Origin: a virus
Length of the DNA stretch: 64,000 nucleotides
Reading direction: 5' to 3' (one strand)
Virus record (IMG/VR): IMGVR_UViG_3300020166_000010
In this document: positions 1 through 64,000 of the stretch, piece by piece
Layout of the letters: each line of letters starts with the position of its first letter
How positions within the stretch are numbered: position 1 is the stretch's first letter
Program-made: the position numbers and the translations under genes
The notes under the pieces: generated by a model
What the model was told of the DNA's origin: nothing
What the model saw: the letters and a program-made list of their open reading frames with translations, nothing else
Database searches by the model: none

Positions 1-753
1 TACTTTTGCACCGGCTTCATCCATTAAATCGATTGCTTTGTCTGGTAATTCTCTAGAAGTAACATATCTATCAGAAAGTTCAACACATGCTTTTAGTGCC
101 TCATCTGTATATTCTACCGCGTGATAGTCTTCGTAATTACCTTTAATTCTATTTAAGATCTCGATAGAATCACTAATTGAAGGTGGATCAATAAAAACTT
201 CTTGGAATCTTCTAGTAAGTGCTCCATCAGTTTCTATATTTTCTCTATATTCATCGAGAGTTGTTGCCCCAATACATTGTACCTGTCCTCTCGCAAGGGC
301 TGGTTTTAAAATGTTACTAGCATCTAAAGAACCGCTAACTCCACCAGCTCCTACCATTGTGTGAATTTCATCAACAAAGATTATAATATCTGGATTAGCC
401 TTTAGCTCATCAACAATCTTCTTCATTCTCTCTTCGAATTCTCCACGATATTTAGTACCTGCAACAATCGTCGACATATTTAAAGAGATTACTCTTTTAC
501 CTGTAAGAGTCATTGCTACTTTTTTATCAACAATTCTTTGCGCTATAGCCTCAACCAATGCAGTTTTACCAACACCAGGATCTCCTAATATAATTGGATT
601 GTTCTTCTTTCTCCTAGAAAGGATTTGACAAATTCTATAAACTTCTTTGTCTCTTCCTATAATAGGATCTAATTTACCCTCAGAGGCTGCAGCTGTTAAG
701 TCTTCTCCGAATTGATCTATTAACGGTGTTTTTGCTTGTTTCTTATTTGCCAT
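1..753 (-). CDS. Clp/Hsp100 AAA+ ATPase (ClpB/ClpC-like), N-terminal part; runs off window start
   Basis: Manual translation from ATG at 753: [28 protein letters not shown] (Walker A), [19 protein letters not shown] (Walker B), [20 protein letters not shown]; not in ORF track. Confidence 0.95.
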
Positions 754-777
754 GTTCTTAATTAGTATTTATAGTTA

Positions 778-804
778 TTATAACGAATAAACGGGATTTG
801 TTTA
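778..804 (-). promoter_or_regulatory. class II promoter TAAAC-N17-TATAA (clp)
   Basis: Matches recurring motif with exact 17-nt spacer. Confidence 0.7.
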
Positions 805-814
805 TTTATTAATG

Positions 815-848
815 AAAAAAAAAGAGCCAGTGGTTAACTAGCTCTTTT
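815..848 (-). terminator. Rho-independent terminator
   Basis: - strand GAGCTAGT-TAACC-ACTGGCTC hairpin followed by T9. Confidence 0.8.
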
Positions 849-906
849 GTAAAAATCTATGTGGTTAAATGAATCTAACACAGCACGGTTAAATATCGTT
901 CTGCTT

Positions 907-915
907 TATATATCT
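907..915 (-). promoter_or_regulatory. class III (late-like) motif AGATATATA
   Basis: Recurring intergenic motif. Confidence 0.55.
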
Positions 916-932
916 ATTTTTTCATGAGCAAT

Positions 933-1148
933 TTAAAGATTTACAGATCGCATAGTACATTGGGAGCAAACTACAGCTGAGGTATTTTCAGTTACTTCCG
1001 TCCATTCTTTACATTGAGTCTCACCATCGTTCGGCGCCCATTGTGGATATCTACTTTCGTCTAAGTCGGAATTCATACAAATCATCATGATCTTTTTGTC
1101 AGTCTTTTTAGTTTTCCAAACTTTGGTCATCTTTTTCTTCTTGGTCAT
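933..1148 (-). CDS. hypothetical Cys-containing small protein
   Basis: ORF directly downstream of GAAAC-N17-TATAA promoter; CxxC near C-terminus. Confidence 0.65.
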   Translation of the reverse strand: MTKKKKMTKVWKTKKTDKKIMMICMNSDLDESRYPQWAPNDGETQCKEWTEVTENTSAVVCSQCTMRSVNL

Positions 1149-1168
1149 AATATATTATTATTTGATTA

Positions 1169-1195
1169 TTATACTTAAATATTACCTTTTGTTTC
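1169..1195 (-). promoter_or_regulatory. class II promoter GAAAC-N17-TATAA
   Basis: Exact motif match. Confidence 0.7.
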
Positions 1196-1896
1196 TATTT
1201 TATTATTCTTTAATTCTTAGAGTTGTTAGAGTTACTCATAGGATTCTTTGAGGGAATTAAAAATTTTTATTTTTGCAGCTTCTCATTTATTCCACCTCCA
1301 CCCTCTTTATTATTTTACTTAAAGTAGTTTAAACGTTATTCAAAGTCTGGGAAAATAATTTTCAGCAACATTCAAAAACTAAAAAAACCCAAAAACCCAA
1401 ATCAATACCAACATTATATCGTAGGTTCCCGCACACCGGATAGGATCCCTAGAAGGACCCGGAGCCTGGGAAGTACCCTCGGAGAAAATATCAGGGGGTG
1501 TTCCACCCAACCTCTCGCTCCACACATGGGAACCGCAGGGGACCGACCCCACTAGTGCACACATCACTCTGAGTTACTCATTTAAAAGTTGGCGCAGAGT
1601 ACAAGTGAGAATTGGGTTTTTCCCTTTTTTTCCTCGATGCCTCTTACCCTCTTAGTCCTTATAGAATACTATAGAATATTTCTTTTATATCTTATAGGTT
1701 CTCTATCCTAATAGACAAGTAGACGGCGCCAACCTGCCACTTGCGGGTGCTTTCTTTTTGGGTTATTTGAGGGGTACCCTTAAAGGGGACTGTGAGTGCT
1801 TGGAGTCATGTGAGAGGTTGCAACCCTCTGATTGTAGTGAGTGGTTTGAGTTGGCCCTCTCCCTCCCTATTCAACCTTCAAGCTTAAAGACATAAG

Positions 1897-1924
1897 TTAT
1901 ATTCACAGGTACCAGATTTGTTTC
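1897..1924 (-). promoter_or_regulatory. class II-like promoter GAAAC-N18-TATAA, no substantial ORF downstream
   Basis: Motif match with 18-nt spacer. Confidence 0.45.
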
Positions 1925-2251
1925 ATAATTTGTAAACTTTTTTTATTAACAGTCCTCTGAGGTACTGAGAAGAGGGCGCCCCGCCCGACGGGGTCTAGGG
2001 GGTCACTCCCACCCCGGGGATATTTGGGGGGCTGGAGCACTTTCCTGTTTATATTATTGAGTGTAGGGGGATGGGATCCTTAGAGGGTACCTCTGAGATC
2101 TCAAAGAGTACTCCCCATTGGTCTGGAAGGGTCCTTTTCCCGGGAGACCAGATGGTGCCCATTGGGTAAAGTGTTTTTTGATATATGTTTATTATTAATA
2201 GTAGTCATAGCCCCTGACCCCCAGCCCTCGGAGCCATGGTAAATTCAGGTT

Positions 2252-2701
2252 TTACCTGCGGAACTTGGGTATTTGCGGCTTTGGTACCTTGGGTGTTGGA
2301 CTCCCTCCAAGCTTGGGTACTTGCGGCGCGGGTGGATTGGGTTTGGGTCTCTGAGCCTTTGGGGAGCCTGGAGCGCCTGGGCTCTCGGGTTGCCCCTTGC
2401 CTGGTTGGCCGTCAGGGTTCATAGTACTCTGCATCTTGTCGCTTGCCTTACCCATGGCATAGTTCCACGCTTTGTCTTTAGCCCACTCTTTTCCGCGACT
2501 CCACTTATCTCCTACCCAGTCAGAAAATCCGCGCTGGTCAGCTTCCCCAGCTGGGGGCTTAGGAGGTGGTACAGCTGCTGCCTTGGGCCTGTCTATCGAG
2601 GGCTTCCCTAGGGAGCTCTTTTGATTGGCCTGAGTGTTAACCCCCTGGGTGTTACTCTGTACCTGTAGGTTTAATTTAGCTTGTGGGCTCTGGTTGATCA
2701 T
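2252..2701 (-). CDS. Pro/Gln/Lys-rich hypothetical protein
   Basis: 149-aa ORF; amphipathic W-rich core (FSDWVGDKWSRGKEWAKDKAW) between Pro-rich flanks. Confidence 0.55.
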   Translation of the reverse strand: MINQSPQAKLNLQVQSNTQGVNTQANQKSSLGKPSIDRPKAAAVPPPKPPAGEADQRGFSDWVGDKWSRGKEWAKDKAWNYAMGKASDKMQSTMNPDGQPGKGQPESPGAPGSPKAQRPKPNPPAPQVPKLGGSPTPKVPKPQIPKFRR

Positions 2702-2816
2702 AGGTTAGCTGGTCTAGTTGTTGATTTAACTTAGGTATACTCTTGTCGTAGGGGTTAGATAGCTTAAGTGCTATAATGCGATTTCTTAACTCTACTATCT
2801 GGTCTTGCTTGTTCAT
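2676..2816 (-). CDS. small hypothetical protein (46 aa)
   Basis: Manual translation MNKQDQIVELRNRIIALKLSNPYDKSIPKLNQQLDQLTYDQPEPTS; A-rich leader. Confidence 0.5.
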   Translation of the reverse strand: MNKQDQIVELRNRIIALKLSNPYDKSIPKLNQQLDQLTYDQPEPTS

Positions 2817-2941
2817 ACTCTATTTGGTTTTAATTAAGTTTCTTTATATGGCGCCCTCGGAGTGTTCACTCTGGGAACATTATCTAGGGGTCACCTATTA
2901 GTTACTATAGGTTATATATAAGTGACCCACCAGGGTGACCC

Positions 2942-3400
2942 TTATAGGGCCTCTACCTCAACTGGCTGGTTCATAACAAAAGCTTTACTTGCCCAGGTTT
3001 TACTATTAACTGCCTTATACTGGTCACTATTATATAGGTTCGTGTTATACCATAATCCGTTAATAGTTCCAACTTCTAAGCCAGCCATTATAGCTTCATC
3101 CATTAGGAGGATCTTATTTCCTTTTTTCGCGAACACTGTAAAGTAATTATCAGATCCGAATGGCTTATACTCTACTGTATGTAAGGCTCCTTTCTTATAT
3201 GCGTTTAATACTATTGAAGGATTATCATATAATCTCTGATCGTCAAAATCTCTAGCATCGTTACAGGTCATATAACCAGCTCTACACTTTGTTATAAAAC
3301 GGAATTTACCCGGTTGGGCTTCGTAGTAGTCGTTCTTAATAATGTTGATAGCCTGGATTCCAGTAACGTTGATAATGTCTTTGTTTTTTAATTCGTGCAT
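2942..3400 (-). CDS. early hypothetical protein
   Basis: 152-aa ORF behind early promoter cassette. Confidence 0.8.
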   Translation of the reverse strand: MHELKNKDIINVTGIQAINIIKNDYYEAQPGKFRFITKCRAGYMTCNDARDFDDQRLYDNPSIVLNAYKKGALHTVEYKPFGSDNYFTVFAKKGNKILLMDEAIMAGLEVGTINGLWYNTNLYNSDQYKAVNSKTWASKAFVMNQPVEVEAL

Positions 3401-3423
3401 GGTGTGGTGTTTAAGTGTTAGTA

Positions 3424-3517
3424 TTAATTATATAGTAAATATAACACTTATATTTGATATAAAAAAACTTTTGTGCATTTATTTTTAGTTGAGGTCCTAT
3501 TTATAATGATTATAAAT
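3424..3517 (-). promoter_or_regulatory. early promoter cassette (leftward) with ATTTATAATnATTATAAAT palindrome
   Basis: Near-identical to cassette at 13411-13507. Confidence 0.8.
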
Positions 3518-3590
3518 TAGGAAAGTTTTCACCCTAGATTTTTTTATATGAAACTAATTGCTTATATTTACTATATAATAATTAAAACAA
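3499..3590 (+). promoter_or_regulatory. early promoter cassette (rightward), shares palindrome 3499-3517
   Basis: Palindrome + AAAGTTTTCACCCTAGATTTTTTTATAT + TATATTTACTATA. Confidence 0.8.
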
Positions 3591-3597
3591 CTACTAC

Positions 3598-3951
3598 ATG
3601 AATATCAAAATCACCGCAGACGAAGAAAGAGTTATCAAATATGCACTCGCAGACTATACTAATAACTTAGTTGGTAAGGGAATTCTATATAATACCGCTG
3701 TTGGTATCTTAAATAAGATTAACGATGCTGGTATTGTGAAGGCAGCGAGAACACCTAAGGTGCTGGTTCAGAAGCAATATATGTTCTCATTCGAGAATGG
3801 CGGATGGAACACAGTGTGGGCTAAAACACTACCTGGTGCTAAGCGTCAAGCCTTATTAGAGTATAAGGATTCTGACTTAAATGTTCGATTAGATAGTGTT
3901 CACTTAGCTACTAAGAAAGGATTAGATTCGGCAATGTCCTTATTCTACTAG
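3598..3951 (+). CDS. early hypothetical protein
   Basis: 117-aa ORF behind early promoter. Confidence 0.8.
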   Translation: MNIKITADEERVIKYALADYTNNLVGKGILYNTAVGILNKINDAGIVKAARTPKVLVQKQYMFSFENGGWNTVWAKTLPGAKRQALLEYKDSDLNVRLDSVHLATKKGLDSAMSLFY

Positions 3952-3960
3952 GGAACCCTT

Positions 3961-4045
3961 ATTTATAATCATTATAAATTAAGAAAGTTTTCACCCTAGA
4001 TTTTTTTATATCAATAATTAGTGTTATATTTAACTATAATTAAAA
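3961..4045 (+). promoter_or_regulatory. early promoter cassette with palindrome 3961-3979
   Basis: Repeat of cassette. Confidence 0.8.
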
Positions 4046-4056
4046 ACGTAATCGTT

Positions 4057-4269
4057 ATGACAAATTTCAAAAACTTATCAATTTACATCTTAGTGATTTT
4101 AGCTGGTGTAGCTATTGCTGCCTTTATTATCCCAGCTGGTATCAAACTATTTTTTAGTGGTTTACTATGGATGATGAATAATCCTGCAACAGGGTTGGTA
4201 ATCTCTATTACATTCTTAATCGGATGTTTTGTTGGTAATTTTGAAACAAAGTCTAATAAATCAGTATAA
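4057..4269 (+). CDS. small two-TM membrane protein (start revised to ATG 4057)
   Basis: Two hydrophobic segments; the GTG at 4021 lies inside the promoter. Confidence 0.75.
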   Translation: MTNFKNLSIYILVILAGVAIAAFIIPAGIKLFFSGLLWMMNNPATGLVISITFLIGCFVGNFETKSNKSV

Positions 4270-4289
4270 TAATAAATCAAACGAACATT

Positions 4290-5426
4290 ATGAGCATTCA
4301 AACTTTATCACAAACCGCGGTAGCAACAAGTAAACAAGAGAGCATCAACGCTCAATCTTTACGCCGCACCCTTCCTTTCCGAGACATTACAATGATCGAC
4401 GAGACAACCATCGAGTATAAAGGAACTCGTATCCCAATTACCAAGCAAGCTTTTAAATCCTTACTATCTCTAGTAGGTATGAGCCAGTCGTTCGCAGACA
4501 AATTCTCTAAGCTGTTTAACAAAGAGACTAAAGCGCAATTCATTAATACTATGAAAAACGCAATGGCATCTAACGCAGGTAAACTTAGCAACGTTACATT
4601 GGTTCTAAATCCAATTTCGAAAGCTGTGATCTTATTTACTAAAGAAGACAAGCTGCAAATCTCAAACGATCAAATGATCCAAGTTGCAGAGAACATGATC
4701 TCAGATAGTTCAATGGGAGTATCTAGATGGACTACGGATCCAACAACAGGTATTATCACAATCGACGCTCATAACCCTAAGGCTGAGTTTGAGATCTTAG
4801 GATTAAGTGATGAGGTCTTTACTGGAGGAGTTACATTCCGTAATAGTCCACTAAGAGGATTTGAAGTTATGCCATACGTAAATCGCCAATGGTGTACTAA
4901 TGGTCTAACAACAGCTATGGCACAAGAAGCATACCAACTACATTCTTTAGATAATAAGAGTATGGAAAGCTTTTTCGAAAACATGCAAGGTTTAAGACGT
5001 AATAACTACGCTCCTGAAGGATTTGCTGATCGAGTTCGCCAAGCTAACAACACACCTGCTTCGCTACATGAAATGTCTTTTGCACATAACTTAATTTCTA
5101 AGCATGCTGGTGAAAGAGCAGAACAATGGGTACCTCTACAAGAGAACCTCAACGAATATAATAAAGCCGGATTTGATAAATTAACTAACGATCAAATGAA
5201 GATGGCTAAAACTAACCAATCGCTTTGGTCAGTAATTAATGGAGTTACACACTTTAGTAGTCATGGTAAAGGTATCATCGACACTAACATGCAACCTCAT
5301 AATGAAGCTGATATCCAAACACGTATTGGAAACCTATTAGGCAAAAAGAGTTTTGATCACGAAAACACTATGCCAAACCCTTTTAGTAAGGAACAGCTTC
5401 AACAGACTGGAGCTCTTCTGAACTAA
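4290..5426 (+). CDS. DUF932-like protein
   Basis: 378 aa; FRNS...PYVNRQWCTNGL resembles the R-x-(V/W)-C-x-N-G motif of DUF932; SLWSVINGVT C-terminal motif. Confidence 0.6.
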   Translation: MSIQTLSQTAVATSKQESINAQSLRRTLPFRDITMIDETTIEYKGTRIPITKQAFKSLLSLVGMSQSFADKFSKLFNKETKAQFINTMKNAMASNAGKLSNVTLVLNPISKAVILFTKEDKLQISNDQMIQVAENMISDSSMGVSRWTTDPTTGIITIDAHNPKAEFEILGLSDEVFTGGVTFRNSPLRGFEVMPYVNRQWCTNGLTTAMAQEAYQLHSLDNKSMESFFENMQGLRRNNYAPEGFADRVRQANNTPASLHEMSFAHNLISKHAGERAEQWVPLQENLNEYNKAGFDKLTNDQMKMAKTNQSLWSVINGVTHFSSHGKGIIDTNMQPHNEADIQTRIGNLLGKKSFDHENTMPNPFSKEQLQQTGALLN

Positions 5427-5454
5427 TGTTTAGTTTGATTTTAATTATTATTAC

Positions 5455-5485
5455 AAAAGGCAGGCGTTGTTTCCTGCCTTTTTTT
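5455..5485 (+). terminator. Rho-independent terminator
   Basis: AAAAGGCAGG-CGTTGTTT-CCTGCCTTTTTTT. Confidence 0.85.
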
Positions 5486-5509
5486 ATACACCTCGGTCAG
5501 GGGGCCCTT

Positions 5510-5595
5510 ATTTATAATGATTATAAATTACAAAAGTTTTCACCCTAGATTTTTTTATATCAATAAAAAGTGTTATATTTAATTATAATTAAAAA
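5510..5595 (+). promoter_or_regulatory. early promoter cassette with palindrome 5510-5528
   Basis: Repeat of cassette. Confidence 0.8.
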
Positions 5596-5605
5596 ACAAA
5601 CAAAC

Positions 5606-5890
5606 ATGACTTATTCAAAAATCGTTTCCGCTATCAACAATGCTAACCTTTCAGTAGAAGAACTTTCTAAGCTGAATTCTTTCGTGGTTGATACTATTAA
5701 ATTAAAACGCAAAATGAACGGCGCTGTTATTAAGCAATCTCTATCTAGAGGTTCAATGGTAATGGTTGATCACCCTGCACACAAGAACTCTACGTTCGAG
5801 GTATTAGAAGTTCGTAGAACTAAAGCAACTATCAAAGATAGTCAAGGTCGCAGAATGAATGCACCTCTATCTATGTTGATCCCAATGTAA
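5606..5890 (+). CDS. early hypothetical protein with SH3/KOW-like C-terminus (start revised to 5606)
   Basis: GSMVMVDH...FEVLEVRRTKATI beta-barrel pattern. Confidence 0.75.
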   Translation: MTYSKIVSAINNANLSVEELSKLNSFVVDTIKLKRKMNGAVIKQSLSRGSMVMVDHPAHKNSTFEVLEVRRTKATIKDSQGRRMNAPLSMLIPM

Positions 5891-5910
5891 ATTGTCAACA
5901 ACCCGATTGC

Positions 5911-5984
5911 GGACTTATAGCTCAGCTGGTTAGAGCAGCGCACTCATAATGCGAAGGTCACAGGTTCGAACCCTGTTAGGTCCA
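5911..5984 (+). tRNA. tRNA with CAT anticodon (probably Ile2/lysidine type, otherwise Met)
   Basis: GGACTTA/TAGGTCC acceptor, TAGCTCAG D arm, CT-CAT-AA loop, GGTTCGAACC T arm. Confidence 0.9.
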
Positions 5985-5990
5985 CCCAGA

Positions 5991-6070
5991 ATTGTTAATA
6001 ACTTTTGAAAATAAGTTCACTAAAGTTTTCATATCCCACTAAAAAGGTTTATATTTACATATAACATTAA
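5991..6070 (+). promoter_or_regulatory. early promoter variant with TGTTAATAA upstream box
   Basis: TATATTTACATATAA core; same upstream box as 12873 and 59549 cassettes. Confidence 0.7.
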
Positions 6071-6081
6071 AACACCACGTA

Positions 6082-7167
6082 ATGAATCACTACACTATTA
6101 AGAAAACCAAAAACACATATACCCTAACTGAGGTACAATCAGGAACAACTCTAAACATTGGATCCACACATCCTAAATTTAACTATGTCGCTAAAGAAGA
6201 TTCTAAAGGATCTCGTATTATTAATATCAATGGCGACAAGTTCACCTCATCTAAAGATTATAGAGGTCACTATAAGAAGTCTACCCAAGCTCAAAAGCCA
6301 GCTAAGCCTCTTAATATTACCCTAACCAAGTTAGATGATTTAAATATTAATGCCAACTTATTCGTACCTATAGAGACCAATACAGTCTTTGACAAATTCG
6401 CATCTACTGCAGGTGGTATTATGCCAGGTACAAACATCATGGCGGCCGGAGCCCCAGGTGTTGGTAAAACTACGGTCCTATTAGATCTATTAAGTACTGC
6501 ACATAAGAGTGGTAAGAAGGTCCTATTCATCTCAGCTGAAATGTCTCAGATAGATATGGCCCGCTACTTACAACGCTTTCCTCACTGGGGTCAGTTGCCG
6601 ATCTTATTCCTAGCAGACTATGTGGATGAATGTCCAAAGACTGTAATCGAACAAGTCTTAAATGGAGGTTGGGATTTGGTCCTAACTGATAGCTACACTG
6701 AAGTTAACGACACCGTAAAAGAAGCTTGTAACCTAACCCGTGGTAAAGTTGAGAAATGGTTCCTAGACCTAATGATCTCAAATAACAAAGGTGTTAACAA
6801 GCCCGGAATCTACACAACCTTTATTACCATCTTGCAATTATCTAAAGGAGGTCAATTCGTCGGATCTAACAAACTAAAACACATGACCACGAGCATGATG
6901 AGCTTGGACTGGGAAGGTGGAGAAAACGCAGGTCGTAGATACATGGAATTCTCTAAAAACCGAGTAGGTGCAGTAAACAAAAAACTTTACTTTTCTTTAG
7001 AAGGCGGAGTAAGCTTTGACGAAGCCCGATACGCTAGGGATCTATTTAACGACGAGTTGGTATCTACAGAACGCAAGCAATTAGCGACGGAAGCAGATGC
7101 CTTCGACAAGTTATTCGGATTCAGTGAAGTAGATGCCGAAGACTTAGAAGCTCATATCGAAATATAA
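6082..7167 (+). CDS. RadA/Sms-like (RecA-fold) ATPase lacking Zn finger and Lon-like domain
   Basis: GGIMPG...GAPGVGKT Walker A, VLFISAEMS, LVLTDS, KGGQFVGSNKLKH, FSKNRVG. Confidence 0.8.
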   Translation: MNHYTIKKTKNTYTLTEVQSGTTLNIGSTHPKFNYVAKEDSKGSRIININGDKFTSSKDYRGHYKKSTQAQKPAKPLNITLTKLDDLNINANLFVPIETNTVFDKFASTAGGIMPGTNIMAAGAPGVGKTTVLLDLLSTAHKSGKKVLFISAEMSQIDMARYLQRFPHWGQLPILFLADYVDECPKTVIEQVLNGGWDLVLTDSYTEVNDTVKEACNLTRGKVEKWFLDLMISNNKGVNKPGIYTTFITILQLSKGGQFVGSNKLKHMTTSMMSLDWEGGENAGRRYMEFSKNRVGAVNKKLYFSLEGGVSFDEARYARDLFNDELVSTERKQLATEADAFDKLFGFSEVDAEDLEAHIEI

Positions 7168-7193
7168 GGGTCCTATTAGGATTCCTAAGCCTT

Positions 7194-7222
7194 CCTCCCG
7201 GTTATGTGGTGTTTCCGGGAGG
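7194..7222 (+). other. GC-rich 3' UTR hairpin whose loop is antisense to the radA-like leader
   Basis: CCTCCCGG-TTATGTGGTGTTT-CCGGGAGG. Confidence 0.8.
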
Positions 7223-7783
7223 TTTGGTGTATTTGGAGCATTGGGGCACCTGTATATCCTCGGACCGGTCATGGTAAAAAACGCTCCTCCGGTGTGAGCC
7301 AATTGGCGTTGGGGTTTAAGGTTCCTACAGGGACTTTACTTGGATGCTATATTTAGGGATTACTTGGGAATACCCTTGGATGGCTAGGAGAATCCTTACA
7401 AGCCTATCTAGCTTTCTTATATCTCTATTAGGTTATTATAGGAGGATGGAGTTTTAAGATCTTATATACCTATACCTATATCTCTATTACTAGGATCCGT
7501 ATTACTTGGATAGTTGTTTGCCTTATCTTGCTTGTCTCTTCTTAGATCTCTTATATCTTTCTTTCTTTTCTTATTCTTCTTGTTGGGATTCTTATTCTTA
7601 TCTCTTCTTTGTTATCTATTATGATTGATTCTTTTGGTCACGTGCGAGGGTCCATTTTACAAGAATCTTTGCACGCTCGGGTGGTTTGTAGTGTGGTCGG
7701 TCAAAAGGATTGATATTCTACAGGTTTTTAGGATCGGGTTCTTAAGGAGTGAGCCTATATATACCTCTTCTTTTTGTCACCTT

Positions 7784-7872
7784 ATTTGGAATGATTATAA
7801 ATTACAAAAGTTTTCACCCTAGATTTTTTTATATCAATAATTAGTGTTATATTTACTATATAATAATTAAAA
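7784..7872 (+). promoter_or_regulatory. early promoter cassette with degenerate palindrome 7784-7802
   Basis: ATTTGGAATGATTATAAAT + cassette. Confidence 0.8.
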
Positions 7873-7883
7873 CAACTACACTC

Positions 7884-8261
7884 ATGCCTTACATTACTAA
7901 AGATCAAGTTTCTCAAAAAAGAAAAGAATTAAAAGCTGCCTTACCTGACTATAAGCTATCTATTACTACTGAACATTATTCTGGTATTAAGGTTGCTATC
8001 ATGGCAGGTCCTACTGATTTTGGAACTGAATACTCTCAACTAAATCCTCATCATGATTATCGAGGAGAAACTTGGAACCGCTATACTGAAGAATACGATT
8101 CTAACCCTCCTATCCAAGATGTTCTAGATATTATTATGCCTATTCTAAATGAAGGCAAAGGAGAGGGTCATGAAGATGGAGATTACGGTATGATTCCTGA
8201 TTATTATACTTGGGTTCATATTGGTAAATGGGATAAAGCTTATGAAATTAAAACTAAATAA
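7884..8261 (+). CDS. LPD29-like early protein
   Basis: ELKAALPDYKLSITTEHYSGIKVAI and C-terminal D-rich/YY-x-V-x-IGKW pattern. Confidence 0.55.
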   Translation: MPYITKDQVSQKRKELKAALPDYKLSITTEHYSGIKVAIMAGPTDFGTEYSQLNPHHDYRGETWNRYTEEYDSNPPIQDVLDIIMPILNEGKGEGHEDGDYGMIPDYYTWVHIGKWDKAYEIKTK

Positions 8262-8262
8262 T

Positions 8263-8490
8263 ATGACAAACGAAAACACAGGATATCTTCCACAAATCGC
8301 ATTCAATCTAGTAGATGAAAATAGAACTACACTTGAGTATTTTATTAATAAACATATTGAAGAGTTTGGAAAGTTTTCATCCTCTGATCTAATGTGGATC
8401 TTTGATGCTTCTGCTAGTATTAAAAGAACCCGAGCTCAGGAAACTAATGAATGGAATGACAGCCTTAATATTGAATCTTATACACTTTAA
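8263..8490 (+). CDS. hypothetical protein (start revised to 8263)
   Basis: ATG immediately after upstream stop. Confidence 0.7.
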   Translation: MTNENTGYLPQIAFNLVDENRTTLEYFINKHIEEFGKFSSSDLMWIFDASASIKRTRAQETNEWNDSLNIESYTL

Positions 8491-8494
8491 AATT

Positions 8495-8782
8495 ATGAAA
8501 ACAAAAGAATTAATTTGGAAATTAGAATCTACTATCTATTTATTAGATGAGATTGTTTTAAACTATCGATCTGAAGATTGGAATATGTTAAAAGCTCGCA
8601 TTGCTGATCATATTGGAGTCACTAAAGGCTCGGTTAATATGGCTATAGGAAATCTAAAGTGGATTTTATCTGATGGCTCTGAAGGCCTCTCTGCTTATAC
8701 TGTTCGTCAGGAGGAAGCGGTTAGACTTACTTTAGAGAAATATGAATTAAGTAAGCAAAAACTTTTAATGATACTATCTTAA
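8495..8782 (+). CDS. hypothetical protein, possible HTH (start revised to 8495)
   Basis: IADHIGVTKGSVNMAI HTH-like segment. Confidence 0.65.
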   Translation: MKTKELIWKLESTIYLLDEIVLNYRSEDWNMLKARIADHIGVTKGSVNMAIGNLKWILSDGSEGLSAYTVRQEEAVRLTLEKYELSKQKLLMILS

Positions 8783-8791
8783 TTATTAAAC

Positions 8792-9850
8792 ATGAAAATT
8801 AAATTTATTATAATCGCATTTTTTGTAGCAGCTACATGTAATGCACAGAAAACCCTTGTATCTGACATCACAGATGTAGATCTAAGTAATACAGAGCAAT
8901 CAGGATATGTTAATTGGGATTTCACCAATAATACAACCGGATATGCCTGGACCTGGGGAGCACCTGGAATGCTAGTCTATGGAGATGCGCCTGAAATGTG
9001 CTTGGACATAGAAGCTGAAATTAAAAACATATCTCACGTATGGGGAGCTGGTATCTCTATTGGAGTAGATGAATCCTCAACAAACAGTGAACTAAAGTAT
9101 AATGGCATTAATAACTATTATTTATCAGTAGAAGACGATGTTGTTGGATTATTTAGAGGAACCAATAACACACAAGAAGATTTCATGGCTGATACACTAG
9201 CATACGTCGGTGTGACAATTGATCAAACTGAATGGTATAAATTAAGATTAAAAATAGAAGCAGATACGATATATGGATATGTTAACGATGTTCTATACAT
9301 TAACCATAAGGTAGATAGTATACAAAAGAACGGTAAGTTTGCTATAGTATCTTCTAATAGTGAAAATACATATAAGAATATAAAAGCAAGATATCACAAA
9401 GATCCATACTATATTAGTAGTGATACTATTGTAGAATTTGTAAGTGATGTTAATCACCCAGAATGGAATAACTTACCTGTCACTCGATTAGATAGTGTTG
9501 AAACTGTAGTAGAAGCCGATGGATTAGATCATTTCATAAGCCATTATATACAATATAAAGAATCTGAATCAATTAATATAGGAGATGATGATTGTGATTG
9601 CATTTGCCCAGCAGTAACTACCCTATCGATATATCCAAATCCAGTATCTGAATATATTAACGTAAGTATACAACAGCCTGAAGGAACACTCAAGGTTTAT
9701 AGCATGCATGGATCATCTGTTAAATCCTATGATTTAAAATATGGAATTAATAGAATAGATATGACAAGATATCCAATAGGACATTATTTATTCAAAGTAG
9801 AATACGAAGGAAGAAAGGCATTAATAGAAAAGATAATAGTAACTCATTAA
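8792..9850 (+). CDS. secreted protein with T9SS type A C-terminal sorting domain
   Basis: Sec signal (CNA-Q), beta-sandwich core, C-terminal LSIYPNPVSEYINV...KVYSMHG...IDMTRYPIGHYLFKV...KIIV. Confidence 0.85.
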   Translation: MKIKFIIIAFFVAATCNAQKTLVSDITDVDLSNTEQSGYVNWDFTNNTTGYAWTWGAPGMLVYGDAPEMCLDIEAEIKNISHVWGAGISIGVDESSTNSELKYNGINNYYLSVEDDVVGLFRGTNNTQEDFMADTLAYVGVTIDQTEWYKLRLKIEADTIYGYVNDVLYINHKVDSIQKNGKFAIVSSNSENTYKNIKARYHKDPYYISSDTIVEFVSDVNHPEWNNLPVTRLDSVETVVEADGLDHFISHYIQYKESESINIGDDDCDCICPAVTTLSIYPNPVSEYINVSIQQPEGTLKVYSMHGSSVKSYDLKYGINRIDMTRYPIGHYLFKVEYEGRKALIEKIIVTH

Positions 9851-9856
9851 ATATTT

Positions 9857-10450
9857 ATGATAATATACGTTGCACCCCCTCGAGGGATTCAAGAAAAACA
9901 AGATTGCTTTAATTGGCTAACACAATATGGACATGAAGTTGTTTGGTTAGATTTAAGACGTAAAGTCAAAGGCCCTCTACTCTTATGTGGAGGCGCTGAT
10001 ATCGGTAAAGATCAAGAACGCGATGATCGAGAAAAGATTTGGATTAAACAAACCCTTGCTGATGGATATCCTATTATTGGTCTTTGTCGAGGCATGCAAG
10101 TTTTAAACTCTTATTTTGGAGGTGTTGTTGAAGATCTTAGCGATCGTATAGTAGAAGATCATAAAGCTGCTGATTTTTCAGAAAATATTGACCACAGTGG
10201 AAAACCTTCACAATTTCACACAGTAGAAGATTTACATGGTAAATTAATAAACGTTAATTCTCGACACCATCAACATTGTTCAGTAATAGCAGACAATTTC
10301 AAGGCCACTCATCTTTCATATCCTTTATATTCTGTAATAGAAGGTTTTGAAGATATTGATCAAAAGATTTGGGCAGTGCAGTGGCATCCTGAAAAAATGG
10401 AATCCGAAGATAATGAATACCCTTTAAATAAACTAATTAATTTAAAATAA
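9857..10450 (+). CDS. class I glutamine amidotransferase, peptidase C26 (PuuD-like)
   Basis: LLLCGGADI, GLCRGMQVLN, VNSRHHQ, AVQWHPE. Confidence 0.9.
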   Translation: MIIYVAPPRGIQEKQDCFNWLTQYGHEVVWLDLRRKVKGPLLLCGGADIGKDQERDDREKIWIKQTLADGYPIIGLCRGMQVLNSYFGGVVEDLSDRIVEDHKAADFSENIDHSGKPSQFHTVEDLHGKLINVNSRHHQHCSVIADNFKATHLSYPLYSVIEGFEDIDQKIWAVQWHPEKMESEDNEYPLNKLINLK

Positions 10451-10704
10451 TGGACCAAAACATGATACTAAGATCTGGCAAATATCAAGGATATACTGTC
10501 AGAGAAGCTTATCGAAAAGACCCTTCATATATTAGATGGGTTATTGAAAATGTACCGGCAATGCTAAAGAGCCACGGCCCTAGTAAAAAAGCTAAAGTAG
10601 TAGAAGCTCGTAAACCATTTGAATATAAGCAACCACCTGATGTTGAAAAGACTATAGAAAATGGTTGGATTCCACCTGGCAGTGTAGAAGATGCATTTTT
10701 TTGA
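10450..10704 (+). CDS. small protein with GKY-x-G motif (DUF3820/ExoX C-terminal-like)
   Basis: LRSGKYQGYTVREAYRKDPSYIRWV. Confidence 0.6.
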   Translation: MDQNMILRSGKYQGYTVREAYRKDPSYIRWVIENVPAMLKSHGPSKKAKVVEARKPFEYKQPPDVEKTIENGWIPPGSVEDAFF

Positions 10705-10720
10705 AAATAAATGAATTTTT

Positions 10721-10788
10721 GTGAAAATAAATGCATAAAAGTTTTTTTATCCCAATAAAAAGTGTTATATTTAATTATAATTAAAAAA
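10721..10788 (+). promoter_or_regulatory. early promoter core (no palindrome)
   Basis: AAAATAAATGCATAAAAGTTTTTTTAT...GTGTTATATTTAATTATAAT. Confidence 0.75.
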
Positions 10789-10797
10789 GCAATAGAC

Positions 10798-11130
10798 ATG
10801 AACAAATTAGAAACATTAGGATTAGTTGAAATAACTTCAAAAACTCAAAAGAAAAACGGTACAAGATGCTTTTACGATCCAATCGCTGATTGCGATTATC
10901 TAAGTTATGAAAGTGGATATGTTCGTAGAGCTTATACTAAAGCTACTCACTACTCTTCTAGACTACACCGAACAATTTATCAATTAAACCTCAAGGGTCG
11001 TGGTTACTACAAAAGCCAATACAGCGATAAAATCTACGAAACAACCGTTCGTTTAATGATTCCAAGTGAACAAGCTAGACTTGATCGACTTGCTAAGTGT
11101 GTTGTTATTTATAGAAAAAATAAACTTTAA
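10798..11130 (+). CDS. early hypothetical protein (start revised to 10798)
   Basis: ATG after promoter; YLSYESGYVRR motif. Confidence 0.75.
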   Translation: MNKLETLGLVEITSKTQKKNGTRCFYDPIADCDYLSYESGYVRRAYTKATHYSSRLHRTIYQLNLKGRGYYKSQYSDKIYETTVRLMIPSEQARLDRLAKCVVIYRKNKL

Positions 11131-11131
11131 T

Positions 11132-11218
11132 ATGATACTTGAATGGATTATAGTAGGCTCTATTCTAATAGCATGGAATGCCTTTCTAATTATTAAAATG
11201 CGTAAAGAAGATAAATAG
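11132..11218 (+). CDS. 28-aa single-TM peptide
   Basis: MILEWIIVGSILIAWNAFLIIKMRKEDK fills intergenic gap. Confidence 0.5.
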   Translation: MILEWIIVGSILIAWNAFLIIKMRKEDK

Positions 11219-11225
11219 ATTAACA

Positions 11226-12755
11226 ATGAATTTTATAGAAGAGATCATCGAGAGTGGAGACACATCTAATTTAATGTTTAGATTTCCTCCAGAACCTAAT
11301 GGACACCTACACTTAGGACATGCCAAAGCAATTTGTCTTAATTTTGATTTAGCACACAAATATAAAACAGGGTGCAATCTTAGATTTGACGATACTAATC
11401 CATTGGCAGAGTCTACTGTATTTGCAGATTCTATCATGGAAGATGTTGCTTGGCTTGGATATAGACCTACCGAAGTCGAAGAAACTAGTAACTATTTTAA
11501 ATTTATACAAAGATGTGCTAGTCAATTGATTATACAAGGTGATGCATACATGGATGATTCAACATCCGAAGAGATTGCTGAATTAAAAGGAGATCTTGAA
11601 AATCCAGGATCCGATTCGCCATATCGCAATAGAACGATTGCAGAAAATTTAGAAGAATTTAGAAAGCTATGTGAAGGCAGTATCAAAACTGTTTTGAGAG
11701 CTAAAATCGACATGGCAGATCCTAATCTATTAATGAGAGATCCTGTTATCTATAGATCTATTGATGCCCCTCACCATAACACAGGCACGGACTTTAAAGC
11801 GTATCCTATGTATGATTTTGCACATCCTATTTCAGATTGGAAAGAAGACATCACACATTCATTATGTACTTTAGAATTTGAAGCGCATCGACCTTTTTAT
11901 AATTGGACTCTTGATAAATTATTCGATACTAGTGTCTTTGGTCCTAATCCTCGTCAAATTGAATTCTCAAGATTAAATGTACAAGGGTTTACTTTAAGTA
12001 AAAGATATTTAAAAGAACTTGTAGAAGAAGGAGTTGTTGATGGATGGGACGATCCTCGCATGCCAACATTGAAAGGATTAAAGCGTCGTGGATTTACTCC
12101 AGATGCTATTAGAAACTTTTGTGAAAAGGTTGGAATCTCTAAAAGAGAATCTCAAATTGAGAGATCTTTATTAGATGGATGTTTACGTGATGATTTAAAT
12201 AAGATTTCAGAACGCAGAATGGTAGTCAAAGATCCAATTAAACTAACAATTGTTGGTGATTTTAAACCAGGATTTGCTGCTCTTGAAAATAATCCAGAAT
12301 CATCTATAATATCAGCTCGTAAAGTAAATTACTCTGAACAATTCTGGATTGAACGAGAAGACTTTAGAGTAAGTGCCAATAAGAAATATAAAAGACTAAA
12401 ACTCGGAGATAATGTTAGACTAAAGGGTGTTTGTATTGTAAAGGCGGTTGATTACACTGAAATAGATGGTATAATCACTGAAGTGTTTTGTGAACATTAT
12501 CCTGATAGTTTTTCAGGAATGAAAACAGATGTAAAAGCGAAAGGAACAATACATTGGGTAAATAGAGATGAAGCAGTTGAAATTAAATTAAACCACTTTG
12601 ATGGATTAGATAAAGGAACAATTTCAGCGTTTGGAGAACCTTTATTGAGGCTAGAATACGAAAAACCAGTACAATTCGTTCGACATGGCTACTATATGAA
12701 AGATGGGGACAGTTGGAACCATTCAGTATCTTTAAAAAGTAGTTATAATGGGTGA
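11226..12755 (+). CDS. glnS: glutamine--tRNA ligase
   Basis: RFPPEPNGHLHLGHAKAI, CNLRFDDTNP, YPMYDFAH, ITHSLCTLEF, LSKR, GWDDPRMPT. Confidence 0.95.
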   Translation: MNFIEEIIESGDTSNLMFRFPPEPNGHLHLGHAKAICLNFDLAHKYKTGCNLRFDDTNPLAESTVFADSIMEDVAWLGYRPTEVEETSNYFKFIQRCASQLIIQGDAYMDDSTSEEIAELKGDLENPGSDSPYRNRTIAENLEEFRKLCEGSIKTVLRAKIDMADPNLLMRDPVIYRSIDAPHHNTGTDFKAYPMYDFAHPISDWKEDITHSLCTLEFEAHRPFYNWTLDKLFDTSVFGPNPRQIEFSRLNVQGFTLSKRYLKELVEEGVVDGWDDPRMPTLKGLKRRGFTPDAIRNFCEKVGISKRESQIERSLLDGCLRDDLNKISERRMVVKDPIKLTIVGDFKPGFAALENNPESSIISARKVNYSEQFWIEREDFRVSANKKYKRLKLGDNVRLKGVCIVKAVDYTEIDGIITEVFCEHYPDSFSGMKTDVKAKGTIHWVNRDEAVEIKLNHFDGLDKGTISAFGEPLLRLEYEKPVQFVRHGYYMKDGDSWNHSVSLKSSYNG

Positions 12756-12761
12756 TCCTTT

Positions 12762-12770
12762 AGATATATA
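12762..12770 (+). promoter_or_regulatory. class III motif AGATATATA
   Basis: Precedes 27-aa TM ORF. Confidence 0.5.
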
Positions 12771-12790
12771 AAGAAAACAGACAAAAAGCC

Positions 12791-12874
12791 ATGATAATAT
12801 TTTGCATTGTATTCTTAGCCGTTAGCTTCGTAATTGGAGTTAACATGCTATTAGAATCTAGAAATCGTAAGTAA
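12791..12874 (+). CDS. 27-aa single-TM peptide
   Basis: MIIFCIVFLAVSFVIGVNMLLESRNRK with own promoter motif and A-rich leader. Confidence 0.5.
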   Translation: MIIFCIVFLAVSFVIGVNMLLESRNRK

Positions 12875-12955
12875 TTGTTAATAACTTTTTTAAAATAAGT
12901 GAGTCAGGATTTTCCTGGTTCACTTTTTTTGGTTATATTTATACTATAATTAAAA
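12873..12955 (+). repeat. 83-bp early promoter cassette with stem-loop, identical copy at 59549-59631 (inverted)
   Basis: Base-by-base identity; internal AAGTGA..CAGGA-TTT-TCCTG..TCACTT. Confidence 0.9.
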
Positions 12956-12965
12956 GATAATTAAC

Positions 12966-13397
12966 ATGGCAATACCTAAAATTTACAAGTACGGAATCGA
13001 AATCACAAAGCCCTGGTCTTCTGAGATGTACGATTTTAACGAAAACATCAAAGAATACTATCAAGATCAAATCAAAGATCTGATAAACTCCCTCAAAACA
13101 ACAGAAGATTGTAATTTTATCGCTGGAATAGTAAATCCATACAGATATGGAATAGGAACTTCCGATGATATTGAGTACATGAAGTCAGATATGATTAAGA
13201 ACATTGAGAATGCTGAAAGCCACTGGATGAAAGAGGTTATTGAAGAACTTTTGATCTTACAGAGAATTTACCCTATGATTTGTGAAGCTACTCCAGAAAT
13301 GCCAGCAATTTCTCTATATGATTTAGGAATTCCAATGAACATTATTGGGTTTGAAACTCGCGATGAGATCTTACTTTTGCGCGAAAGATATTCTTAA
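12966..13397 (+). CDS. early hypothetical protein
   Basis: 143-aa ORF after cassette. Confidence 0.8.
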   Translation: MAIPKIYKYGIEITKPWSSEMYDFNENIKEYYQDQIKDLINSLKTTEDCNFIAGIVNPYRYGIGTSDDIEYMKSDMIKNIENAESHWMKEVIEELLILQRIYPMICEATPEMPAISLYDLGIPMNIIGFETRDEILLLRERYS

Positions 13398-13410
13398 AGC
13401 ATTAATTCTT

Positions 13411-13507
13411 ATTTATAATCATTATAAATAGGACCTCAACCCAAAATAAATGCACAAAAGTTTTTTTATATCAATAAAAAGTGTTATATTTAACTATAAT
13501 TAAAAAA
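13411..13507 (+). promoter_or_regulatory. early promoter cassette with palindrome 13411-13429
   Basis: Near-identical to 3424-3517 (-). Confidence 0.8.
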
Positions 13508-13515
13508 CAAACAAT

Positions 13516-13896
13516 ATGTCAATCAACACAGTTTTAGTTCACACACAGTACGAAGAGAATTACGGGTTTCATGAAGGTAACTTCCATTGGAAGCCTAAAG
13601 GCAGTCACACATTTCAGATCGAGATGGATGCAGATCATATGTTTTATTCTGACCCTGCTAAAGTTTTCAGCAAGATGTTAGAGAAGCACAATTCAGATCT
13701 TGAAAGATTCACGTATGTCGATCATGATATTCAGTTTCATTCACCTACTATTCTTGGTAATCAAGATGATTATATTAAGGCTAATCAATCAATAACGGAT
13801 CAAGAAGATATTCAAGATTTTGAAGAAGTTAATCACGTTATTGCTGGTGTCGATTTCTCAGATAGTATTAATCAATTAAATAACCTTAAACTATAA
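13516..13896 (+). CDS. early hypothetical protein
   Basis: HTQYEENYG...HWKPKG motif; follows cassette. Confidence 0.8.
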   Translation: MSINTVLVHTQYEENYGFHEGNFHWKPKGSHTFQIEMDADHMFYSDPAKVFSKMLEKHNSDLERFTYVDHDIQFHSPTILGNQDDYIKANQSITDQEDIQDFEEVNHVIAGVDFSDSINQLNNLKL

Positions 13897-14001
13897 ATTT
13901 ATGAAAACTCCTAAACAATTAAGAGACAGTTATCGAATGGTCGGATTCAGTATGGTCGGACTTGTAATTATTTTAATATCCCTAATAATTTTTGAAAATA
14001 T

Positions 14002-14226
14002 ATGTCAGTAGAAACTTTATATGCAATACCAAGTGTTAATTGCTTTATTAACGATGATTTGATTGTATATCCAATGAATGATCGAAGTGAACCAGATTTA
14101 AGCCAATGGAATGAGCTTGAAAATCTAACATCAGAATTCGTTAATAAATTAAACACAGAAGACGATTCCCTTATCTCAGAACTAATATACTGGAAAGTTA
14201 GATTTTCAGAAAATATAAACAACTAA
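14002..14226 (+). CDS. hypothetical protein
   Basis: ORF in operon. Confidence 0.65.
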   Translation: MSVETLYAIPSVNCFINDDLIVYPMNDRSEPDLSQWNELENLTSEFVNKLNTEDDSLISELIYWKVRFSENINN

Positions 14227-14236
14227 AAAATAAAAA

Positions 14237-14458
14237 ATGAAAGTACCTAATTTTGAAATAGCATTATCTGAAACAGCAACTCTCGTAGAAATCGCTGGTT
14301 ATATTTTCGATAATTATAATAATGATCCACAATTTATTGCAGCACTCCGCGATGATAGCCAACCATGGCCAGATGGAGTACAAGAAGTCCTAGATGCTCA
14401 CGATGTTTTAGTAGAAGAATTAATTGATTCGCTAGAACTATACATCCAAACGTGCTAG
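14237..14458 (+). CDS. acidic hypothetical protein
   Basis: ORF in operon; last + strand gene. Confidence 0.65.
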   Translation: MKVPNFEIALSETATLVEIAGYIFDNYNNDPQFIAALRDDSQPWPDGVQEVLDAHDVLVEELIDSLELYIQTC

Positions 14459-14459
14459 A

Positions 14460-14894
14460 TTAATTACAAATTAATTTTACTCTATTCTCCGCGTCAATTT
14501 CCCACAATCTGGATTTATATGACGTGGAGAAGGGGTATTTGGTACCTTTCCAAATAAAATATCCTTTCTCTGTCTTTAGATCTCCACTATAAATTTGATA
14601 AACGTGCACTAATTCGTGCATTAAGGTTTTTTCTAATTGGTTGTCATCCCACATTGGGTTTAGATCAACTATAAACCAACCACTCGAAAGCTCTCGGGTG
14701 AGTCCTACAATCCTAGGATAAAGAGGTGCGTATTTTATTATAACTACAGGTTGTGTGAAGAGAGGGCCCTTAAACATCTCACTACAAATCTGTGAAGTGG
14801 CGCTTGTAATGTGTTTTTCTAGTCCTGCATCTGGTTTTAAAATTTGTCCGCTAACTTGTAATGAAAAAAGAATTGCGATAATAAATCTCCACAT
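14460..14894 (-). CDS. exported HExxH metallopeptidase-like protein
   Basis: Signal peptide; TLMHELVHVYQ; WEIDA. Confidence 0.75.
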   Translation of the reverse strand: MWRFIIAILFSLQVSGQILKPDAGLEKHITSATSQICSEMFKGPLFTQPVVIIKYAPLYPRIVGLTRELSSGWFIVDLNPMWDDNQLEKTLMHELVHVYQIYSGDLKTEKGYFIWKGTKYPFSTSYKSRLWEIDAENRVKLICN

Positions 14895-14896
14895 GT

Positions 14897-15352
14897 TTAT
14901 TTGTATATTTTTAATTTTTTTATCGAATATAATATACTATGTGTTACGAAAAAGCCGACTGCAACTGTTTCAAACCAAAACAACGTGATCAATGGTATTA
15001 GAAAGGCAGCACTGACAACGGGGATCGCTAAATAATTAAAACGCTTGTCCTTAAATATGGTATATGTTGTGTATAAGAAAAATAAGGCCGCAAATGTATT
15101 GTGAGTCCATTCGTAATCAAATGTATTAAACAAAGCAACACCAAATAAGAGAATACCTGAGATGATATTATCACTTATAATGTAACTTATGCCTATTAAT
15201 AATAAACTAATCAATAAAATATAAGTTGCTTCTGATTCATGGTATACGCTGTATGAATACTTTATAGTTCCAGTTTTAAGATATAAAGCAAGAGGTAAGA
15301 ATAACGCTGCAGCGGAACAAATTAAGTTAATAAATATACCTAGTCTTTTCAA
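14897..15352 (-). CDS. multi-TM membrane protein
   Basis: Five to six hydrophobic segments; HNTFAALFF. Confidence 0.75.
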   Translation of the reverse strand: MKRLGIFINLICSAAALFLPLALYLKTGTIKYSYSVYHESEATYILLISLLLIGISYIISDNIISGILLFGVALFNTFDYEWTHNTFAALFFLYTTYTIFKDKRFNYLAIPVVSAAFLIPLITLFWFETVAVGFFVTHSILYSIKKLKIYK

Positions 15353-15382
15353 TTTGATAATGTCTTTAGATATCTATCAAAA

Positions 15383-16216
15383 TTATATGTCTAGTTTTTC
15401 AGAATTACTTAATAAATTTTCAATCTCTTGATAAGTTTTATCAAAAGTATCAGTGTTTATGTAGTGGGCTCCTTTATTATTGTCTATATTATATTGACTA
15501 TTTCTTTTGCCATACATAGAGTGTCTCTCTGTCACATACTCACTCCCAATAAACTTGTAGTGTAATAGTTTTAATGGTTCTTTTTTAAAGATGTGTAGTA
15601 AGTCATGCATGATTTTCCACTTTCCCCATCTATGTCCTTTATATTCTCCTTCAGGCCTTACGCTCTCTGGGACGACATGATAAATATCACCATCATATTG
15701 ACAGTTCAAATATACTTCATGTTGGCCTCCAGCCCATTCAAATTCTTCTAATAAATTTGGATTAATTAATATCGGCTTAGAATACCAAGGGTTAGGTACT
15801 CCGGTTTTAATTGAATCATATATTTGTAGATCTTTATTTGGAAACTCGTGACTAGCCATATCAAATCCTGCTGGATAAAATACTGCGGTTTTTCCTAAAT
15901 GATCTTCTAAAAATTGTGTAAGATTTGGATGGTAAATAAATTCATCACAATCGCCGATAATTACGTAATCACATTTACCAACGCAATGCGCAATTGCACC
16001 ATGTTTAAGACTCATATGTTCCCCGTCATCAAAGGTTCCACCCGTGTTGAATGATATAATTTCAGTATTAGGATATGAGTTTATTATCTCCCTAGATCGG
16101 TCATCTGATTCGTTATCAAAGAATATCATCTTGTCACAGAATTGAGAATAGTGCCTTAAATAAAATTCTAGCATTTTCTCTTCGTTCCATACTGTCGCGT
16201 AGCTCCAGATTTTCAT
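15383..16216 (-). CDS. glycosyltransferase family 2-like
   Basis: WNEEKML, FFDNESDDRS, IIGDCDEF DxD motif, LLHYKF. Confidence 0.85.
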   Translation of the reverse strand: MKIWSYATVWNEEKMLEFYLRHYSQFCDKMIFFDNESDDRSREIINSYPNTEIISFNTGGTFDDGEHMSLKHGAIAHCVGKCDYVIIGDCDEFIYHPNLTQFLEDHLGKTAVFYPAGFDMASHEFPNKDLQIYDSIKTGVPNPWYSKPILINPNLLEEFEWAGGQHEVYLNCQYDGDIYHVVPESVRPEGEYKGHRWGKWKIMHDLLHIFKKEPLKLLHYKFIGSEYVTERHSMYGKRNSQYNIDNNKGAHYINTDTFDKTYQEIENLLSNSEKLDI

Positions 16217-16219
16217 AAA

Positions 16220-16390
16220 TTAAGTTTTTCTTAATAAGACTTCTATCATCTCATTATTAGATTGATATACTGCAAGATCTCTTATTCCTAAGGTTTCACC
16301 TTTTTTAATTCTATTTACAATATCTTTAATGACTGCATATGAAACTTCACCAGTGTCGACATACTTTTTCCAATCTTTATCTGACATCAT
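16220..16390 (-). CDS. hypothetical protein (56 aa)
   Basis: Manual translation MMSDKDWKKYVDTGEVS...; fills gap exactly. Confidence 0.6.
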   Translation of the reverse strand: MMSDKDWKKYVDTGEVSYAVIKDIVNRIKKGETLGIRDLAVYQSNNEMIEVLLRKT

Positions 16391-16395
16391 GCTTA

Positions 16396-17937
16396 TTATT
16401 TAGAAGAGGCCGCTATCCCAAGATTAGCATTAAATGGATTAGGTATAGATCCCTTTTGTTCAAATTCAAAGTTTGCTGATTTAAACGGAACAGCTTTAAA
16501 ACTAAACTTACCCCTTTTAACATCAACTTGTAGATATATTTGTTTAACGTCTGTCGCCATTTGTGAGAATTTAGTTAATTGTTCTCCATAAATTTCGTTT
16601 AACACATCTTTAATTTCAACTTGAAGACAGTAGAATATAATACCTATTTTGTTCTTTCCCATTTTTAGGTAACCATCAACATAAGTATCAAGGTTTTTGT
16701 ATACCTTAGATCCGATTCCTGATTTTGTCCATGTCTCTTTTATAAATTCTTTAAATTTAATAGGATCTTCCTCGTACAAATTATCTAGATATGTAACTAG
16801 GGCATCTTGATTCATTTGCCCCGGTCCTAAACCAGTCTCTTTAGATATATGCCAATACGCTGAATTATCTCGGTCACTTATATTAACCGAACATAAATTC
16901 ATTATATTATTATAAGTATTTGATCTAGATAACTTAGGTGGATTAATCCATTGATCTACTACGTTGTTAAAGAAATCATTTTCTTTTGTTCCAACTGGAT
17001 TAATTATATTGTTCGTATGTAGTTCGTGTATTTTATCGATCATTGTCTGACCACTAGGTGTACCTCCTTTTTTACCAGCTTTCGATGATATACTGTACCC
17101 ATCAAAATAGAAATCTACCAGCTTTTCGTTAGAGTTTTGTGGATATGATACACCGTTTTTAAATTGCTTTAATATTTTAAACAATAAGAATCCTCCAAGA
17201 ATTTCACCATAGTCATTTTGGAAATTATTGATAGATAGCTGATCAATTCCATCAAATAATTCTTCAGATATTTTAAAGTCAATATTCGTAGAGGCGGAAG
17301 ATGTATATGCTTCAAGATTATCAAAAATACCAATATTATCTCCACTTTTAACTATTTCTTCTGTAGATTTTAAGATAAAATTAGTATAGTTTTCCGGTAA
17401 ATTAAGTGCTTTTATTTTTGTAGAAACTATCGATAATAAATGTTCGGGTGACTCATATACTTCCTTTGTAATTTTTAGCTTATCTGGTGTCAAATCTTTT
17501 TTACCTATAACAGAAGCCTCTCCTGTTTTCTTAGATATTTTAAATCTATTTGTAATTACAAAAAAGTCATTCTTCTTATATTCTTTACCTAATCTATCTG
17601 TTACTCTTTTTTTAATAATTATTTTATACGCACTATAGTCCGATGAAATTATACCAACTGGCAAATATTCAATATCGTATGAATTCGGTTTAAGATCTCC
17701 TACTTTATCAAGAAATTCTATAATCTTAGATTCCGCAGCACCGTCATTAGATCCAAAATTACCTCTAAGTACTTCACCAGTATTTCCCTTTCTAGAAGAT
17801 GCTTTAGCGAAATCATTAGATTTCATAAATGTTTTAAATCCTTCTAACCAGAATTCTTCTATTTTTCCTTTACCAGGTTGTTTAGCCTCATTTACTGCCA
17901 TTTCAAACCTTGTTCTAATATCTCCGTATGTTCCCAT
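16396..17937 (-). CDS. hypothetical protein with restriction-endonuclease-like motif
   Basis: NDYGEILG...YPQNSNEKLVDF...ISSKAGKKGG resembles a PD-(D/E)xK core. Confidence 0.6.
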   Translation of the reverse strand: MGTYGDIRTRFEMAVNEAKQPGKGKIEEFWLEGFKTFMKSNDFAKASSRKGNTGEVLRGNFGSNDGAAESKIIEFLDKVGDLKPNSYDIEYLPVGIISSDYSAYKIIIKKRVTDRLGKEYKKNDFFVITNRFKISKKTGEASVIGKKDLTPDKLKITKEVYESPEHLLSIVSTKIKALNLPENYTNFILKSTEEIVKSGDNIGIFDNLEAYTSSASTNIDFKISEELFDGIDQLSINNFQNDYGEILGGFLLFKILKQFKNGVSYPQNSNEKLVDFYFDGYSISSKAGKKGGTPSGQTMIDKIHELHTNNIINPVGTKENDFFNNVVDQWINPPKLSRSNTYNNIMNLCSVNISDRDNSAYWHISKETGLGPGQMNQDALVTYLDNLYEEDPIKFKEFIKETWTKSGIGSKVYKNLDTYVDGYLKMGKNKIGIIFYCLQVEIKDVLNEIYGEQLTKFSQMATDVKQIYLQVDVKRGKFSFKAVPFKSANFEFEQKGSIPNPFNANLGIAASSK

Positions 17938-17940
17938 AAT

Positions 17941-18498
17941 TTACTTTTTTGCTAGGTGTGTTTTAATCTTAACGTCTTTAAGTTCTCTATCTAATTCTTT
18001 AATTAGTTTTATGTTATGTTTATCATCATCGAAAAAAGTAATGTCAATATAACCCTGTTCTACAAAGTATCTCATTGCATCTTTCTTTCTCTCTTGTATA
18101 GTTCCTGTTAATCCGTGAATTGGATCGTTAACTGCCCAAATGAATTCTCTTTTAATATGAAATCCAACATGATAACGTAACCATTCATATATCATATTCT
18201 GGTCGTCTCTTGCTGTGATGACTCCGATTGCTATTCCCTTTTTATAATTCTTTTTCAGAACATTAAAGTATTTATCAATCATCTTACCTGCTTTCATAAT
18301 CTCCAAAGATTTGAATTGCTCAAAATCTAGTACGTGATTAGGATTCTTTTCGTAATCGTTAAATTCCTCAGGAGTCAATTCATATCGCTCTCCTTTCTTT
18401 TTATCGTATACTATAATCTTAGCGGCTGAAACCACAATAGTATCATCTAGATCAAAGATCAAGATTTTATCAGTTGTCATTTTTTCATTAATCATCAT
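17941..18498 (-). CDS. HAD-superfamily phosphatase
   Basis: IFDLDDT motif I, VITAR motif II, FFDDD motif IV. Confidence 0.85.
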   Translation of the reverse strand: MMINEKMTTDKILIFDLDDTIVVSAAKIIVYDKKKGERYELTPEEFNDYEKNPNHVLDFEQFKSLEIMKAGKMIDKYFNVLKKNYKKGIAIGVITARDDQNMIYEWLRYHVGFHIKREFIWAVNDPIHGLTGTIQERKKDAMRYFVEQGYIDITFFDDDKHNIKLIKELDRELKDVKIKTHLAKK

Positions 18499-18501
18499 GT
18501 A

Positions 18502-18528
18502 TTATATAACTTTGTTTTAAAAAGTTTA
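18502..18528 (-). promoter_or_regulatory. class II promoter TAAAC-N17-TATAA
   Basis: Exact motif. Confidence 0.7.
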
Positions 18529-19002
18529 TGTTGGAGTTATTACAGGTCCTCCTTTAGATCCACCGCCACATAGTCCTGTTATTGTCGGGAATATAGATGG
18601 ATCACTAACAACAGCTGTCGCCATGATCTCATAACATTGAAAATCGTTACTTATATTTACAATCTGGTTAACGGCAAAACTAGAATTCAATTGAGCGTAT
18701 GTGCTAAATCCATCACTAGTTCTTTCAATTGTAAACGCATTATCAACGGTTGGTCCACCGCCTGAAATAGAACAAGGTCCTTGTAGGGATGCAGTCATAA
18801 AATAGTCTCCAAATGTCCATGAATTATTTATTACACATAGCTGTAAAGAGTTTTGATTAACTCCTAGTGTTAATGTTCCGTTTTTCGTGCTACCACACAG
18901 CTTGTAAGTTATTGATCCTCCATTAGGTCCTCCATTAAATACCACACTGACACATGCTGAGCCTGTTAAATCTTCCTGTAAATGGCCAAATACTGTTATC
19001 AT
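18526..19002 (-). CDS. Cys/Gly-rich beta protein, probable virion accessory
   Basis: Downstream of collagen fibre; AGATATAT motif at 19030-19037. Confidence 0.7.
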   Translation of the reverse strand: MITVFGHLQEDLTGSACVSVVFNGGPNGGSITYKLCGSTKNGTLTLGVNQNSLQLCVINNSWTFGDYFMTASLQGPCSISGGGPTVDNAFTIERTSDGFSTYAQLNSSFAVNQIVNISNDFQCYEIMATAVVSDPSIFPTITGLCGGGSKGGPVITPT

Positions 19003-19046
19003 AATATCTTTTTAATTTTATATTTTAAAATATATCTACCACTAAA

Positions 19047-22022
19047 TTACATTGGAAAACATCCTATATGTTGTAGCACCATAGTTATTGAATATCCTTT
19101 TCCTCCACCTGCTGAACCTGTTTTAACCCTAACGCTATAGTGATTATTTGTAGTAATTGCAATCCAATTACCCAAACCAGATGTAACCATTTTTTGGAAA
19201 CCTGGATGTGTATATGTATGTATCACTGTTACTGCATTTGCGCTATCATGTCTAATTAATTCAAATACACATCCTTCACCATTAGCAGTTTCACCATAAG
19301 ATGCACTAATACCCGTTATATAGTACCCTGATGAGAACCCTGTTGGAATCTGAACGAATGAATTAGATATATTTGCTGTTGTGTTTAGTGTACTGTATGC
19401 TGTTGGGTTTATTCCAATATATTCATAACATGTGTAACCTGTAAATTGAGATCCTTGATTTCCTTTTAATCCTTGAGCTCCTTTTGTTCCTTGGAATCCT
19501 TGGAAACCTTGTGTTCCAGTTCCTCCACCAGAACCTGTTTCTCCTTTTGTTCCTTGGAATCCTTGGAAACCTCTAATTCCTTGTAATCCTTGATCTCCTT
19601 TGGTTCCTTTTAATCCTTGGAAACCTCTAAGTCCTTGATCTCCTTTAATTCCTTGGAAACCTGCAACTCCTTGAAAACCTTGTTCTCCTTTATCTCCTTG
19701 GAATCCTTGATTTCCACTTCCACCATTAGATCCTTTAGATCCTTGGAAACCTTGATCTCCTTTGGTTCCTTTTAATCCTTGGAAACCTCTAGCTCCTTGG
19801 AAACCTTGATCTCCTTTAGTTCCTTTAGCTCCTTGGAAACCTTGATCTCCTTTATCTCCTTGGAATCCAGTTCCTCCACCAGAACCAGTAGATCCTTGGA
19901 AACCTTGGTCTCCTTTAGTTCCTTTAGCTCCTTGGAAACCTTGGTCTCCTTTAGTTCCTTTTAATCCTTGGAATCCGGTGTCTCCTTGGTCTCCCTTAGT
20001 TCCTTTAGCTCCTTGGAAACCTTGATCTCCTTTGTCTCCTTTTTTTCCTTGGAATCCTTGATCTCCTTTAGTTCCTTTAGCTCCTTGGAAACCTTGGTCT
20101 CCTTTAGTTCCTTTAGCTCCTTGGAATCCGGTGTCTCCTTGGTCTCCCTTAGTTCCTTTATCTCCTTGATCTCCTTTAGTTCCTTTAGCTCCTTGGAAAC
20201 CTTGATCTCCTTGGAATCCAGTTCCTCCACTAGAACCAGTAGATCCTTGGAAACCTTGATCTCCTTTAGTTCCTTTAGCTCCTTGGAAACCTTGATCTCC
20301 TTTGTCTCCTTTTTTTCCTTGGAATCCTTGGTCTCCTTTAAGACCTTGGAATCCTGTGTCTCCTTGGTCTCCTTTAGTTCCTTTAGCTCCTTGGAATCCG
20401 GTGTCTCCTTGGTCTCCTTTGGTTCCTTTTAATCCTTGATCTCCTTTATCTCCTTGGAACCCTTGGTCTCCCTTAGTTCCTTTAGCTCCTTGGAATCCTG
20501 TGTCTCCTTGGTCTCCCTTAGTTCCTTTATCTCCTTGGAATCCCTGATCTCCTTTATCTCCTTGGAATCCAGTTCCTCCACCAGAACCTGTAGATCCTTG
20601 GACTCCCGTGTCTCCTTGGTCTCCTTTAGTTCCTTTAGCTCCTTGGAATCCTGTATCTCCTTGATCTCCTTTAGTTCCTTGGAATCCTGTGTCTCCTTGG
20701 AATCCTGTAGCTCCTTGGAACCCTTGGTCTCCTTTAGAACCTATAGTTCCTTGGAAACCTTTATATCCTTGGAAACCTTGATCTCCTTTAATACCCTGAT
20801 CTCCTTTATCTCCTTGGAATCCGGTTCCTCCACCAGAGCCCGTTTCTCCTTGAGTTCCTTTATCTCCTTGGAAACCTTGATCTCCTTGGAAACCTTGATC
20901 TCCTTTAGTTCCTTTAGCTCCTTGGAAACCTTGATCTCCTTTGTCTCCTTTTTTTCCTTGGAATCCTTGATCTCCTTGATCTCCGGCTCCTCCAGTAGAA
21001 CCTATAGTTCCTTGGAAACCTTTATATCCTTGGAAACCTTGATCTCCTTTAATACCTTGATCTCCTTGGAAACCCTGATCTCCTTGGAATCCTGTTCCTC
21101 CGCCAGAACCTGTGTCTCCTTGAGTTCCTTTATCTCCTTGGAAACCTTTATCTCCTTGGAAACCTTGATCTCCCTTGTCTCCTTTTTTTCCTTGGAATCC
21201 TTGATCTCCGGCTCCTCCAGTAGAACCTATAGTTCCTTGGAAACCTTGATCGCCTTGGAATCCTTGGAATCCTTGGAAACCTTGATCTCCGGCTCCTCCA
21301 GTAGAACCTATAGTTCCTTGGAAACCTTGATCTCCTTTAGAACCTATAGTTCCTTGGAAACCTTTATATCCTTGGAAACCTTGATCTCCTTTATCTCCTT
21401 GGAAACCTTGTGTACCTTGGTCTCCTTGGTCTCCTTTATCTCCTTGGTCTCCTTTATCTCCTTGGAATCCTTGGTCTCCCTGGAATCCCTGGAATCCTTG
21501 GTCTCCCATATCTCCTTGGAATCCTTGGTCTCCCATATCTCCTTGGAATCCTTGGTCTCCCATATCTCCTTGGAATCCTTGGTCTCCCATATCTCCTTGG
21601 AATCCTTGGTCTCCCATATCTCCCTGGTCTCCTTTATCTCCTTGGAATCCCTGGTCTCCCTGGAATCCTTGGTCTCCCTGGAATCCTTGGTCTCCCATAT
21701 CTCCTTGGTCTCCTTGGTCTCCTTTATCTCCCTGGAATCCTTGATCACCAGCTATACCCTGGAATCCTTGGTCTCCCATATCTCCCTGGTCTCCTTTATC
21801 TCCTTGAAATCCTTGGTCTCCTTTATCTCCTTGGTCTCCTTTATCTCCCTGGAATCCTTGATCACCAGCTATACCCTGGAATCCTTGGTCTCCCATATCT
21901 CCCTGGTCTCCTTTATCTCCCTGGAATCCTTGGTCTCCCATATCTCCCTGGTCTCCTTTATCTCCTTGGAATCCTTGGTCTCCCTGGTCTCCTTTATCTC
22001 CCTGGAATCCTTGGTCTCCCAT
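19047..22022 (-). CDS. collagen-like fibre, C-terminal part (continuation of 22039-24882 across frameshift)
   Basis: Continuous Gly-X-Y (GDQ/GFQ/GDK/GTK) then about 130-aa globular C-terminal head. Confidence 0.85.
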   Translation of the reverse strand: MGDQGFQGDKGDQGDQGFQGDKGDQGDMGDQGFQGDKGDQGDMGDQGFQGIAGDQGFQGDKGDQGDKGDQGFQGDKGDQGDMGDQGFQGIAGDQGFQGDKGDQGDQGDMGDQGFQGDQGFQGDQGFQGDKGDQGDMGDQGFQGDMGDQGFQGDMGDQGFQGDMGDQGFQGDMGDQGFQGFQGDQGFQGDKGDQGDKGDQGDQGTQGFQGDKGDQGFQGYKGFQGTIGSKGDQGFQGTIGSTGGAGDQGFQGFQGFQGDQGFQGTIGSTGGAGDQGFQGKKGDKGDQGFQGDKGFQGDKGTQGDTGSGGGTGFQGDQGFQGDQGIKGDQGFQGYKGFQGTIGSTGGAGDQGDQGFQGKKGDKGDQGFQGAKGTKGDQGFQGDQGFQGDKGTQGETGSGGGTGFQGDKGDQGIKGDQGFQGYKGFQGTIGSKGDQGFQGATGFQGDTGFQGTKGDQGDTGFQGAKGTKGDQGDTGVQGSTGSGGGTGFQGDKGDQGFQGDKGTKGDQGDTGFQGAKGTKGDQGFQGDKGDQGLKGTKGDQGDTGFQGAKGTKGDQGDTGFQGLKGDQGFQGKKGDKGDQGFQGAKGTKGDQGFQGSTGSSGGTGFQGDQGFQGAKGTKGDQGDKGTKGDQGDTGFQGAKGTKGDQGFQGAKGTKGDQGFQGKKGDKGDQGFQGAKGTKGDQGDTGFQGLKGTKGDQGFQGAKGTKGDQGFQGSTGSGGGTGFQGDKGDQGFQGAKGTKGDQGFQGARGFQGLKGTKGDQGFQGSKGSNGGSGNQGFQGDKGEQGFQGVAGFQGIKGDQGLRGFQGLKGTKGDQGLQGIRGFQGFQGTKGETGSGGGTGTQGFQGFQGTKGAQGLKGNQGSQFTGYTCYEYIGINPTAYSTLNTTANISNSFVQIPTGFSSGYYITGISASYGETANGEGCVFELIRHDSANAVTVIHTYTHPGFQKMVTSGLGNWIAITTNNHYSVRVKTGSAGGGKGYSITMVLQHIGCFPM

Positions 22023-22670
22023 ATCTCCCTGGTCTCCTTTATCTCCTTGGAATCCTTGGTCTCCCTGGAATCCTTGGTCTCCCTTTTCTCCCTGGTCTCA
22101 TATCTCCCTGGTCTCCTTTATCTCCTTGGAATCCTTGGTCTCCCTGGAATCCCTGGTCTCCTTTATCTCCTTGGTCTCCTTTATCTCCCTGGAATCCTTG
22201 ATCACCAGCTATACCCTGGAATCCTTGGTCTCCCATATCTCCCTGGTCTCCTTTATCTCCTTGGTCTCCCGCATCTCCTTGGAATCCTTGATCACCAGCT
22301 ATACCCTGGAATCCTTGATCTCCCGTATCTCCTTGGAATCCTTGGTCTCCCGCATCTCCTTGGAAACCTTGATCTCCTTTAAGACCATCTAATCCTTGGA
22401 AACCTTGATCTCCTATATCTCCTTTTAATCCTTGATCTCCTTGGAAACCTTGAATACCCTGTGATCCTATATCTCCTTGATCTCCTTGTAAACCTTGTGC
22501 TCCTATATCTCCTTGATCTCCTTGTAAACCTTGTGCTCCTATATCTCCTTGATCTCCTTTTAATCCTTGGAAACCTTGATCTCCTTTAAGACCATCTAAT
22601 CCTTGGAAACCTTGATCTCCTATATCTCCTTGATCCCCTTGGAAACCTTGATCTCCTTGCGGACCCTGTT
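19452..22670. repeat. 9-bp-period collagen coding repeat, block 2
   Basis: Recurrent CCTTGGAA/CCTTGATCTCC units. Confidence 0.95.
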
Positions 22671-24882
22671 GATATCCAATGCTTGTTACAACATAAGAAT
22701 AGTGAGATGCTCCTTCAGTGTATAACGTTGCTCCTAGGGTTTGATTTTCATTGTTTCTAACAACAACCTCAACCATCATTCTTTGGCCTAAAGCAACTGG
22801 TGTTGAAGGAAATGTAATGTCCGTTTCGTGCTCTACTGCAGTCGTGTTGTTATTATTCCAACCGATATTTACAGCTTGTGAAGTTCCTGCAGCTGCAAGT
22901 ACATTACCCGCATTATCTGTTAAATATAAGTTTACATATACTTCTAAATCATCTTGTTCATTTTGCTTTGACATCCATAAGAAGAATCTTTGAACTCCAC
23001 CTGGAATAATAGTAAAATCAAATGGTGATGAAATATATGTTTCTATTAATGTATCGTTATTTGCCGCTGTTGTTTGAGTTACTGTTCTTTCAGCTCCTGA
23101 TGTTGGTTCAGTACCTAATTGTTTTGTAGATGCAACTTCAATAACAGAATCGTTAAAGTAGTAAATTCTACCTGAAGCAATTCCATCATTTCCTTTAATA
23201 CCTTGATCTCCTTGATCTCCTTTAAGGCCATCTAATCCCTGGAATCCTTGATCTCCTTTAAGACCATCTAATCCTTGGAATCCTTGATCTCCTTTAATAC
23301 CAGCGATACCCTGATCTCCTTGATCTCCTTTAAGGCCATCTAATCCTTGGAATCCTTGATCTCCTTTAAGACCATCTAATCCCTGGAAACCTTGATCTCC
23401 TTTTAATCCTGTATCTCCTTGATCTCCTTGGAAACCCTGGTCTCCTTTTAATCCTGTATCTCCTTGATCTCCTTTAAGACCATCTAATCCCTGGAAACCT
23501 TGATCTCCTTTTAATCCTGTATCTCCTTGATCTCCTTGGAAACCCTGGTCTCCTTTTAATCCCGTATCTCCTTGATCTCCTTGGATACCTTGTGCTCCTA
23601 TATCTCCTTTAAGACCTTGATCTCCTTGGTCTCCTTTTGCTCCAGTATCTCCTTGGTCTCCTTTTAATCCGATTTCACCTTGAATACCTTGTTCTCCTTG
23701 GTCTCCTTTTAATCCGATTTCACCTTGAATACCTTGGTCTCCTTGAATACCCTGTTCTCCCTGGTCTCCTTTGATACCAGTATCTCCTTGGTCTCCTTTA
23801 AGACCGGTTTCACCTTGAATACCTTGGTCTCCTTGAATACCCTGTTCTCCCTGGTCTCCTTTGATACCAGTGTCTCCTTGGTCTCCTTTTAATCCAGTAT
23901 CTCCTTGATCTCCTTTAAGACCGGTTTCACCTTGAAAACCTTGTTCTCCTTGGAATCCTGTGTCTCCTTGTTCTCCTTGGTCTCCTTTTAATCCAGTATC
24001 TCCTTGGTCTCCTTTTAATCCAGTATCTCCTTGAATACCCTGTTCTCCTTGGTCTCCTTTAAGACCTTGTTCTCCTTGGTCTCCTTGAAGACCTTGTTCT
24101 CCTTGATCTCCTTTTAATCCAGTATCTCCTTGATCTCCTTGAAGACCTTGTTCTCCTTGAATACCTTGATCTCCTTTTAATCCAGCTTCTCCTTGAAGAC
24201 CTTGTTCTCCTTGAATACCTTGTTCTCCTTTAAGACCAGTATCTCCCTGATCTCCTTTTAAACCAGTTTCTCCAGTTTCTCCTTGAATACCCTGTTCTCC
24301 TTGGTCTCCTTTAAGACCTTGTTCTCCTTGATCTCCTTTTAAGCCAGTATCTCCTTGATTTCCTTGAATACCCTGTTCTCCAGTTAATCCTTGAATACCC
24401 TGATCTCCAATTAATCCTTGAATACCCTGATCTCCAATTAATCCTTGAATACCCTGATCTCCCTGTATACCTTGTTCTCCCTGAATACCCTGTTCTCCTT
24501 GATCTCCTTTTAATCCATCATCTCCTTGAAAACCTTGAGGACCAATAGGTCCTTGTGCTCCACCGCTTCCGGTTCCTCCTACACTTGGAATCCAAACATA
24601 ATCGCCGGCTTCAGCGCCAGCCCCTAAAAGACCAGTATCACTTGAATTAACTAAATGTAATTTTAAAACTTTATCTAAATCGTTTATTAGATCTAAGTCC
24701 CCGTCAGTACCGGTTCCCATTACCCTATAACCTTTTATAACTTGGCCAACTAAATCAAGATTATAATCCATCTCATCATGGGTTAATGGTCTTAATCTAT
24801 CGCCTTCATTCGGGTATTGTGGCAGGTATTGTCCGTTCTCTGATTTATACTGTTCACCAGATGTGTTTAATGGATCTTGCAT
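22039..24882 (-). CDS. collagen-like fibre, N-terminal part
   Basis: N-terminal module shared with 32673-38579, Gly-X-Y tract, internal globular domain; frame break near 22099. Confidence 0.85.
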   Translation of the reverse strand: MQDPLNTSGEQYKSENGQYLPQYPNEGDRLRPLTHDEMDYNLDLVGQVIKGYRVMGTGTDGDLDLINDLDKVLKLHLVNSSDTGLLGAGAEAGDYVWIPSVGGTGSGGAQGPIGPQGFQGDDGLKGDQGEQGIQGEQGIQGDQGIQGLIGDQGIQGLIGDQGIQGLTGEQGIQGNQGDTGLKGDQGEQGLKGDQGEQGIQGETGETGLKGDQGDTGLKGEQGIQGEQGLQGEAGLKGDQGIQGEQGLQGDQGDTGLKGDQGEQGLQGDQGEQGLKGDQGEQGIQGDTGLKGDQGDTGLKGDQGEQGDTGFQGEQGFQGETGLKGDQGDTGLKGDQGDTGIKGDQGEQGIQGDQGIQGETGLKGDQGDTGIKGDQGEQGIQGDQGIQGEIGLKGDQGEQGIQGEIGLKGDQGDTGAKGDQGDQGLKGDIGAQGIQGDQGDTGLKGDQGFQGDQGDTGLKGDQGFQGLDGLKGDQGDTGLKGDQGFQGDQGDTGLKGDQGFQGLDGLKGDQGFQGLDGLKGDQGDQGIAGIKGDQGFQGLDGLKGDQGFQGLDGLKGDQGDQGIKGNDGIASGRIYYFNDSVIEVASTKQLGTEPTSGAERTVTQTTAANNDTLIETYISSPFDFTIIPGGVQRFFLWMSKQNEQDDLEVYVNLYLTDNAGNVLAAAGTSQAVNIGWNNNNTTAVEHETDITFPSTPVALGQRMMVEVVVRNNENQTLGATLYTEGASHYSYVVTSIGYQQGPQGDQGFQGDQGDIGDQGFQGLDGLKGDQGFQGLKGDQGDIGAQGLQGDQGDIGAQGLQGDQGDIGSQGIQGFQGDQGLKGDIGDQGFQGLDGLKGDQGFQGDAGDQGFQGDTGDQGFQGIAGDQGFQGDAGDQGDKGDQGDMGDQGFQGIAGDQGFQGDKGDQGDKGDQGFQGDQGFQGDKGDQGDMRPGRKGRPRIPGRPRIPRR
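23180..24555. repeat. 9-bp-period collagen coding repeat, block 1
   Basis: GEQ/GIQ/GDT/GLK units. Confidence 0.95.
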
Positions 24883-24906
24883 TATTATTTTTTAGTATTT
24901 TTAATT

Positions 24907-25440
24907 TTAACTTCTTTCTCTCTTATATAAATCAATTAAATAATTAATAGTATTAATAAAGTATACCTCAATATAACCACAATCAATGTATTGTCTTTGT
25001 ACTTTAATGTATTCGTCTAATTTTAATTCATTCCAAACTGCTAATATCTCATTATACTTATATAAGTATGAATCTTTTCCTGTATTCAACACATCCATTG
25101 CAGCAGTTTGTACGTTTTCTGATGTTGTTGTGAATCTACGAGTGGTTGGTTCATATTGAACAGGTGTCGTTGAGGTATTAGGCGATGTCATTGTAAATCT
25201 TTTTAATAAATAAAGATTTAATTGAAAACATTGAATATTATCCCAATTAGGTTCTGCTGGAAATGTAGCAATGAATGCATCTAAATCCGCAAGAGTATTA
25301 AATGTTCTTGAGGTTTTAACGTCCGATTCATTACTTAACGATTCTAAAAGAATGCTAGAAATACTACTCTCCGCATTTAAATTCCTAAATTGTCGAAGTT
25401 TTACTGAAATAAGTTTTAAAGTAAGTATATCTGTTATCAT
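24907..25440 (-). CDS. hypothetical protein (late operon)
   Basis: 177-aa ORF between TM protein and fibre. Confidence 0.8.
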   Translation of the reverse strand: MITDILTLKLISVKLRQFRNLNAESSISSILLESLSNESDVKTSRTFNTLADLDAFIATFPAEPNWDNIQCFQLNLYLLKRFTMTSPNTSTTPVQYEPTTRRFTTTSENVQTAAMDVLNTGKDSYLYKYNEILAVWNELKLDEYIKVQRQYIDCGYIEVYFINTINYLIDLYKRERS

Positions 25441-25845
25441 CTATCCTCCTGTTTTTTTGAATAGGTCTAGCGCTTGTGTAACTAAAATCGCAATAAGACC
25501 ACCAATACCAGTTAAAAGAGCCCATGCAAATTTAATGAAACCTGATTTGAATCTCATAAGATCTTTGTGCTCTTCGAGTATTTTTTGAGTTTGCTCTAAT
25601 TCAGCCTCAGCTGCCAATCTAGCTTCAGTGTTCTTTTTAGTCTCAACAATAACTCCGTCAAAGGGACTTAAGAGTTGTCTTTTCATCTCTTTAATTTCCC
25701 TTTTCATATCATTTTGGTTTTCTACCAATTGATTTAATGTATTTTCAATTTGAATAAAATTAGGATCTTCCATTCTACCCTTAAATGTAGAAAAGAGATC
25801 ATATAATTCCTGTATAAGTTCTTTAGGTGATTTTTCGTGTTGCAT
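25441..25845 (-). CDS. coiled-coil protein with C-terminal TM (holin-like architecture)
   Basis: Heptad region then FIKFAWALLTGIGGLIAILV; AGATATATA upstream. Confidence 0.7.
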   Translation of the reverse strand: MQHEKSPKELIQELYDLFSTFKGRMEDPNFIQIENTLNQLVENQNDMKREIKEMKRQLLSPFDGVIVETKKNTEARLAAEAELEQTQKILEEHKDLMRFKSGFIKFAWALLTGIGGLIAILVTQALDLFKKTGG

Positions 25846-25874
25846 CTAATTAAATTGATCTTTTTTGTCTAATC

Positions 25875-25883
25875 TATATATCT
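25875..25883 (-). promoter_or_regulatory. class III motif AGATATATA
   Basis: Heads fibre operon. Confidence 0.6.
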
Positions 25884-25911
25884 AAATGAAATCAGACTCA
25901 ATTTAATTTAA

Positions 25912-26424
25912 TCACTTCGCTTTTAATTCGTTTTGTATTTTTATCCAATAATGTTCGGTTCTTTTATTCTTATATCCTCGAGGACCTCCGTTCCAATTTC
26001 TTGCAATCGTTTCAAAGCCTCCATCTGGGTGGTGATAGTTTTTCCAAACCATAAACATTTCAATAGACTTTTCTCTATTAAATCGATCTTTTTTAGAATA
26101 TCTTTTATTGGATTTCTGAATCTTTAAAATTCTATTAACCTCTCTCAACATTATCGGCCTGATTTGTAAAACACCGACTGCTTCATTACCTACAAGGTGT
26201 TTGTCACCTATTGCTGAGTCATTGCCAAGTGACTCGACTTGAATCATCGCTGGAATTAGGTTGTTCTTTACACTGATCTGCTCAATGGCCTTAGGTTCAA
26301 TCTTTGTAACTGCTGTGATCTTTTTTCTTTCTTGAGAAGCACTATCAAATAAACCCCTATTACCACCTCCACTAATAATGAATGGTAAAAGAAAAACTGA
26401 AATAAGTAATGGATTACGTTTCAT
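25912..26424 (-). CDS. lysozyme-superfamily (SLT/i-type-like) muramidase with N-terminal signal anchor
   Basis: MIQVES catalytic Glu, GVLQI, IARNWNGGPRG. Confidence 0.8.
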   Translation of the reverse strand: MKRNPLLISVFLLPFIISGGGNRGLFDSASQERKKITAVTKIEPKAIEQISVKNNLIPAMIQVESLGNDSAIGDKHLVGNEAVGVLQIRPIMLREVNRILKIQKSNKRYSKKDRFNREKSIEMFMVWKNYHHPDGGFETIARNWNGGPRGYKNKRTEHYWIKIQNELKAK

Positions 26425-26435
26425 ATTATTATCGT

Positions 26436-26500
26436 TTAATTACTATACTAATATAAACAAAAAAACCCAAACAAAAAAATGTTTGGGCTTTTATTTTCAA
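26436..26500 (-). promoter_or_regulatory. early-type promoter variant with CCCAAAC/GTTTGGG hairpin
   Basis: GAAAATAAA...TTTATATTAGTATAGTAATT. Confidence 0.5.
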
Positions 26501-26512
26501 TAAATTTTAAAT

Positions 26513-26944
26513 TTATTTAAGTTGATCTTTAATTTGATTTGATGGTGAATCATCCTTTATAAAAGGTATTTCATTTCCATCTACATCTAATAAACCAGCT
26601 CCTTTATGTCCTTTAGATCCTGCGCCAGATCCTGAACCATTAGTAGGTCCTCCTGGATTAATAATAATACCGTCGCTAGAACCTCCTGATCCTATGCCGT
26701 TTCCTGAACCAGATCCTGAACCAGATCCTGAACTAACAGGCTTTGTTCCACCTTGACCTGTTCCTGAACCAGCTCCATTGAATTCTGAACCAAATCCTGA
26801 ACCAGATCCTGCTTGACCAGATCCTGAACCAGTTGTTCCACCACCAGAATTAACCGGCTTAACTGGTGCATTCTTTTTAGTAACTGCCTTTCTAACGAAG
26901 AATACAACTACTGCTAATACCAATAATCCTAATAATAATTTCAT
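26513..26944 (-). CDS. membrane-anchored Gly/Ser-rich protein
   Basis: N-terminal TM, GSGSG repeats. Confidence 0.75.
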   Translation of the reverse strand: MKLLLGLLVLAVVVFFVRKAVTKKNAPVKPVNSGGGTTGSGSGQAGSGSGFGSEFNGAGSGTGQGGTKPVSSGSGSGSGSGNGIGSGGSSDGIIINPGGPTNGSGSGAGSKGHKGAGLLDVDGNEIPFIKDDSPSNQIKDQLK

Positions 26945-27038
26945 GCTTTATATAATTGTTTTTAATTTATAGCTATTGCTACATGGTATATATTCATAAA
27001 AAAAGTGTAATATTTCACAATTACACTCTTTTAATAGC

Positions 27039-27227
27039 TTAGGCCGGTCCACCGACGCCGAAGTTGAACAAGTAATAGTCATCAGACTCTTCATCACTTT
27101 CATCAAATTGGTCAAACATAATTGGCTCAAAGTCAATCATGTCTTCCATTGAAAGGGATTTATTAACAGATAATTTTTCGTTTTGTTCATCTAGCGAAGT
27201 TGGATCTACTTCGTTGATGAAATCCAT
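27039..27227 (-). CDS. acidic hypothetical protein
   Basis: ORF after class II-like promoter 27271-27297. Confidence 0.6.
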   Translation of the reverse strand: MDFINEVDPTSLDEQNEKLSVNKSLSMEDMIDFEPIMFDQFDESDEESDDYYLFNFGVGGPA

Positions 27228-27297
27228 GAGATAAATAAATATTTTTTAGTATAGGTTATTCTATATTAATATATATTCTAGTTTCTAAAAAAGTTTA

Positions 27298-27624
27298 TTA
27301 TTTTTTGTGATTTTTTTCACTTGATTCTAAATCTTTTTCAAGATTTAAACTCCATATTCTATCGTTAGGTACGACGAACTTTCTTTCATGGTCATATAGA
27401 TAAAAAGTGGTGCGATAAATTGATTGTCTAACTATTCTTGCCTTTTTAGTTCCATTAATCCATACTACATCATCTACGTTAAAATCATTACCGTATAGGA
27501 ACATAGCTCCAGTATAAAATTTAGATATAGAATCTTTGAAAGCAATAGAAATAACAGCAGTTGCAACGAGCCATCCCCATTCTCCTAGTACTTTTTCAAC
27601 TATTTCCCTTACTGATTCTATCAT
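27298..27624 (-). CDS. MscS-like TM plus beta-barrel protein
   Basis: IAFKDSISKFYTG...DFNVDDVVWING...FVVPN. Confidence 0.65.
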   Translation of the reverse strand: MIESVREIVEKVLGEWGWLVATAVISIAFKDSISKFYTGAMFLYGNDFNVDDVVWINGTKKARIVRQSIYRTTFYLYDHERKFVVPNDRIWSLNLEKDLESSEKNHKK

Positions 27625-27760
27625 CCCAATATGATTTATAATCTTTTATAGTTCCTTTGAACCTTCTGATTTTATTTAACCTTGAATCTTCTGCAACACC
27701 ATACTGGGTTGCATTAATTTCTTGATTAGGTTTTATGTTTTTTCCTCCAATAGTCTTCAT
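27596..27760 (-). CDS. hypothetical protein (54 aa)
   Basis: Manual translation MKTIGGKNIKPNQ...; AGATATATA at 27765-27773. Confidence 0.55.
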   Translation of the reverse strand: MKTIGGKNIKPNQEINATQYGVAEDSRLNKIRRFKGTIKDYKSYWDDRISKGNS

Positions 27761-27778
27761 TAACTATATATCTATAAC

Positions 27779-27979
27779 TTAATCTAAGCTGATTCGATAA
27801 CCAACCCACCATAGATCTATTCTAATAAAGAAAGTACCGCTATTAAACCCAAATCCAAAACGTAACATCCTGTTCCAGTGATCTAGTTTGATTTTGTGAA
27901 TCATTTTTCTTTTTTTAGATCCGATCCTAACCATCCAATCCTCTATAGATTCCCCTTCTCTTCGTTTACGACTATTCAT
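27779..27979 (-). CDS. hypothetical protein
   Basis: ORF in operon. Confidence 0.6.
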   Translation of the reverse strand: MNSRKRREGESIEDWMVRIGSKKRKMIHKIKLDHWNRMLRFGFGFNSGTFFIRIDLWWVGYRISLD

Positions 27980-28082
27980 TTACAGTAAAGGTCCGGCACT
28001 TCCTGATTTGATTGCAGCATTCATTCGCTGTTCTTCTAACCAGATTAGATGGTTCCATATTTTTTTGAGTGTTTTCATGTAT

Positions 28083-29132
28083 TTAATTTGATAGTGGAGC
28101 CTTGATGCTCGGATGATATTTATAATCTTTAACTTCGTAATCAAATTCACCATCTAATATATTTATATTACTAAATTCTACTGTTGGTAAATCATAAATT
28201 TCTCGATCTAATTGTTCCATTGCTTGATCAATGTGGTTTGAATATAAATGAACATCACCTAAATTACCAATTAATTGATCTGGCACCATATTAACTTCTT
28301 CTGCGATTAAACAAAGTAGAGCAGCATAACTTGCAATATTAAATGGAAGACCTAAAAAAGTATCTACTGATCTTTGATTCCACATTAATGAGATCGATCT
28401 AGTTGGTATACCTTCATCATCCATAAAGTCTAATGTATTTATCATACCTAATCCATTGCCGTTATATGGTTTATCAGAATATAGGGACCATCTCTCATTA
28501 AAGGATAATTGTTTAGTATACATTTGAAATCCATAGTGGCATGGCGGGAGTGCCATCGTTGGTAAATCTCCAACGTTCCATGCTGAAACCATAAGTCTAC
28601 GAGAATCCGGATTTGTTTTTAGTTCTTCAATTAGATTTGCAATTTGGTCTTTAGTTCTCTCTACTATAATAGGATTACCACCATTCAATTTCTCAACATA
28701 ATATTCAGTCCAATCTCTCCACTGCTTCCCATATATAGGACCTAACTCACCCCACTTCTGAGCAAACTCATTATTGGTTTTGATTTTGTTGATAAATTCA
28801 TCTTGACTGGGTAAAGATGATTGAATGCCGGGCATTTGCGAAAATGTACTCTTAAATGCTTTATAAGCATCACCATTCCAAATGCTACAACCATTGTCAA
28901 CTAAATATTTAATGTTTGTATCTCCTTTAAGAAACCATTTCAATTCAGTCATCATTGTCTTAACTGCCATTCTCTTGGTAGTTAATAAAGGAAATCCATC
29001 CTTCATACTATGCCTGATCTGGCGACCAAAAACAGAATGAGTTCCTGTTCCAGTACGATCTGATTTTATTGTTGAGTTTTCTAATAGAGTTCCAAGCAGC
29101 GCTCGATATTGTTCTTCAATTCTATTTGGCAT
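28083..29132 (-). CDS. thyA: thymidylate synthase
   Basis: DRTGTGT, FPLLTTK, LGPIYGKQWR, MALPPCH, QRSVDTFLGLPFNIASY. Confidence 0.97.
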   Translation of the reverse strand: MPNRIEEQYRALLGTLLENSTIKSDRTGTGTHSVFGRQIRHSMKDGFPLLTTKRMAVKTMMTELKWFLKGDTNIKYLVDNGCSIWNGDAYKAFKSTFSQMPGIQSSLPSQDEFINKIKTNNEFAQKWGELGPIYGKQWRDWTEYYVEKLNGGNPIIVERTKDQIANLIEELKTNPDSRRLMVSAWNVGDLPTMALPPCHYGFQMYTKQLSFNERWSLYSDKPYNGNGLGMINTLDFMDDEGIPTRSISLMWNQRSVDTFLGLPFNIASYAALLCLIAEEVNMVPDQLIGNLGDVHLYSNHIDQAMEQLDREIYDLPTVEFSNINILDGEFDYEVKDYKYHPSIKAPLSN

Positions 29133-29416
29133 TCTTTTCTTTTTTCTTTTCTTGTCTTAGTGTTTTGATCAGTAAATGTACTAAATATACATTACCAATA
29201 ACGGACACCATTGATATAGTTGATGTTAATATTATTGCTATTTCCATATATTAAATTTCTAGGCATATTCCCCAGCTTCCCCAAGCTAGGATAAATTCAT
29301 AATATCCATTTAAGGATTTATCAAATGTGATTTTAATGGTAGGTATGATCAAGAATTGACCAATCTGAATGTACCATCCTATTTTTGGTAGTTTCATAGT
29401 TATAATGTATTAATAA

Positions 29417-29443
29417 TTATACAAAAGTATCAACTATTGTTTC
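29417..29443 (-). promoter_or_regulatory. class II promoter GAAAC-N17-TATAA
   Basis: Exact motif upstream of thyA operon. Confidence 0.7.
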
Positions 29444-29670
29444 ATAGATAACTCAATTTCATCTTTAATTAACTTACAGTATCTATAAAGCTCTGCGGCT
29501 TCAAAGGCCTTAAGGGCCCATCCCATTTCTTCTACTGTACCTATTCTTAACCAATCTAAAAAATCATCTTCATCTTCGAAGTGTTCTATTAAAACTGTAG
29601 GGTTAATTAGATCAATATACATTCTTTCTAGTTCGTCCGGATCCATTATAGATATTTTAACCAAGCCCAA
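29434..29670 (-). CDS. hypothetical protein
   Basis: ORF; likely true start at MDPDEL. Confidence 0.65.
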   Translation of the reverse strand: MGLVKISIMDPDELERMYIDLINPTVLIEHFEDEDDFLDWLRIGTVEEMGWALKAFEAAELYRYCKLIKDEIELSMKQ

Positions 29671-29990
29671 AATCTTCGGTTCTTAAGGTATTTATAATTA
29701 TTTTCATTCGCATACGCTTCTCTTTCAAAAGAGATATTGTAGTAAGCTTCTTTACCATAAAAGAATAATTTTATAAACCATTCAGTTACATATAAAATAT
29801 AAAATGGAATGACTAGTAGCTCCTCTTGTTGTTTAATATGGATAGATTCGTGATTAATAATTCTTTTAGCTCTTCCTTTATATTTTTCTCTAAGAATCAC
29901 AAATGGCCATAATGTAATACCGCCAATTTTCATAAACCAACTTAATCTGTTTAATGTTTTATCACTATATTTAACAATAGGAGTTTTCAT
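29646..29990 (-). CDS. HExxH protein of Bacteroidota-type family
   Basis: GITLWPF, INHESIHIKQQ, AYYNISFEREAY. Confidence 0.8.
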   Translation of the reverse strand: MKTPIVKYSDKTLNRLSWFMKIGGITLWPFVILREKYKGRAKRIINHESIHIKQQEELLVIPFYILYVTEWFIKLFFYGKEAYYNISFEREAYANENNYKYLKNRRFWAWLKYL

Positions 29991-29991
29991 T

Positions 29992-30252
29992 CTATTTAAT
30001 TTTGTTTTGTCGAGATACTTGATTGCTCTCCATTTCTTTTAATAACTTATATTTTAATTCTTCGAACTGAATATCTGTATGAGTACTGTTAATACACTCG
30101 AACTGTATCTCAGTTTCTCCTGGTGTATAGTTCTTAAGAACAAGTAAATTATATTCATCCATGATTGGCGACTCCTGGAAGTCTAAAAACACGTTTGATA
30201 CTTCATCTTCGGTTTTACCGTAGGGCATTCTAACTATTAAAATTGGTGTCAT
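29992..30252 (-). CDS. hypothetical protein
   Basis: Follows class II promoter 30275-30301. Confidence 0.7.
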   Translation of the reverse strand: MTPILIVRMPYGKTEDEVSNVFLDFQESPIMDEYNLLVLKNYTPGETEIQFECINSTHTDIQFEELKYKLLKEMESNQVSRQNKIK

Positions 30253-30299
30253 TCTTATAATATTTAATTTAAAATTATATTAAGAAAATGTAAATTGTT

Positions 30300-30608
30300 T
30301 CAAATGTTAAATACATCATCATCTCCTTCAAGATCTATACTATCGTCTTGAAATCTTATCAAAGCTTCTTGTAACTCATGAACTCTCCATTCATGATCGA
30401 ACACTTCTTCAATGCTTACTTTACCGTTCTTATGTAATTTTTTAAATTTAGAAAGATCTTTTTTTGCTATGTTTAACATTCGTGTGATCTCTTTCACGCC
30501 AGTATTTATAGATTCTATTGAAATTTTATTAGATTTAATTTCTTTTTCTATTATCTCAAATTGGATACGAGGAAATAGGTCACAAAATTTACTTAAAAGT
30601 TGTTTCAT
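30300..30608 (-). CDS. hypothetical protein
   Basis: Follows AGATATATA 30652-30660. Confidence 0.65.
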   Translation of the reverse strand: MKQLLSKFCDLFPRIQFEIIEKEIKSNKISIESINTGVKEITRMLNIAKKDLSKFKKLHKNGKVSIEEVFDHEWRVHELQEALIRFQDDSIDLEGDDDVFNI

Positions 30609-30680
30609 AATGATATGAATTATGTTATGTTTATAATTGCACTATAAAAATTATATATCTGAGTCTTATGCTTATAAATG

Positions 30681-30714
30681 AAAAAAGGCCCTAATAAAAA
30701 TTAGAGCCTTTTTT
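30681..30714 (-). terminator. Rho-independent terminator
   Basis: AAAAGGCTCTAAT..ATTAGGGCCTTTTTT. Confidence 0.8.
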
Positions 30715-30730
30715 GGATTAAGTCCTATTC

Positions 30731-30946
30731 TTAGATAGTACCTGGTCTTAGCGTGTCGATTGACTTTGCTAATAAGACAGAGTCTCTTACACTTAATCTT
30801 CCAGAGTTCTGAGCTAATTGAGCCGCTTGGATCAATACGTTAACTGCAGCAGCCTCGTCGATGTTTGTAATTTCTTCAAATACTGGTGATAATTGTTGTT
30901 CAGCAGTTTCTTGAGTTTCAGCAGTTGCTGTGTTTTCTAGTGACAT
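30731..30946 (-). CDS. hypothetical protein (monocistronic)
   Basis: Own promoter 30989-31015 and terminator. Confidence 0.8.
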   Translation of the reverse strand: MSLENTATAETQETAEQQLSPVFEEITNIDEAAAVNVLIQAAQLAQNSGRLSVRDSVLLAKSIDTLRPGTI

Positions 30947-31015
30947 AATTTTTGTTTTTAAATTTATATTTGTTAACTAATACGAATATTATACTCGTGT
31001 TTTTTAAAAAGTTTA

Positions 31016-31423
31016 CTAATTGTTTAATATTTTATCTAAATCTTTTATACATTTCAAAGCTTCACGGTATATCGTGTCATCTTTTATAGATATAATCTCA
31101 CTTCGATAAACTACTTTATTAGTTTGTTTATTTGTAACTCGACACCTTAGAATATATCGAGGTTTAATTCTTAATATAGGTTGTAGGTGTTTAACATTCC
31201 AGATCTGTGCCCTTGCTTCACCTGCAGCAGCTGCTGAGGTTTTTATACTTGCGGTCACATGATAGTCTTTATTTTCGTTTTCATAGAAAGATTGAACTTC
31301 CTTAACGTCGTTAGTAATTAAATAAAGACGATATGCTGTTTGATAGGTAGATGCAAGCACAGTTTTCAGCGCACTTGCATCTATCTTTTTTGTTATGTAA
31401 GGTTCTTGTAGGTTAAACTTCAC
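31016..31423 (-). CDS. hypothetical protein
   Basis: 135-aa ORF. Confidence 0.7.
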   Translation of the reverse strand: MKFNLQEPYITKKIDASALKTVLASTYQTAYRLYLITNDVKEVQSFYENENKDYHVTASIKTSAAAAGEARAQIWNVKHLQPILRIKPRYILRCRVTNKQTNKVVYRSEIISIKDDTIYREALKCIKDLDKILNN

Positions 31424-31751
31424 CCGGTTGTATTTTATCCGTTCTTTGAACTAAACCTAATCCGCCTAATCCATTGTCCGGTTGTGTTATTCTTTTTCTA
31501 GTAGGTGACACTGTTCTAGATTCTTTAACTTGAGCTGTTAAACCTGCTGGTTTAACTTCTTCATCTAATCCATCAGAAAGAGTTATATCAAAATCATTAA
31601 TAAGTTCTTTTTCTTCTGATATAGAATTAATCTCATTTGCTAATGCAGCCCATTCCTGTATTTCATCAGCATCTGCTCCTAATGCCGATTTACCAGATAC
31701 GACATTTGCGTATTCAACTGGCTTATCTAAAGGATTCTCTACTATTTCACT
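31413..31751 (-). CDS. start-less -1 frame extension of 31742-32263
   Basis: 112 sense codons (SEIVENPLDKPVEY...QPGEV) open from the A9 run, filling the gap to the next gene. Confidence 0.7.
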   Translation of the reverse strand, partial: SEIVENPLDKPVEYANVVSGKSALGADADEIQEWAALANEINSISEEKELINDFDITLSDGLDEEVKPAGLTAQVKESRTVSPTRKRITQPDNGLGGLGLVQRTDKIQPGEV

Positions 31752-32263
31752 TTTTTTTTCTCAGAAGTAACATTAATATCAGAAGCAATATCTTCTAAAT
31801 TAGTTGGAGATAATTCACCAACCTCAGATTCTGGTTTAATATAATCTACTAGTGATTTAATAAATCCTAAAGCAACTAATGGTAAGATTGCTCCAGATAC
31901 TGCAGCTAATAATCTTTTTTGTTCTAAAGGTTCCCATTCTACTAGGTTAAATAATTCAACCCAACCATAATAGTTATCTAAGTTAATAAATGCATAGTAC
32001 ATGTTACCTTGCATCTGCATTGCGGTTATAGTGATAAATAGGGCCCATACTAGGGACTTGTTCATTTTATCTAAAGTAATTAATGCCGCTAGCGATGCTG
32101 CCGCTCCTAATTCAAATCCAATTGCTAGGGTTATTGCTAACCATTTTGGGTTAGATAGTTCAAAGAAATCTACAACGTGAATTGTTGATACTACACTCAC
32201 TAAAATATATAGTGAAACGAAAGTTCCAATAATGAAACCGTTAACTAATTTACTCTTGTTCAT
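31742..32263 (-). CDS. four-TM membrane protein ending at slippery GAG AAA AAA AAA G
   Basis: Four hydrophobic helices; ends EKKKVK. Confidence 0.85.
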   Translation of the reverse strand: MNKSKLVNGFIIGTFVSLYILVSVVSTIHVVDFFELSNPKWLAITLAIGFELGAAASLAALITLDKMNKSLVWALFITITAMQMQGNMYYAFINLDNYYGWVELFNLVEWEPLEQKRLLAAVSGAILPLVALGFIKSLVDYIKPESEVGELSPTNLEDIASDINVTSEKKKVK

Positions 32264-32264
32264 A

Positions 32265-32573
32265 TTATTTAGATTCTAATTCATCGATTAAACGCTCGAT
32301 CTCGTTTTGGCGTTGAACGTCTAGCATTTTTCTATCAGTTCCTTGAATCATTCTCTTCTCAGCTTTTAAACCTTCAATTCTTATATCTAGTTTAGTTGGA
32401 AGTGTTTCTATGGTTGCTTTTAATTCAGCAGCAGTAGCATGTTCAATTTTAAGTTCTTTTTTAACTCTTGTTAATTCGGAGTCTACTCCGCATGATTTAA
32501 AGTATACTAATACTAATAAGATAGTGATTACCTTAGATCCGTGTTTTGCAAAAAATGCATTGATTTTATTCAT
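32265..32573 (-). CDS. TM/lipoprotein-like coiled-coil protein (spanin-like architecture)
   Basis: VITILLVLVYFKSC then heptads; class III (32606-32614) and class II (32644-32670) motifs upstream. Confidence 0.7.
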   Translation of the reverse strand: MNKINAFFAKHGSKVITILLVLVYFKSCGVDSELTRVKKELKIEHATAAELKATIETLPTKLDIRIEGLKAEKRMIQGTDRKMLDVQRQNEIERLIDELESK

Positions 32574-32672
32574 AATTCTAATATTTGTTTAAGTTTTATG
32601 TTATTTATATATCTCGATTTAAATAATAAACTTGTTTAGTTAGTTATACGTTAAAATTCAAGATTGTTTATT

Positions 32673-35600
32673 TTATCCACAATATAGATATCCATATACT
32701 CCTTCAGCCTTTCCTTCAGCATCAAATGCACAATCTTCCATACATTTACCTACTGTATATGATGTGATAGTTTGTCTTTCTTCATACTGTGGAGTTCCAT
32801 CTTCAAATCCAATTATTACCCATTCGGTTGGTTGTTTCATAACATATCCTGGCGTATCTGAAGAACATACTAAATCCCCTACAAGAACAAGTCCATTTTG
32901 ATCACATACTTTCATACCCGTTAATCTGCCTTCACGTGAATCTCCAATAGACGCTACTCTCCAAATAGTTTTAATATCCCTATCAGTTACTGGTATTTTA
33001 TTTCCTAGTGAATCTCTGTAGTGATGTGGTTTTTCTGAAGTATCTTTTCCGTTTGGTAAAAATTTATCTAATGGGCTATCCTTTATAGTAAAATCAAGAC
33101 CTTGCCATAATATACCTACGATAGCAGTATCTTGTGCTGACGATGCTTTAACTAATTCGTTGTTTTCATCTAACTTAACCAAATCTCCAACTTCTATTTG
33201 TGTATCATTTCTTTTAATATACGTATGGGATGCTGTGAAAGTTGGCGTAAATCCACTATCTTTGTCGCTAGGGGCTTCGCTAATAGTTGCACCGTTATCG
33301 TTGTCATATGTGACGTCATCATATCGCCCTGCATAACTCTCTGCTATAGTTCGAAAATCAGTTCTAAAATCATCAAATCTTTGATCTCCGAATTTTACTT
33401 CGGGTTTAAATCTAAGTTGTCTATATCCATTCTCGTCTAATATAGGGGCATCACTAGGATCTAACTCAAAATCAAATATAGTACTTGCAAGTCCACCTGC
33501 AATTGTTGCGCCTCCTTCAATGTCCATATCACCTCTAAACTTCGCGTTACCATCTGGATCTATATAGAAATTCTTAGCATTAATAGCACCAGCGTCTAGG
33601 TTAATACCCATACCTGCGAAAGAATACGTATCCCAAAGTGTTGAACTCGAAGTAACATCAGTTGCTGTCATTTCTTCTTCAGTTAATCCTGCACCTGTAC
33701 CTGATGCCAAAGACTGGGCAGAAACCGGCATTGCAAAATCGCCGCTCACTAATCTTCCTGTTGTTATCTTTCCACCGGATATTGTCGTTGTCGTTGTTAA
33801 GAATTGACTAACATCTGGTTCCGGACCTTGGAAACCTCTTGGTCCTGTAGGTCCAGTATCTCCTTGTAATGATTTAGCAAAAGTTTGTTCCTTTATAAAC
33901 GTAAAACTTTTACCATTAAGAAGAGTTCTTCCAGTAATGGTATATGTAATCTTAGCGGTATTATCAGTCATTTTACTATGATCTGTAAACAGTCTATCAC
34001 CGCCAAAATTAGCAGAACCTCCAACCGTGATTGAAGTTCCAACTGCAGTCACTTTATATTTTCCAACGCCAGTACCTACCCCATCAGATGTTAATTTGTT
34101 AAGACCCTCATACACGCTAACGCCTGTTCCTGACCCAAAATAATCTACAGTACCATCCGTTTGCGTTGGTAAGGTGTGAGCCTCGTTAGTAAGAATCACA
34201 GTCATACCATCAGCACCTGGAGTACCGGGTGCACCGTCAGCTCCTGCTTTAACTCCAGCAATCGTTATTTGGTCTCTTGCTAAAATAGCTGATGTTTTAC
34301 TGCCCTCTCTTATTTCTACCTCAATAGTTTCGGGCATATTGCTATAACTCGATTGAGGTGTATATGTATATGTTCGAGTTGTACTGTGTTGTACTGATAC
34401 GTCATTTTTATAGAAATTATAATACACCGTCCCAGTTGTGTTAAATGCAGTTGCTGCAATTTGTGTACTGGTTGGTAATGGAGTTGTTCCAGATGTATTA
34501 TATGCAAATACTTGACTCGGTGTTGCTAAAGAAACTGCTCTAGCGCTTACTCCAGCTGAACCAGTTGAACCTTGAGCACCTGGAAGGCCTACATCACCCT
34601 GTGCTCCTTTAGTTCCAGTAGTTCCCTGTGCTCCTTTAGTTCCAGTAGTTCCCTGTGATCCAGTTGGCCCTGCTGGCCCTGCCGGCCCTGCTGTAAAACT
34701 AACTTCCCCGTTAAATGCTACTTGACCGTTTTTTATTGAGAATGGAGTTAATAATGTACCATTTGCATCTTCACTATTTACTTTGAAACTATCTGCTTTA
34801 AATGCTATTGTACTACCAGTTTCATCTGCTCCTAATTTCATACCCGCAACGACTGGAACACCATTACTATCACTACTTACTTCTAATGTATATTGTGCGT
34901 TTACTTTACCAGTAAGAGCATTTATATCTGCTGATTGCTGGGTAGTTACTCCAGCGGTTTTATTATCTAACGCTGCTATTAAACTTGTTGTTGAGGTAAC
35001 AGTAGCTTGATTTGCAGTTGCAACTGCACTGTCTATTGTTGTTTTAAGGGCTGAATTTGTGCTTACACCGGTAATAGATCCATCTGTAGGATTTATTGTA
35101 TATTCTGCTTCTAGCGTATCTACTCTATTAACCGCAGCTGTGTTTAATGTTGTTAGTGCTGTTTCAACAGTATCTATAGCTGCATTGGTTGCAACAAGAT
35201 CGGTTGAGACGCTAGTTTCTATCGTATCTATTCTGCGTCCAAGTGCAGAGTCTGCATTAGCAAATGCCGTTTCAGCCGTACCTATAGCTGCATTAGTTGC
35301 AACAAGATCGGTTGAGACGCTAGTTTCTATCGAATCTATTCTGCTTCCAAGGGCAGCGTCTGCTGTCGCGATCGTTGTTTCAACCGTGCTAATATCGGCA
35401 TTGGTTGCAACGAGATTGGTTGAAACTCCTGCTTCTAAAGTATCTATTCTACCTGCAAGGGCGAGATCTGCTGTTGTTAGTGTTGTTTCAGCCGTACCTA
35501 TAGCTGCATTAGTTGCAACAAGATTGGTTGAAACACTAGTTTCTATCGTATCTATTCTACCTGCAAGGGCTAGGTCTGCTGTTGCGAATGCTATTTCAGC

Positions 35601-38579
35601 CGTGCTAATATCTGCATTAGTTGCAACAAGATTGGTTGAAACTCCGGCTTCTAAAGTATCTATTCTGCTTCCAAGAGCGAGGTCTGCTGTTGCTAGTGTT
35701 ATTTCAGCCGTACCTATAGCTGCGTTAGTTGCAACAAGCTCGGTTGAGACTTCAGCTTCTAAAGTATCTATTCTGCTTGCAAGAGCAACGTCTGCTGTCG
35801 CAAATGCTGTTTCAACTGTGCTTATATCGGCATTGGTTGCAACTAAATTGGTTGAAACTCCTGCTTCTAAAGTATCTATTCTACCTGCAAGGGCGAGGTC
35901 TGCTGTTGCTAGTGTTACTTCAGCTGTACCTATAGCTGCATTGGTTGCAACAAGCTCGGTTGAGACTTCAGCTTCTAAAGTATCTATTCTACCTGCAAGA
36001 GCAACGTCTGCTGTCGCAAATGCTGTTTCAACTGTACCTATGGTTGCGTTGGTTGCGACAAGATCGGTTGAGACTCCGGCTTCTAAAGTATCTATTCTAC
36101 CTGCAAGGGCGAGATCTGCCGTTGCGAATGTTGTTTCAGCCGTATTTATAGCTGCGTTGGTTGCAACAAGATCGGTTGAGACTTCAGCTTCTAAAGTATC
36201 TATTCTGCTTGCAAGAGCGGAATCTTCGTCCGCATACGCAGTTTCTACAGAACTTAAATTAGCTTCGTTTGCAGCACTTTCTGTTGAAATTTCAGCTGTC
36301 AAAGTTTCAATTCTCTGTAACATAGCGCTATCCTCGTCAACTAATGCTGTCATATCAGTTTCTATACTGGCAGTTACTAATAATTCATCAGAACTAAGCT
36401 GTGCAATTAAAGAACTTGCTTGGTTTACTACTGCAACGTCTGCATCCGCAAATGCGGTTTCAATTGAACCGATATCTGCCTGGGTTACGGCGCCATCAGC
36501 CGTAAAACTTGCAGCTAAATCATCTATTCTGGTTGCTAAAGCAGCATCTTCGGTCGCTCGTGTTGTTTCAGCCGTATTTATAGCTGCGTTGGTTGCAACA
36601 AAATCGGTTGAGACTTCAGCTTCTAAAGTATCTATTCTACCTGCAAGAGCGGAGTCTTCGTCTGCGTATGCAGTTTCTACAGAACTTAAATTAGCTTCTG
36701 TTGTAGCACTTTCTGTTGAAATTTTAGTTGTTAGAGTTTCAATTCTCTGTAACATGGCAGTGTCCTCATCAACCCGTGCTGTCATATCTGTTTCTATACT
36801 AGCGATTACTAATAATTCATCGGAACTAAGTTGTGCAATTAAAGAACTTGCTTGGTTTACTACAGCAATATCTGCATCCGCAAATGCCGTTTCAATCGAA
36901 CCTATGTCTGCTTGAGTTACCGCACCATCAGCCGTAAAACTTGCAGCTAAATCATCTATTCTGGTTGCTAAAGCAGCATCTTCTGTTGCAAGTGTAGTTT
37001 CAACTGTATTGATATTAGCATTAGATTCTGCGATATCTGTTGAAATTGTTGCAGTTAAATTATTTATTCTATTTGAAATAGCAGCATCTGCATTAGCCAG
37101 TACTGTTATATCTGATGAAATTCCTGCATTTGTTTGTACTAGTTCATTACTAATTTCCGCAGTTAGTGCTCTTGTTTCTGAAATAACAACGGCATCGGCA
37201 GACACTGTTGTTTGAAGTAATGATGTTATATTGGCAGATGCTATTGCGCTTTCGGATGAAATCTCAGCCAGTAGCGATTCTTCTAATTCGATTAGTGCAG
37301 CGTCTGTTGTTGCTATTGCAGTTATGCTTTCGTTTAAGCTTATATTTGTATTTGTTAATTCAGTAGATACTGCTGCATTTAATCCTTTCGCTTCTTGTAG
37401 TATCGCTTCGTCAGCATCTGCTAAAAACACAGAGATTGATTCTAATCCTGCTGATGTTTCAGAACTGGTAGTACTAAATGCTGCTTCAACTGAAGTTGAT
37501 AACTGTGCAAAGGCCTCACTTGAAGTAACTAATGCATTAACATCCTGTCGAATACTTGCTTCCGCACTCGTGATGTCATCACTTAACGTTGCAGAAACAC
37601 TGTCTATTTTTTGATCTAAAACAAAGTTACCATCTGATATTTCACCATTTAGGTAAGCTTGTAAACCATCTACTCTAGTCTCAATTGAACCCTTAACCTG
37701 AATAAATTCAGCAGATGTTGCATCTGTAATTGAATTAAGATACACATCAGTGTCTGAAATAAGATTGTTTATAGATTGGTTTGTATCACTAAGAGTAGAA
37801 GAAACTAAATCTGTGACCGCGTTAGCTTCTGTAATCTCCGAAGTTAATCTTTCTCTTATAGCATCTAACTCAGCTTCTACTTCTTCCTCTATATCTTTAA
37901 TTTTTGTATTTGTTGATGCTATATCATCTTCAACGGATGCTTTATTTTCGCTGATTTCATTTTCAATTGAACTAGTGTTATTATCTAATATTGTTTCTGC
38001 TTGAGATTGTATTATGTTCGTTAAACTAAGAGACGCTAACATAGCATCAATGATACTTGTAACTTCATCTTCTGATATCGCATCGGAATCAATTATAGAT
38101 CCATTTACACTTAATTTACCATCAACGATACTAATACTATTTTCTCCTAAATAAAGCGTACTATTACTTAAATAAATATCTCTAAATTTATTTGTAGCAG
38201 ATCCTAAATCGTATGCTACATCTACGTCTGGTATTAAACTACTAACAACAGTACCTCCTATAATATTAGATGAACCTCCTCCTCCAGTAGTTGGAATCCA
38301 TACATAATCTCCAACTTCAGCGCCTTTATCGATATACGTAACGTCGCTTGCTATTACTTTATGTAGTTTTAAAACTTTATCTACATCATTTATTAGATCT
38401 AATTCTCCATCAGATCCCGATCCCATTACCAAATAACCATTAAGTGTTTTCCCAATTAAACTTAAATTGGAATCCATTTCATCGTGCTTCAGTGCTCTTT
38501 TTAGAACCTTTCGATAGTTTGGTGTATATTTACCATTTTCGTCCTTGTTAAAATAGTCTCTAGAATTTCCTTGTTGCAT
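32673..38579 (-). CDS. 1968-aa tail fibre/spike-like protein
   Basis: Shared N-module, long coiled coil with 36-aa repeats, gpJ/DUF1983-like segment (NAQYTLEV..VAGMKLG..FKADSFKV..PFSIKNGQV), short collagen, C-terminal chaperone/peptidase-like domain (GDLVCSSDTPGYVMKQ). Confidence 0.85.
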   Translation of the reverse strand: MQQGNSRDYFNKDENGKYTPNYRKVLKRALKHDEMDSNLSLIGKTLNGYLVMGSGSDGELDLINDVDKVLKLHKVIASDVTYIDKGAEVGDYVWIPTTGGGGSSNIIGGTVVSSLIPDVDVAYDLGSATNKFRDIYLSNSTLYLGENSISIVDGKLSVNGSIIDSDAISEDEVTSIIDAMLASLSLTNIIQSQAETILDNNTSSIENEISENKASVEDDIASTNTKIKDIEEEVEAELDAIRERLTSEITEANAVTDLVSSTLSDTNQSINNLISDTDVYLNSITDATSAEFIQVKGSIETRVDGLQAYLNGEISDGNFVLDQKIDSVSATLSDDITSAEASIRQDVNALVTSSEAFAQLSTSVEAAFSTTSSETSAGLESISVFLADADEAILQEAKGLNAAVSTELTNTNISLNESITAIATTDAALIELEESLLAEISSESAIASANITSLLQTTVSADAVVISETRALTAEISNELVQTNAGISSDITVLANADAAISNRINNLTATISTDIAESNANINTVETTLATEDAALATRIDDLAASFTADGAVTQADIGSIETAFADADIAVVNQASSLIAQLSSDELLVIASIETDMTARVDEDTAMLQRIETLTTKISTESATTEANLSSVETAYADEDSALAGRIDTLEAEVSTDFVATNAAINTAETTRATEDAALATRIDDLAASFTADGAVTQADIGSIETAFADADVAVVNQASSLIAQLSSDELLVTASIETDMTALVDEDSAMLQRIETLTAEISTESAANEANLSSVETAYADEDSALASRIDTLEAEVSTDLVATNAAINTAETTFATADLALAGRIDTLEAGVSTDLVATNATIGTVETAFATADVALAGRIDTLEAEVSTELVATNAAIGTAEVTLATADLALAGRIDTLEAGVSTNLVATNADISTVETAFATADVALASRIDTLEAEVSTELVATNAAIGTAEITLATADLALGSRIDTLEAGVSTNLVATNADISTAEIAFATADLALAGRIDTIETSVSTNLVATNAAIGTAETTLTTADLALAGRIDTLEAGVSTNLVATNADISTVETTIATADAALGSRIDSIETSVSTDLVATNAAIGTAETAFANADSALGRRIDTIETSVSTDLVATNAAIDTVETALTTLNTAAVNRVDTLEAEYTINPTDGSITGVSTNSALKTTIDSAVATANQATVTSTTSLIAALDNKTAGVTTQQSADINALTGKVNAQYTLEVSSDSNGVPVVAGMKLGADETGSTIAFKADSFKVNSEDANGTLLTPFSIKNGQVAFNGEVSFTAGPAGPAGPTGSQGTTGTKGAQGTTGTKGAQGDVGLPGAQGSTGSAGVSARAVSLATPSQVFAYNTSGTTPLPTSTQIAATAFNTTGTVYYNFYKNDVSVQHSTTRTYTYTPQSSYSNMPETIEVEIREGSKTSAILARDQITIAGVKAGADGAPGTPGADGMTVILTNEAHTLPTQTDGTVDYFGSGTGVSVYEGLNKLTSDGVGTGVGKYKVTAVGTSITVGGSANFGGDRLFTDHSKMTDNTAKITYTITGRTLLNGKSFTFIKEQTFAKSLQGDTGPTGPRGFQGPEPDVSQFLTTTTTISGGKITTGRLVSGDFAMPVSAQSLASGTGAGLTEEEMTATDVTSSSTLWDTYSFAGMGINLDAGAINAKNFYIDPDGNAKFRGDMDIEGGATIAGGLASTIFDFELDPSDAPILDENGYRQLRFKPEVKFGDQRFDDFRTDFRTIAESYAGRYDDVTYDNDNGATISEAPSDKDSGFTPTFTASHTYIKRNDTQIEVGDLVKLDENNELVKASSAQDTAIVGILWQGLDFTIKDSPLDKFLPNGKDTSEKPHHYRDSLGNKIPVTDRDIKTIWRVASIGDSREGRLTGMKVCDQNGLVLVGDLVCSSDTPGYVMKQPTEWVIIGFEDGTPQYEERQTITSYTVGKCMEDCAFDAEGKAEGVYGYLYCG
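35130..37000. repeat. 108-bp (36-aa) tandem repeat with 432-bp higher-order duplication
   Basis: ATADLALAGRIDTLEAGVSTNLVATNADISTVETAF units; same anchor sequence at 36541 and 36973. Confidence 0.9.
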
Positions 38580-38668
38580 TTTAATACTTTATTTTTAAAT
38601 ATATCGTATTATATTTATCTCAATTATAATGTATAAAATACAAAAGGCCTATATTTTCATATAGACCT

Positions 38669-38908
38669 TTATTTATTTGCTTTTTGATTCTTTGATTTGA
38701 ATTTAGAAGAGGGGTTTGATTTAGAGTGTTTTGTCTTGCGACCTTTAACTCGTTTTCTCCACATTTTAAAACTAGATTCTTTCATGTTAGATCTCATTAT
38801 CTTTCTAACATCATTTTCTTTTATACCGAATTGAAATTCAATGGCCTCAAAGGGGGTTCGATCTTCCCATGCCATTTCTATAATTCTATCGATTTGTTCT
38901 TCAGTCAT
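38669..38908 (-). CDS. TIGR03643/DUF2805 family protein
   Basis: IDRIIEMAWEDRTPFEAIEFQFG...SSFKMWRKRV.GRKTKH. Confidence 0.9.
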   Translation of the reverse strand: MTEEQIDRIIEMAWEDRTPFEAIEFQFGIKENDVRKIMRSNMKESSFKMWRKRVKGRKTKHSKSNPSSKFKSKNQKANK

Positions 38909-39481
38909 TTATTTTAAATCTCTTTTAATATCTTTCTTGACGATCTCCAAGTACTTAGCTCGCTTTCCATCAGATACAAAAGGTACTGACCAAAATTGTT
39001 TTGTTTTAAACCATCTGTTTAGATTCCATCCAAATACAAATGTATATACTCCCATTACTAAACGAAGTTTCACTGAGTTTAAATAGAGAGTCAGTACGGG
39101 TAAGGAAGGTGCTCCGTGTGTAATATAAGTTCTAACTTTTTTATCACTTAAAAATGGCTGAGGATATGCGTATGCACCAATTAACGGTACAAACTTATAT
39201 GCAAACCCTGGTGTAAATACTTCATCAAAAAAGATTTCCATCCTCGGCGTTAATCTAAACCACCATACTGGAGATACAAAATAAATACGATCTGACCATG
39301 TAACCATATCTTGGTACCCTTTGATTAGATCTGCCCTTGATCTTGTAAAATCATCTGAATAGAGATCCGCTATCTTTGTTTCTTCTCCTTCGACATCTAA
39401 TTCTTTTACAATAGTCTTATAAATACCATTATAACAGAATGATTTCTGATCAGGGTGCGCTATCACTATTAAATTTTTCAT
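38909..39481 (-). CDS. flavodoxin-fold NAD(P)H-dependent oxidoreductase
   Basis: IAHPDQKSF, DLY, SPVWWF, FFDEVFTPGFAY. Confidence 0.9.
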   Translation of the reverse strand: MKNLIVIAHPDQKSFCYNGIYKTIVKELDVEGEETKIADLYSDDFTRSRADLIKGYQDMVTWSDRIYFVSPVWWFRLTPRMEIFFDEVFTPGFAYKFVPLIGAYAYPQPFLSDKKVRTYITHGAPSLPVLTLYLNSVKLRLVMGVYTFVFGWNLNRWFKTKQFWSVPFVSDGKRAKYLEIVKKDIKRDLK

Positions 39482-39483
39482 GC

Positions 39484-40548
39484 TTATTTATTGTTAAATT
39501 TATTAATTTTATCAGGTGTTAGTTCCTTTAAAAATTCAACGAATAATTTAATACAGGATTTAACATCTTTCTTATGGGCCATTTCCACAGTAGTGTGCAT
39601 ATATTTTAATGGAGTTGCTAAGATCGCAGTTGGTGTATTCTCCATAAAGAATGCTACCGTATCATTACCCATTGATCCAACTGTTAATTGAACCGGTATC
39701 TTTTTGTCCTTTGCAATTTCCCTTAACATCTTATTAATACCTCTGTGATTTTGCGAAGTATACTCTAGACATGGACCAGCTCCGCCTTTATTATCTCCAT
39801 CTTTTGCTTTGTCTATTTTTGGAGTATTAGTATTATGACAAACATCATGTACTAGCGCAAGATCTGCTTGTAAGTGTTTAGCAATCTTTTTGGCACCATG
39901 TAGGCCAACTTCTTCTTGGACTGAATTTACTACATATAAATCATAAGGTAATTCTATTCCTTTCTCTGTGATCTCTCTAAGAGCTTCAGCAATGATATAT
40001 CCACCAATCTTGTTATCTAATGATCTACCAACATAATAGTCTCCCATCTCGTGGAATTGATCGTCAAATGTAATTAAGTTTCCAACTTCAACGCCAGCTT
40101 TATTGACTGCTTTTTTATCTTTTAATCCAGTATCAACCCATAATTCATGTTGATCATATCCTGTTTCGACATATGATTTTCTAGTATGAATCGCAGGCCA
40201 TCCGAAAACTCCCTTAACTTTAGTTCCACTATGAGTATGTATCATGACAGTTTTACTTGGTGCAATCATATTATCAGATCCACCGTGTCTTTTAACTCTA
40301 ATATATCCATCTGCTTCGATGTTTGTAATAATCCAAGCAATCTCGTCACAGTGTGCTTCAATAACTACTTTAGTTGAGTTTTCTGTTTTAGATCTTTTAA
40401 TACCATAGCTTGTTCCATACGCATCAGTGTGTATTACATCAGTAAATTTCTCAATGTAATCTCTCCATATTGATTGACCTTCTTCCTCCTGTCCAACCGG
40501 AGCGTATGCATTTAAATAATTGTATAAAAATTTCTTATTTTCTTTCAT
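39484..40548 (-). CDS. M42 family metallo-aminopeptidase
   Basis: IEAHCDEI, RSLDNKIGG, SVQEEVGLHGA, PLKYMHT. Confidence 0.92.
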   Translation of the reverse strand: MKENKKFLYNYLNAYAPVGQEEEGQSIWRDYIEKFTDVIHTDAYGTSYGIKRSKTENSTKVVIEAHCDEIAWIITNIEADGYIRVKRHGGSDNMIAPSKTVMIHTHSGTKVKGVFGWPAIHTRKSYVETGYDQHELWVDTGLKDKKAVNKAGVEVGNLITFDDQFHEMGDYYVGRSLDNKIGGYIIAEALREITEKGIELPYDLYVVNSVQEEVGLHGAKKIAKHLQADLALVHDVCHNTNTPKIDKAKDGDNKGGAGPCLEYTSQNHRGINKMLREIAKDKKIPVQLTVGSMGNDTVAFFMENTPTAILATPLKYMHTTVEMAHKKDVKSCIKLFVEFLKELTPDKINKFNNK

Positions 40549-40549
40549 A

Positions 40550-40795
40550 TTAATCTTCTTTATTTCCTGTTAATTGATATGCTTCCCATAATTTATCTTG
40601 GGCTTCACTAATTAAATCTTTTATTTTTGTTTCTATTTTGGCAACCGGATGCTGCTGTAAATGATCATCTATCATTGACATAACTACATGTAACCTATCT
40701 AACATTTCATGATAATGAAATTTATCTAGCTCTACCTTTTTAGAAGTTTGTTTCTGTTGATTTGTTTTTTTCATGATACTCGGTAATTTTTGCAA
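40550..40795 (-). CDS. hypothetical protein
   Basis: DKFHYHEMLDR...QQHPV motif; start uncertain. Confidence 0.7.
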   Translation of the reverse strand: MQKLPSIMKKTNQQKQTSKKVELDKFHYHEMLDRLHVVMSMIDDHLQQHPVAKIETKIKDLISEAQDKLWEAYQLTGNKED

Positions 40796-41393
40796 CTGCT
40801 TCTTCTGCAGTATCTACAACTCTAAATAAATCAAAATCATCTTGGCTTATTGCGCCATGTTCCCATAAAGTATTTTGCATCCAATCAATTAATCCTTCCC
40901 AGTATTTTTTACCAACAAGAACTATTGGATATTTTACGTTATGGCCACATTGTGCAAGAGTAATGGCCTCAAATAACTCATCTAAAGTGCCGACGCCGCC
41001 TGGAAATATCACAAATGCCTGTGAGTATTTGAGGAACATTACCTTGCGAGTAAAGAAATATCTATTCTCTACTCCTAAATCTACATATTCATTCATGCTT
41101 GCTTCGAACGGTAATTCAATACCTACTCCGATAGATTTTCCACCAGCATTATGCGCTCCTTTGTTAGCAGCTTCCATAATTCCTGGTCCTCCTCCTGTAA
41201 TAACTCCGTAGCCAGCTTCAACCAATAATCTACCGATCTTTTCTGCTTCTTTATATATTGGATTTGTTGAAAGAGTTCTAGCACTTCCAAAAACAGAAAC
41301 ACAAGATCCTAATTCATTAAATGTATCGAATCCCTTTGTGAATTCTCCTTGTATTCTTAAAATCTGCCACGCGTCTTCAGCTTTATTTATCAT
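40740..41393 (-). CDS. LOG family (TIGR00730) nucleotide phosphoribohydrolase
   Basis: VSVFGSAR, TGGGPGIMEAANKGA, YFFTRK, PGGVGTLDELFE. Confidence 0.93.
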   Translation of the reverse strand: MINKAEDAWQILRIQGEFTKGFDTFNELGSCVSVFGSARTLSTNPIYKEAEKIGRLLVEAGYGVITGGGPGIMEAANKGAHNAGGKSIGVGIELPFEASMNEYVDLGVENRYFFTRKVMFLKYSQAFVIFPGGVGTLDELFEAITLAQCGHNVKYPIVLVGKKYWEGLIDWMQNTLWEHGAISQDDFDLFRVVDTAEEAVAKITEYHEKNKSTETNF

Positions 41394-42144
41394 CTGGGTA
41401 TTTTTCTTTAAATAGTTTTAATCTTCTTTGGAATTCTTTAAAATAATATTTAATGTCATCTACTGTTAACTTAAATATTTGTGGAATTGAATCTTCTTCA
41501 TTTGCAATCCAAATTTCAACACCATCTGGTTTTTGACCACTTCTTTCCCAGTATGCAATAAAGTATGAAGAACCTTGTACAAAATAATCTTGCACCCATT
41601 CTTCACGTTTTGGTCTTCTTGAATTTTTATAATCAATTACTAATACACTACCATCTGTCATCTCTGAAATATTATCGACAGTACCTGCATATCCTTGTTT
41701 AGACCATAAGAAATTCTCAGCAGCGATAACCTTTTTAACTCTATCAAAAAATTGACTTGAATTAAAATAGAATTTCATGAACATCTCCCATCCACTTGCT
41801 AACCATATTGCTCCATTTTCTTCAGTAGCATATTGATTAACTTCCTCATCAGTTGAGGCTTGTCTTCTAAGCTCTTCTAATCTTTCTTTCTTAGTACCAT
41901 CAGTTGCTTTATACAACTCCACCAGGCGGTGCATGATAGTACCTCGATTCATTGAAAGTTCGCTTATTCTTTTTGCTTCAGCTTCTCCAACTCTCTTTCT
42001 CCACTTTTCTAAACCTGCAGTTTTATCGCTAGTTTCTCCAAGTACCGTTGTGATTGATGGATATGTTCCTATAATAGTTCCATCTTCCGACGTCACCTGA
42101 TAGTGTCTAAGGCCGTGCTTCTCAACACGTACAATAGATTCCAT
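41383..42144 (-). CDS. PD-(D/E)xK exonuclease (phage Cas4/MGME1-like)
   Basis: YPSITTVL, RGTIMH, YAGTVD, VIDYKNS, DYFVQ. Confidence 0.85.
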   Translation of the reverse strand: MESIVRVEKHGLRHYQVTSEDGTIIGTYPSITTVLGETSDKTAGLEKWRKRVGEAEAKRISELSMNRGTIMHRLVELYKATDGTKKERLEELRRQASTDEEVNQYATEENGAIWLASGWEMFMKFYFNSSQFFDRVKKVIAAENFLWSKQGYAGTVDNISEMTDGSVLVIDYKNSRRPKREEWVQDYFVQGSSYFIAYWERSGQKPDGVEIWIANEEDSIPQIFKLTVDDIKYYFKEFQRRLKLFKEKYPDDK

Positions 42145-42566
42145 TAAATAAATAAGTTAACAAGTTGGACGATACCATAGACGGCCGCGCCAACCAAACC
42201 TAAGAATAAAAGGTTTCTGATGAAAGAATACATGTTAAAGTCGTCATTTTCCGGATATAAAACTACTAAGTACGATTCTGCACTTAATTTACTTATTTCG
42301 GGAAAAGCATCATTTGATAAACCATACTTAATTAAGATCTTATTAATAGGTCCTAATTGCTGGAATACGTAAGACTGTTGTACAACCTCAGGTTGATTGA
42401 GAAATTCTTCTTTTAAATTTATAACTGTATAAATTCTACCGATCCAATCTACTCGAAGGTTTTCTTTTTCTAATTCTGCTTTAATTGACTTTACAGCTCT
42501 ATAATATTTTATTGTGAACAACGCTTCAATAAAGAAGTTTGGCCAGTACATTAGTATTTTCTTCAT
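42144..42566 (-). CDS. hypothetical protein with C-terminal TM
   Basis: LRVDWIGRIYTVINL; class II promoter 42572-42598. Confidence 0.8.
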   Translation of the reverse strand: MKKILMYWPNFFIEALFTIKYYRAVKSIKAELEKENLRVDWIGRIYTVINLKEEFLNQPEVVQQSYVFQQLGPINKILIKYGLSNDAFPEISKLSAESYLVVLYPENDDFNMYSFIRNLLFLGLVGAAVYGIVQLVNLFI

Positions 42567-42598
42567 ATTAATTATATACTGATTTTACGTTTTGTTTA

Positions 42599-43504
42599 TT
42601 ATGCAAATAACTTGCTTAGGAAAGATTTAACTTTACTTGATTTAATCTCACTTGAGTTTATAATCGCTCGACCTTCCTGTGATTCCCAATCTCGATCTTC
42701 TCTAACAGAATCGTTTGTTTTTAATGTACCTCTCAATACGTGAACTGGCACTCCAGATTCTGCTGCAATATAACATATTGCATTTAGATCTTTTGGAAAA
42801 CAATGTCCTCCGAATCCTCTATCACCGTCAGGCCCTGGAACCATCCAATGCGAGTTTCCTAATCTTGGATCTAATATTGCAAGATCTTTAGCAGCATTAT
42901 AATTAATATCATTCTCCTCGCAAATATCATAGATTTCATTTGCAAAACTAACTTTAACTGAAAGGAATGTGTTGGTAATATATTTACACATTTCGGCCTC
43001 TTTAGAATTAACAACCGGGATTAATGCGTTTGGAAATACTTTTCTAAATATAGCAACAACGTCTGTCGCTGGATAACTATCACAAGTTCCTATAATAATT
43101 CTATTTTGATTTTTAAAATCATTAACAGCGTTCGCTTCAGTTAAGAATTCAGGATTGAATATAACTTCACTATATGAAACAATACCATTAAGATATTCAG
43201 TAGTACCTGGCGGGACTGTTGATTTAATAATTAAAGTTGGATTAGAACCTACATCGGCAGCTAATTCATCAATTTCAAGTATTACTTCTTCTACAATTGA
43301 AATCGAAGCTTCACCTGTTCTAGCATCCATCGGAGTTGGAACACACACAAAAATAATATCTGCGTTTTTTACAACACCTTCTAGATCAGTGTTTGACTTA
43401 CTATCATTATATTTGTCATATAAAAATAATTCATAATGTTCTTTAAAACCTTGTTTGATTGCTCCTCCGACAAAACCTTGCCCAATAATACCTATTTTCT
43501 TCAT
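42599..43504 (-). CDS. UDP-glucose/GDP-mannose dehydrogenase family (short form)
   Basis: GIIGQGFVG, FVCVPTP, KSTVPPGT, FNPEFL, GFGGHCFPKD; class II promoter 43528-43554. Confidence 0.9.
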   Translation of the reverse strand: MKKIGIIGQGFVGGAIKQGFKEHYELFLYDKYNDSKSNTDLEGVVKNADIIFVCVPTPMDARTGEASISIVEEVILEIDELAADVGSNPTLIIKSTVPPGTTEYLNGIVSYSEVIFNPEFLTEANAVNDFKNQNRIIIGTCDSYPATDVVAIFRKVFPNALIPVVNSKEAEMCKYITNTFLSVKVSFANEIYDICEENDINYNAAKDLAILDPRLGNSHWMVPGPDGDRGFGGHCFPKDLNAICYIAAESGVPVHVLRGTLKTNDSVREDRDWESQEGRAIINSSEIKSSKVKSFLSKLFA

Positions 43505-43572
43505 AATATTGTTTTAATTTATATATGTTATATTAAAAAAAATAAAATAGTTTCATGAAAAACTATGTGTAA

Positions 43573-44214
43573 TTACCAGTCTTTGGTATGTTCTTGTCCG
43601 TCTACCCATGAAAACATTCGAGTGTCTTCGACATCATGTAATACCACAGTCTTACTGTTAATTTCCCAGTTATAAAAGTATTCATATCCGAAACACGCAA
43701 TATCTGGTTCAATTATTGAAATGATTTTGTCTGAAAATGTTTTACATCCGTGTGCCCATGTCAGGCTTTTATAAACAGATAATATTTCCATAACGGTTCT
43801 AGATCCGGGTGCAGATCCATACACAGTACAATCAAATAAAGTATTATTAGATTGAGTTGGTTTTAACCCAGTTAAAAAAGTATGTGTTGGTAGCAATTTG
43901 TCTCTAACTACATTAAAAGATCTAATAGGTTTTGCATCAACATCACAGTAAATTCCACCGTAATCTCTTAACAATAGCATTCTAATTCTGTCAGCGATAA
44001 ATGCCCACTTGTATATTTCTGGATTCTTTACGTAGTTTTGTAAAAAAGGATCGTCTTTATATACTTCTGTAAATACCTCGTTTCCCCAAAGATGATGTTC
44101 CCAGTCTGGGTGCATGTCTTTCATTTCACGAACAAATTGTTTACAATGTTCTGGCATTTCTCCTCCACCTAACCAGATCTGGTGGATTATCTTTGGTATT
44201 TTAATTTCGTCCAT
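43573..44214 (-). CDS. GT32-like DxD glycosyltransferase
   Basis: IPKIIHQIW, ADRIR, YGGIYCDVD. Confidence 0.9.
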   Translation of the reverse strand: MDEIKIPKIIHQIWLGGGEMPEHCKQFVREMKDMHPDWEHHLWGNEVFTEVYKDDPFLQNYVKNPEIYKWAFIADRIRMLLLRDYGGIYCDVDAKPIRSFNVVRDKLLPTHTFLTGLKPTQSNNTLFDCTVYGSAPGSRTVMEILSVYKSLTWAHGCKTFSDKIISIIEPDIACFGYEYFYNWEINSKTVVLHDVEDTRMFSWVDGQEHTKDW

Positions 44215-45079
44215 TCTTGTTTACTTTTCCTGTTGATTTTCGTATTGTTGTATTTGTTCTAACTGGTCTCGTGTTTGTTCTAACCGGCCTAACGTTATTT
44301 GGAATATTATTAATTGGTCTTGTGTTAGTTCTCATAGGTGGTTTTACATCAGATCTTCTGATAGGTGTTCTAATAGTTCTAACATTATTTGGAATTATTG
44401 TCCTTGTGTTTTTAACATCCTTCGGCAATACTCTAGTCCTATTAGGTCTAGTTCTAATAACTCCAGTTGGTGTATTAGTTCTTGTTGATCTTGATCTAGG
44501 TGAAAAGCTATTTCTTCTACTATTTATATTAGATCTTCTCCAGTGATATGGTACGTAATTGTTATTATTCCATCCATAATATCCGTAGTTGCCATAATAT
44601 CCATAATGAGCATTACCCGTCCAAGGTGACCAGTTGCTACCCCAATAGTCATATCGATATCTGGGATTCCACATCCAGTTATTGTTCCAGTGATTCATTC
44701 CTCCCCAATTTGAATTCCATCGAGAGCCAGATAAAAAACCATGCGATGGTCTACAGAAATAAGGTGAATAGCTAAAATCAGTCCAGTCGTTTAAATCATG
44801 AAAACCGTGATGTCTACAGTGAATCCAATTTCCACCAAACGATAATCCTAAGTCCCATGGATCTAGAGTTGCAAACGTCTGATGCGTTGTTTTAATGATA
44901 GTCGCTTGAACTTCAACAGGTTGTTGATACTTTGATTGAACCTGCATAGTTCCTATTCTAAAGTCTAGAGACTTACAACCCAGCATCAATAATGCTAGGA
45001 TTCCTATAGCAATTGTCTTTAATGCTATGCTTACTTTTTCTTCTGTGCTAAACCTATTTAAAAATGTTTTCATATACAT
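44201..45079 (-). CDS. lipoprotein with W/Y/N-rich and R/T/N-rich low-complexity tail
   Basis: LLMLGC lipobox; TGATATATA motif at 45080-45088. Confidence 0.75.
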   Translation of the reverse strand: MYMKTFLNRFSTEEKVSIALKTIAIGILALLMLGCKSLDFRIGTMQVQSKYQQPVEVQATIIKTTHQTFATLDPWDLGLSFGGNWIHCRHHGFHDLNDWTDFSYSPYFCRPSHGFLSGSRWNSNWGGMNHWNNNWMWNPRYRYDYWGSNWSPWTGNAHYGYYGNYGYYGWNNNNYVPYHWRRSNINSRRNSFSPRSRSTRTNTPTGVIRTRPNRTRVLPKDVKNTRTIIPNNVRTIRTPIRRSDVKPPMRTNTRPINNIPNNVRPVRTNTRPVRTNTTIRKSTGKVNKNGRN

Positions 45080-45118
45080 TATATATCATTATCAATATTT
45101 GTTTACATTTTTAAACAA

Positions 45119-45145
45119 CAAAAGACCAGGAATTCCTGGTCTTTT
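45119..45145. terminator. Rho-independent terminator (palindromic)
   Basis: AAAAGACCAGGAATTCCTGGTCTTTT. Confidence 0.85.
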
Positions 45146-45169
45146 ATATAGATTAAGCTAAGTTTAAAC

Positions 45170-45349
45170 CTAAGCTTTATTCGCTTCAGATACCGCAACT
45201 CTTACGTCTTGCGCTAATCCTTTAACTGTTTGCATTGCTTTACGAACTCTTGTTCCCGCAGCTTTGTTTCCTTTTTCATCGAATTTTGCAACGTCAGTTC
45301 CAATTTCAGCGATTACTTCTTCTAATGTGTTGATTAATTCTTGTATCAT
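45170..45349 (-). CDS. histone H1-like protein Hc1 family (59 aa)
   Basis: Manual translation ...KFDEKGNKAAGTRVRKAMQTVKGLAQDVR; own promoter 45378-45404 and terminator. Confidence 0.9.
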   Translation of the reverse strand: MIQELINTLEEVIAEIGTDVAKFDEKGNKAAGTRVRKAMQTVKGLAQDVRVAVSEANKA

Positions 45350-45412
45350 AATTTAAATTTTATTAATAATTCTAGATTTATATAAGATAAAGTTAAATAG
45401 TTTCAATATATT

Positions 45413-45706
45413 TTAATTAATTATAAATGTTTTTCCTTTTAAGATATATCCTATAACTTGTTTTTCACTTCTCTTTCTTACTGAAGTAACATATTGCACC
45501 GGTTTTTTAATGTTCGTGTATTCCACTGCGTATCCGTCGTATATGATAGTAACTGTTTCTCCTCCCGGTTCAAGTGAGATAGGGTTAGTCCTCATATCAG
45601 GTGTTGGCGTGTACATGTGGTGAAGGGACATTTCACGCGGGTCAAATGAGATAGGACTATTACTCATATCAGGTGTTGGCTTGTGTTTTTTTGAAAATGG
45701 ATTCAT
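45413..45706 (-). CDS. hypothetical protein with internal PTPDM duplication
   Basis: PTPDMSNSPIS / PTPDMRTNPIS. Confidence 0.7.
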   Translation of the reverse strand: MNPFSKKHKPTPDMSNSPISFDPREMSLHHMYTPTPDMRTNPISLEPGGETVTIIYDGYAVEYTNIKKPVQYVTSVRKRSEKQVIGYILKGKTFIIN

Positions 45707-45708
45707 TT

Positions 45709-46458
45709 CTATACTAATTTATTTCCATGTTTCCAATGTGCTCTATCGTATAGCTTATTATTAGGCGGAGTTTTACTGTAATAGTAAAATGCTAAACTTC
45801 TTCGGCTTTCTCCAGGAGGGCATTTTAAAGGTTCTGGGTGACCATGTGGAGCATCTTCTATATTAAATATAATAGCTCTACCATATTTAGGCTGTAATGT
45901 CTTGAAATCTTCTGTCAAATCTGATTTCCAAAGTTCAAGCGCTCCTTGCCAATTATCTTCCCATTCTTCGTTTAAGTATATTAATAGGTTAACTTTACGA
46001 TACATTCTCACAGGAGCAATATCATCCTTATAATTAAAATCATGGTGAATATTTAAGAGTCCACCTGGATATGTGACATGAAATCCTCCACCTTCAAGTC
46101 CCCAGTCTGGTGATAGATCTTCAATCCCAGTTAACTGGCGCATAAATTCCATAAATTCATCACTATTAAAATACCTACATAATAAATTCATATAGTACGG
46201 CATTTTTTCAAGATCTCTAATACCTCTCTTGAATACCTGATCATTGTGGTCGATCATATCGTTCCATTGCTTTGATCCCATTCTCCATTCACTGGTTTCT
46301 GCGTCTTCTTCATTTACTAGAAACTTGGCTTCTCCTGCAACATCATCTAATATGGTTTTATTTACAAAATCATTAAATACAATGTGTGGAAATTCTGCTG
46401 CAGTATTGTATGTTGGTGCGAGGGAAGTCGCCGCTACGTTTATTTCTGGGTTTATCAT
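45709..46458 (-). CDS. 2OG-Fe(II) oxygenase (prolyl-hydroxylase-like)
   Basis: GGGFH, LNIHHDFN, NLLIYLN, GALELW, HGHP, RRSLAFYYY. Confidence 0.9.
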   Translation of the reverse strand: MINPEINVAATSLAPTYNTAAEFPHIVFNDFVNKTILDDVAGEAKFLVNEEDAETSEWRMGSKQWNDMIDHNDQVFKRGIRDLEKMPYYMNLLCRYFNSDEFMEFMRQLTGIEDLSPDWGLEGGGFHVTYPGGLLNIHHDFNYKDDIAPVRMYRKVNLLIYLNEEWEDNWQGALELWKSDLTEDFKTLQPKYGRAIIFNIEDAPHGHPEPLKCPPGESRRSLAFYYYSKTPPNNKLYDRAHWKHGNKLV

Positions 46459-46461
46459 AAC

Positions 46462-46662
46462 TTACTTTTTTGTTTTGTTTTTAGGCTGTTGTGAAATTTC
46501 GTGGTAAGAATCTTTATCCTTAATACATTTTTCACAATAAGGAGTTCTATAATATCCTTTGTCTGGATGTCCTCTGTGCATTTCCCGAGTTACTGTATAT
46601 AAATCATTGTCTGGGAAATCAGTAAGACATCCGCTGCATACTGTTATTCTTGCTCTTGCCAT
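46462..46662 (-). CDS. small CxxC..CxxC zinc-binding protein
   Basis: CSGC...CEKC. Confidence 0.65.
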   Translation of the reverse strand: MARARITVCSGCLTDFPDNDLYTVTREMHRGHPDKGYYRTPYCEKCIKDKDSYHEISQQPKNKTKK

Positions 46663-47342
46663 TGTTCTAAGTGTTTTTCCATTTTAGATAAATTCATTGT
46701 GATATCTTTAGGGAAGTGGTCAGGTGCAATAGATTCAAGTACTCCTGGTTTTGTTATTTTAGCTAAATCAAACATCGATTTAGTTTGGGTTCCAATATTG
46801 TATAATCCGGTTGCATTGCTTCTTACCATTTCTACTAAAATTTCAGCAATCACATCTGGATAATCGAAATTTCCATATACGTTTGTGAATGCACTTTCAT
46901 AAGGAAATGGATCCTCCTTCTGAGCTCCTCTAAGAATTAAATAATCATTAGAATGTTTCATTATATACTCATCTGCAAGTACCTTAGACATTGCGTATGG
47001 AGTTGTAGGTTTGGTCTTGTCAGTTTCTTTTGCATTAGCTTTAGAATTCTCATAAACATAATCCGTAGAAAAATGAACCAATTTGATATTATTTTTATTA
47101 CAATAGTCTACTAAACTAATTACCGCTCGATAATTAGTTTCAAACATTCCATTAATATCAGTACTATATGTATCTGTGTTCGCTATTAGATTGATGGCAC
47201 ATGTTATTCCGTTTGGTATATTTCCTTTCCAAGTAGATTTCTTATTGATATCAAAACCATGTTCTCTTCTTGAAAGATATTGCCACCCACTTGCACCGAT
47301 TACAGCACTTCCTAATAAACCATCACCTAATACTAAATTCAT
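46644..47342 (-). CDS. RmlD-like NDP-sugar reductase (SDR)
   Basis: LGDGLLG, HFSTDYVY, YAMSK. Confidence 0.85.
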   Translation of the reverse strand: MNLVLGDGLLGSAVIGASGWQYLSRREHGFDINKKSTWKGNIPNGITCAINLIANTDTYSTDINGMFETNYRAVISLVDYCNKNNIKLVHFSTDYVYENSKANAKETDKTKPTTPYAMSKVLADEYIMKHSNDYLILRGAQKEDPFPYESAFTNVYGNFDYPDVIAEILVEMVRSNATGLYNIGTQTKSMFDLAKITKPGVLESIAPDHFPKDITMNLSKMEKHLEQWQEQE

Positions 47343-47353
47343 ACTAATTATAT

Positions 47354-48664
47354 TTAGAAATTTCTATTTGTTTCGTAAATTGCCTTGATCACTGGAAATC
47401 TTAAGGAATATCCTCCCTGTAAGTTTTCAGTTTCTTCAAAATACTGAACTGTGATTGTTTTACCAATAATTTCTTCAGGGTTTTTAAAGTATTTTCTACG
47501 TTGTTCTTGAGAAAATCCGCTACCAACCTGAACCTGACATCCTTTGTGTTCAATGATAACATTCTTTAACATTTCCTCTTCAACCTCTTTACCTTCAACA
47601 ATTACTCTATTGATTGAGTTTTCAACGCCAATTACTAAATATTCAGCATCAACAAAGGTTTTAATCTTTAAAATATCTGAAGATCTTTTACCTTTATAAA
47701 TTTCATTCTTACGAATCATTAAACCTTCCCATCCGTATTTGTTAGCTTTAGCGATTTGATCTTCTAATTGCTGATCATCTTCTACAACCTCTTGACGAGT
47801 CATCGTGATATAATTATTAAAGGATTTCATGTAAATATCCATGAATGCGTCGAGTGCTTCATATCTTTTACTTAATATATTTCTTGATGTTCCAGAATCA
47901 AAATTCTCTGGGGTCAATATATCAAAAGTAATTAATCTTGGAAAATCGATAGTGTGGTTTTTACGACCTATTTCCTTAATGATACTTTGAAAGTCCTCAT
48001 CTCCTTTTTTATTTAAGATACAAATTTCTCCATCTAATACTACGTTCTTTGCACCTGAATCTTTAATCACTTGAGCAATCTTGCCTAAAGTTTTGAATTC
48101 ATTACCGGCTCTAGAGTAGAATTTAGCATCACTATTTCCATCAATGATACAAATACATCTTACACCATCTAATTTACGGCTAACATACCAGCCATCGTCC
48201 CAGTTTACTTTCTTTTTAGTCTTATCGTTATAAGTATCTGCTAAAGCAACATCAAAGGTTGGTATCAATCCTGGTACTACCTTGTTAATCGTGGTCGCTG
48301 TTGTTCTGGTTTTGAGGTTTCCATCAATAATATTCCAAATGATGTCCTCGTATTGTTTGTTTTCTAATACGAACCTGTTTACGTTTGCAATTGAATTATG
48401 TCCAGTAGTTACTCTATTATCTAAATCATCAAGTAAACTAAAGAAATCCCAATAAGTATTTGGATGACCGAGTAGGTCGCTCTTCTTTTTACAGTTCTTT
48501 GAAGTTACATAATATTGTTTATAAGGATCGTATGTGTATAACAAGGCCTTACGAACTACTTCGTATTGTGTGTATGTTTTTAATACTTCTAGTTTTTCCG
48601 TGTTTGAATTTGAAGAATTTGAAGCTTCAATGAAATCGTAAATTAATTGAAAGTCTGTACGCAT
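47354..48664 (-). CDS. ATP-dependent DNA ligase
   Basis: SRKLDGVR, VLDGE, WEGLMIR, YKGKRS, VGSGFS, SLRFP. Confidence 0.95.
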   Translation of the reverse strand: MRTDFQLIYDFIEASNSSNSNTEKLEVLKTYTQYEVVRKALLYTYDPYKQYYVTSKNCKKKSDLLGHPNTYWDFFSLLDDLDNRVTTGHNSIANVNRFVLENKQYEDIIWNIIDGNLKTRTTATTINKVVPGLIPTFDVALADTYNDKTKKKVNWDDGWYVSRKLDGVRCICIIDGNSDAKFYSRAGNEFKTLGKIAQVIKDSGAKNVVLDGEICILNKKGDEDFQSIIKEIGRKNHTIDFPRLITFDILTPENFDSGTSRNILSKRYEALDAFMDIYMKSFNNYITMTRQEVVEDDQQLEDQIAKANKYGWEGLMIRKNEIYKGKRSSDILKIKTFVDAEYLVIGVENSINRVIVEGKEVEEEMLKNVIIEHKGCQVQVGSGFSQEQRRKYFKNPEEIIGKTITVQYFEETENLQGGYSLRFPVIKAIYETNRNF

Positions 48665-48674
48665 GTGATGTTGT

Positions 48675-48722
48675 TTTGATTATATAGTAAATATAACACT
48701 TTTATTTGATATAAAAAAATAT
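48675..48722 (-). promoter_or_regulatory. early promoter core for ligase
   Basis: TTTTTTTATATCAAATAAAAGTGTTATATTTACTATATAAT. Confidence 0.75.
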
Positions 48723-48726
48723 AAGG

Positions 48727-49284
48727 CTATTTATTTTCAAATAATTTACTTATTAATTTGTTTCTAATCTTTTTTATTTTCTTAGATTTAACTTCCTTAA
48801 CTCCCCATGTTAAATCACTTTGAAAAATAGTACTTGTTTTAAATATAGTAGGAATAACGCTAAACCTCAATCTCATCCAAGCTGCGTTAAATCGAGTTCT
48901 CATCTTTTTTGAATGTTGTAGATAGAAGTAAACTTCTTTTTTGTGTAATCTGCTTTTTGTTTTATTATCGATAATATCATAAGCAAATCCTTTATTTAAT
49001 ACTTGATCAAAGAATCCTTCAAGGCCCGGTGAAATTCCACCTAGATTAACGTTAGATATAAAATGAATATGATCTGCTGTTTTAATAAGATGTTTGTAGT
49101 GTCTTGCAATCAGGTTAGAGGCCGTGGCGTCAGTTGCCATTGGATTAAATTCATCCCGATATAAATCAACTACATCGCATTTAAACCCTCTCTTTGAATA
49201 AATTAATTTTATTGTAGGTGTTATTAATTTATGTGAAATTCCATGCGGATTAGGATCCGAAACTATTATTATACCTTTAGCCAT
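48727..49284 (-). CDS. divergent flavodoxin-fold protein
   Basis: VVDLYRDEFNP, GFFDQVLNKGFAY. Confidence 0.7.
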   Translation of the reverse strand: MAKGIIIVSDPNPHGISHKLITPTIKLIYSKRGFKCDVVDLYRDEFNPMATDATASNLIARHYKHLIKTADHIHFISNVNLGGISPGLEGFFDQVLNKGFAYDIIDNKTKSRLHKKEVYFYLQHSKKMRTRFNAAWMRLRFSVIPTIFKTSTIFQSDLTWGVKEVKSKKIKKIRNKLISKLFENK

Positions 49285-49293
49285 AAACTTAAA

Positions 49294-49851
49294 TTAATCC
49301 CACCATGATTGTATATTTCTTTCTATCATTTTATGTAATGTCTTTCTTGCTCTTTCTTGATTAAGATGAGCAACATTCATCGCAATTCTTCTTTTATCTT
49401 CAAACGTTGTTTTACCTTCCAATAATTTAAAAGGACCTTCTCCATCTAATGCTCTTTTATGGATTAGTGGATATTTTTTAAAGAACTCATCATATCTTTC
49501 TGATATGTAATCAACGTCAAGAGTAGAACAACCATCACAATCACCAGCTTCTCTAATTACTACGGGAACAAAGTTATATTTAACATCTTCATAATCAAAA
49601 TATTCCATTGCATATTCTTCATCACCTACTAGTTTCATTAACTTTAATGTGGTTCTGATTCTTTTAGCGTTATCCTTAGCGGACGATGTGGATGCCCTGT
49701 TTGATTCTAAGAAATCTGCAATCCTACCTAATTGATGTGCAAATAAATCAGTTGCATATGTATAGTCCCAATCATATCCTTTCCATATAATAGGTAAGAA
49801 ATCTAATACTCTTTTAATTTGTCGATATTTACGTTTAAACCAATATATCAT
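49294..49851 (-). CDS. phage hypothetical protein
   Basis: PIIWKGYDWDY...IQSWWD motif. Confidence 0.8.
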   Translation of the reverse strand: MIYWFKRKYRQIKRVLDFLPIIWKGYDWDYTYATDLFAHQLGRIADFLESNRASTSSAKDNAKRIRTTLKLMKLVGDEEYAMEYFDYEDVKYNFVPVVIREAGDCDGCSTLDVDYISERYDEFFKKYPLIHKRALDGEGPFKLLEGKTTFEDKRRIAMNVAHLNQERARKTLHKMIERNIQSWWD

Positions 49852-49855
49852 ATGT

Positions 49856-49981
49856 TTATTTTAATTTCATGTCTTTGCAAGTACATTCTCCATCCTCATT
49901 CCATTCTCCACAGCATTCTTTCTTGGCAGAGGATTTCTCTTCATTCCACATATCATCCCAGTATACAAAATCATTCTGCAT
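49856..49981 (-). CDS. 41-aa Cys/Trp-rich peptide
   Basis: Manual translation MQNDFVYWDDMWNEE...CCGEWNEDGECTCK; fills gap. Confidence 0.5.
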   Translation of the reverse strand: MQNDFVYWDDMWNEEKSSAKKECCGEWNEDGECTCKDMKLK

Positions 49982-50198
49982 TTTCTAACTTCTCAAATTT
50001 ATATTTACCTTTAATTATACTATTTAAAGAGACTCCCTGTGATGTTGCATCCCTAAATGTATGGTAATCTATTTCTTCTACTCCTTTATATAAATAAGAA
50101 CCGTGTTTGAAATTTACAAATAAATCCTTTGTTTCGTATAAATAAGTTGAAGATTCTACTGTTGATGAATCGTATACGTTAGTTTGTGTTTTAATCAT
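49971..50198 (-). CDS. KTSC domain protein
   Basis: SSTVESSTY..LFVNFKHGSYLYKGV..ATSQGVSLN..IKGKY. Confidence 0.85.
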   Translation of the reverse strand: MIKTQTNVYDSSTVESSTYLYETKDLFVNFKHGSYLYKGVEEIDYHTFRDATSQGVSLNSIIKGKYKFEKLENAE

Positions 50199-50200
50199 AA

Positions 50201-50512
50201 TTATGCTTTTATAACATTATCAACTAATTCTGACAAAGCTTCTCTTTTGCTTCCAACTGATTTTGCAATTAACTCTCCTCCTACAAATCCTACGAATGTA
50301 GGTAAGTTTCGAACTACTGTAATTCCTCTTGATTCAACGAATTTCTCAGCATCTGCATATATAAAAACAACATCTTCGTTTGCTGCTGCTAATTTCTTTA
50401 CTTGAGGTTTCATTACTTTACAAGCTCCGCACCATGAGGCTCCGAACTGAACTACAACCTTTTGATTGTCACTTACATATTGCTGTAAATTGTCTTCTGT
50501 TAATTCTATCAT
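50201..50512 (-). CDS. thioredoxin
   Basis: FGASWCGACK, LPTF; class II promoter 50530-50556. Confidence 0.92.
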   Translation of the reverse strand: MIELTEDNLQQYVSDNQKVVVQFGASWCGACKVMKPQVKKLAAANEDVVFIYADAEKFVESRGITVVRNLPTFVGFVGGELIAKSVGSKREALSELVDNVIKA

Positions 50513-50553
50513 AACTGTTTATTTAAATATTATATAATTATTTATAGATTTGT

Positions 50554-51339
50554 TTACTTGAAAATCGATAAAAATCTTCTAAAAATAGACTTTCTAGTTT
50601 CTTTCTTATGTGTGCGATCTTTTTCTTTAATCACCGGCGCATTTGACTTTTCATCAATACTAGTCCAGGCTTCATAGTGCGATCCCCAATCTGAATATGG
50701 ATATATTGTATGTCCAAAGTCTCCCCATTGAGTTCCCCATGAATTTCTTAGAATAAAACCGGTTTCAGTATATCCGACAACGCAGAGTGCGTGGCCTCCT
50801 AATATATTCTCCGACCACTTTGCTTTCCAAAAAGTATCAGTGTCATTAAAAACTGGCATTGCAATGTAAGCAGGTCCGTTTTTATAGATTGATTTTTTTA
50901 ATCCATCAATCGTCATAATTCTAGCATATCCTAGAATTCTATGGTTTAGTGCTTCATCTAAAACCTCTTGTGGAATATCTTCTACGTCTTTCCATCTTCT
51001 TTTATATGATTTTGCAGATGGAATTCCATACTTTCTTAGAAGTTGCATGGTATGACGAGGTGTCATTCCTTTCTGTGGTTTATTAACTCTTAAATTATAT
51101 AAGAAATATTTAGAAAGACTTTCAGTAGATCCATAGTCTTTTAATTCTTGCCAAGTTTTTATCGCAGCAGCCGCATACGAAGAACAGGGTCCGTCCGATC
51201 CTTGATCCCATGCTGTTGGTAAATCCTTTCTGTAATCTACCTCAGCTGGATATTCAAAAAGAGGATGATTAATGCTTTCAATCGTAAGATCCCTAACATC
51301 AAATTCAGATGTTTCAATATTTAATAGTTCTCTGTTCAT
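50554..51339 (-). CDS. papain-like C1 cysteine peptidase
   Basis: VDYR, DQGSDGPCSSYA, GGHAL, LRNSWG. Confidence 0.9.
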   Translation of the reverse strand: MNRELLNIETSEFDVRDLTIESINHPLFEYPAEVDYRKDLPTAWDQGSDGPCSSYAAAAIKTWQELKDYGSTESLSKYFLYNLRVNKPQKGMTPRHTMQLLRKYGIPSAKSYKRRWKDVEDIPQEVLDEALNHRILGYARIMTIDGLKKSIYKNGPAYIAMPVFNDTDTFWKAKWSENILGGHALCVVGYTETGFILRNSWGTQWGDFGHTIYPYSDWGSHYEAWTSIDEKSNAPVIKEKDRTHKKETRKSIFRRFLSIFK

Positions 51340-51350
51340 ATTGATTTATT

Positions 51351-51857
51351 TTAAAATGAAAGATATGTCTTCCATTCCTTATATATATAGTTAACTTGAC
51401 GGAGTAGCATTAGATAGTGGGGTCGGGTTGGTTTATCGATTTCTGCTCCAAATTCTTCTAAGTCCAAACTACCTTTACTATTATTGCATTTAAAACAAGC
51501 AGTTACTAGATTATTCCATGTATTTTTACCACCCTTACTTTGTGGAATCACATGATCAATTGTAAGATCTTGTCTTTTATTAGCACCGCAATAAACACAT
51601 GCATTCCCGTCTCGTCTGAACACATTCAGCTTACTTAGAGGGACTTTGTGCTGTCCTGTTTTAATATACTTAGGAATTCTAATAATTGAAGGTTTGTTGA
51701 TCTTAAGGTCCTCATCCACAAATTTAAAATATTGAGGATGCTCAGCCACTACCTCCGCGTTTCCTTTATATACTATAACAAAGGCTCGGGTTGAAGATAT
51801 GATACTTCTCGGCATGTAACTAGAATCTAAGACTAATGTCTTTTTAAAATCGGGCAT
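51351..51857 (-). CDS. HNH endonuclease (McrA-like)
   Basis: RRDGNACVYCG, TIDHVIPQSKGG, WNNLVTACFKCNNSK. Confidence 0.92.
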   Translation of the reverse strand: MPDFKKTLVLDSSYMPRSIISSTRAFVIVYKGNAEVVAEHPQYFKFVDEDLKINKPSIIRIPKYIKTGQHKVPLSKLNVFRRDGNACVYCGANKRQDLTIDHVIPQSKGGKNTWNNLVTACFKCNNSKGSLDLEEFGAEIDKPTRPHYLMLLRQVNYIYKEWKTYLSF

Positions 51858-51882
51858 TATCTTTTATGTATGTAATTAATAA

Positions 51883-51959
51883 TGGTGAACCAGGTAGGAT
51901 TCGAACCTACGACCGTCGCCTTAGAAGGGCGATGCTCTATCCAGCTGAGCTACTAGTCC
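51883..51959 (-). tRNA. tRNA-Arg(TCT)
   Basis: Full cloverleaf, CT-TCT-AA, encoded CCA. Confidence 0.95.
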
Positions 51960-51968
51960 AATAAAATC

Positions 51969-52064
51969 GAGGGGCTTCACTCCTTTAGCGCGCTTGCAGC
52001 ATCAGAGTCCCAACCAAAGCTATCCGTCGATAGTTCCCTTTGGATTTTATGTTTAACTCCCCTC
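51969..52064 (-). ncRNA. unclassified structured RNA between tRNA-Glu and tRNA-Arg
   Basis: GAGGGG/CCCCTC closing stem; CCAAAG..CTATC-GACG-GATAG-CTTTGG; ACTCT/GGAGT. Confidence 0.65.
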
Positions 52065-52066
52065 TT

Positions 52067-52141
52067 TGGTAGCCCGTAAGAGAATCGAACTCTTATTTTA
52101 CGGATGAAAACCGCATGTCCTAACCGTTAGACGAACGGGCC
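52067..52141 (-). tRNA. tRNA-Glu(TTC)
   Basis: Full cloverleaf, TT-TTC-AT, encoded CCA. Confidence 0.95.
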
Positions 52142-52189
52142 AAATTTGAATTCCAGTATGTAAAGAACATTTAATTCGTTATTCTTTAT

Positions 52190-52216
52190 TTATACTTGAA
52201 TTTTAAATAAAGTTTC
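52190..52216 (-). promoter_or_regulatory. class II promoter for tRNA-Glu/ncRNA/tRNA-Arg, followed by boxA-like GTTCTTTA
   Basis: GAAAC-N17-TATAA. Confidence 0.75.
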
Positions 52217-52298
52217 CAAAAGATTACACAATATCTAACATAGTTCAAATCTCTTAGCTACCCAACCATATTTATCTGACACTATTTTAATTATAATA

Positions 52299-53045
52299 CT
52301 AGAACAGCGGTTCATTAATTTTAGAAAGCCTCTCTATTGTTATATTATATGCGCCTTCCCCTATATCACATCCAATATATTGTCTATTCAATTCTTTAGC
52401 CGCTACTAAAGTAGTTCCAGATCCCATATAAAAATCTGCAACGATATCTCCTTCATTGCTACTAGACTTTACAATTCTTTTTAATAATTCTAAAGGCTTT
52501 TGAGTAGCATATCCAACTCTTTCTTTTTTATCATTCTGGCCTAAAATATTTATATTCCAAACGTCTCCTATAATTTTACCATCTTCGTGATAATACTTTT
52601 CTTTAGCATAACCACGCGGTGCTGATTCTGAATATGGTTCACGTATGGGGTTAAATGTAAAATTGTCTGTTTTAGAATATCTAAATATAGTATCGTGTCT
52701 GCTTCCAAAACAATTCTTTTTTCTAGGAGCTGAATTATATTGCCAAATAATTTCATTTCTAAAATTATTCCAACCAAAAATATCATCTAAAATACATCTA
52801 ATCCAATGGTTTATTCTCCAATCCATTTGTATGTAAATCTGTCCAGTATCTTTAAGAACTCTTTTCATTTCTAAAAATCTACTTATATAGTGTTCTTCTA
52901 TTTCTGATTTAATAGGTTTAAGATCCTGATAATCTTCAAAATTCCTACCAGTTCCATACAATATATCACAATAGATTAAATCTATAGAAGATTCTTCTAA
53001 TCTCTTTAATACTTTTAAGTTGTCCTCACAAAATATATTATCCAT
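52299..53045 (-). CDS. beta-class N6/N4 DNA methyltransferase
   Basis: IDLIYCDILY (DPPY variant), FRNEIIW, YATQKPLELL, VADFYMGSGTT. Confidence 0.88.
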   Translation of the reverse strand: MDNIFCEDNLKVLKRLEESSIDLIYCDILYGTGRNFEDYQDLKPIKSEIEEHYISRFLEMKRVLKDTGQIYIQMDWRINHWIRCILDDIFGWNNFRNEIIWQYNSAPRKKNCFGSRHDTIFRYSKTDNFTFNPIREPYSESAPRGYAKEKYYHEDGKIIGDVWNINILGQNDKKERVGYATQKPLELLKRIVKSSSNEGDIVADFYMGSGTTLVAAKELNRQYIGCDIGEGAYNITIERLSKINEPLF

Positions 53046-53074
53046 AATTGTTTATTTTTATATATTTAAATATA

Positions 53075-53686
53075 TTAAGACCAAATTTCCATCATTTTTC
53101 GAGTCTTCACTATTTGTTTATTATAGAACAAATTTATATTTTGTTTCAATAAATCACACCATTCTTTTTCATCAACATTTTCATTCATTAGCATTTTTTT
53201 ATTAGCATTTTTTATTTGGATTTGACCTTTACCAATTGCTCCAATCCCTAAAATATCCCAATGAAATTGATAAATGTTTATTATTTTTACTTCTACAATT
53301 TCTACAACATCACCATTTCTCGTATAATCTATAAAAATATATGATAACTCTACGTTTTTTTGAGTTAAAACCTTTCTTCGTAAAACATCTACGGAAATTA
53401 AATTAGGCATAGAAAATCCATTCTTTTGTATGTGGTGTGTTTTAACATCATACATAAATCTAATATCGCCATCTTGTACAGAAAGGTCATCACAACTTTT
53501 TTTACCACTAGCACCTATGAATGCATCACCAAATTTAAGTTTAACGATATCTATAACCTTAGCCTCTACTATATCTCCAATTGTTCGCTGCCCGAGATCA
53601 GAATTAACATTAAATCTTTTTTCTATAGAAGTCTCTATAGTTGCTCTTAATTCTCTGTTAAATTTTAATACTTTTTTAGTTTCCAT
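53075..53686 (-). CDS. putative type II restriction endonuclease (HincII-like)
   Basis: QRTIGDIVE..CDD..YDVKT..SMPNLISV..GQIQ; directly upstream of MTase. Confidence 0.6.
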   Translation of the reverse strand: METKKVLKFNRELRATIETSIEKRFNVNSDLGQRTIGDIVEAKVIDIVKLKFGDAFIGASGKKSCDDLSVQDGDIRFMYDVKTHHIQKNGFSMPNLISVDVLRRKVLTQKNVELSYIFIDYTRNGDVVEIVEVKIINIYQFHWDILGIGAIGKGQIQIKNANKKMLMNENVDEKEWCDLLKQNINLFYNKQIVKTRKMMEIWS

Positions 53687-53696
53687 TATATTGTTT

Positions 53697-53792
53697 GTTT
53701 TTAATTATAGTTAAATATAACACTTTTTATTGAAACAAAAAAATCTAGGGCATTTATTTTCACAGAAAGTCCTATTTATAATGATTATAGAT
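53697..53792 (-). promoter_or_regulatory. early promoter cassette with palindrome 53774-53792
   Basis: ATTTATAATGATTATAGAT + CCCTAGATTTTTTT + GTGTTATATTTAACTATAAT. Confidence 0.8.
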
Positions 53793-53830
53793 AAGGGATC
53801 CAATTATATTAGAAGTTTATGATCTTAATT

Positions 53831-54439
53831 TTAAAACAAAGATGAGACTGTGTTGTTCAATGTAGGAATCTCCATCTTTTTAAACTTGGTCACGCCATTG
53901 TCGATGCATTCGATTGCGAATTTAGATAGGTCAGATTTTAGTATATTTACTGAGCACCATATTCTACCAGCTTCTATAACTTTAAATTTATTAAATGTAA
54001 TACCCTCTTCTAATAGTTCTTCGCTACTAAATACGCCTGGGTGTATATTGAGGTTTTTAGAATCCATTATAAAATCAAATTCGTATGATTTAAAAGTATC
54101 TTTTACATTATAATCAAATTCAAGTTCTTTTAGTATTTCCTCATCAGTAAAATATTCCCAGACAAGTTCAGTTAATTCTCCACATTCTTTTAATAAAACA
54201 AACTGCAGTCCTTCTAAAATTAAATCCACTGAATCCGCTAAACTTTTTTTATAATCTGGTTTATTTTTAAAAAGGGGTAGGTTCTCTTCGCCAGTCTCTT
54301 TAGATGTTGAGATCTGTTTTAATAATATATTGAAATCAATATCACTCATTTCATTTTCACTTTGCAATCGTAATCTAGATGATAGCTCTTCAATTTTCAT
54401 CATTATAGAATATATTGTAATTTCTTTTTGATTGTTCAT
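53831..54439 (-). CDS. hypothetical protein
   Basis: 202-aa ORF after class II promoter 54458-54484. Confidence 0.75.
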   Translation of the reverse strand: MNNQKEITIYSIMMKIEELSSRLRLQSENEMSDIDFNILLKQISTSKETGEENLPLFKNKPDYKKSLADSVDLILEGLQFVLLKECGELTELVWEYFTDEEILKELEFDYNVKDTFKSYEFDFIMDSKNLNIHPGVFSSEELLEEGITFNKFKVIEAGRIWCSVNILKSDLSKFAIECIDNGVTKFKKMEIPTLNNTVSSLF

Positions 54440-54470
54440 TTGAGTTATTTTATCTTTTTATACTTGAATT

Positions 54471-55082
54471 CTAAATAAAGTTTCCATTATTTTTTGGCTT
54501 AATAATATGCCACCATGATTCATCATCAAATATTTCAAGATCTCTATCAAAAAATTCAAAAACAGCGTCCATTACTCCAGCGTGGCCGGCTGTAAAATCA
54601 TGGCCGGCGATAATTCCACCTTCTTTAATTTTAGGTAAGAATAATTCAATGTCTCTTTTTACCCCAGCGTATGAATGATCTCCATCTATATAAACCATGT
54701 GTTGAGAATTATCTTCAATTGTATCTGCTACATTATATGAATAATCCTTAAGTAATGTTATATTGTCAAAATACCTTGTATTGATTTTAAATTCTTTTTC
54801 AACAGTTTTCCAATCATAGTTAAACATTTCACTAAACTCTTCATATCCATCTAATGGATCGATCGCTATAATGTGATTAAATCCTTGACTGCTTGCGAAT
54901 ACTTGAGTAGATTCTCCCATATAAGACCCTATTTCTATCATTCTAATTTCTTCTCCTGGGAAGGTCTGGTGTAATATCTCTCCTGCTCTATATGCTACTG
55001 AGAATATTCCTGCAAATGATTTATTTGTTGGAATATTAGGATCTTTCCATTCTGGGTTTGGATTAAATCTTTGTGTAATCAT
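54471..55082 (-). CDS. class I SAM-dependent methyltransferase (Methyltransf_24-like)
   Basis: IEIGSYMGES, VYIDGDHSY, GGIIAGHD. Confidence 0.9.
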   Translation of the reverse strand: MITQRFNPNPEWKDPNIPTNKSFAGIFSVAYRAGEILHQTFPGEEIRMIEIGSYMGESTQVFASSQGFNHIIAIDPLDGYEEFSEMFNYDWKTVEKEFKINTRYFDNITLLKDYSYNVADTIEDNSQHMVYIDGDHSYAGVKRDIELFLPKIKEGGIIAGHDFTAGHAGVMDAVFEFFDRDLEIFDDESWWHIIKPKNNGNFI

Positions 55083-55090
55083 CGTTATAT

Positions 55091-55807
55091 TTAAACTCTA
55101 TTTCTATCACACCAATTGTCCGTTGATGTTGCTACATTATTATTACTTGATTCTATATACTCCCAAGCCAAACTAAACCGTGTATCGTTTGAGGTATTTG
55201 GATAACAACCGTGTATCATATTAATATTAAAAAACACAGCATAGGGTGCGTCTAATTCTAAGTCTAGTATGGAATTAGGATTTAATTGGGTTTCATCAAT
55301 CCACCTTACTCCTTCAATATGCGATACACTATCATGTGGTAATATCCCTATTTTATGAGATTCTGGGATTACTCTTAAACACCCATTTTCTTTATTTGTA
55401 TTTTGAAAATATAGAGCGCAACTGACGATAGTATCAGGGTCGCCGTTAAAATAAAAATTATCTTGATGCAGCAGTGTTGATATTCCTACCTTGGGCTTCA
55501 TTGGAAAGAATTTAGATATGTAAACATCTAAGGGTTCTGCTGTATTTATTATTTGTTTAGCAATATTTACTAAAGTTTTATTTTTTGCTATTTTTAAAAA
55601 TTCAGGTTCAAAATCACAAGCACCTTCTATTTTATTTAAGTTAGTTGGACTATTTAATCTATAATGGCCCTCATGCTCCGTTAAATTAAGAGAGTATTCG
55701 TAATGTTTTTGACATGTTTTTAATAAAGTGTCTAATTCATCCTTAGATAAAAAATCTTTTATTATTACATATCCTAAATCATTAAATTTATTTATATCGA
55801 AGTTCAT
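55091..55807 (-). CDS. phytanoyl-CoA dioxygenase (PhyH) family
   Basis: GYVIIKDFLS, LHQD, NGCLRVIPESHK, IHG..PN.S..TR. Confidence 0.9.
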   Translation of the reverse strand: MNFDINKFNDLGYVIIKDFLSKDELDTLLKTCQKHYEYSLNLTEHEGHYRLNSPTNLNKIEGACDFEPEFLKIAKNKTLVNIAKQIINTAEPLDVYISKFFPMKPKVGISTLLHQDNFYFNGDPDTIVSCALYFQNTNKENGCLRVIPESHKIGILPHDSVSHIEGVRWIDETQLNPNSILDLELDAPYAVFFNINMIHGCYPNTSNDTRFSLAWEYIESSNNNVATSTDNWCDRNRV

Positions 55808-55824
55808 ATTCTATTTCTATTTAT

Positions 55825-55882
55825 TATATAACTAAGTTTCCTTCTAAACAAAAAAAGACCTACAAGTTAATGTAAGTCTTTT
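55825..55882 (-). repeat. terminator + late-like promoter unit, copy 1
   Basis: AAAAGACTTACATTAACTTGTAGGTCTTTTTTT..AGAAGGAAACTTAGTTATATA; near-identical to 56289-56344. Confidence 0.85.
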
Positions 55883-55901
55883 AATTTAAAAATAAATTGT
55901 T

Positions 55902-56261
55902 CTATGCGTTAAATTCTCTGGTTTGCTGAACGGATTTCCAGTCAACACCATTAATTAAATCTTTTTCAGATTTAAAGTTTGGAGAATCTATGATTTTACC
56001 AGGTAAGAAATAAACAGTATTTCCTGACAAATCTTTCTTCTTTTTAATTTTACCTTTTGAAAATACTTGCCAAAAATTTCTATCAAATCCCTTTGGAACT
56101 ATAAAAGATATATTGTTTCCTACTGATTGTATGATTTTTAATTTCTGTTTATCTGAGATCTCAGTTAAAGAAGTTTCGTCATCAATTCCATCTAAACCCT
56201 TTAATTGCTTTTCAGTTAATGGATTAGAAGTAAATTCTTCAAATAATTGTATGTGTTTCAT
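55902..56261 (-). CDS. hypothetical protein with MKHIQLFEEF N-terminus
   Basis: ORF between repeated units; AGATATATA upstream. Confidence 0.8.
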   Translation of the reverse strand: MKHIQLFEEFTSNPLTEKQLKGLDGIDDETSLTEISDKQKLKIIQSVGNNISFIVPKGFDRNFWQVFSKGKIKKKKDLSGNTVYFLPGKIIDSPNFKSEKDLINGVDWKSVQQTREFNA

Positions 56262-56288
56262 TGCGATATTTCTTATTTTGATTTATTT

Positions 56289-56344
56289 ATATATCTAAGT
56301 TTCCTTCTAAATAAAAAAGACTTACAAATTAATGTAAGTCTTTT
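56289..56344 (-). repeat. terminator + late promoter unit, copy 2 (terminates tRNA array)
   Basis: AAAAGACTTACATTAATTTGTAAGTCTTTTTT..AGAAGGAAACTTAGATATATA. Confidence 0.85.
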
Positions 56345-56347
56345 GAG

Positions 56348-56421
56348 TGGAGAATATCGGAGTCGAACCGATGACCTCTTGCGTGCAAGGCAAGCGCTCT
56401 AGCCAGCTGAGCTAATTCCCC
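56348..56421 (-). tRNA. tRNA-Ala(TGC)
   Basis: GGGGAATTAGCTCAGCTGGCTAGAGCG..CT-TGC-AC..ATTCTCCA. Confidence 0.96.
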
Positions 56422-56434
56422 ATTTTAATTGTTT

Positions 56435-56538
56435 GTAATCATAATTGGATTCGAACCAATTGCAGCTTTACAATAATGAGTCATCCTGAATGTTACTCAA
56501 CCTTTGTGAGGTGCTCCCAACCAATGGGCTTATGATTA
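56435..56538 (-). ncRNA. tRNA-like RNA with long arm replacing anticodon stem
   Basis: TAATCAT/ATGATTA acceptor, CCCA-TTGGT-TGGG D-like arm, ATTGG-TTCGAAT-CCAAT T arm. Confidence 0.7.
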
Positions 56539-56541
56539 TTT

Positions 56542-56617
56542 GGGTAGGATCAAAGGCCTTTTGCCTACCGCGACCTCGTCGTTGAACTTCCGAAAAAATC
56601 AGAGCGTACCGAGACTC
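56542..56617 (-). ncRNA. unclassified two-hairpin RNA
   Basis: TCTCG..TCTGA-T5-TCGGA..CGAGG and GGTAGG..CAAA..TTTG..CCTACC. Confidence 0.6.
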
Positions 56618-56628
56618 TTTTTAAAATA

Positions 56629-56720
56629 AGAGAGGCTTCGGGTCTTTCGGGGTTCCTGTCAATGTAATAAGCGAACCCTTGCTTTTGGTATTACAATAAT
56701 GACAGCTTCACTACCTCTCT
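56629..56720 (-). ncRNA. unclassified structured RNA with possible pseudoknot
   Basis: AGAGAGG/CCTCTCT, CTGTCA/TGACAG, TGTAATA/TATTACA; loop GGGTTC complementary to downstream GAACCC. Confidence 0.7.
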
Positions 56721-56726
56721 ATTTTT

Positions 56727-56870
56727 TTAAATAGTACGGTATCTTCTTTTACCGTCCCATTGCACTTTTTTGGTTTTACCTAATATCGATAGAACTGAAA
56801 CTTTACGATTAAAGTTTGATCTTTCACTGTTTAATTGGGCGTTACCATTTTGTTGATCACTTGTTGACAT
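56727..56870 (-). CDS. 47-aa basic protein inside tRNA array
   Basis: Manual translation MSTSDQQNGNAQLNSERSNFNRKVSVLSILGKTKKVQWDGKRRYRTI; TGATATATA at 56901-56909. Confidence 0.55.
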   Translation of the reverse strand: MSTSDQQNGNAQLNSERSNFNRKVSVLSILGKTKKVQWDGKRRYRTI

Positions 56871-56917
56871 TACTATTTTAATTTAATTTTAGTTGAAAAC
56901 TATATATCAACTATTTC

Positions 56918-56994
56918 TGGCGGCCTGGACGAGACTCGAACTCGCGACCTCATGCGTGACAGGCATGCATTCTAACCAACTGAACTACCAGGCC
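56918..56994 (-). tRNA. tRNA-Asp(GTC)
   Basis: Full cloverleaf, encoded CCA. Confidence 0.96.
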
Positions 56995-57029
56995 GTGCTA
57001 ATATTTTATAGACTTTAGTAGCGTGTCTT

Positions 57030-57114
57030 TGGCGGAGGACACAGGATTCGAACCTGCAACGGTTTAACCCGCGATAGTTTTCAAGACTACTTGACAACCA
57101 CTGTCCAATCCTCC
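57030..57114 (-). tRNA. tRNA-Ser(TGA)
   Basis: CT-TGA-AA loop, long variable arm, G73, CCA. Confidence 0.92.
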
Positions 57115-57124
57115 TCCTATTTCT

Positions 57125-57213
57125 TGGTACTGCTGGCCGGAATCGAACCGGCACGGACATTACTGCCCATTGGATTTTAAGTCCAACGTGTCTACCAGTT
57201 CCACCACAGCAGC
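57125..57213 (-). tRNA. tRNA-Leu(TAA)
   Basis: CT-TAA-AA loop, long variable arm, CCA. Confidence 0.95.
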
Positions 57214-57259
57214 ATCGTTGTTACCTAAGATAATATCATATATGTCAAATAACGTTTTG

Positions 57260-57330
57260 TTGGCTCACAAGGACTCGAACCTTGAATGACGGTACCAAAA
57301 ACCGTAGTGTTACCATTACACCATGAACCA
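57260..57330 (-). tRNA. tRNA-Gln(TTG)
   Basis: TGGTTCA/TGAGCCA acceptor, TT-TTG-GT loop. Confidence 0.94.
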
Positions 57331-57337
57331 ATTATTG

Positions 57338-57411
57338 AGCCTCTAGTCTGACTCGAACAGACGACCTGCTGATTACAAATCAGCTGCTCTAGCCAACTGA
57401 GCTATAGAGGC
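57338..57411 (-). tRNA. tRNA-Thr(TGT)
   Basis: Full cloverleaf, TT-TGT-AA. Confidence 0.95.
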
Positions 57412-57480
57412 AAAAAAAAAGACTTAGAACCTGAGTCTTAAGCTATCTAGAATTCTCGCTGCTCTGTTCATAGTCTCTTT

Positions 57481-57556
57481 TGGAGCGAAAGACCAGGTTC
57501 GAACTGGCGACCTAAAGCTTGGAAGGCTTTCGCTCTACCAACTGAGCTACTTTCGC
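57481..57556 (-). tRNA. tRNA-Gly(TCC)
   Basis: Full cloverleaf, CCA. Confidence 0.95.
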
Positions 57557-57631
57557 AATTTATTAAAAACTTTCGTTTCTAAAAGGTAATGATTATAATA
57601 ATTTAAAAGAACGTTTCGTTTGTTATGTTAT

Positions 57632-57658
57632 TTATACCATTTAATAACGAATAGTTTC
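57632..57658 (-). promoter_or_regulatory. class II promoter for main tRNA array, followed by boxA-like GTTCTTT
   Basis: GAAAC-N17-TATAA. Confidence 0.75.
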
Positions 57659-57692
57659 AAATTAATATAACTTATTTATCAATTTTATTTTG

Positions 57693-57766
57693 TAGTCCCG
57701 GGCAGACTCGAACTGCCGACCTCCACATTATCAGTGTGGCGCTCTAACCAGCTGAGCTACGAGACT
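57693..57766 (-). tRNA. tRNA-Ile(GAT)
   Basis: AGTCTCGTAGCTCAGCTGGTTAGAGCG..CT-GAT-AA..CGGGACTA. Confidence 0.96.
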
Positions 57767-57776
57767 ATTAATCCTA

Positions 57777-57998
57777 TTATAATTGGTTTTTTAATTCTGT
57801 AGGTCGCGGCTTTCTAATTCTTTTAGGCGCTCCCGTTGGTTCTGAACCTCTAACTCCTCCGACTTTAGTAGGCTTTGTTGGTCTACCTTTTTCTAATTCA
57901 GCTGGTTCTAAAACCTTAACTGGTCTTACTGGAGTTTTTACTGATTTCTTGAATAATCCTAGGAATTGCTCCCAAAGTAATTTAAATAATTTCATCAT
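57777..57998 (-). CDS. basic small protein with amphipathic N-terminal helix
   Basis: MKLFKLLWEQFLGLFKK; follows endolysin candidate. Confidence 0.65.
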   Translation of the reverse strand: MMKLFKLLWEQFLGLFKKSVKTPVRPVKVLEPAELEKGRPTKPTKVGGVRGSEPTGAPKRIRKPRPTELKNQL

Positions 57999-58005
57999 GT
58001 GTTTG

Positions 58006-58608
58006 TTAATTTATTTTGGTTATATCATTACTATTTATCAAAGTATATGTGAATGAATTTCCCCATATATTTTTAGCCTCATACATAATAGCCATAAATA
58101 TATTCCAATCAGATTCGTTAGCAATAACTTGACAGCCCGCTGACCATTTGTCTACTCTTTTAGAATCTCTTCCGGCTTTATGAATGTTAATTCCATAAAT
58201 TCCTTCTTTTATATTTTCTTCTATTAAATCAAAGCACTCATCAAGATTTTTATCTCGATAAACTTGTAGAGGAGCCTTTTGACATAATGCGTCGTATTGT
58301 CCTCTGTGTTTTCTAATTTTATGAGAACCTCTGTATTGACCTTCTTTTAAGATCGCAACTCCAGATTCATTCATTAGATTTTCTGCCCAATACTTTCCTG
58401 GGTCTGTTGTGCATGCAAACTCAAAATATTCCCATTCACCATCAAGCAATCTATATGATACTGTTATAATATCATCAAACTTATTGGTTATGTTATCATA
58501 TGTTTCTGAATTTCTAATTCCAACTATATTAACGTCAAAATCTAATCCAGTAAACCACGCGTATCCTTTTGCTTTTACAGCTCTTTCTATCTCCAGTCTA
58601 TTATACAT
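58006..58608 (-). CDS. putative peptidoglycan hydrolase/endolysin (YkuD-like fold)
   Basis: NIVGIR..FDD..TTDPG..GINIH..WSAGCQV; AGATATATA at 58626-58634. Confidence 0.65.
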   Translation of the reverse strand: MYNRLEIERAVKAKGYAWFTGLDFDVNIVGIRNSETYDNITNKFDDIITVSYRLLDGEWEYFEFACTTDPGKYWAENLMNESGVAILKEGQYRGSHKIRKHRGQYDALCQKAPLQVYRDKNLDECFDLIEENIKEGIYGINIHKAGRDSKRVDKWSAGCQVIANESDWNIFMAIMYEAKNIWGNSFTYTLINSNDITKIN

Positions 58609-58747
58609 TCAATCTTCTTTTTCTTTATATATCTTTATCAAAGTTTGTTCCAGATCCTGGGGGACTTAATTTTAAACCAAATGGACACAAACTTTCCCCA
58701 CATCCAAGTAGTTAATTTAACCTTCAGCTTTAAACCATATCTTATAA

Positions 58748-59104
58748 TCATATCGCTGCTTTTGTTTCAACTTCTTCAAACTTTTTTATATGTTTACAAT
58801 GTCCTTTGAAGAATGTGCGAGCGGGACACGTACAATCCCACGCTCCATTTTTATACGTAACTATATATTTCTTATCTCCTTTAGATGAGAGCGCCTCGAA
58901 TCTTAGATCTTGTTGGGTCTTCTCGGGTACCTCTACCGACTTTTCTTTTTTGGGGATTGAATAATCATCTACCAGTTCTATTTGATCCCTAGTAGTTCCC
59001 TCAGGTACCTCATGCCAACCGGGACATACGTATGTTTTACCAACTGTTTTTAATATTCCAAAGTCCTTAAATACAGGGTGGCGTGGGATCTTAATCTTCT
59101 CCAT
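58748..59104 (-). CDS. SWIM zinc-finger protein
   Basis: SSKGDKKYIV..WDCTCPA..CKHI. Confidence 0.85.
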   Translation of the reverse strand: MEKIKIPRHPVFKDFGILKTVGKTYVCPGWHEVPEGTTRDQIELVDDYSIPKKEKSVEVPEKTQQDLRFEALSSKGDKKYIVTYKNGAWDCTCPARTFFKGHCKHIKKFEEVETKAAI

Positions 59105-59231
59105 TGTTTCGGTGTTTTTTGTTTCGATTATATTTCTTTTTATTCTTATGAGGAGTTGGAACCTTTAAAGCATCTAACCACTCGTGCCAGGTTAATTGAA
59201 CTTCCTCTAATTTTGTTTTTTTCTTTTTCAT
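59091..59231 (-). CDS. 46-aa basic peptide with KKKYNR-x-KKH tail
   Basis: Manual translation MKKKKTKLEEVQLTWHEWLDALKVPTPHKNKKKYNRNKKHRNNGED. Confidence 0.6.
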   Translation of the reverse strand: MKKKKTKLEEVQLTWHEWLDALKVPTPHKNKKKYNRNKKHRNNGED

Positions 59232-59232
59232 C

Positions 59233-59538
59233 TTAATTTTCTAATCGATCATGAACAGATATGGGTCCATCACTAGGAAAACGAGAATCACTAGTGTAAA
59301 TCCAATTTCCGCCAGCCATCGAATGACGACCTGATTTTGCGATAGATGCTGGAACTGCGTAGTTTTTTTGCTGTCCCCACAAAACTCTTTCTATTAATAC
59401 TAATTCATCATCTGGAATCATTTCAAGATCTAATCCTTTACCATAATGTAGAATGATTGAATCTTCTTTAGAAGTTAAACCGTTATTTGAGCAATCTCCT
59501 AATGAATTTCTTAATACGAATGTTAAAACTGTTTGCAT
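59233..59538 (-). CDS. early hypothetical protein
   Basis: DCSNNGLT..MAGGNWIYTSDSRF..ISVHDR; follows 83-bp cassette. Confidence 0.8.
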   Translation of the reverse strand: MQTVLTFVLRNSLGDCSNNGLTSKEDSIILHYGKGLDLEMIPDDELVLIERVLWGQQKNYAVPASIAKSGRHSMAGGNWIYTSDSRFPSDGPISVHDRLEN

Positions 59539-59548
59539 GTTGTTTGTT

Positions 59549-59631
59549 TTTTAATTATAGTATAAATATAACCAAAAAAAGTGAACCAGGAAAATCCTGA
59601 CTCACTTATTTTAAAAAAGTTATTAACAATT
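59549..59631 (-). repeat. 83-bp early promoter cassette, identical to 12873-12955
   Basis: Base-by-base identity. Confidence 0.9.
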
Positions 59632-59637
59632 TGTATT

Positions 59638-60144
59638 TTATTTCTGCTTGTCTAACCAGGCTGAAAATTCTTTATTATTTTCATACTCATATTGGAATCT
59701 TCCCGGTGACCAATGATCGTGTCCTAATCCATAAGGTCCTAATCCATCAAACCATTTATCACACCATCCTTTAAGCCAAATCGTAGATTTGTTTCTAGTT
59801 TGTTGGAGTTGCTGTCTACGATATAATTGATATTTCTGTTCAGTCTTAACAATATTGCGATAATGTGCATGTTCTTGTAGTGTAAACTGTGTAGGGTCTT
59901 TCGCGTCTTCCTCTAAATACCACATTACAGTATTATGAAATGGATTCCATCGATCACATAGTGGATATTGAACACCTTTCGGTTGAGTTGCTTTTAATTT
60001 ATCAAGCTCCGTTTGAATTTCTTTGATAAAATCTTCTTGTGATTCAAAGTGGCCTTCGAATTCTCCTTCAAGCTTTGAATATCTAAAAGTTTGTACCAGT
60101 AAAAGTACTGAAAGTGAAATAATAAGTAATGTTGATCCTATCAT
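59638..60144 (-). CDS. membrane-anchored hypothetical protein
   Basis: N-terminal TM then coiled coil. Confidence 0.7.
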   Translation of the reverse strand: MIGSTLLIISLSVLLLVQTFRYSKLEGEFEGHFESQEDFIKEIQTELDKLKATQPKGVQYPLCDRWNPFHNTVMWYLEEDAKDPTQFTLQEHAHYRNIVKTEQKYQLYRRQQLQQTRNKSTIWLKGWCDKWFDGLGPYGLGHDHWSPGRFQYEYENNKEFSAWLDKQK

Positions 60145-60593
60145 GTTTGTTTGTTTCTTTTTTGGTGCTCTTGCTCGTACGTTATATTTCTAAGAGCGGT
60201 TGTTGAGAACCTGTGGTCTCTTTTATTATAGTGAATTGCAATTCCACGTTCTTTACATGTTTCTTTTCCAGTAAAATCTCTGCCCTCGTATTCAACTCCA
60301 ATAATTCTAACGTCTAAATCAAAAGATGCAAAAATATCTTCAAGATCTTGTTCGGTAACATAGGGAACTATTTGATCTACATGGGAACATGCATTTACCT
60401 GTATATATCTTTCAACAATCGTTTGTATTGGTTTATTCTTAGAATCTGGTCGATCAATTGTTGGATCGACTTGGAGTGCGACTATTAAATAATCGCACTC
60501 TTTTTTTGCCTCTTCTAACATTTTAATATGACCGGCATGAAATAAATCAAAAGTGGAACAAGTTATCCCTATCTTACCTTTATATTCTATCAT
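60141..60593 (-). CDS. cytidylyltransferase (TagD/GCT-like)
   Basis: TFDLFHAGH, RFSTT. Confidence 0.9.
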   Translation of the reverse strand: MIEYKGKIGITCSTFDLFHAGHIKMLEEAKKECDYLIVALQVDPTIDRPDSKNKPIQTIVERYIQVNACSHVDQIVPYVTEQDLEDIFASFDLDVRIIGVEYEGRDFTGKETCKERGIAIHYNKRDHRFSTTALRNITYEQEHQKRNKQT

Positions 60594-60596
60594 GTT

Positions 60597-62435
60597 TTAG
60601 TTTTTAAAATACATTTTATCGTTTATTACTAAAATATTAGTTTCAGATTCTACAAATAATTTCATTGCATCTTCTGGAGTTTCAACGATCGGTTGACCTT
60701 TAATGTTCAATGAAGTATTCATCACAACAGGACATCCTGTGATCGTATCAAATTCGCTAATTAGATCATAAAATCTAGGGTTAGTTTCTCTGGTTAGAGT
60801 CTGAGTACGTGCTGTGTTATCAATATGCACTGCCGATGGAATTTCTTGAGGTCTCTTACATGGAACTGTATATAACATGTATGGAGATTCAAAATCCATA
60901 TCGAACCATTCTTCTCTCTTTTCATTAAGAACTACTGGTGCAAAAGGACGGAACCATTCTCTCATCTTAACCTTAGCATTTAAAATATCTTTCATTTTAG
61001 GATTACTTGGATCCGTAATAAATGAACGGTTTCCTAATGCTCTTGGCCCTAATTCTGAACGACCTTGATACCAACATAAGATCTCTCCTTCACTCAACTT
61101 CTGAGCTAAGACTTTTAAATCAACATCATACGCTGTAAATTCAGATTCTGGTTGGTGTGTATAATCCATTCCAAGATATGCAATATCCTTTGGTTTGTAT
61201 TCTACTCTAGGATTTCCAAAAACCATATGATTAACATACAGTGCAGATCCTACTGAAATTCCATCATCTCCACATGCTGGAAAGAAGTGAATGTTTTCAA
61301 AATCATTCTCTGTTTTTACAGCGAAGTTTGCATTACAGTTAAGAGCTACACCACCAGAAAGACATAGGTTCCCGCTGTTGAATTCCTTAGTTTCTTTGTA
61401 TAGTTTATCAGTATAGATAACCATTGCTCTCTCACATAAGTATTGAATACCTGCAGCATGATCCATAACCTCTTGTTTATTATAGTCTCCTTTGTTATAA
61501 ACTGTCTGGTAAGATCTTTGGAAGAAATGTGCATCTGCATCTCCTTCTACGATTTCTTTACGCAAAGGTCCAATGTGTGGAAATTTACCAGTTACTTGTG
61601 AAAATAACCAACTAATATATTGGTGATCTTGCACTGGAGAATCTCGGTGCCAGATTGGTTTCAACCATTCTTCTGCATTTTCTTTTACGTGACCTGATAC
61701 TTTACCATAAGCAGCTAATCCCATAAGTACTCCAGCTTTAGTTGTACCTGGCCCAAGACCTAAGAATTCTGTTGCAGCATCGTAGAAAGTTCCGATCATT
61801 AGACCTGGCTCTCTAAAGTTTTCTAACACATTACCGTTACCAATAAAATATCCACTACAATTTTCTGGGTCGTGCATTGACGCATCAACCGTCATAATAG
61901 CGGATTGTTCGAAAGGTGAAGTATAATATGCTGAAGCAGCATGTGACATATGATGATCTACAAACATACCAGGAATAACTCTATCATATCCATCAACTAC
62001 ACAATTTAGATTAATAGTATAACCTGCTGTGATAATAGAACTTGAATATGGAGGTTGAATTCTATCAATATAATAAGGAAGAGTATATCCAAACTCGGTT
62101 TCCATAACTTTATTTTCGTATGAATTCAAGTGGTTCATGATCAAACTCTCCTTGTTGTAAGTTCCCATTGTAGAAAAAGGATAGTTATCTTCATATGGTG
62201 AATAGATACTAATCCAATCGCTAGTACCTTTATTCCAGTACCCCATTGTAATCATATCAACATCATCCCATGTGATGCCATTTTCCTTTAAAAATCTTTC
62301 AGTAGATTCTCTGCTTAAAACCTGGTCTTTTTTGTTTCTTGAGAAACGTTCAACCGAAATAGATGATACTAATTTACCATCTGTTACAAGTGCAAGTGAG
62401 GCATCGTGCCCACTGTGTAGTCCGAGTATATTCAT
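60597..62435 (-). CDS. carbamoyltransferase (NodU/CmcH family)
   Basis: GHDAS, ERFSRNK, HHMSHAASAYY, LMGLAAYG, SGGVALNC, GPRALGNRS, FRPFAP, NTSLN; class II promoter 62466-62492. Confidence 0.95.
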   Translation of the reverse strand: MNILGLHSGHDASLALVTDGKLVSSISVERFSRNKKDQVLSRESTERFLKENGITWDDVDMITMGYWNKGTSDWISIYSPYEDNYPFSTMGTYNKESLIMNHLNSYENKVMETEFGYTLPYYIDRIQPPYSSSIITAGYTINLNCVVDGYDRVIPGMFVDHHMSHAASAYYTSPFEQSAIMTVDASMHDPENCSGYFIGNGNVLENFREPGLMIGTFYDAATEFLGLGPGTTKAGVLMGLAAYGKVSGHVKENAEEWLKPIWHRDSPVQDHQYISWLFSQVTGKFPHIGPLRKEIVEGDADAHFFQRSYQTVYNKGDYNKQEVMDHAAGIQYLCERAMVIYTDKLYKETKEFNSGNLCLSGGVALNCNANFAVKTENDFENIHFFPACGDDGISVGSALYVNHMVFGNPRVEYKPKDIAYLGMDYTHQPESEFTAYDVDLKVLAQKLSEGEILCWYQGRSELGPRALGNRSFITDPSNPKMKDILNAKVKMREWFRPFAPVVLNEKREEWFDMDFESPYMLYTVPCKRPQEIPSAVHIDNTARTQTLTRETNPRFYDLISEFDTITGCPVVMNTSLNIKGQPIVETPEDAMKLFVESETNILVINDKMYFKN

Positions 62436-62521
62436 TAAATGTAATTTATGTTATTAATTTTAGGGTTATATTAAATAATTAAGAAAGGTTTCACATCTAA
62501 CCCCCCCCATGATTATTGAAA

Positions 62522-63016
62522 TTATGCTAGATATTTTAAAACTTCATACCATGATGGAAATTCATCTCCACCAAATAAAATATGTTCACCTTCAAATTTG
62601 TCTGCTCCATTCGCCAAACGATCATCAATTAGATAATCTCCTTTATTTAAATGTTTGTTGTGAGATAATATTAATCTTTTATGTCCAAATACTCCTAAGT
62701 GTTTTTCCACCCAAAGTCTTTTTTCCATCCAAGCTTCTGGATTTCCCCATGGTGCCGTTGATAGAATATAACAGTCATACACTCTACTCAATTCTTGAAA
62801 AGCAAAGATTGCTCCAGGAATTGGCTGTAAATCTTTAAATATTCCGGGAATCTGATCGATATCCTCTCCGTATTTAACAGCTAACTCTGGAGTTACTTTT
62901 TCTCTAATTGCTCGATGAAAATCTGCTAAAACCCCATCCATATCAAAATAGATGATAGGTTTATTTTTCAGATCAGCCTCTTTTCCGAGCGGGCATACTT
63001 GTATTTGAAATTTCAC
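62522..63016 (-). CDS. 5'(3')-deoxyribonucleotidase (NT5C, HAD)
   Basis: YFDMDGVLADF, ILST, GDYLIDD; start uncertain. Confidence 0.9.
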   Translation of the reverse strand: MKFQIQVCPLGKEADLKNKPIIYFDMDGVLADFHRAIREKVTPELAVKYGEDIDQIPGIFKDLQPIPGAIFAFQELSRVYDCYILSTAPWGNPEAWMEKRLWVEKHLGVFGHKRLILSHNKHLNKGDYLIDDRLANGADKFEGEHILFGGDEFPSWYEVLKYLA

Positions 63017-63119
63017 TTTTATTATTGGTTTTTATATTTCGCATCTTCTTGACCTTAGGGCCTTTTTGAGGTTCGTAAAGAAAATCTTCATCTTCTAAAT
63101 TAAAATTACGCAGTCTCAT
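62973..63119 (-). CDS. 48-aa hypothetical protein
   Basis: Manual translation MRLRNFNLEDEDFLYEPQKGPKVKKM...; fills gap. Confidence 0.45.
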   Translation of the reverse strand: MRLRNFNLEDEDFLYEPQKGPKVKKMRNIKTNNKSEISNTSMPARKRG

Positions 63120-63318
63120 ATCTTTTCACTTTATGTTTTTGTTTATAATATTCAATAAATGATTCACCAACCCCGATGTCTTCAATTACGTAACTATTTG
63201 AAAGTAATGGTTTACGTGCATTTAGATTTATAATTCTGTCTGGGGTTTGTTCGTTTTCAAATACAGTCATGTATTTCTTAACAGCATTCTTTGATTTTTT
63301 ATATACAACTACAATCAT
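63106..63318 (-). CDS. hypothetical protein
   Basis: Translationally coupled to sigma gene. Confidence 0.7.
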   Translation of the reverse strand: MIVVVYKKSKNAVKKYMTVFENEQTPDRIINLNARKPLLSNSYVIEDIGVGESFIEYYKQKHKVKRYETA

Positions 63319-63905
63319 TATGCTGTGATTTTTTCTGCGATTAGTGCTTTACCTCTACGAATACGATTTTTAACCGTTTGTAGGCTAATTCCATGTTTGT
63401 CTGCAATATCATCATATTTCATATTGTTAACTAGACGATCTACAACAATATCACGATACATTTTTTTAAGATCTTGCATTGCATGTAGGGCACTTTGATA
63501 TCTTTCCATTAATTCTGTGTCTTCATCAAGAAAGTCTTGCTCGGTCATTTCGTATGATTCCTCAAGTGCGGCGTTAATACCTCCGTTATCATTGACTTCT
63601 ACGCCGAATTCTGCTAATTGATCTAATGAAGTTTTCTTGTTGCGTTTAGCGATATATCCTAAAGCTTCGTTAAATGCGATTCTATATAACCAAGTTGTGA
63701 TTTGATATTTAGGATCGTATTGATCAATCTTTGTCCACATCTTAGTTAGAGTATTAACAGCGATATCTTCAGCAACATCTCGATCTTTGACTATTTTGCC
63801 AACGTATGCAGTGATTCCGGGCTTGATTCTATAGAATAAAGTAGTGAAATCTGCTTCTGATCTTGATGCGATATAATTCTCTGTCATTTCTCTGTAACTT
63901 GCCAT
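63318..63905 (-). CDS. ECF-type (sigma-70 group 4) RNA polymerase sigma factor
   Basis: AEDIA..QITTWLYRIAFN region 2; MKYDDIADKHGISLQTVKNRIRRGK region 4 HTH. Confidence 0.93.
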   Translation of the reverse strand: MASYREMTENYIASRSEADFTTLFYRIKPGITAYVGKIVKDRDVAEDIAVNTLTKMWTKIDQYDPKYQITTWLYRIAFNEALGYIAKRNKKTSLDQLAEFGVEVNDNGGINAALEESYEMTEQDFLDEDTELMERYQSALHAMQDLKKMYRDIVVDRLVNNMKYDDIADKHGISLQTVKNRIRRGKALIAEKITA

Positions 63906-63926
63906 AAATTTGTGTTTTGTTTGTTT

Positions 63927-63995
63927 GTTTTTAATTATAGTTAAATATAAGCATTTTCTACGACATAAAAAAATCTGGAGTGGTTTATTTTCAAA
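63927..63995 (-). promoter_or_regulatory. early promoter driving the sigma factor
   Basis: GAAAATAAA..CCAGATTTTTTTAT..CTTATATTTAACTATAATT. Confidence 0.75.
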
Positions 63996-64000
63996 TTATT

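Follow-up and report, generated by a model that had tools for sequence, protein, structure and literature searches.

Helically phased Fur-type boxes at early promoters of a marine Bacteroidota phage

Several early promoters of a large, uncultured marine phage of Bacteroidota are preceded by the same palindrome, which raises the question of which protein reads it and to what effect. We analysed a stretch of 64,000 nucleotides of this phage, referred to here as the window. A preliminary description of the window had proposed that a host Fur/PerR protein binds the palindrome on a fixed face of the DNA. Iron regulation has been little studied in the phylum Bacteroidota.

Boxes and promoters in the window

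A search of the window finds ATTTATAATsATTATAAAT with 0 mismatches at 3499-3517, 3961-3979, 5510-5528 and 13411-13429, with 1 mismatch at 53774-53792 and with 2 mismatches at 7784-7802 (boxes are given without strand). These four exact and two near-exact copies are the six 9-1-9 palindromes of the preliminary description. The box has the AT-rich inverted-repeat geometry of 7-1-7 or 9-1-9 sites, and four copies match ATTTATAAT-s-ATTATAAAT exactly. Allowing up to 3 mismatches, the 19-mer has 9 matches where 0.61 are expected, and none of 100 shuffles gave at least 9. One weak box-like sequence with 3 mismatches (767-785) has its centre 23 nt before the ATG of a Clp-like AAA+ gene (1-753, minus strand); it is kept in 91%-identical relatives.

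Spacing was measured between the centre of each box and the first T of its -7 box TATATTTA. It is 55 nt at four promoters (first T at 3563, 4025, 5574 and 7848, plus strand), 65 nt at two (3443, minus strand, and 13485, plus strand) and 64 nt at one (53719, minus strand); remeasurement thus reproduces the earlier values of 55 nt (four promoters) and 64-65 nt (three). The box at 3499-3517 is indeed common to divergent promoters, as had been claimed: it lies 65 nt from a leftward -7 box (3436-3443) that drives an ORFan of 152 aa (2942-3400), and 55 nt from a rightward one (3563-3570) that drives an ORFan of 117 aa (3598-3951). The exact boxes at 3961-3979 and 5510-5528 precede -7 boxes at 4025-4032 and 5574-5581 (both plus strand, 55 nt); downstream lie 4057-4269 and 4290-5426 in the first case, and 5606-5890 and a tRNA-Met (5911-5986) in the second. 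The 2-mismatch box (7784-7802) contains a ATTTGGAAT half-site and stands 55 nt before the -7 box 7848-7855 (plus strand) of an operon (7884-10704) that encodes LPD29, a T9SS-tail protein, a GATase/peptidase C26 and an ExoX-like C domain. The exact box at 13411-13429 is found 65 nt before 13485-13492 (plus strand), followed by genes at 13516-13896, 14002-14226 and 14237-14458. The 1-mismatch box (53774-53792) is found 64 nt before 53712-53719 (minus strand), followed by an ORFan (53075-53686) and then a DNA methylase (52299-53045). Family searches with the genes next to phage boxes, including 2942-3400 and 3598-3951, returned no family.

The boxes form the upstream edge of repeated promoter modules of 100-130 nt, with two spacer types only, and 55 versus 65 nt in the window is therefore one comparison and not seven. 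The helical phasing put forward earlier is thus limited to one comparison in the window alone, but it holds independently in unrelated viral contigs. The modules, of two types, could also mean that the palindrome has no function and that its repeats are a by-product of module duplication within the phage. This is extremely improbable: the box is the sole block upstream of the core that is common to both spacer types, the sequence to its left being unrelated between copies, and the idea is contradicted by the same phasing in unrelated phages and host chromosomes and by the excess over control in Flavobacteriaceae described below.

The same core promoter is found four more times without a box. 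These copies drive a KaiC/DnaB/RecA-like ATPase (6082-7167; -7 box 6050-6057, plus strand), a gene at 10798-11130 with a class-I Glu/Gln tRNA synthetase (11226-12755; 10766-10773, plus strand), an ATP-dependent DNA ligase (47354-48664; 48688-48695, minus strand) and the phage sigma factor (63318-63905; 63942-63949, minus strand). As these four members of the promoter class function without it, the box is at most a modulator. In the related contigs L039 and L059 the homologue of the ligase promoter has an exact box, at 65 nt. Genes for iron-dependent dioxygenases are also present in the window: PhyH (55091-55807) and a 2OG-Fe(II) oxygenase.

The box in other phages and in host chromosomes

The same palindrome is found in unrelated viral contigs, where the distance from its centre to the start of TAnnTTTG, the canonical Bacteroidota -7 box, is 42-46, 52-56 or 65-67 nt. 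In a sample of 140 non-redundant viral flanks, 40 of 42 spacings fall within these three clusters, which are about 10.5 nt apart (Rayleigh R 0.77, period 10.5-11, p<5e-5). The exact 19-mer occurs four times in the 64-kb window and two or three times per genome in several unrelated phages. Dozens of unrelated phages contain the box without any common downstream gene; in 44 unrelated phage promoters the first genes after it are unrelated ORFans. We found no published description of such phage promoter boxes.

No Fur-family gene is among the matches listed for the window (25 of 52 Pfam families), in agreement with the preliminary description, and a PF01475 search of ten phage contigs (two rated 100% complete) gave no match. 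The box was also considered as the operator of a phage-encoded repressor. This was rejected because no family was found for the adjacent genes and because the box extends beyond one phage lineage, to host chromosomes and to dozens of unrelated phages with no downstream gene in common. The phage aminoacyl-tRNA synthetase is about 50% identical to that of every Flavobacteriaceae tested, and so singles out none of them as host.

An identical 21-mer is present in core host promoters in Bacteroidota chromosomes of several orders. It adjoins nqrA, hemA, hemH, feoAB, iscA-type genes, nuoA, class I and class II fumarase, fur-family genes, ECF sigma genes and sdhC. The motif therefore marks host iron-homeostasis genes and fur, and also TonB plug and ActA cytochrome c genes. 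Matches to ATTTAKAATNATTMTAAAT with up to 1 mismatch occur in 97 of the 101 Flavobacteriaceae genomes searched, at about 2.7 per genome versus about 0.4 for a reversed control. Among 30 boxes returned as loci in this search, the flanks include ActA-type multihaem cytochrome c (5), nqrA (4), hemA (4), COX3 (2) and TonB plug (2). A divergent AraC-type regulator gene lies alongside the host hemA boxes. Half-sites ATTTAGAAT and ATTTATAAT are mixed inside single boxes in hosts and phages alike. A random sample of 100 Flavobacteriaceae genomes contained no perfect 19-mer (T-variant); by this measure the phage copies are idealised.

Host boxes occur in two layouts. At nqrA, hemA, sdhC, ActA cytochrome c and fumarase the box is far upstream and phased, with spacings of 43-46, 53-56, 64-67 and 75-77 nt. 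At feoAB, TonB receptors, ECF sigma and fur genes it overlaps the promoter; spacings at uptake genes are 16-37 nt, or the box lies within 17-51 nt of the ATG. A position upstream of the core at steps of whole helical turns, as expected of a class-I-type site, is thus common to the window, unrelated phages and the host genes for iron-using proteins. The analysis establishes what the box sequence is, how it is phased, and that hosts and many phages carry it.

The predicted regulator

The box matches experimentally supported consensus sequences of the Fur family. It contains the Bacillus subtilis Per box TTATAATNATTATAA exactly and wholly, as the earlier comparison had suggested, the 15-bp core being identical (PMC3953959). 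At 17 of 19 positions it is identical to the Fur box ATTTAGAATTATTCTAAAT predicted for Riemerella anatipestifer, and promoter fragments with such boxes were shifted by purified Fur (PMC5609570). The R. anatipestifer site is likewise a 19-bp 9-1-9 AT-rich palindrome, in a setting of iron-uptake genes and Bacteroidota -33/-7 promoters. It has been described only at less than 100 bp from the start codons of Fur-repressed genes (PMC5609570), whereas the phage copies are the perfect T-variant, lie far upstream of promoters and are carried by a virus.

The palindrome is probably the site of a host Fur-family regulator, most likely Fur itself. Winogradskyella sp. HB-48, which has an exact box at nqrA, has one Fur-family gene, and the best solved relatives of its product are Fur proteins (4RAZ, 2e-21; PerR 2FE3, 1e-13). 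The annotated Bacteroidota flanks, a partial and partly hand-picked set, contain iron, haem and respiration genes and no catalase, AhpC or Dps. Because the sole Winogradskyella homologue is closer to Fur and the flanks in this partial set are of this kind, Fur is preferred to PerR; the same two observations argue against a PerR regulon. The earlier proposal of a host Fur/PerR protein on a fixed DNA face is thus supported comparatively, with PerR less likely than Fur proper.

The four Bacteroidota genomes tested have one to three Fur-family genes each, with two or three in Polaribacter, Flavobacterium and Putridiphycobacter. As many Bacteroidota have two or three such paralogues, the binder could be one of them, or a peroxide-sensing PerR-type protein, and the phage would then read oxidative stress or haem and not iron. 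The T-variant is an exact Per box, and flanks of the 21-mer in Firmicutes contain ORFs that resemble classical PerR targets (dpr, katA, ahpC, sodA, hemA, perR; read from N-termini only), unlike the iron, haem and respiration neighbours in Bacteroidota. The G-variant of the host box exactly contains the Irr ICE, TTTAGAA-N3-TTCTAAA, and the Irr regulon (hemA, sdh, nuo, acnA, fumA, suf, cytochromes) is similar in content (PMC1698941). In the R. anatipestifer fur mutant, moreover, sdhCAB, fumarase, aconitase, nuoG and cytochrome genes still drop under iron restriction (PMC5609570 Table 2), a persistence that would suit a second regulator. Irr, however, has been reported only in alpha-proteobacteria, acts at low iron and has a position-dependent effect (PMC1698941); its sites overlap the promoter at user genes and lie upstream of it at uptake genes, the reverse of the layout here. 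A PerR-type or paralogous binder is also at odds with the exact-box genome whose single Fur-family protein is nearer Fur than PerR, and with the lack of peroxide-defence genes in the partial set of annotated flanks. We regard it as improbable.

Binding by Fur is predicted from sequence, the genes beside phage boxes are ORFans of unknown fold, and host hemA boxes face the AraC-type gene. A protein outside the Fur family, such as a host respiration regulator or a phage protein, might therefore bind, the likeness to a Fur box being coincidental. We consider this quite improbable, given that the box accompanies feoAB, TonB receptor and fur genes, recurs in core promoters of hosts from several Bacteroidota orders as well as in dozens of unrelated phages with no downstream gene in common, and is nearly identical to sequences whose fragments Fur shifted in R. 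anatipestifer (PMC5609570).

Proposed role at early promoters

We propose that the phage recruits a host Fur-family regulator, most likely Fur, at seven early promoters of host type (sigma-A, -33/-7). If the transcription start is taken to lie 11-12 nt downstream of the initial T of the -7 box, the box centres would be at about -66 and -76. With spacings of 55 or 64-65 nt a Fur dimer would sit on one helix face, upstream of RNA polymerase, like a class I activator. Class I CRP-dependent promoters have sites at -61.5, -71.5 and -82.5. They too have a dimer site upstream of the promoter that works only at helical-turn steps, but the protein family and promoter type differ, and the positions here are relative to an assumed start.

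The host layouts suggest what such a protein would do. The far, phased layout appears to belong to iron-rich proteins (Na+-NQR, alternative complex III, succinate dehydrogenase, fumarase and haem synthesis) and the overlapping layout to iron uptake, a pattern that would fit a regulator active when iron is plentiful, with uptake repressed and users helped. In Bacteroidota, boxes of Fur type seem to precede respiratory and haem operons at three helical phases, an arrangement that implies that a Fur-family protein controls these operons directly and positively. The phage promoters would mimic the layout of the user genes, and iron-loaded Fur would boost phage early transcription, so that early expression would follow the iron state of the host. 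As its boxes share the layout of host respiratory and haem genes, the first phage genes are probably tied to that state. On balance we think it somewhat probable that a host Fur site is used like a class I activator site at these promoters, both the binder and its positive effect being deduced from sequence comparison.

A precedent is found in Caulobacter, in which Fur acts as an activator of sdhCDAB, nuoA-N and acnA at sites that lie upstream of the -35, and as a repressor of feoAB and TonB receptors at overlapping sites (PMC2724300). Direct activation of norB, nuoA and pan1 by Fur in Neisseria meningitidis is cited in the same paper (PMC2724300). The gene classes and the positions of sites, upstream at iron-using enzymes and overlapping at feoAB and TonB receptors, are those of Caulobacter; the three phasing steps of about 10.5 bp are absent from the Caulobacter and Neisseria reports, and here the use is viral and activation is predicted. 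In R. anatipestifer the user genes are not significantly lower in the fur mutant with iron (PMC5609570 Table 2), and three only are lower, only without iron (PMC5609570). For Flavobacteriales it is therefore not established that user genes are activated through Fur.

The R. anatipestifer data, with no clear Fur activation of user genes, would also suit a reading in which the same host protein binds without activating. The boxes would then either dampen early promoters, for instance by keeping the polymerase from an upstream contact, or mainly titrate Fur. Fur soaked up in this way would switch on host iron-uptake genes during infection. Idealised sites, with the perfect 19-mer four times in the window versus none of 100 Flavobacteriaceae genomes, are what a sink would need, and the window codes for iron-dependent dioxygenases. 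A pure sink, however, needs neither a fixed distance nor a helical face, yet nearly all viral spacings fall in the three clusters, and the repressed host genes (feoAB, TonB receptors, ECF sigma) have overlapping boxes and not far-upstream ones. Damping or titration without activation is in our opinion unlikely, and recruitment of Fur as an activator is preferred.

Host nutrient regulators are known to act on phage genes. Examples are the Pho boxes and NtcA sites of cyanophages, Fur at stx1 of Stx phages and DtxR at tox of corynephage beta. In these systems, as proposed here, phage DNA carries the site of a host metabolic sensor and expression follows host nutrient status. They concern single auxiliary or toxin genes, whereas here a set of early promoters, many unrelated phages and fixed helical phases are involved.

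Iron limits growth over large ocean areas, and algal carbon has the Flavobacteriia among its major degraders. We tentatively suggest, as a possibility short of a probable one, that many marine Bacteroidota phages, unrelated to one another, have converged on perfect, helix-phased Fur boxes as an iron gate at their early promoters. The recruited class-I-type activator would be host Fur loaded with iron, at sites better than any host's, and the many idealised sites would also draw Fur off host promoters. The phage modules are short and strong and exist with and without the box, making them ready-made test promoters. If phages read host Fur at their first promoters, iron supply would directly govern how successfully infection begins, a link that is so far only correlative. 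Infection would then begin according to host iron status, and the gate would be a direct molecular link from ocean iron limitation to viral production.

Boxes and promoters in the window

The early promoters of this phage carry a 9-1-9 palindrome, referred to here as the box. The exact 19-mer, ATTTATAATsATTATAAAT, occurs at 3499, 3961, 5510 and 13411, and the copies at 53774 and 7784 have one and two mismatches, respectively. With up to three mismatches allowed, the window has nine box matches where 0.61 are expected, and no shuffle reached nine. The distance from the box centre to the first T of the -7 box, TATATTTA, is 55 nt at promoters 3563+, 4025+, 5574+ and 7848+ and 64-65 nt at 3443-, 13485+ and 53719- (promoters are named by the position and strand of the -7 box). 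These positions and spacings had been listed in the preliminary description, and a re-count in the window gave the same figures. Distances are referred to the -7 box, the transcription start being an assumed position.

The box forms the upstream border of a promoter module, 100-130 nt long, that recurs in the window. To the left of the box the module copies are unrelated in sequence; between it and the core lie two types of spacer, and nothing but box and core promoter is common to the two types. Because the modules repeat, the contrast between 55 and 65 nt within the window represents two module types, not seven independent events. The core promoter consists of a T-run at the place of the Bacteroidota -33 TTTG, then TATATTTA, which matches the Bacteroidota -7 box TAnnTTTG at seven of eight positions. 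The start codon lies 31-44 nt downstream. A role for the box as a hairpin or terminator was dropped, given its pure A/T arms, its 1-nt centre and its location upstream of promoters rather than after genes.

Four further copies of the core promoter have no box: those before a KaiC/DnaB-like ATPase gene (6050+), the operon of a class-I Glu/Gln tRNA synthetase (10766+), a DNA ligase gene (48695-) and the phage sigma factor gene (63949-). The genes behind box-bearing promoters are small ORFans with no family assigned, and atlas look-ups for the two divergent ORFans at the 3499 box yielded nothing usable. This gene content fits a class that is presumed to be transcribed early, by the host polymerase.

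At the DNA ligase promoter an exact box is present at 65 nt in two contigs related to the window, L039 (5188-5208) and L059, and is absent from the window's counterpart at 48695. Homologous promoters gain or lose boxes. A weak box-like sequence at 767-785 (three mismatches) lies 23 nt upstream of a Clp-like AAA+ ATPase gene (1-753, minus strand), an overlapping position, and is retained in relatives of 91% identity.

Metatranscriptome contigs from four runs cover the early genes over 2000-15000; these contigs show neither starts nor strands, and DNA may be present. Some begin at the gene starts 3597, 4059, 10797 and 12964, contig ends being features that do not fix transcription starts. One contig, which gives no strand and comes from a sample possibly containing DNA, spans the 3499 box.

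The phage genome and its relatives

The window is a portion of a large phage. A 175-kb IMG/VR contig with a completeness rating of 66% is 91% identical to it, and the early region is present in marine metagenome runs from at least 11 studies. Megablast with 3000-14000 as query found no match among cultured phages, and the closest relatives of the DNA ligase by tblastn, at about 32%, were in Bacillus phages only, so the phage has no cultured relative by these searches. A search with the promoter module returned weak core-promoter matches only, and every one was in a Bacteroidota phage: Tenacibaculum pT24, Chryseobacterium MA9V-2 or phages of Phocaeicola. Phages pT24 and MA9V-2 were rejected as laboratory models, their boxes having two mismatches and a frequency near that of the control. 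The tRNA synthetase (11226-12755, plus strand) has about 50% identity to its counterpart in every Flavobacteriaceae genome tried and therefore points to no host genus.

The window has 11 tRNA genes (at 5911, 51883-52141 and 56347-57766) and encodes a T9SS sorting-domain protein, an aaRS, a Clp-like AAA+ protein, thymidylate synthase, methylases, dioxygenases and a sigma factor. The sorting domain (Por_Secre_tail) is at the C-terminus of a protein with a lectin/hydrolase-like part (8792-9850, plus strand), which suggests secretion via the host type IX system. The sigma factor (63318-63905, minus strand), behind a box-less early promoter, is of the sigma-70 family with regions 2 and 4, is assigned to the PHROG 'RNA polymerase sigma factor', and probably turns on later genes. 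Two very long ORFs at 19047-24882 (minus strand; 991 and 947 aa) are made of 9-nt periodic repeats that form collagen-like Gly-X-Y runs; GC climbs here to 0.42-0.46, with strong skew. In a giant 1968-aa ORF (32673-38579, minus strand), a unit of 108 nt (36 aa) is repeated in tandem about 13 times at 34995-36806. The iron-dependent dioxygenases are a PhyH protein (55091-55807, minus strand) and a 2OG-Fe(II) oxygenase in another ORF. Together with two flavodoxin-fold proteins and a thioredoxin, they may represent demands that the phage places on the iron and redox supply of its host.

The box in other phages and in bacterial chromosomes

The exact 21-mer YTATTTATAATSATTATAAAT is found in 98 IMG/VR stretches, only about 15 of which are relatives of the window. 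Most of the rest likewise have a canonical TAnnTTTG downstream of the 21-mer. Removal of near-identical flanks left 140 oriented flanks, in which the distance from the box centre to the start of the -7 box is 42-46 nt in 11 cases, 52-56 nt in 12 and 65-67 nt in 16; at a period of 10.5-11 the Rayleigh statistic reaches 0.77 (p<5e-5). Having A as the last base of the -7 box, the window's relatives fall outside this set, which is therefore independent evidence of helical phasing. The first genes after box promoters in other phages are unrelated small ORFs (44 proteins, largest cluster at most 2). Five unrelated phage genomes, two of them rated complete, have 5-9 boxes each at up to two mismatches, and the reversed control has none. 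No Fur gene was found in ten phage contigs.

Bacterial genomes with YTATTTATAATSATTATAAAT fall into two kinds, Firmicutes and Bacteroidota. In Firmicutes the 21-mer flanks ORFs read from their N-termini alone as dpr, katA, ahpC, sodA, hemA and perR, the classical PerR set. In Bacteroidota its neighbours by Pfam and NCBIfam are NqrA, glutamyl-tRNA reductase, ferrochelatase, FeoAB, an IscA-type protein, NuoA, class I and II fumarase, Fur-family genes, an ECF sigma factor, RseC and SdhC. At five loci (L104, L112, L186, L207 and L216) the 21-mer directly precedes ORFs with N-termini that read as Fur-family-like. Two of these, L104 and L112, are Chloroflexota by record titles, and a Fur-family site of this sequence may be common to distant phyla.

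A wider sample comprised 101 Flavobacteriaceae genomes, one (G006) chosen for its exact box, the other 100 being an even draw from the family. With at most one mismatch allowed, ATTTAKAATNATTMTAAAT is present in 97 of the 101, at a density of about 2.7 per genome, the value for the reversed control being about 0.4. The search gave loci for 30 boxes, which neighbour ActA-type multihaem cytochrome c (5), nqrA (4), hemA with a divergent AraC gene (4), COX3 (2), TonB plug genes (2) and a ferredoxin. At the hemA loci (L246, L249, L255 and L266) the box is 21-34 nt from the start of the AraC-family gene, with hemA itself about 170 nt away; the two genes are a conserved pair that may be a haem control unit.

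Host boxes occur in two layouts. Genes for iron-rich proteins have their -7 box 43-46, 53-56, 64-67 or 75-77 nt away from the centre of the box, in the steps also seen in phages. For feoAB, ECF sigma and TonB-type genes there is either overlap between box and promoter, with offsets of 16-37, or a distance of 17-51 nt between the box and the ATG. These far and overlapping boxes mirror Caulobacter Fur, where upstream sites activate sdh, nuo and acnA and overlapping sites repress feoAB and TonB receptors (PMC2724300). The Irr arrangement has the reverse positions, whereas the iron control element bound by Irr is contained exactly in the G-variant of the box, one of its two half-site versions (PMC1698941).

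A host Fur as the candidate binder

The preliminary description had proposed that a host protein of the Fur/PerR family binds upstream of these core promoters on a fixed face of the DNA. This proposal is supported, and within the family Fur is more likely than PerR. Winogradskyella sp. HB-48, which has an exact box at nqrA, has only one Fur-family gene, and the best solved relatives of its product are Fur proteins (2e-21, compared with 1e-13 for PerR). Each half-site of the phage box departs at a single position from the Fur box predicted for Riemerella anatipestifer, and purified Fur of that species shifted promoter fragments with such boxes (PMC5609570). Single boxes combine G and T half-sites in hosts as in phages, and one protein therefore probably reads both. 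Many Bacteroidota have several Fur-family paralogues. In the R. anatipestifer fur mutant the iron-sparing drop of sdh, fumarase, aconitase, nuoG and cytochrome genes was still seen; of these genes just three had lower levels in the mutant, and this in the absence of iron only (PMC5609570).

The exact 19-mer is present four times in the 64-kb window and once in the 3.3-Mb Winogradskyella genome; in a second sample of 101 Flavobacteriaceae genomes G006 is its sole holder, with none in the 100 others. The phage sites therefore fit the palindrome better than almost any host site. Titration of Fur by such idealised sites is a live explanation, as a secondary or an alternative role for the boxes.

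In the published literature we found no account of Fur-type boxes at the early promoters of phages, and nothing specific on a Bacteroidota Fur activation model. The most likely reading of the sequences is that host Fur would sit on a single face of the helix, upstream of early promoters of the host type, where the bound protein would probably aid early transcription while iron is available.

What the first reader, a model, noticed from the sequence alone, without database searches (positions are those of the whole stretch)
4264..5454. DUF932-like gene is bracketed by complementary 5' leader and 3' trailer
Seen: leader 4264-4290 GTATAATAATAAATCAAACGAACATTA (ending on the A of ATG). The reverse complement of 5424-5454, starting at the stop codon, is GTAATAATAATTAAAATCAAACTAAACATTA. 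All 27 leader nt can pair with small bulges, and the single substitution is a G:U, which favours RNA-level pairing. Known: fold-back inhibition in type I toxin mRNAs (hok fbi) silences full-length transcripts; Bacteroidota initiation depends on unstructured A-rich leaders, not SD. Inference: the mRNA is translated only while nascent and shuts itself off once the 3' end is made, giving a pulse of early protein.
Basis: partly seen in the sequence, partly recalled or inferred. Interest (0 to 1): 0.8.

Follow-up and report, generated by a model that had tools for sequence, protein, structure and literature searches.

The report
Phage mRNA tail masks own start
In a large marine phage that probably infects Bacteroidota, the 31 bases after a gene's stop codon are a conserved complement of the 27 bases before its start codon, so the finished mRNA can fold back over its own ribosome landing site; the neighbouring gene does the same with a terminator loop, which points to an undescribed self-limiting control of early phage genes.

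Summary
Leader 4264-4290 and trailer 5424-5454 form 27 base pairs (26 Watson-Crick, one G:U, three small bulges), running from the A of the ATG to the T of the stop codon. The duplex energy is -19.9 kcal/mol. It is the best of 80 leader/trailer pairs in the window, and the trailer is the best + strand partner of this leader in all 64 kb.

Whole-mRNA folds put the helix in the minimum-energy and centroid structures. In metagenomic homologues of 72-99% protein identity the pairing is kept. The trailer core stays 80-100% identical where four-fold sites are saturated, a few changes are compensated, and G:U outnumbers A:C 15 to 3.

The neighbouring RecA/KaiC-like gene shows the same principle. In 29 distinct homologous loci its terminator loop is antisense to its own leader, with 24 different stems and a matched leader/loop change.

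The best reading is an RNA-level 3'UTR anti-leader that occludes an SD-less start region. The "pulse" kinetics are untested. The gene has its own conserved promoter inside the leader arm. The DUF932 assignment is weak. The scan had noted both cases before, on the same DNA only.

The parts
3950..4056 (+). Early-type promoter module (one of four ~130-nt copies) that drives the small ORF and would give read-through transcripts carrying the whole leader arm
   Evidence: Direct repeat family at 3488, 3950, 5499 and 7773. It contains a TATATTTA box followed by TATAAT and an A-rich leader.
4057..4269 (+). Small ORF of 70 aa, predicted to have two transmembrane helices. Its stop codon TAA 4267-4269 lies inside the leader arm.
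   Evidence: ORF list. Conserved in L033, L038, L042 and L047, but replaced by other upstream genes in L003, L052 and L060. No Pfam or PHROG hit.
4243..4270 (+). The gene's own promoter, GAAAC-N17-TATAAT. The TATAAT (4265-4270) is the outer helix of the leader arm.
   Evidence: Best sigma-70-like match in the region, 11 of 12. The motif class GAAAC-N16-19-TATAA occurs 17 times against 1.7 expected, oriented with the genes. The 17-nt spacing is invariant upstream of the gene in 14 of 15 homologues.
4264..4290 (+). Leader arm of the long-range helix, ending on the A of the start codon
   Evidence: Pair probabilities are 0.7-1.0 for most positions.
4290..5426 (+). Gene of 378 aa, distantly DUF932-like, function unknown
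   Evidence: phrog_1362 E=7e-7. PF06067 E=0.11, below the cut-off. AlphaFold2 pLDDT 78. ESM Atlas TM 0.74 to a viral cluster in which 15% of members carry DUF932. No PDB match.
5424..5454 (+). Trailer arm (anti-leader), starting with the stop codon. The core 5427-5441 is under purifying selection.
   Evidence: The core is 12-15 of 15 identical in homologues whose four-fold sites are only 45-50% identical. GTTTG is invariant in 23 sequences.
5455..5486 (+). Intrinsic terminator: stem 5459-5464 with 5473-5478, 8-nt loop, then a T run. It fixes the mRNA 3' end just after the trailer arm.
   Evidence: (I11). The stem covaries and the loop is conserved in homologues.
6070..6082 (+). Second case: leader of the RecA/KaiC-like gene (6082-7167), 13 nt ending on the A of its ATG
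7194..7222 (+). Second case: 3' hairpin of the RecA/KaiC-like gene. The 13-nt loop (7202-7214) is antisense to 6070-6082, 13 of 13 with one G:U.
   Evidence: E -22.4, z-sum -9.4; loop to leader -16.7. Conserved with 24 different stems in homologues.

Best explanation
The trailer is a cis-acting RNA anti-leader. Once the mRNA is complete and ended by the terminator at 5455-5486, the 31 nt that begin at the stop codon pair with the 14-27 nt that end at the start codon. The coding region becomes one large loop, and the A-rich, SD-less ribosome landing site is buried in a double strand.

Bacteroidota-type initiation depends on an unstructured leader. The folded mRNA should therefore initiate poorly, and it may also be a substrate for a double-strand RNase. 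Output would be limited to ribosomes that load before the 3' end exists, or while translating ribosomes keep the helix open.

Two transcript classes are expected:
- read-through RNA from the upstream early promoter carries the full 27-nt arm (-20 kcal/mol);
- RNA from the gene's own GAAAC-N17-TATAAT promoter carries about 14 nt (-12 kcal/mol).

Shown: the complementarity, its non-randomness, its conservation with some co-variation, its predicted dominance in the fold, and a parallel design in the next gene. Inferred: that both arms lie on one RNA, that pairing lowers translation, and the timing.
For: 1. The duplex is far beyond chance: shuffles 1 of 5000 and 0 of 5000, the best of 80 cognate pairs, and the best + strand site in 64 kb.
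2. The helix is in the minimum-energy and centroid folds of the 1229-nt and 1448-nt mRNAs, with pair probabilities of 0.7-1.0. It is also there for a transcript starting at 4277, and in 6 of 7 homologue mRNAs tested within the clade that shows pairing.
3. Conservation: homologues of 72-99% protein identity keep duplexes of -15 to -20 kcal/mol. The trailer core is 80-100% identical where four-fold sites are saturated at 0.45-0.50.
4. Co-evolution: cognate pairs beat swapped ones (197 of 20000 permutations for 9 sequences, 3 of 20000 for 15). On the alignment, 74% of cells pair against 29-43% for slid partners, and 1 of 2000 permutations reaches that value. There is a C-G to U-A change at 4286/5428 in two lineages.
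5. Strand asymmetry: 15 G:U cells against 3 A:C cells, and no C in any trailer arm.
6. An independent second instance. With trailers extended to about 110 nt, only this gene and the RecA/KaiC-like gene stand out (z-sum -9.4 each, the next at -5.0). In 40 distinct loci the latter's leader/3'UTR cognate pairs beat permutations 0 of 20000, z=-4.8. Its terminator loop (core UGUGGUG) faces the leader ACACCAC through 24 different stems. One clade switched both sides together, to ACAUCCACA and AGUGGAUG.
7. Context: leaders are SD-less and 55% A. Experiments show that distal anti-RBS sequences pair with the RBS and repress in vivo (PMC12697547), and that a 3'UTR to 5'UTR pairing blocks initiation in icaR (PMC3868564).
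Against: - No transcript ends, structure probing or expression data exist.
- Covariation in this gene is modest. Most pairs are simply conserved, and pairs with double changes are no more frequent than after permutation.
- L034 and L041 have uncompensated changes next to the start codon, and L038's helix is absent from its minimum-energy fold.
- The trait is absent from homologues at 69% identity or less, and weak in the ~70% clade, so it is not essential to the gene family.
- If the own promoter starts transcription near 4277, the outer 10 pairs exist only on read-through RNA.
- The helix is almost all A-U over a 1.1-kb span, and translating or terminating ribosomes would keep opening it.
- In L033 and L038 the trailer pairs better with the next gene's leader than with its own.
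Confidence: 0.55

Rival explanations
1. The 3'UTR works in trans. After the body of the mRNA decays, the stable tail (single-stranded anti-leader plus terminator hairpin, about 65 nt) persists as a 3'UTR-derived small RNA. It then pairs with the start regions of new copies of its own mRNA and of other early mRNAs that share the generic A-rich leader. This would give cumulative negative feedback, or an early-to-middle switch.
For: The trailer is also complementary to several promoter-proximal leaders: -16.2 for the next gene, and -13 to -15 for 63318, 3598, 7884 and 10798. In L033 and L038 the next gene's leader is the better partner, at -22.1 and -18.2. The layout, a seed followed by a terminator, is that of known 3'UTR-derived sRNAs (established knowledge).
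Against: The own leader is the only partner kept in all eight clade members: -13.8 to -19.9, against -9 to -22 for the downstream leader, which fails in L003 and L041. Changes specific to the own leader are mirrored in the trailer (L003, L038). Cis pairing has the advantage of local concentration. No processing site or internal promoter for a separate small RNA was found.
Confidence: 0.2
2. The pairing is protective or activating rather than repressive. A 5'-3' panhandle would shield the 5' end and leader from 5'-end-dependent or endonucleolytic decay, as in hbs. Or it would hold the stop codon beside the start codon so that terminating ribosomes, which must melt the inner helix, reload on the same mRNA.
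For: The helix begins exactly at the start and stop codons, so the two codons are juxtaposed. For a transcript starting near 4277 the very 5' end would be paired. In RecA-like homologues a linear 3' segment pairs with the 5'-most part of the leader. In hbs a 14-bp 5'/3'UTR interaction inhibits RNase Y cleavage (PMC5737220).
Against: The start codon and the whole landing site are inside the helix, which in SD-less systems is expected to inhibit initiation (PMC6847099, PMC12697547). The RecA-like loop lies 35 nt beyond its stop codon, out of reach of a terminating ribosome, so the reloading idea does not carry over.
Confidence: 0.13
3. The feature is at the DNA level. The trailer would be an inverted copy of the promoter/leader that serves as an antisense promoter, as paired protein-binding sites, or as terminal inverted repeats of a mobile gene cassette.
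For: The reverse complement of the trailer resembles the TATAAT-plus-leader part of the phage promoters. A GAAAC word also lies in the terminator loop upstream of it on the minus strand, and in L034 the spacing is exactly 17. The gene's upstream neighbour differs between phages, so the cassette has moved.
Against: - The antisense GAAAC-to-TATAA spacing is 13, 13, 17, 20, 15 or 21, or the motif is absent (window, L033, L042). Real promoters of this class keep 17.
- The moving unit includes the promoter outside the repeat, so the repeat is not the cassette boundary. There is no target-site duplication.
- No transposase-like or recombinase-like family was detected in the protein.
- G:U exceeds A:C 15 to 3, which a DNA repeat does not predict.
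- The parallel case in the next gene is a terminator loop with covarying stems, which is an RNA feature.
Confidence: 0.07
4. The match is a chance one between an A-rich leader and a T-rich trailer in an AT-rich genome.
For: Both arms are of low complexity. After correcting for about 80 genes, the window-only p value is only about 0.05.
Against: The best site in 64 kb falls exactly at the gene's own stop codon. The pairing is conserved beyond saturated synonymous divergence. The adjacent gene provides a second case.
Confidence: 0.02

Closest known systems
icaR mRNA of Staphylococcus aureus: 3'UTR to 5'UTR pairing (PMC3868564)
   Same: A motif in the 3'UTR of an mRNA pairs with the ribosome binding region of the same mRNA. 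In icaR this blocks the initiation complex and creates an RNase III substrate.
   Different: icaR uses a short UCCCC anti-SD motif within a ~390-nt 3'UTR of a bacterial regulator. Here there is no SD. The target is an A-rich leader plus the start codon, the duplex is 27 bp and starts at the stop codon, the 3'UTR is only ~65 nt, and the gene is a phage early/middle gene. The effect on translation or decay is untested here.
hok/Sok fold-back inhibition (fbi/tac) in type I toxin mRNAs (established knowledge; discussed in PMC9841398)
   Same: The extreme 3' end of a full-length mRNA pairs with its 5' end and keeps it translationally inert. Co-transcriptional folding and timing matter.
   Different: hok encodes a ~50-aa toxin and has an antisense Sok RNA, a mok reading frame and activation by 3' trimming. 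Here the protein is 378 aa, no conserved antisense promoter exists, and there is no evidence for 3' processing.
Bacillus subtilis hbs mRNA 5'/3'UTR interaction (PMC5737220)
   Same: A long-range pairing of about 14 bp between the two UTRs of one mRNA.
   Different: In hbs the pairing modulates RNase Y cleavage in the leader and stabilises the RNA. It does not cover the start codon.
Distal anti-RBS sequences in Bacillus subtilis mRNAs (PMC12697547)
   Same: Sequences hundreds of nucleotides downstream pair with the ribosome binding site in vivo, promote decay and block initiation.
   Different: In that work such sequences are generally selected against inside genes. Here an anti-start-region element is conserved, which argues for a selected function. 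The chemistry also differs: A-rich leader with U-rich trailer instead of SD with anti-SD.
Phage T4 early versus late transcripts with a sequestered start region (e, soc, I-TevI; recalled from the literature, not checked here)
   Same: Long read-through transcripts hide the start region in a helix, whereas transcripts that begin inside the helix lack one arm. Here the own promoter's TATAAT lies within the leader arm, so its transcripts lose the outer 10 pairs.
   Different: In T4 the helix is a local hairpin upstream of the gene. Here the partner is 1.1 kb away in the 3'UTR, and the shorter transcript is still predicted to pair.

Membership tests
mRNAs regulated by 5'UTR-3'UTR pairing in cis (icaR type) | The 3'UTR holds a segment complementary to the translation initiation region of the same gene, beyond chance | tested here: met
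mRNAs regulated by 5'UTR-3'UTR pairing in cis (icaR type) | Both arms lie on one transcript | not testable with these tools
   Only predicted: promoters at about 3990-4045 and at 4243-4270, and a terminator at 5455-5486. RNA data were unavailable.
mRNAs regulated by 5'UTR-3'UTR pairing in cis (icaR type) | The pairing is conserved or covaries in relatives | tested here: met
   Met, but the covariation is modest for this gene. It is strong for the neighbouring RecA-like gene.
mRNAs regulated by 5'UTR-3'UTR pairing in cis (icaR type) | The pairing blocks the initiation complex and/or makes an RNase III substrate | not testable with these tools
   Needs toeprinting, reporter assays and RNase III assays.
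mRNAs regulated by 5'UTR-3'UTR pairing in cis (icaR type) | The target is the Shine-Dalgarno sequence | tested here: not met
   There is no SD. The leader is A-rich, and 4 of 65 ORFs have an SD-like word.
hok/Sok-type fold-back inhibition | A small toxin ORF with a cis-encoded antisense RNA | tested here: not met
   The product is 378 aa. The antisense promoter-like words have no conserved spacing.
Pfam DUF932 (PF06067) | Score at or above the gathering threshold of 23 bits | tested here: not met
   12.7 bits, E=0.11. Only 2 of 20 homologues reach E of 0.01 or better, the best being 0.0023.
Pfam DUF932 (PF06067) | Same fold as family members | tested here: inconclusive
   The AlphaFold2 model matches an ESM Atlas viral cluster at TM 0.74, in which 15% of members carry PF06067. 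No solved structure matches.
Intrinsic (factor-independent) terminator | A G+C-rich hairpin followed by a T run directly after the trailer | tested here: met
   (I11). The stem covaries in homologues.
Phage promoter class GAAAC-N17-TATAA | The motif with 17-nt spacing lies 18-28 nt upstream of the ATG, and the class is enriched and co-oriented with genes | tested here: met
   17 sites against 1.7 expected. The spacing is conserved in 14 of 15 homologues. Activity as a promoter is not shown.
Mobile element bounded by terminal inverted repeats | The repeats mark the ends of the mobile unit, with a target-site duplication and an encoded transposase | tested here: not met
   The conserved unit extends beyond the repeat to the promoter. 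The flanks are not duplicated. No transposase family was found.

The most novel reading that the evidence does not exclude
Large marine Bacteroidota phages may use a general, addressable system. Each regulated early or middle mRNA would carry, in its short 3'UTR or in the loop of its own terminator, an antisense copy of its own SD-less start region. Finished transcripts would then silence themselves, in cis and perhaps in trans. That would give transcription-coupled, burst-limited expression without any protein repressor.
Probability: 0.25. Interest if true: 0.85.

Novelty: new variant of a known kind. Interest (0 to 1): 0.68.

Why it matters
Pairing between the two UTRs of one bacterial mRNA is known from only a handful of cases (icaR, hbs, hok), all in SD-using bacteria.

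Here the same principle appears in a phage of an SD-less host group, where an unstructured leader is the main determinant of initiation. It comes in two forms in adjacent genes: a linear trailer that starts at the stop codon, and a terminator loop. The second form is conserved with compensating changes in at least 29 distinct metagenomic loci.

If it is functional, this is a compact, protein-free way to limit or time early gene expression. It would also be a natural design rule for tunable expression in Bacteroidota, and a reason to annotate phage 3'UTRs and terminator loops as regulatory.

The idea is directly testable with a reporter plus compensatory mutations.

Tried and rejected
1. Antisense promoter in the trailer. 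GAAAC in the terminator loop plus a TATAAT-like word on the minus strand looked promising, but the spacing varies from 13 to 21, or the motif is missing, in homologues. Rejected.
2. Inverted-repeat mobile element. There is no duplication of the flanks, the promoter outside the repeat travels with the gene, and there is no transposase signature. Rejected.
3. Downstream gene's leader as the true partner. It is good in some loci but fails in L003 and L041, whereas the own leader never fails. Kept only within the trans rival.
4. The count of structure pairs on the 1236-column alignment. My hand-typed structure string had the wrong length twice. I computed the same kinds of counts in Python instead.
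5. fold_alignment of the RecA-like hairpins. MAFFT misaligned the divergent stems and no consensus came out. I replaced it with a motif-anchored stem/loop listing.
7. The INPHARED DNA search gave no match. The protein search gave one uncultured jumbo phage at 23% identity.
8. The PDB sequence and fold searches gave nothing significant. Weak Rad52 rows at E around 0.2 were ignored.
9. Rfam found nothing but a tRNA in 3400-7900.
10. Homologues at 69% identity or less, searched with 100-nt trailers, showed no convincing own-leader pairing.
Full report
WHAT IS THERE. The window is part of a large phage genome. It holds a block of + strand early and replication-type genes (3.5-14 kb) and a long block of - strand genes. 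It also holds 11 tRNA genes, an aminoacyl-tRNA synthetase, thymidylate synthase and a DNA ligase. No whole genome is held for it, and it has no DNA match among deposited phages. Near-identical contigs of 175 kb occur in marine viromes and metagenomes. A Bacteroidota host is likely for two reasons. One early protein carries a type IX secretion sorting domain (PF18962, E=2.9e-9). And start regions lack Shine-Dalgarno words (4 of 65 ORFs) and are 55% A.

The gene in question (4290-5426, 378 aa) follows a 70-aa two-helix membrane ORF (4057-4269) by 20 nt. It is followed by an intrinsic terminator (5455-5486) and then by the next copy of a ~130-nt early promoter module.

Leader 4264-4290 and trailer 5424-5454 pair over 27 positions (26 Watson-Crick and one G:U). 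There are three bulges on the trailer side. The innermost pair joins the A of the ATG to the T of the TAA. The duplex energy is -19.9 kcal/mol, against -6.2 +/- 2.1 for dinucleotide shuffles (1 of 5000, and 0 of 5000 when both arms are shuffled). Among 80 ORFs of the window it is the best own leader/trailer pair, and 4 of 6320 swapped pairs equal it. The leader's best partner anywhere on the + strand of the 64 kb is this trailer. In thermodynamic folds of the whole mRNA the helix is in the minimum-energy and centroid structures. This was tested for two forms, 1229 nt starting at the leader and 1448 nt starting at the upstream promoter. Most pair probabilities are 0.7-1.0.

IT IS CONSERVED AND UNDER SELECTION, IN ONE SUBCLADE. 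IMG/VR and metagenome scans gave 110 loci. Homologues with 82-99% protein identity, and one with 72%, keep leader/trailer duplexes of -15 to -20 kcal/mol. A ~70% clade keeps a weaker version of about 10 bp. Homologues at 69% or less have none, even with 100-nt trailers.

Where four-fold degenerate sites have fallen to 45-50% identity, which is saturation in this AT-rich DNA, the trailer core 5427-5441 is still 12-15 of 15 identical. The word GTTTG is invariant in all 23 aligned sequences. The trailer is therefore a functional non-coding element, not a decaying duplicate.

Own pairs beat swapped pairs (197 of 20000 permutations for nine sequences, 3 of 20000 for fifteen). On the alignment, 74% of cells pair, against 29-43% for partners slid by 1-3 columns, and only 1 of 2000 permutations reaches 74%. 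A true compensatory change (C-G to U-A at 4286/5428) is seen in L038 and L003. L003 rewrote both sides of the inner helix together. Non-Watson-Crick cells are G:U 15 times and A:C 3 times. That is the asymmetry expected for pairing of the sense RNA, not for a DNA repeat.

The covariation in this gene is nevertheless modest. Pairs with double changes are no more common than after permutation. L034 and L041 carry uncompensated changes near the start codon. The helix appears in the minimum-energy fold of 6 of the 7 homologues tested within the pairing clade, but not in that of L038.

A SECOND, STRONGER CASE NEXT DOOR. Exactly two of the 80 ORFs then stand out: this gene and the RecA/KaiC-like gene 6082-7167 (z-sum -9.4 each). 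The next, at -5.0, is a spurious ORF in the tRNA cluster. The 3' hairpin of that gene (7194-7222) presents a 13-nt loop that is antisense to 6070-6082, again ending on the A of the ATG.

In 40 distinct homologous loci, its own leader/3'UTR pairs beat all 20000 permutations (z=-4.8). In 29 of the 31 loci where I could anchor the hairpin (the other two had mis-assigned start codons), it persists through 24 different stem sequences, and its loop core UGUGGUG faces the leader word ACACCAC 2-6 nt before the AUG. In one clade both sides changed together, to ACAUCCACA and AGUGGAUG. Many loci add a linear 3' segment that mirrors the 5' part of the leader, and that segment changes with the leader. This is clearly an RNA-level design. 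It makes the same reading of the DUF932-like gene much more credible.

The gene has its own promoter. GAAAC-N17-TATAAT at 4243-4270 is the best sigma-70-like match in the region. It belongs to a class found 17 times in the window against 1.7 expected, always co-oriented with genes. It keeps its 17-nt spacing in 14 of 15 homologues, although the upstream neighbour gene differs between phages.

Its TATAAT is the outer part of the leader arm. If transcription starts about 7 nt downstream (near 4277), own-promoter RNA keeps only the inner ~14 nt. That part is still predicted to pair, at -12 kcal/mol with probabilities of 0.7-0.98. Read-through RNA from the early module carries all 27 nt. On such read-through RNA, ribosomes finishing the small ORF at 4267-4269 would open the helix. 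The transcription start site is not known. The conserved complementarity of the outer helix in all clade members suggests that RNA containing it matters.

MECHANISM. The best-supported reading is that the completed mRNA folds back and buries an SD-less, A-rich start region plus the start codon. This lowers initiation and may create a double-strand RNase site. That initiation in Flavobacterium is tuned by leader structure is established (PMC6847099). Distal anti-RBS sequences pair and repress in vivo (PMC12697547). A 3'UTR does this in icaR (PMC3868564).

Rivals:
- A stable 3' tail acting in trans on several generic leaders. The trailer pairs at -13 to -16 with other leaders in the window, and better with the next gene's leader than with its own in L033 and L038. 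But it fails in L003 and L041, where own-leader pairing is kept.
- A protective panhandle or a stop-to-start ribosome hand-over, by analogy with hbs (PMC5737220).
- DNA-level explanations. The antisense promoter is rejected on variable spacing. The inverted-repeat cassette is rejected on boundaries and flanks.
- Chance, rejected.

THE PROTEIN. 'DUF932-like' is only a distant resemblance:
- Pfam PF06067 gives E=0.11, below the threshold.
- Two of 20 homologues reach E of 0.01 or better.
- PHROG 1362, of unknown function, gives E=7e-7.
- The AlphaFold2 model (pLDDT 78) matches no solved structure.
- The model matches an ESM Atlas viral cluster at TM 0.74, in which 15% of members carry DUF932.
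The function remains unknown, and nothing suggests a toxin.

VERDICT. This is a real, selected RNA feature. It is a new variant of 5'UTR-3'UTR pairing, in a phage and in an SD-less translation system. It comes in two architectures in neighbouring genes. Its regulatory effect is unproven but directly testable.

Noticed in passing
window 3488-3617, 3950-4079, 5499-5628, 7773-7902 (shorter copies at 6008, 10724 and 13443; reverse copies near 3421, 48673, 53696 and 63921): Repeated early promoter modules. Each has a 19-bp palindrome (for example 3961-3979 and 5510-5528), a TATATTTA box, TATAAT and an A-rich leader. The palindrome looks like an operator shared by the early promoters.
   Followed up: partly
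window, 17 sites (for example 1169-1195 -, 29417-29443 -, 43528-43554 -, 52190-52216 -, 54458-54484 -): A promoter-like class GAAAC-N16-19-TATAA occurs 17 times against 1.7 expected. It is co-oriented with genes and lies 18-28 nt upstream of ATG codons. It probably marks the middle or late promoters of this phage.
   Followed up: partly
window 5465-5473 against 4243-4251: The loop of the terminator after the gene is conserved while its stem covaries in homologues. It contains GUUUC, the complement of the promoter's GAAAC (7 nt complementary in the window, 5-6 nt in relatives). This could be a further contact on read-through RNA, or chance.
   Followed up: partly
L043-L051 (about 70% identity clade), first 60 nt after the stop codon: These 3'UTRs hold a near-palindromic segment that repeats the leader end plus ATG of the window clade, a 10-nt stretch complementary to their own leader, and a terminator whose loop carries the same GUGGUG word as the RecA-like terminators.
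   Followed up: partly
window 5911-5986 (+) and 51883-57766 (-): A tRNA-Met gene sits alone between two early genes. Ten more tRNA genes cluster at 51.9-57.8 kb. ORFs called there (for example 56972-57160) are spurious.
   Followed up: no
window 7230-7770: About 550 nt without an ORF of 100 aa or more, after the RecA-like terminator. The first part is G-rich, then comes a long pyrimidine-rich run. Its function is unknown.
   Followed up: no
window 19444-22000 (-) and 34995-36806 (-): A 991-aa ORF is built largely of 9-nt-period collagen-like repeats. A 1968-aa ORF holds about thirteen 108-nt tandem repeats.
   Followed up: no
window 8792-9850, 11226-12755, 60597-62435, 39484-40548: Unusual cargo: a T9SS-sorted protein, a class I Glu/Gln-tRNA synthetase, a carbamoyltransferase and an M42 aminopeptidase (Pfam).
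   Followed up: partly

Follow-up and report, generated by a model that had tools for sequence, protein, structure and literature searches.

The terminator-like hairpin behind a phage RecA-type ATPase gene carries a loop that co-varies with the leaders of its own gene and of a second early gene

The mRNA of an early gene for a RecA-type ATPase is predicted to end, in the 64-kb window (the whole stretch of 64,000 nt analysed here, from the virus record IMGVR_UViG_3300020166_000010 of IMG/VR), in a terminator-like hairpin whose entire 13-nt loop is complementary to the leader of the same gene. Comparison with related phages makes it very likely that this match is a real RNA–RNA control element, of a known bacterial kind and in a form that has not been described. 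Its most likely function would be the occlusion of a start region that lacks a Shine–Dalgarno (SD) sequence, resulting in translational repression or feedback. The same loop also complements the leader of a second, divergently oriented early gene, here called gene X. The features concerned are the following, with positions counted from the first base of the window.

2942..3400, minus strand: gene X, which encodes a 152-aa early protein and is orthologous across these phages.
3403..3412, minus strand: gene X leader site AAACACCACA, which pairs 10/10 with the hairpin loop and ends 3 nt before the ATG at 3400.
6022..6057, plus strand: predicted early promoter of the ATPase gene, belonging to a repeated early-promoter family.
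6063..6081, plus strand: predicted ATPase leader (5' UTR), short, A/C-rich and without an SD sequence, its start placed from the -7 box.
6070..6082, plus strand: leader site B, AAACACCACGTAA, to which all of the hairpin loop is complementary.
6082..7167, plus strand: ATPase ORF of 361 aa, a P-loop ATPase of the RecA/RadA(Sms)/DnaB-C/KaiC type by profile matches.
7194..7222, plus strand: terminator-like hairpin, with arm CCTCCCGG, loop TTATGTGGTGTTT and arm CCGGGAGG, from direct reading and folding.
7223..7236, plus strand: interrupted T-run TTTGGTGTATTTGG after the stem, from direct reading.

The first-pass annotation had called the gene at 6082–7167 radA-like, and the profile searches agree with this label: the ORF matched KaiC ATPase and DnaB_C in Pfam, DnaB-like helicase and Sak4-like families in PHROG, and RecA and RadA among the PDB profiles. 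Its predicted promoter, similar to the Bacteroidota -33/-7 type, consists of an upstream element AAAGTTTT at 6022–6029 and a box TATATTTA at 6050–6057. A TTATATTTA box with an upstream T-run is found before about 14–16 genes of the window, as a long repeated early-promoter cassette, and the leaders that follow it have a common 5' part (roughly TATAATTAAAA) and a differing 3' part before the ATG. The ATPase leader is predicted to be unstructured (about -0.3 kcal/mol), as are the other leaders. Site B lies at its very end, the last base of AAACACCACGTAA being the A of the ATG (6082–6084).

The hairpin begins 27 nt past the stop codon and has an 8-bp stem with seven G:C pairs (arms 7194–7201 and 7215–7222) and a 13-nt loop, TTATGTGGTGTTT, at 7202–7214, which carries the anti-leader segment B'. 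At -15.8 kcal/mol, it is present in both the MFE and the centroid folds, with the loop essentially open. Direct reading confirmed both the hairpin and the full-loop pairing that had been claimed for it: the loop reads AAACACCACATAA in reverse complement, and pairing with the leader at 6070–6082 extends over 13 of 13 positions, with one G:U (leader G6079). The window mRNA therefore has a 3' UTR that complements its own initiation region, the arrangement known from the icaR and hbs mRNAs. As in an intrinsic terminator, a G+C-rich stem-loop stands shortly past the stop codon, and the equivalent position is taken by a hairpin in 16 related versions. The run after the stem is broken in the window (TTTGGTGTATTT), consists of 5–7 T followed by G(G)TGT in four relatives (L016, L017, L029 and L063) and is weak in others. 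The loop departs from the small size typical of terminators (3–5 nt), with 13 nt here and 8–14 nt in the relatives, and it is this enlarged part of the hairpin that carries the antisense. A standard terminator scan accepts loops of 8 nt or fewer and for this reason misses the hairpin at 7194–7222.

Counted over both strands of the 64-kb window, the word AAACACCAC has three occurrences where 0.31 would be expected, and in none of 100 shuffles did the count rise to three. Besides the ATPase leader and the loop, the word is present at 3404–3412 (minus strand), just before the divergent gene. Duplex energies calculated for the loop were -16.7 kcal/mol with its own ATPase leader, -13.7 with the gene X leader and -12.8 with a site at the start of a ligase gene; the other early leaders gave -7 to -11 kcal/mol. 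A full 13-bp helix cannot form in a closed 13-nt loop without strain or partial opening of the stem, and probably 7–9 bp of the loop–leader helix actually form.

The window resembles part of a large phage genome and contains 11 tRNA genes. A type IX secretion sorting domain in one of its encoded proteins indicates a Bacteroidota host, and the phages that carry the element appear to infect Bacteroidota. The mRNAs of Bacteroidota mostly lack SD sequences, and none was seen before the early genes of the window; to our knowledge, the classical sRNA chaperone Hfq is generally missing from this phylum. No cultured relative was found, the best match being an uncultured megaphage at 35% amino-acid identity, and DNA searches with the window matched only a tRNA. 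Rfam likewise returned only tRNAs at gathering score for the window and nothing relevant for 5900–7900 at E ≤ 1.

Relatives were collected by scanning IMG/VR twice with the ATPase, which yielded 29 and 79 loci at 35–92% identity; the leader and the 3' UTR were read for every locus, and hairpins were then extracted. A terminator-like hairpin follows the ATPase gene in 14 tabulated versions and in 16 scanned ones (the same 14 plus L011 and L012, which come from the hairpin scan only), with orthologues at 56–92% identity. Loops of 8–14 nt complement the bases just before their own ATG, and a T-run usually comes after the hairpin. All 14 tabulated versions contain a contiguous Watson–Crick run of at least 7 (range 7–9, within pairings of 7–11 nt), and the mean run is 8.0 between a loop and its own leader versus 4.2 across motif classes. 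Given that loops are G/T-rich and leaders A/C-rich, shuffling produces a loop with a run of 7 in 4% of the trials for each locus. Composition alone yields part of the complementarity between loops and leaders.

Loops and leaders fall into four matching motif classes:

Class 1: leader ACACCAC and loop GTGGTGT, in the window, L001, L003, L010–L016, L029 and L060.
Class 2: leader CATCCAC and loop GTGGATG, in the L004 group, L019, L021 and L045.
Class 3: leader CATCAC and loop GTGATG, in L017.
Class 4: leader CAGCTCAAT and loop ATTGAGCTG, in L020 and L052, which have two anti-leader loops apiece.

The stems are unrelated in sequence (CCTCCCGG, GAATCCTGACA, TCCGGG, GGGACCTGG, GAGAGGTAGG and GGGCCCAG), while the loops track the leaders. 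Classes 1 and 2 are intermingled in the protein tree, with L021 and L045 sister to L010–L016, and L029 and L060 group with L017; this implies several compensatory switches, though the base of the clade is not resolved in the tree. Co-variation of loop and leader in radA-like loci of related phages had been proposed as a check on the pairing, and the loci pass it: pairing is kept through compensatory change, each of the four classes having its matching loop. The argument rests on these motif classes and not on ranks, and a rank test of own against cross pairs is conservative because relatives have motifs in common. In several 7-kb loci, the 7–8-mer is restricted to the leaders and the loop. Across six related contigs, no genome-wide enrichment of the 7-mers was seen relative to a reversed-pattern control, and the remaining matches fall within coding sequence. 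Mismatch types (one G:U versus two A:C) do not favour the sense RNA strand. The loop/leader feature is missing in L023, L025 and most relatives at 40–45% identity, and in L026 and L063 it is reduced to a further segment, A', described below. The loop/leader match is very unlikely to be due to chance.

This segment, A', is found in the 3' UTR of nine lineages, upstream of the hairpin, and complements the 5' part of the leader in the variant particular to each lineage:

A' segment in L010–L016: TATCTAATTAA.
A' segment in L017: GTAATTAAAAG.
A' segment in L029: ACTGTAATTAAA.
A' segment in L020 and L052: TATAATTAAAA.
A' segment in L026: GTAATCAATC.

In lineages with A', essentially the whole leader is matched, from 3–6 nt past the promoter box, and the complementarity is confined to the predicted transcribed leader. 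The segments run A–B in the leader and A'..B' in the 3' UTR, so that the helices would cross (pseudoknot order) and one continuous duplex is impossible. The window lacks A' and yet has the longest loop match. Some distant relatives at 45–48% identity have instead a linear complement adjoining the stop codon, split around the hairpin in L062 and L064 and contiguous, before the hairpin, in L093 and L098. These linear complements indicate selection for 5'–3' pairing as such.

A pairing of the loop over 10 of 10 positions with the leader of the divergent early gene at 2942–3400 had also been claimed, and it is present at 3403–3412. Scanning 7-kb loci for complements of the loop brought up a second leader with the same motif in several phages. 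The genes behind it are gene X orthologues (34–85% identity), to which a profile search added further ones; Pfam, PHROG and PDB-profile searches for a function of gene X gave no match. Directly before the ATG, the gene X leader follows the loop class in six of seven phages, three class-2 lineages among them:

Gene X leader in the window and the L001 phage (class 1): AAACACCACA, 10 bp with the loop.
Gene X leader in the L060 phage: ACACCATG, 8 bp with one G:U.
Gene X leader in the L045 phage (class 2): CATCCACT, pairing with the whole 8-nt loop.
Gene X leader in the L004 phage (class 2): CATCCAC, 7 bp.
Gene X leader in the L021 phage (class 2): AACATCCAC, 9 bp.
Gene X leader in the L012 phage: AACACACCATT, about 5 bp only.

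The gene X leader thus shows the conserved complementarity to the start region of another mRNA that marks a trans-acting sRNA. That the loop, its own leader and the gene X leader co-vary would be difficult to account for if the loop did not pair with both leaders, and the co-variation of the gene X leader supports action in trans, on the very gene that had been suggested as a target. The sequences establish complementarity, placement within the transcripts (by their predicted ends), conservation, and compensatory change at three sites: the loop, its own leader and the gene X leader.

Other proposed targets fared less well. The match of the loop to the ligase start, AACATCACAT, is present in the window over 10 nt with one G:U, as annotated, but the ligase leader does not hold as a target: the match is lost in the orthologue leaders of four relatives and is attributable to chance. 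A third candidate was also rejected; an early leader of the nearest relative contains AAACACCACA, and the class-2 orthologue of the gene lacks the class-2 motif.

The first-pass annotation had placed the pairing within a general early-gene shut-off system, and this part of it did not stand. Among 14 terminator-like hairpins of the window, one matches an early leader by at least 9 nt; the other 13 have no anti-leader loop, and some 14 further leaders behind early promoters of the window have no match. When every leader was compared with every 3' region by RNAduplex (86 ORFs), own pairs averaged -9.6 kcal/mol, not appreciably stronger than cross pairs at -9.0, and the only outliers among real genes were 6082–7167 and 4290–5426. 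The loss of the ligase match and the single matching hairpin point to a small regulon and not to a general shut-off; by the leaders that keep the match, the ATPase gene appears to be the centre of a regulon of two genes, or in some cases three. What survives of the earlier proposal is a loop-displayed anti-leader acting in cis and in trans, which the co-variation supports.

The companion pattern that had been noted at 4264/5424 is real in the sequence and conserved only in the two closest relatives. Gene 4290–5426 has a 25-nt A/T-rich complement of its own leader directly past the stop codon; L109 (99% identity) and L111 (83%) retain this complement with a compensatory change, and at 65% identity or less it is absent. 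It appears to be a younger example of the same habit, belonging to this lineage only.

The explanation that we consider probable, taken as a whole, is that the loop blocks its own leader and that of gene X, giving negative feedback. The 3' terminator hairpin of the ATPase mRNA would display antisense to the last 7–13 nt or so of the leader, up to the start codon, and the same loop would do so for the corresponding stretch of the gene X leader. Initiation in Bacteroidota depends on an unstructured A-rich leader and not on an SD sequence, so that pairing with the loop is expected to block 30S binding. We infer that loop and leader pair in RNA and that translation is repressed, in a putative balance of cis and trans action: the pairing may take place within the full-length mRNA, or in trans via a surviving 3' fragment. 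The ATPase mRNA would then be translatable mainly during its own transcription, and accumulating 3' ends would also silence gene X. Precedents exist for the single steps. A far-downstream anti-RBS, hundreds of nucleotides away, pairs with the RBS, inhibits translation and promotes decay (PMC12697547), and pairing of the 5' and 3' UTRs within one mRNA controls icaR (PMC3868564) and hbs (PMC5737220).

A more elaborate version is possible, and we put it forward only tentatively. Linear A' and loop B' would together pair the entire leader crosswise and close the mRNA, and the 3' end that survives once the body of the mRNA has decayed would be an sRNA that times the shut-off of the regulon. The regulon would be the ATPase gene and gene X, and A' could touch all early leaders with the conserved 5' part.

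The same RNA pairing could also be protective or activating, if a closed mRNA shields its ends or keeps ribosomes near the start, so that expression is raised or prolonged. The B. subtilis hbs mRNA provides a model: contact between its 5' and 3' UTRs governs how ribonucleases act and links mRNA stability to translation (PMC5737220). Many loci have the whole leader covered from about the predicted start point, and in distant relatives the complement adjoins both the stop and the start codon, where a terminating ribosome would open the duplex and sit beside the AUG. The bases that are paired, however, are those just before and sometimes inside the AUG, an occlusion that should hinder initiation, and the gene X match in trans is ill-suited to the pure protection of the ends of the ATPase mRNA; we consider a protective role unlikely. 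It is likewise improbable that gene X, possibly with other leaders, is the true target of a stable 3'-UTR-derived sRNA and that the own-leader match is secondary, for example through common cassette ancestry. Such an sRNA would account for the co-variation of the gene X leader with the loop, and it would fit the third early leader with AAACACCACA in the nearest relative, the duplicate of such a leader on a 57-aa ORF of L016 and the repetition of early promoter–leader cassettes inside each phage. It accords poorly with the own leader being the most widely conserved partner, one that persists where gene X was not found (L017, L019 and L020/L052) and, as linear complements, in distant relatives; the gene X match of the L012 phage is weak, and the class-2 orthologue of the third gene is without the motif.

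Repeats that flank an ORF in inverted orientation might also be read at the DNA level, as protein-binding or recombination sites: the ends of a mobile cassette, the borders of an invertible segment or a pair of operators. The repeats do bracket the ORF and, in distant relatives and at gene 4290–5426, adjoin start and stop codons; a pair of ends recognised by a protein would co-vary too, and the mismatch types show no preference for an RNA strand. Several properties of the locus nonetheless make this reading unlikely, to the point that we give it very little weight. The ATPase gene keeps its synteny with gene X and the 4290 homologue from phage to phage, and its product is a RecA-type ATPase, neither a transposase nor a recombinase. 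The core repeats measure only 7–9 bp, one copy falls precisely on the loop of a hairpin, the stem of which is kept as a structure and not as a sequence, and the complementarity ends at the predicted transcription start. A' and B' have a crossing order, whereas terminal inverted repeats would be mirrored. Crossing segments, syntenic neighbours and a RecA-type ORF are not what a mobile cassette or an invertible segment would present. Coincidence, finally, with G/T-rich terminator loops matching A/C-rich leaders by composition and the matches then inherited passively among close relatives, is hardly credible. It could draw on the 7-nt runs in 4% of shuffled-loop trials, on the class-1 motif that many relatives have in common by descent and on the ligase match, which proved to be chance. 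It does not account for runs of at least 7 in 14 of 14 tabulated versions, for four classes each with a matching loop, one of them unrelated in sequence (CAGCTCAAT), for loops that track leaders while stems diverge, for the three-way co-variation with gene X or for the restriction of such a match to one of the 14 terminator-like hairpins of the window. A relation of leader and loop to the 3' end of 16S rRNA was dropped, since the class-2 to class-4 motifs would not fit what we take to be the rRNA sequence.

Negative feedback by the loop, the reading that we favour, has counterparts among known systems. In the hok mRNA of plasmid R1, part of a type I toxin–antitoxin system, pairing of the 5' and 3' ends (fbi/tac) keeps the full-length mRNA translationally inert, and the toxin is activated by slow 3' trimming. 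Control is built into both transcript ends there as here, but the gene described here encodes a RecA-type ATPase of a lytic-type phage, and no antitoxin RNA was seen. In c4 of phages P1 and P7, loop sequences from the same transcript pair with an RBS region downstream, compensatory differences between P1 and P7 setting the specificity, and in IS10 the hairpin loop of RNA-OUT pairs with the 5' end and start region of its target mRNA, RNA-IN. Whereas c4 is an immunity regulator located upstream of its target, and RNA-OUT is a separate antisense transcript, the element in the window is a 3' terminator element and its putative targets are leaders without an SD sequence. Trans-acting sRNAs derived from 3' UTRs, such as CpxQ and s-SodF, come from terminator ends that also regulate other mRNAs by pairing with their start regions; the same would hold for the window element, with gene X as a putative target of this sort. 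Their seed is usually single-stranded and upstream of the terminator; here the seed would be the terminator loop, and the parent mRNA would also be a target.

In icaR, an anti-SD motif is directed against the SD sequence. The report on this Staphylococcus aureus mRNA describes a 3' UTR that pairs with its own initiation region and controls translation (PMC3868564), which is the closest likeness; the present case differs in having no SD sequence, a gene-specific antisense in a terminator loop, clade-wide co-variation and a match to the leader of a second gene. A review describes 3' UTRs more generally as regulators of the decay and translation initiation of their own mRNAs (PMC5502269). For SdsR, RseX and ArrS, which control fepA in E. 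coli, the terminator loop is the regulatory determinant, 'likely without base-pairing' (PMC11979758). Those are dedicated sRNAs, whereas the loop studied here is on an mRNA and its co-variation argues specifically for base pairing. The description of the system as apparently undescribed can be kept for its form; the principle is known from icaR, hok, 3'-UTR-derived sRNAs and c4, and the element is a variation on these principles and no new category.

Post-transcriptional control is poorly understood in Bacteroidota and their phages, and this compact element in an unstudied phage clade has unusually good phylogenetic support. If the interpretation is true, terminator loops can serve as genuine base-pairing seeds, and phages would dose a replication/recombination ATPase through communication between the 5' and 3' UTRs. 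Were crosswise closure of the mRNA and timing by its surviving 3' end also true, the element would be a self-contained RNA timer in Bacteroidota phages, free of both Hfq and SD sequences. Elements of this kind would then be discoverable by comparing metagenomic phage contigs, without culture.

The ATPase-gene hairpin (7194-7222) and its counterparts in related phages are accompanied by further elements. In two of the IMG/VR loci with an orthologous ATPase gene, L020 and L052, the 3' UTR carries two hairpins in succession, with both loops (AATTGAGCTG and ATTGAGCC) complementary to one leader motif. Both loci also have the linear A' segment, a 3'-UTR stretch complementary to the 5' part of the leader, bringing the anti-leader elements to three per ATPase-gene 3' UTR. 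Downstream of the T-run, the orthologous terminators share a recurring G(G)TGT(T) motif, seen at 7223-7236 of the window as well as in L001, L016, L017, L019 (TTTTTGTGGTGTTTGG), L020 (TTTTTTGGTGTCTGG) and L029. Given that this motif is present whatever the loop class, it is not an anti-leader.

Leader/trailer complementarity is also found at the neighbouring gene, where the relevant features are as follows.

4263-4289: leader
4290-5426: gene encoding a 378-aa protein, PHROG 1362
5427-5455: trailer, beginning immediately after the stop codon
5461-5480: terminator, loop CGTTGTTT

An A/T-rich duplex of ~25 nt, with a predicted energy of -16.6 kcal/mol, could form between leader and trailer. This pairing is retained, with compensatory change, only in L109 and L111, the relatives' loci whose homologues are 99% and 83% identical, and was not found in relatives of ≤65% identity. 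The terminator loop is kept in L109 and L111 as CGTTGTTT or CGTAGTTT, while the stem at the same position varies among the window and these loci (GGCAGG, GGGTGG and GGCTGG). Over 7 nt the loop is also complementary to AAACAAC, a sequence present in the leaders of three genes (3598, 7884 and 48664); these leaders are of low complexity, so the match may not be significant.

From the ATPase-gene hairpin to the next promoter, the window contains ~570-660 nt of apparently non-coding DNA (7223-7790), in which Rfam gave no match. The G+C content is 0.48 at 7100-7400, against ~0.33 elsewhere, and a strongly pyrimidine-rich run occupies 7400-7700, with an AT skew as low as -0.56. Since it adjoins a replication or recombination ATPase gene, this stretch may serve as an origin region or else specify an unknown RNA.

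An early-promoter cassette of ~65 bp occurs in nearly identical copies ~14-16 times in the window, at sites including those listed here.

About 3440-3600, 4000-4035, 5510-5585, 7790-7860, 10740-10775 and 13450-13495: cassette
About 63950, 59571, 53720 and 48696, minus strand: cassette

Its sequence reads ...AAAGTTTT..TTTTTATATCAATAA..GTGTTATATTTA and is followed by the common leader start TATAATTAAAA. The arrangement is reminiscent of T4-type phages, in which promoter-stem-loop cassettes are repeated.

The window also encodes tRNAs and one product that bears on the host.

5911-5986: tRNA-Met (CAT) gene, immediately upstream of the ATPase-gene promoter
51.9-57.8 kb, minus strand: ten further tRNA genes, clustered
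8792-9850: early-operon gene, product carrying a C-terminal sorting domain for type IX secretion (Por_Secre_tail)

The Por_Secre_tail domain of the last product is the main clue pointing to a host among the Bacteroidota.

Follow-up and report, generated by a model that had tools for sequence, protein, structure and literature searches.

The stretch of viral DNA analysed here (IMG/VR record IMGVR_UViG_3300020166_000010; 64,000 nt, hereafter the window) derives from a large, uncultured phage, in which PHROGs matches identified genes for a DNA ligase, methyltransferases and a Nol-like carbamoyltransferase. When a neighbouring gene was used as query, hundreds of aquatic relatives were retrieved from IMG/VR. 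The minus strand carries a tRNA operon, in which the genes are arranged in the order Ile, Gly, Thr, Gln, Leu, Ser and Asp, followed by a gap of 496 nt and then by Ala. All 10 tRNA genes near the 92-nt element described below lie on the minus strand, as does the element itself. Two nearly identical 12-bp terminator-like hairpins are located on the same strand; the one 3' of tRNA-Ala (56315-56344) closes the operon, and the other (55853-55882) follows the next gene downstream.

The 496-nt gap contains, from 5' to 3' on the minus strand, a 47-aa ORF, the 92-nt element (56629-56720), two hairpins and a tRNA-like element. The ORF (56870-56727, minus strand) encodes a basic product, is embedded in the tRNA operon and ends 6 nt upstream of the element. 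It is conserved at the loci L010 (3649-3792, with tRNA-Thr directly after it), L073, L077 and L082 (2414-2537), and at none of them is its homologue linked to a copy of the element. As this small ORF is unlinked elsewhere and no ORF of 20 aa or more was found inside the 92 nt, a coding reading of the element was rejected. The two G+C-rich hairpins (56542-56617, minus strand) between the element and the tRNA-like element, which the earlier note had also flagged, match no Rfam family. The tRNA-like element (56434-56540, minus strand) has a 7-bp acceptor-type helix and a perfect T arm (GGUUCGAAUCC); its D/anticodon region is irregular with a long insert, and it was called by neither ARAGORN nor the Rfam tRNA model. 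Its layout recalls that of T4 rnaC, the 3' part of which is tRNA-like. An unannotated tRNA-like element, with a 7-bp acceptor-type helix and the T arm GAGAG-UUCAAAU-CUCUC, was also observed at L010 (3508-3590, plus strand), between tRNA-Lys and the homologue of the 47-aa ORF.

The 92-nt module extends from P1 to P1, and its RNA is numbered from nt 1 at window position 56720 on the minus strand. P1 is formed by an all-purine 5' strand (56714-56720, nt 1-7) and an all-pyrimidine 3' strand (56629-56635, nt 86-92), the latter followed by a U/A-rich linker. The junction strand J1/2 (56706-56713) contains the pentad AGUGA of the AG..A type, a candidate first T-loop as judged from pentad conservation. 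It leads into P2, the 5' strand of which (56700-56705, nt 16-21) pairs with 56656-56661 (nt 60-65), and P2 is followed by P3 (56689-56695, nt 26-32, with 56663-56669, nt 52-58). A short helix of 3-4 bp, P4 (56681-56684 with 56669-56672; nt 37/38-40 with 49-51/52), closes an apical loop of 8 nt (nt 41-48). Six nucleotides of this loop (56673-56678, nt 43-48) form a pseudoknot with a strand located directly 3' of P2 (56650-56655, nt 66-71). The remaining 3' junction strand (56636-56649, nt 72-85, 14 nt) consists of the pentad CGAAA, a (C/U)G..A sequence and candidate second T-loop, and then ACCC and GAAG. The order of the helices is thus P1, P2, P3, P4, PK, P4', P3', P2', PK', P1'. The helices P1, P2 and P3 of the earlier note are all present on the minus strand, as is the complementarity that it had pointed out between the loop GGGUUC and GAACCC of the 3' junction; P4 was not in that note.

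Folding of the single sequence gave a minimum free energy of -22.2 kcal/mol with a z score of -1.63 on the minus strand, and 12 of 200 shuffled sequences folded as well; on the plus strand the z score was -2.04. The single-sequence fold is no better than chance, and thermodynamics alone is weak evidence. The reading as a chance hairpin, which this weak z score would invite, is nevertheless overruled by the covariation presented below. An RNA from the plus strand was rejected, because every member of the family lies on the strand of its tRNAs and none has a tRNA nearby on the opposite strand.

Relatives were sought by pattern scans and sequence searches. An exact-pattern scan of viral contigs retrieved a second copy at L082 (5377-5468), which differs from the window by one change only, from G-C to G-U in P4 (99% identity). 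This copy lies in a different flank, past a terminator and 5 nt ahead of tRNA-Glu. A recent lateral transfer is not needed to explain the 99% identity, as tRNA-Ala is 97% identical between the two. Three further pattern scans used, respectively, the loop with the 3' strand, the 5' strand with the foot of P2 and P3, and the 3' junction strand without any constraint on the pseudoknot positions. At least about 55 true distinct members came from the viral scans; the loci L081, L101 and L103-L105, together with many loci of the 3'-junction-strand scan, were chance matches in coding DNA. The window itself matches the DNA patterns by which its relatives were retrieved, a support that is independent of any covariance model. 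With the subclass covariance model R1, the window scored 90.6 bits, as it must by construction, being part of the seed.

By BLAST and R1, the module was also found in cultured phages: Rhizobium phage RHEph12 and its relatives, Klebsiella phages VLCpiM5b/KP12, RaK2 and K64-1, Erwinia phages Hena1 and pEp_SNUABM_01, Pectobacterium phage PM2, Pseudomonas phage Milchi and Vibrio phage Va1. The copy of phage Hena1, a consensus member, lies at about 53721-53830 of MN732867. Among 185,579 prokaryote genomes (one per species), an exact pattern of the 19-nt core gave seven matches, of which six were in coding DNA and the only true one lay on a 12.6-kb, tRNA-rich contig of a Flavobacterium MAG. As judged from these searches, the family is in practice confined to phages. 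None of 80 relatives of the window phage, retrieved through the neighbouring gene, carries the module within about 6 kb, and we therefore consider its distribution patchy.

The members differ in form. The window belongs to a subclass with an 8-nt loop closed by P4; in a second and larger subclass the loop measures 18 nt, and some members there have an extra hairpin. Circular permutations were found at L087, L106 and L084; their P1 carries a capping loop, and their open chain ends lie between P3 and P4. The form at L114 has no P1 at all, and in Vibrio phage Va1 a hairpin is inserted right after the second pentad. The window element matched nothing in Rfam 15 at either gathering or permissive thresholds (E up to 10), and ten other members matched nothing at E up to 5. 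The classes without a match include hammerhead, twister, twister-sister, pistol, hatchet, hairpin and HDV-like ribozymes, riboswitches, GOLLD and ROOL. GOLLD and ROOL resemble the module in being phage-borne, often tRNA-adjacent and elaborately folded; they are, however, 5-8 times larger and are represented in Rfam, where no match appeared even at permissive thresholds. Our literature searches found no paper describing such a family. Taken together, the comparisons indicate that the element is a member of an undescribed, widespread family of phage RNA modules that is absent from Rfam.

The fold was then evaluated on an alignment of 12 sequences of the window's subclass. The results showed that 94.4% of the cells were paired, as compared with 77.2 +/- 1.5% in shuffled alignments (none of 500 shuffles reached the observed value) and 41-56% when the partners were slid. 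Both sides change in 18 of the 25 pairs. In the subclass alignment, P1 covaries in 9 of 11 aligned pairs, and all four pairs of P4 change on both sides. The first two pairs of P2 are invariant (C-G and U-A) and its inner pairs covary, for example from CUG/CAG to CUC/GAG in the Klebsiella/Erwinia phage lineage. The sequences of P3 are unrelated and not alignable, and a helix forms at that place in 10 of the 12 members.

Covariation of GGGUUC with GAACCC in homologues had been proposed in the earlier note as a check on this pairing, and the outcome was positive: the pseudoknot helix is paired in all 12 subclass sequences, with two-sided changes at three of its six pairs. Among 37 unique members, 33 contain in their hairpin the exact complement of their own 3' hexamer, compared with 5 of 222 comparisons for the hexamers of other members. 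Seven different 3' hexamers occur across the family, i.e. six pairing variants beyond that of the window, including the double changes GGCAUU with AAUGCC and GGGAUA with UAUCCC. The note had also allowed a switch in which the loop would pair alternately with GAACCC and GACCC. When the first G of the loop is changed to A, GAACCC becomes GAACCU, while the ACCC of GACCC stays invariant. As GACCC does not follow the loop, the variants lend no support to a two-state switch. No partner covaries with the invariant ACCC, and variants with altered pseudoknot pairs do not support a C+.G-C triplex formed by it.

The family thus keeps the fold P1-P2-P3-P4, with its pseudoknot between loop and 3' strand, through compensatory changes. 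The unpaired parts are also conserved. About 22 junction nucleotides are nearly invariant across the family; in J1/2, six of the eight positions (nt 9-14) are invariant in the window's subclass, the 3' junction strand (nt 72-85) of the window equals the family consensus, and ACCC and GAAG in it are invariant in the family. In nearly all members, P1 has a 5' strand of about 90% purine and a 3' strand of pyrimidine, although its pairs covary. The compact fold suggested in the earlier note is borne out by this comparative evidence as a pseudoknotted RNA with a highly conserved core. That note could place the RNA in no known self-cleaving class, which agrees with our searches, and of the two findings that it had named as speaking against its reading, neither was obtained: Rfam 15 gave no match, and covariation was found.

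The genomic contexts were analysed for the 46 unique members that share the connectivity of the window. A tRNA gene on the same strand was found within 400 nt of 37 of them, and one on the opposite strand near none (0/46). Twenty members start between -1 and +10 nt (mostly -1 to +2) from the 3' end of the upstream tRNA, and downstream of 27 a tRNA begins no more than 20 nt away, mostly at 3-8 nt. The flanking tRNAs are of many kinds, and the place of the module in the arrays varies (head, middle or end). The module thus typically occupies a "tRNA slot" in phage tRNA arrays, and most tRNA spacers in the same arrays are only a few nucleotides long and contain no module. The window copy is atypical for the family: it is located 197 nt past tRNA-Asp and 207 nt ahead of tRNA-Ala, the 47-aa ORF and two other structured elements lie in between, and with its nearest tRNAs about 200 nt away rather than flush the ends of its RNA are not fixed by tRNAs.

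Three other contexts were found. In Klebsiella phage VLCpiM5b, the module makes up the 83 nt inserted into loop P6 of a group I intron (RF00028, 69.8 bits; L107 1059-1363, about 28514-28818 in ON602729), which splits the DNA polymerase gene, and P1 of the module is P6 of the intron. In the record of this phage the DNA polymerase is annotated as two CDS, and the intron between them is unannotated. Three phage genes for RNase P RNA-like RNAs (RF00373) also contain the module: L184 376-650 (plus strand), L096 12725-13004 (minus strand) and 33299-33562 (minus strand) on the contig of L102. Their scores of 54, 44.8 and 28.7 bits are all below the gathering score of 84. They keep CR-I, CR-IV, CR-V and P4, and their specificity domain is reduced to P7, P10 and the module, which sits on top of P10 at the specificity-domain site. 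The contigs of L184, L096 and L102 are 14-45 kb long with a CheckV completeness of 3-10%, which implies very large phages. Finally, the module occurs in plain intergenic DNA of complete phages of 31-68 kb with no tRNA near.

Within the 64-kb window, RF00028, RF00010 and RF00373 gave no match at E up to 1, and the window copy is free-standing. Its interpretation as part of a group I intron or an RNase P RNA was rejected, as no catalytic core surrounds it. No RNase P-like RNA was found in 43 module-bearing contigs (0/43) or in 5 complete genomes (0/5), nor is there one in the window; a split RNase P, made of the free module and a phage catalytic-domain RNA, was rejected on these grounds, and a two-piece phage RNase P is therefore not a general explanation. 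No protein family recurs among 78 flanking ORFs. Across all contexts the module lies on the transcribed strand. Since the same core is kept in any connectivity and in four host contexts with no constant neighbour, it is best described as an autonomous domain that functions through its own fold, and not as a cis-regulator of a particular gene.

The closest known counterparts are species 1 (rnaC, 139 nt) and species 2 (rnaD, 119 nt) of phage T4, which, like the module, are non-tRNA RNAs in tRNA slots. In T4, 1 nt separates tRNA-Arg from the start of rnaD, and 6 nt separate rnaD from rnaC, the same spacing as that of the module family in tRNA arrays, and the T4-like Pectobacterium phage PM2 carries the module at the head of its tRNA cluster. 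However, the family model gave no match on the rnaC/rnaD region of T4 (70908-71171) with filters off, nor on the whole T4 genome, and homology was rejected, since the model shows no relationship in sequence or structure. In addition, rnaC ends in a tRNA-like domain, whereas the module has none. To our knowledge, none of the small stable RNAs of phage tRNA operons, a group known since T4 species 1 and 2, has an assigned function.

We give about an even chance to the view that the 92 nt encode a small RNA domain which folds autonomously and exerts its effect through a bound partner, perhaps tRNA. The nucleases of tRNA processing would excise the module from the operon transcript in the manner of a tRNA, with RNase P cutting at the 5' end of the next tRNA and a 3' endonuclease at the previous one. 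Once released, the module may accumulate as a stable RNA of roughly 90-100 nt and would act by itself, without its neighbours as targets. The junction, rich in purines and held in place by the pseudoknot, could then serve as the docking surface for the partner. The distance of the window copy from its flanking tRNAs and the patchy distribution of the module speak against this view.

The leading candidate for this partner, put forward more tentatively, would be the tRNA elbow. In the double T-loop of RNase P, two T-loop motifs with the pentads AG..A and UG..A are combined (PMC3664808). The module has AG..A and (U/C)G..A pentads, which sit either side of its P2-P4 hairpin, i.e. they flank a hairpin in the same order as in RNase P (PMC3664808). 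In the first pentad, A1 is found in 39 of 45 members (87%), G2 in 41 (91%) and A5 in 44 (98%). The second pentad of the window, CGAAA, is shared by 50 of 51 members, most of which were retrieved by patterns that fix that strand; in the searches not fixing it, the 3' junction strand was the same in every member, with U for C in phages PM2 and Va1, where the pentads are UGAAA and UGAGA and G2 and A5 are kept. The junction layout is thus a candidate for that of the tRNA-elbow-docking double T-loop in the specificity domain of RNase P, where the pentads flank the hairpin P12 on top of P10/P11 and the interdigitated T-loops stack on the G19:C56 platform of the tRNA. The likeness extends to the genome, where the module is tRNA-associated and, in the three phage RNase P-like RNAs, stands at that very place.

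The module might accordingly be viewed, by analogy, as a free-standing miniature counterpart of the RNase P specificity domain, a double T-loop clamped by a pseudoknot and docking the tRNA elbow; we hold this to be possible but rather doubtful. On such a reading, the tRNA operons of phages would supply the module as a small RNA in its own right, and phages would now and then graft it onto a mini RNase P of their own or onto an intron. Against it stands the first position of the second pentad, which is C in nearly all members and not the canonical U. The module also has a pseudoknot between loop and junction, which canonical RNase P lacks, and it is mostly free-standing, in phages without an RNase P-like RNA. 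The family model gave no significant match on three canonical bacterial RNase P RNAs, with sub-threshold scores of 7.7-8.9 bits inside two of the three genes, and homology to canonical S-domains was rejected by this result. The intron and the small-phage contexts, moreover, have no obvious need of a tRNA reader.

Several properties of the module are typical of small ribozymes, namely its size, the pseudoknot, the nearly invariant junction nucleotides, the natural permutations and the lack of an expression platform. It could accordingly be a self-cleaving ribozyme of a new class that trims the tRNA operon transcript, in the way of HDV-like theta ribozymes at the 3' ends of phage tRNAs, or processes an adjacent mRNA, which we consider unlikely. 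Its position also resembles that of theta ribozymes, of which 77% of the tRNA-associated copies lie within +/-1 nt of the tRNA (Kienbeck et al. 2024, PMC10879173). Like the 20 members mentioned above, theta ribozymes directly adjoin the 3' ends of phage tRNAs; the two kinds of RNA also share a small size, a pseudoknotted fold and an abundance in uncultured Caudoviricetes. Its presence within the loop of another ribozyme may be compared with twin-ribozyme introns. The topology is different, however. In the module a pseudoknot between the hairpin loop and the 3' strand is enclosed by P1, whereas theta ribozymes fold as a nested double pseudoknot whose 5' end is taken by P1; in the HDV-like fold the 5'-terminal strand of P1 pairs internally and P2 closes the 3' end, so that the order of helices differs. 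Unlike theta ribozymes, the module has a tRNA closely after it, occurs in permuted forms and has no match to an HDV family in Rfam, nor did any Rfam ribozyme family match it even at E up to 5-10. The permuted copies of the L084 type, in which P1 is capped, also abut the 3' end of a tRNA; what links the module to tRNAs can therefore not be cleavage at the P1 foot, and the filling of a slot fits better. Cleavage within the body of an RNase P-like RNA would also be odd.

It is similarly unlikely that the module is a cis element of untranslated transcripts, such as a spacer or insulator for tRNA folding, a block to nucleases, or a signal for antitermination or termination. Its constant co-orientation with its neighbours in tRNA arrays, the intron, RNase P-like RNA and intergenic leaders would suit such a role, and P1, which is A-rich on its 5' and U-rich on its 3' side and followed by a run of U in many members, recalls the foot of a terminator. 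Yet efficient termination is excluded by the tRNAs that follow after 3-8 nt, and a spacer or nuclease block does not need some 22 invariant unpaired nucleotides kept from Rhizobium to Flavobacterium phages. The variable place of the module in the arrays, and the many spacers of a few nucleotides that do without it, also argue against this role.

A selfish or hitch-hiking cassette, spread by recombination or homing endonucleases and surviving where it is harmless without benefit to the phage, is an improbable explanation. It would account for the patchy distribution, with the module in none of the 80 relatives, for the recurrence of one module both in phages that are unrelated and in insert-tolerant loops of an intron and an RNase P-like RNA, and for the nearly identical copies of the window and L082 in rearranged flanks. 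Genes for HNH homing endonucleases were found at four loci without tRNAs, 17-30 nt from the module at L086 (1939-2394), L162 (7944-8444) and L217 (1635-2042) and about 400 nt from it at L087 (4150-4719). However, HNH ORFs make up only 4 of the 78 flanking ORFs; they are not generally associated with the module, and an enrichment is unproven. The module has neither terminal duplications nor an associated transposase, and purifying selection suffices for the 99% identity, given that of tRNA-Ala. The compensatory changes in four helices and the pseudoknot, together with the invariant unpaired strands, show that selection acts on an RNA and not on a DNA site. Still less probable is a small-molecule aptamer made in bulk, either as a sponge for a host signal or as a sensor gating the formation of P1, for which the P1-closed, pseudoknot-clamped junction has the usual layout, the identity of P1 with intron P6 in the Klebsiella phage would allow ligand-dependent folding to gate splicing, and context-independence would fit a trans-acting sponge, but against which stand the lack of a recurring gene or expression platform downstream, of any similar riboswitch family in Rfam and of a candidate ligand.

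Returning to the autonomous, partner-binding RNA domain, its family is far more widespread than T4 species 1 and 2: it is present in T4-like, rV5-like, jumbo and small phages, with hosts ranging from Rhizobium to Klebsiella to marine Flavobacteria. Rfam and the phage annotation pipelines leave such stretches of 90-130 nt blank. With a fold established by covariation and at least seven cultured phage-host systems, the question of its function is directly testable. Its presence as a graft in a group I intron, and at the position where phage RNase P-like RNAs read their substrate, marks it as a modular domain that passes from one RNA to another, a rare property. Docking to the tRNA elbow is a concrete, falsifiable idea; if it were true, the module would be a fourth and mobile class of tRNA-elbow readers, after the ribosomal L1 stalk, RNase P and the T-box, and would give phages a means to hold, chaperone, shield or sequester tRNAs during infection.
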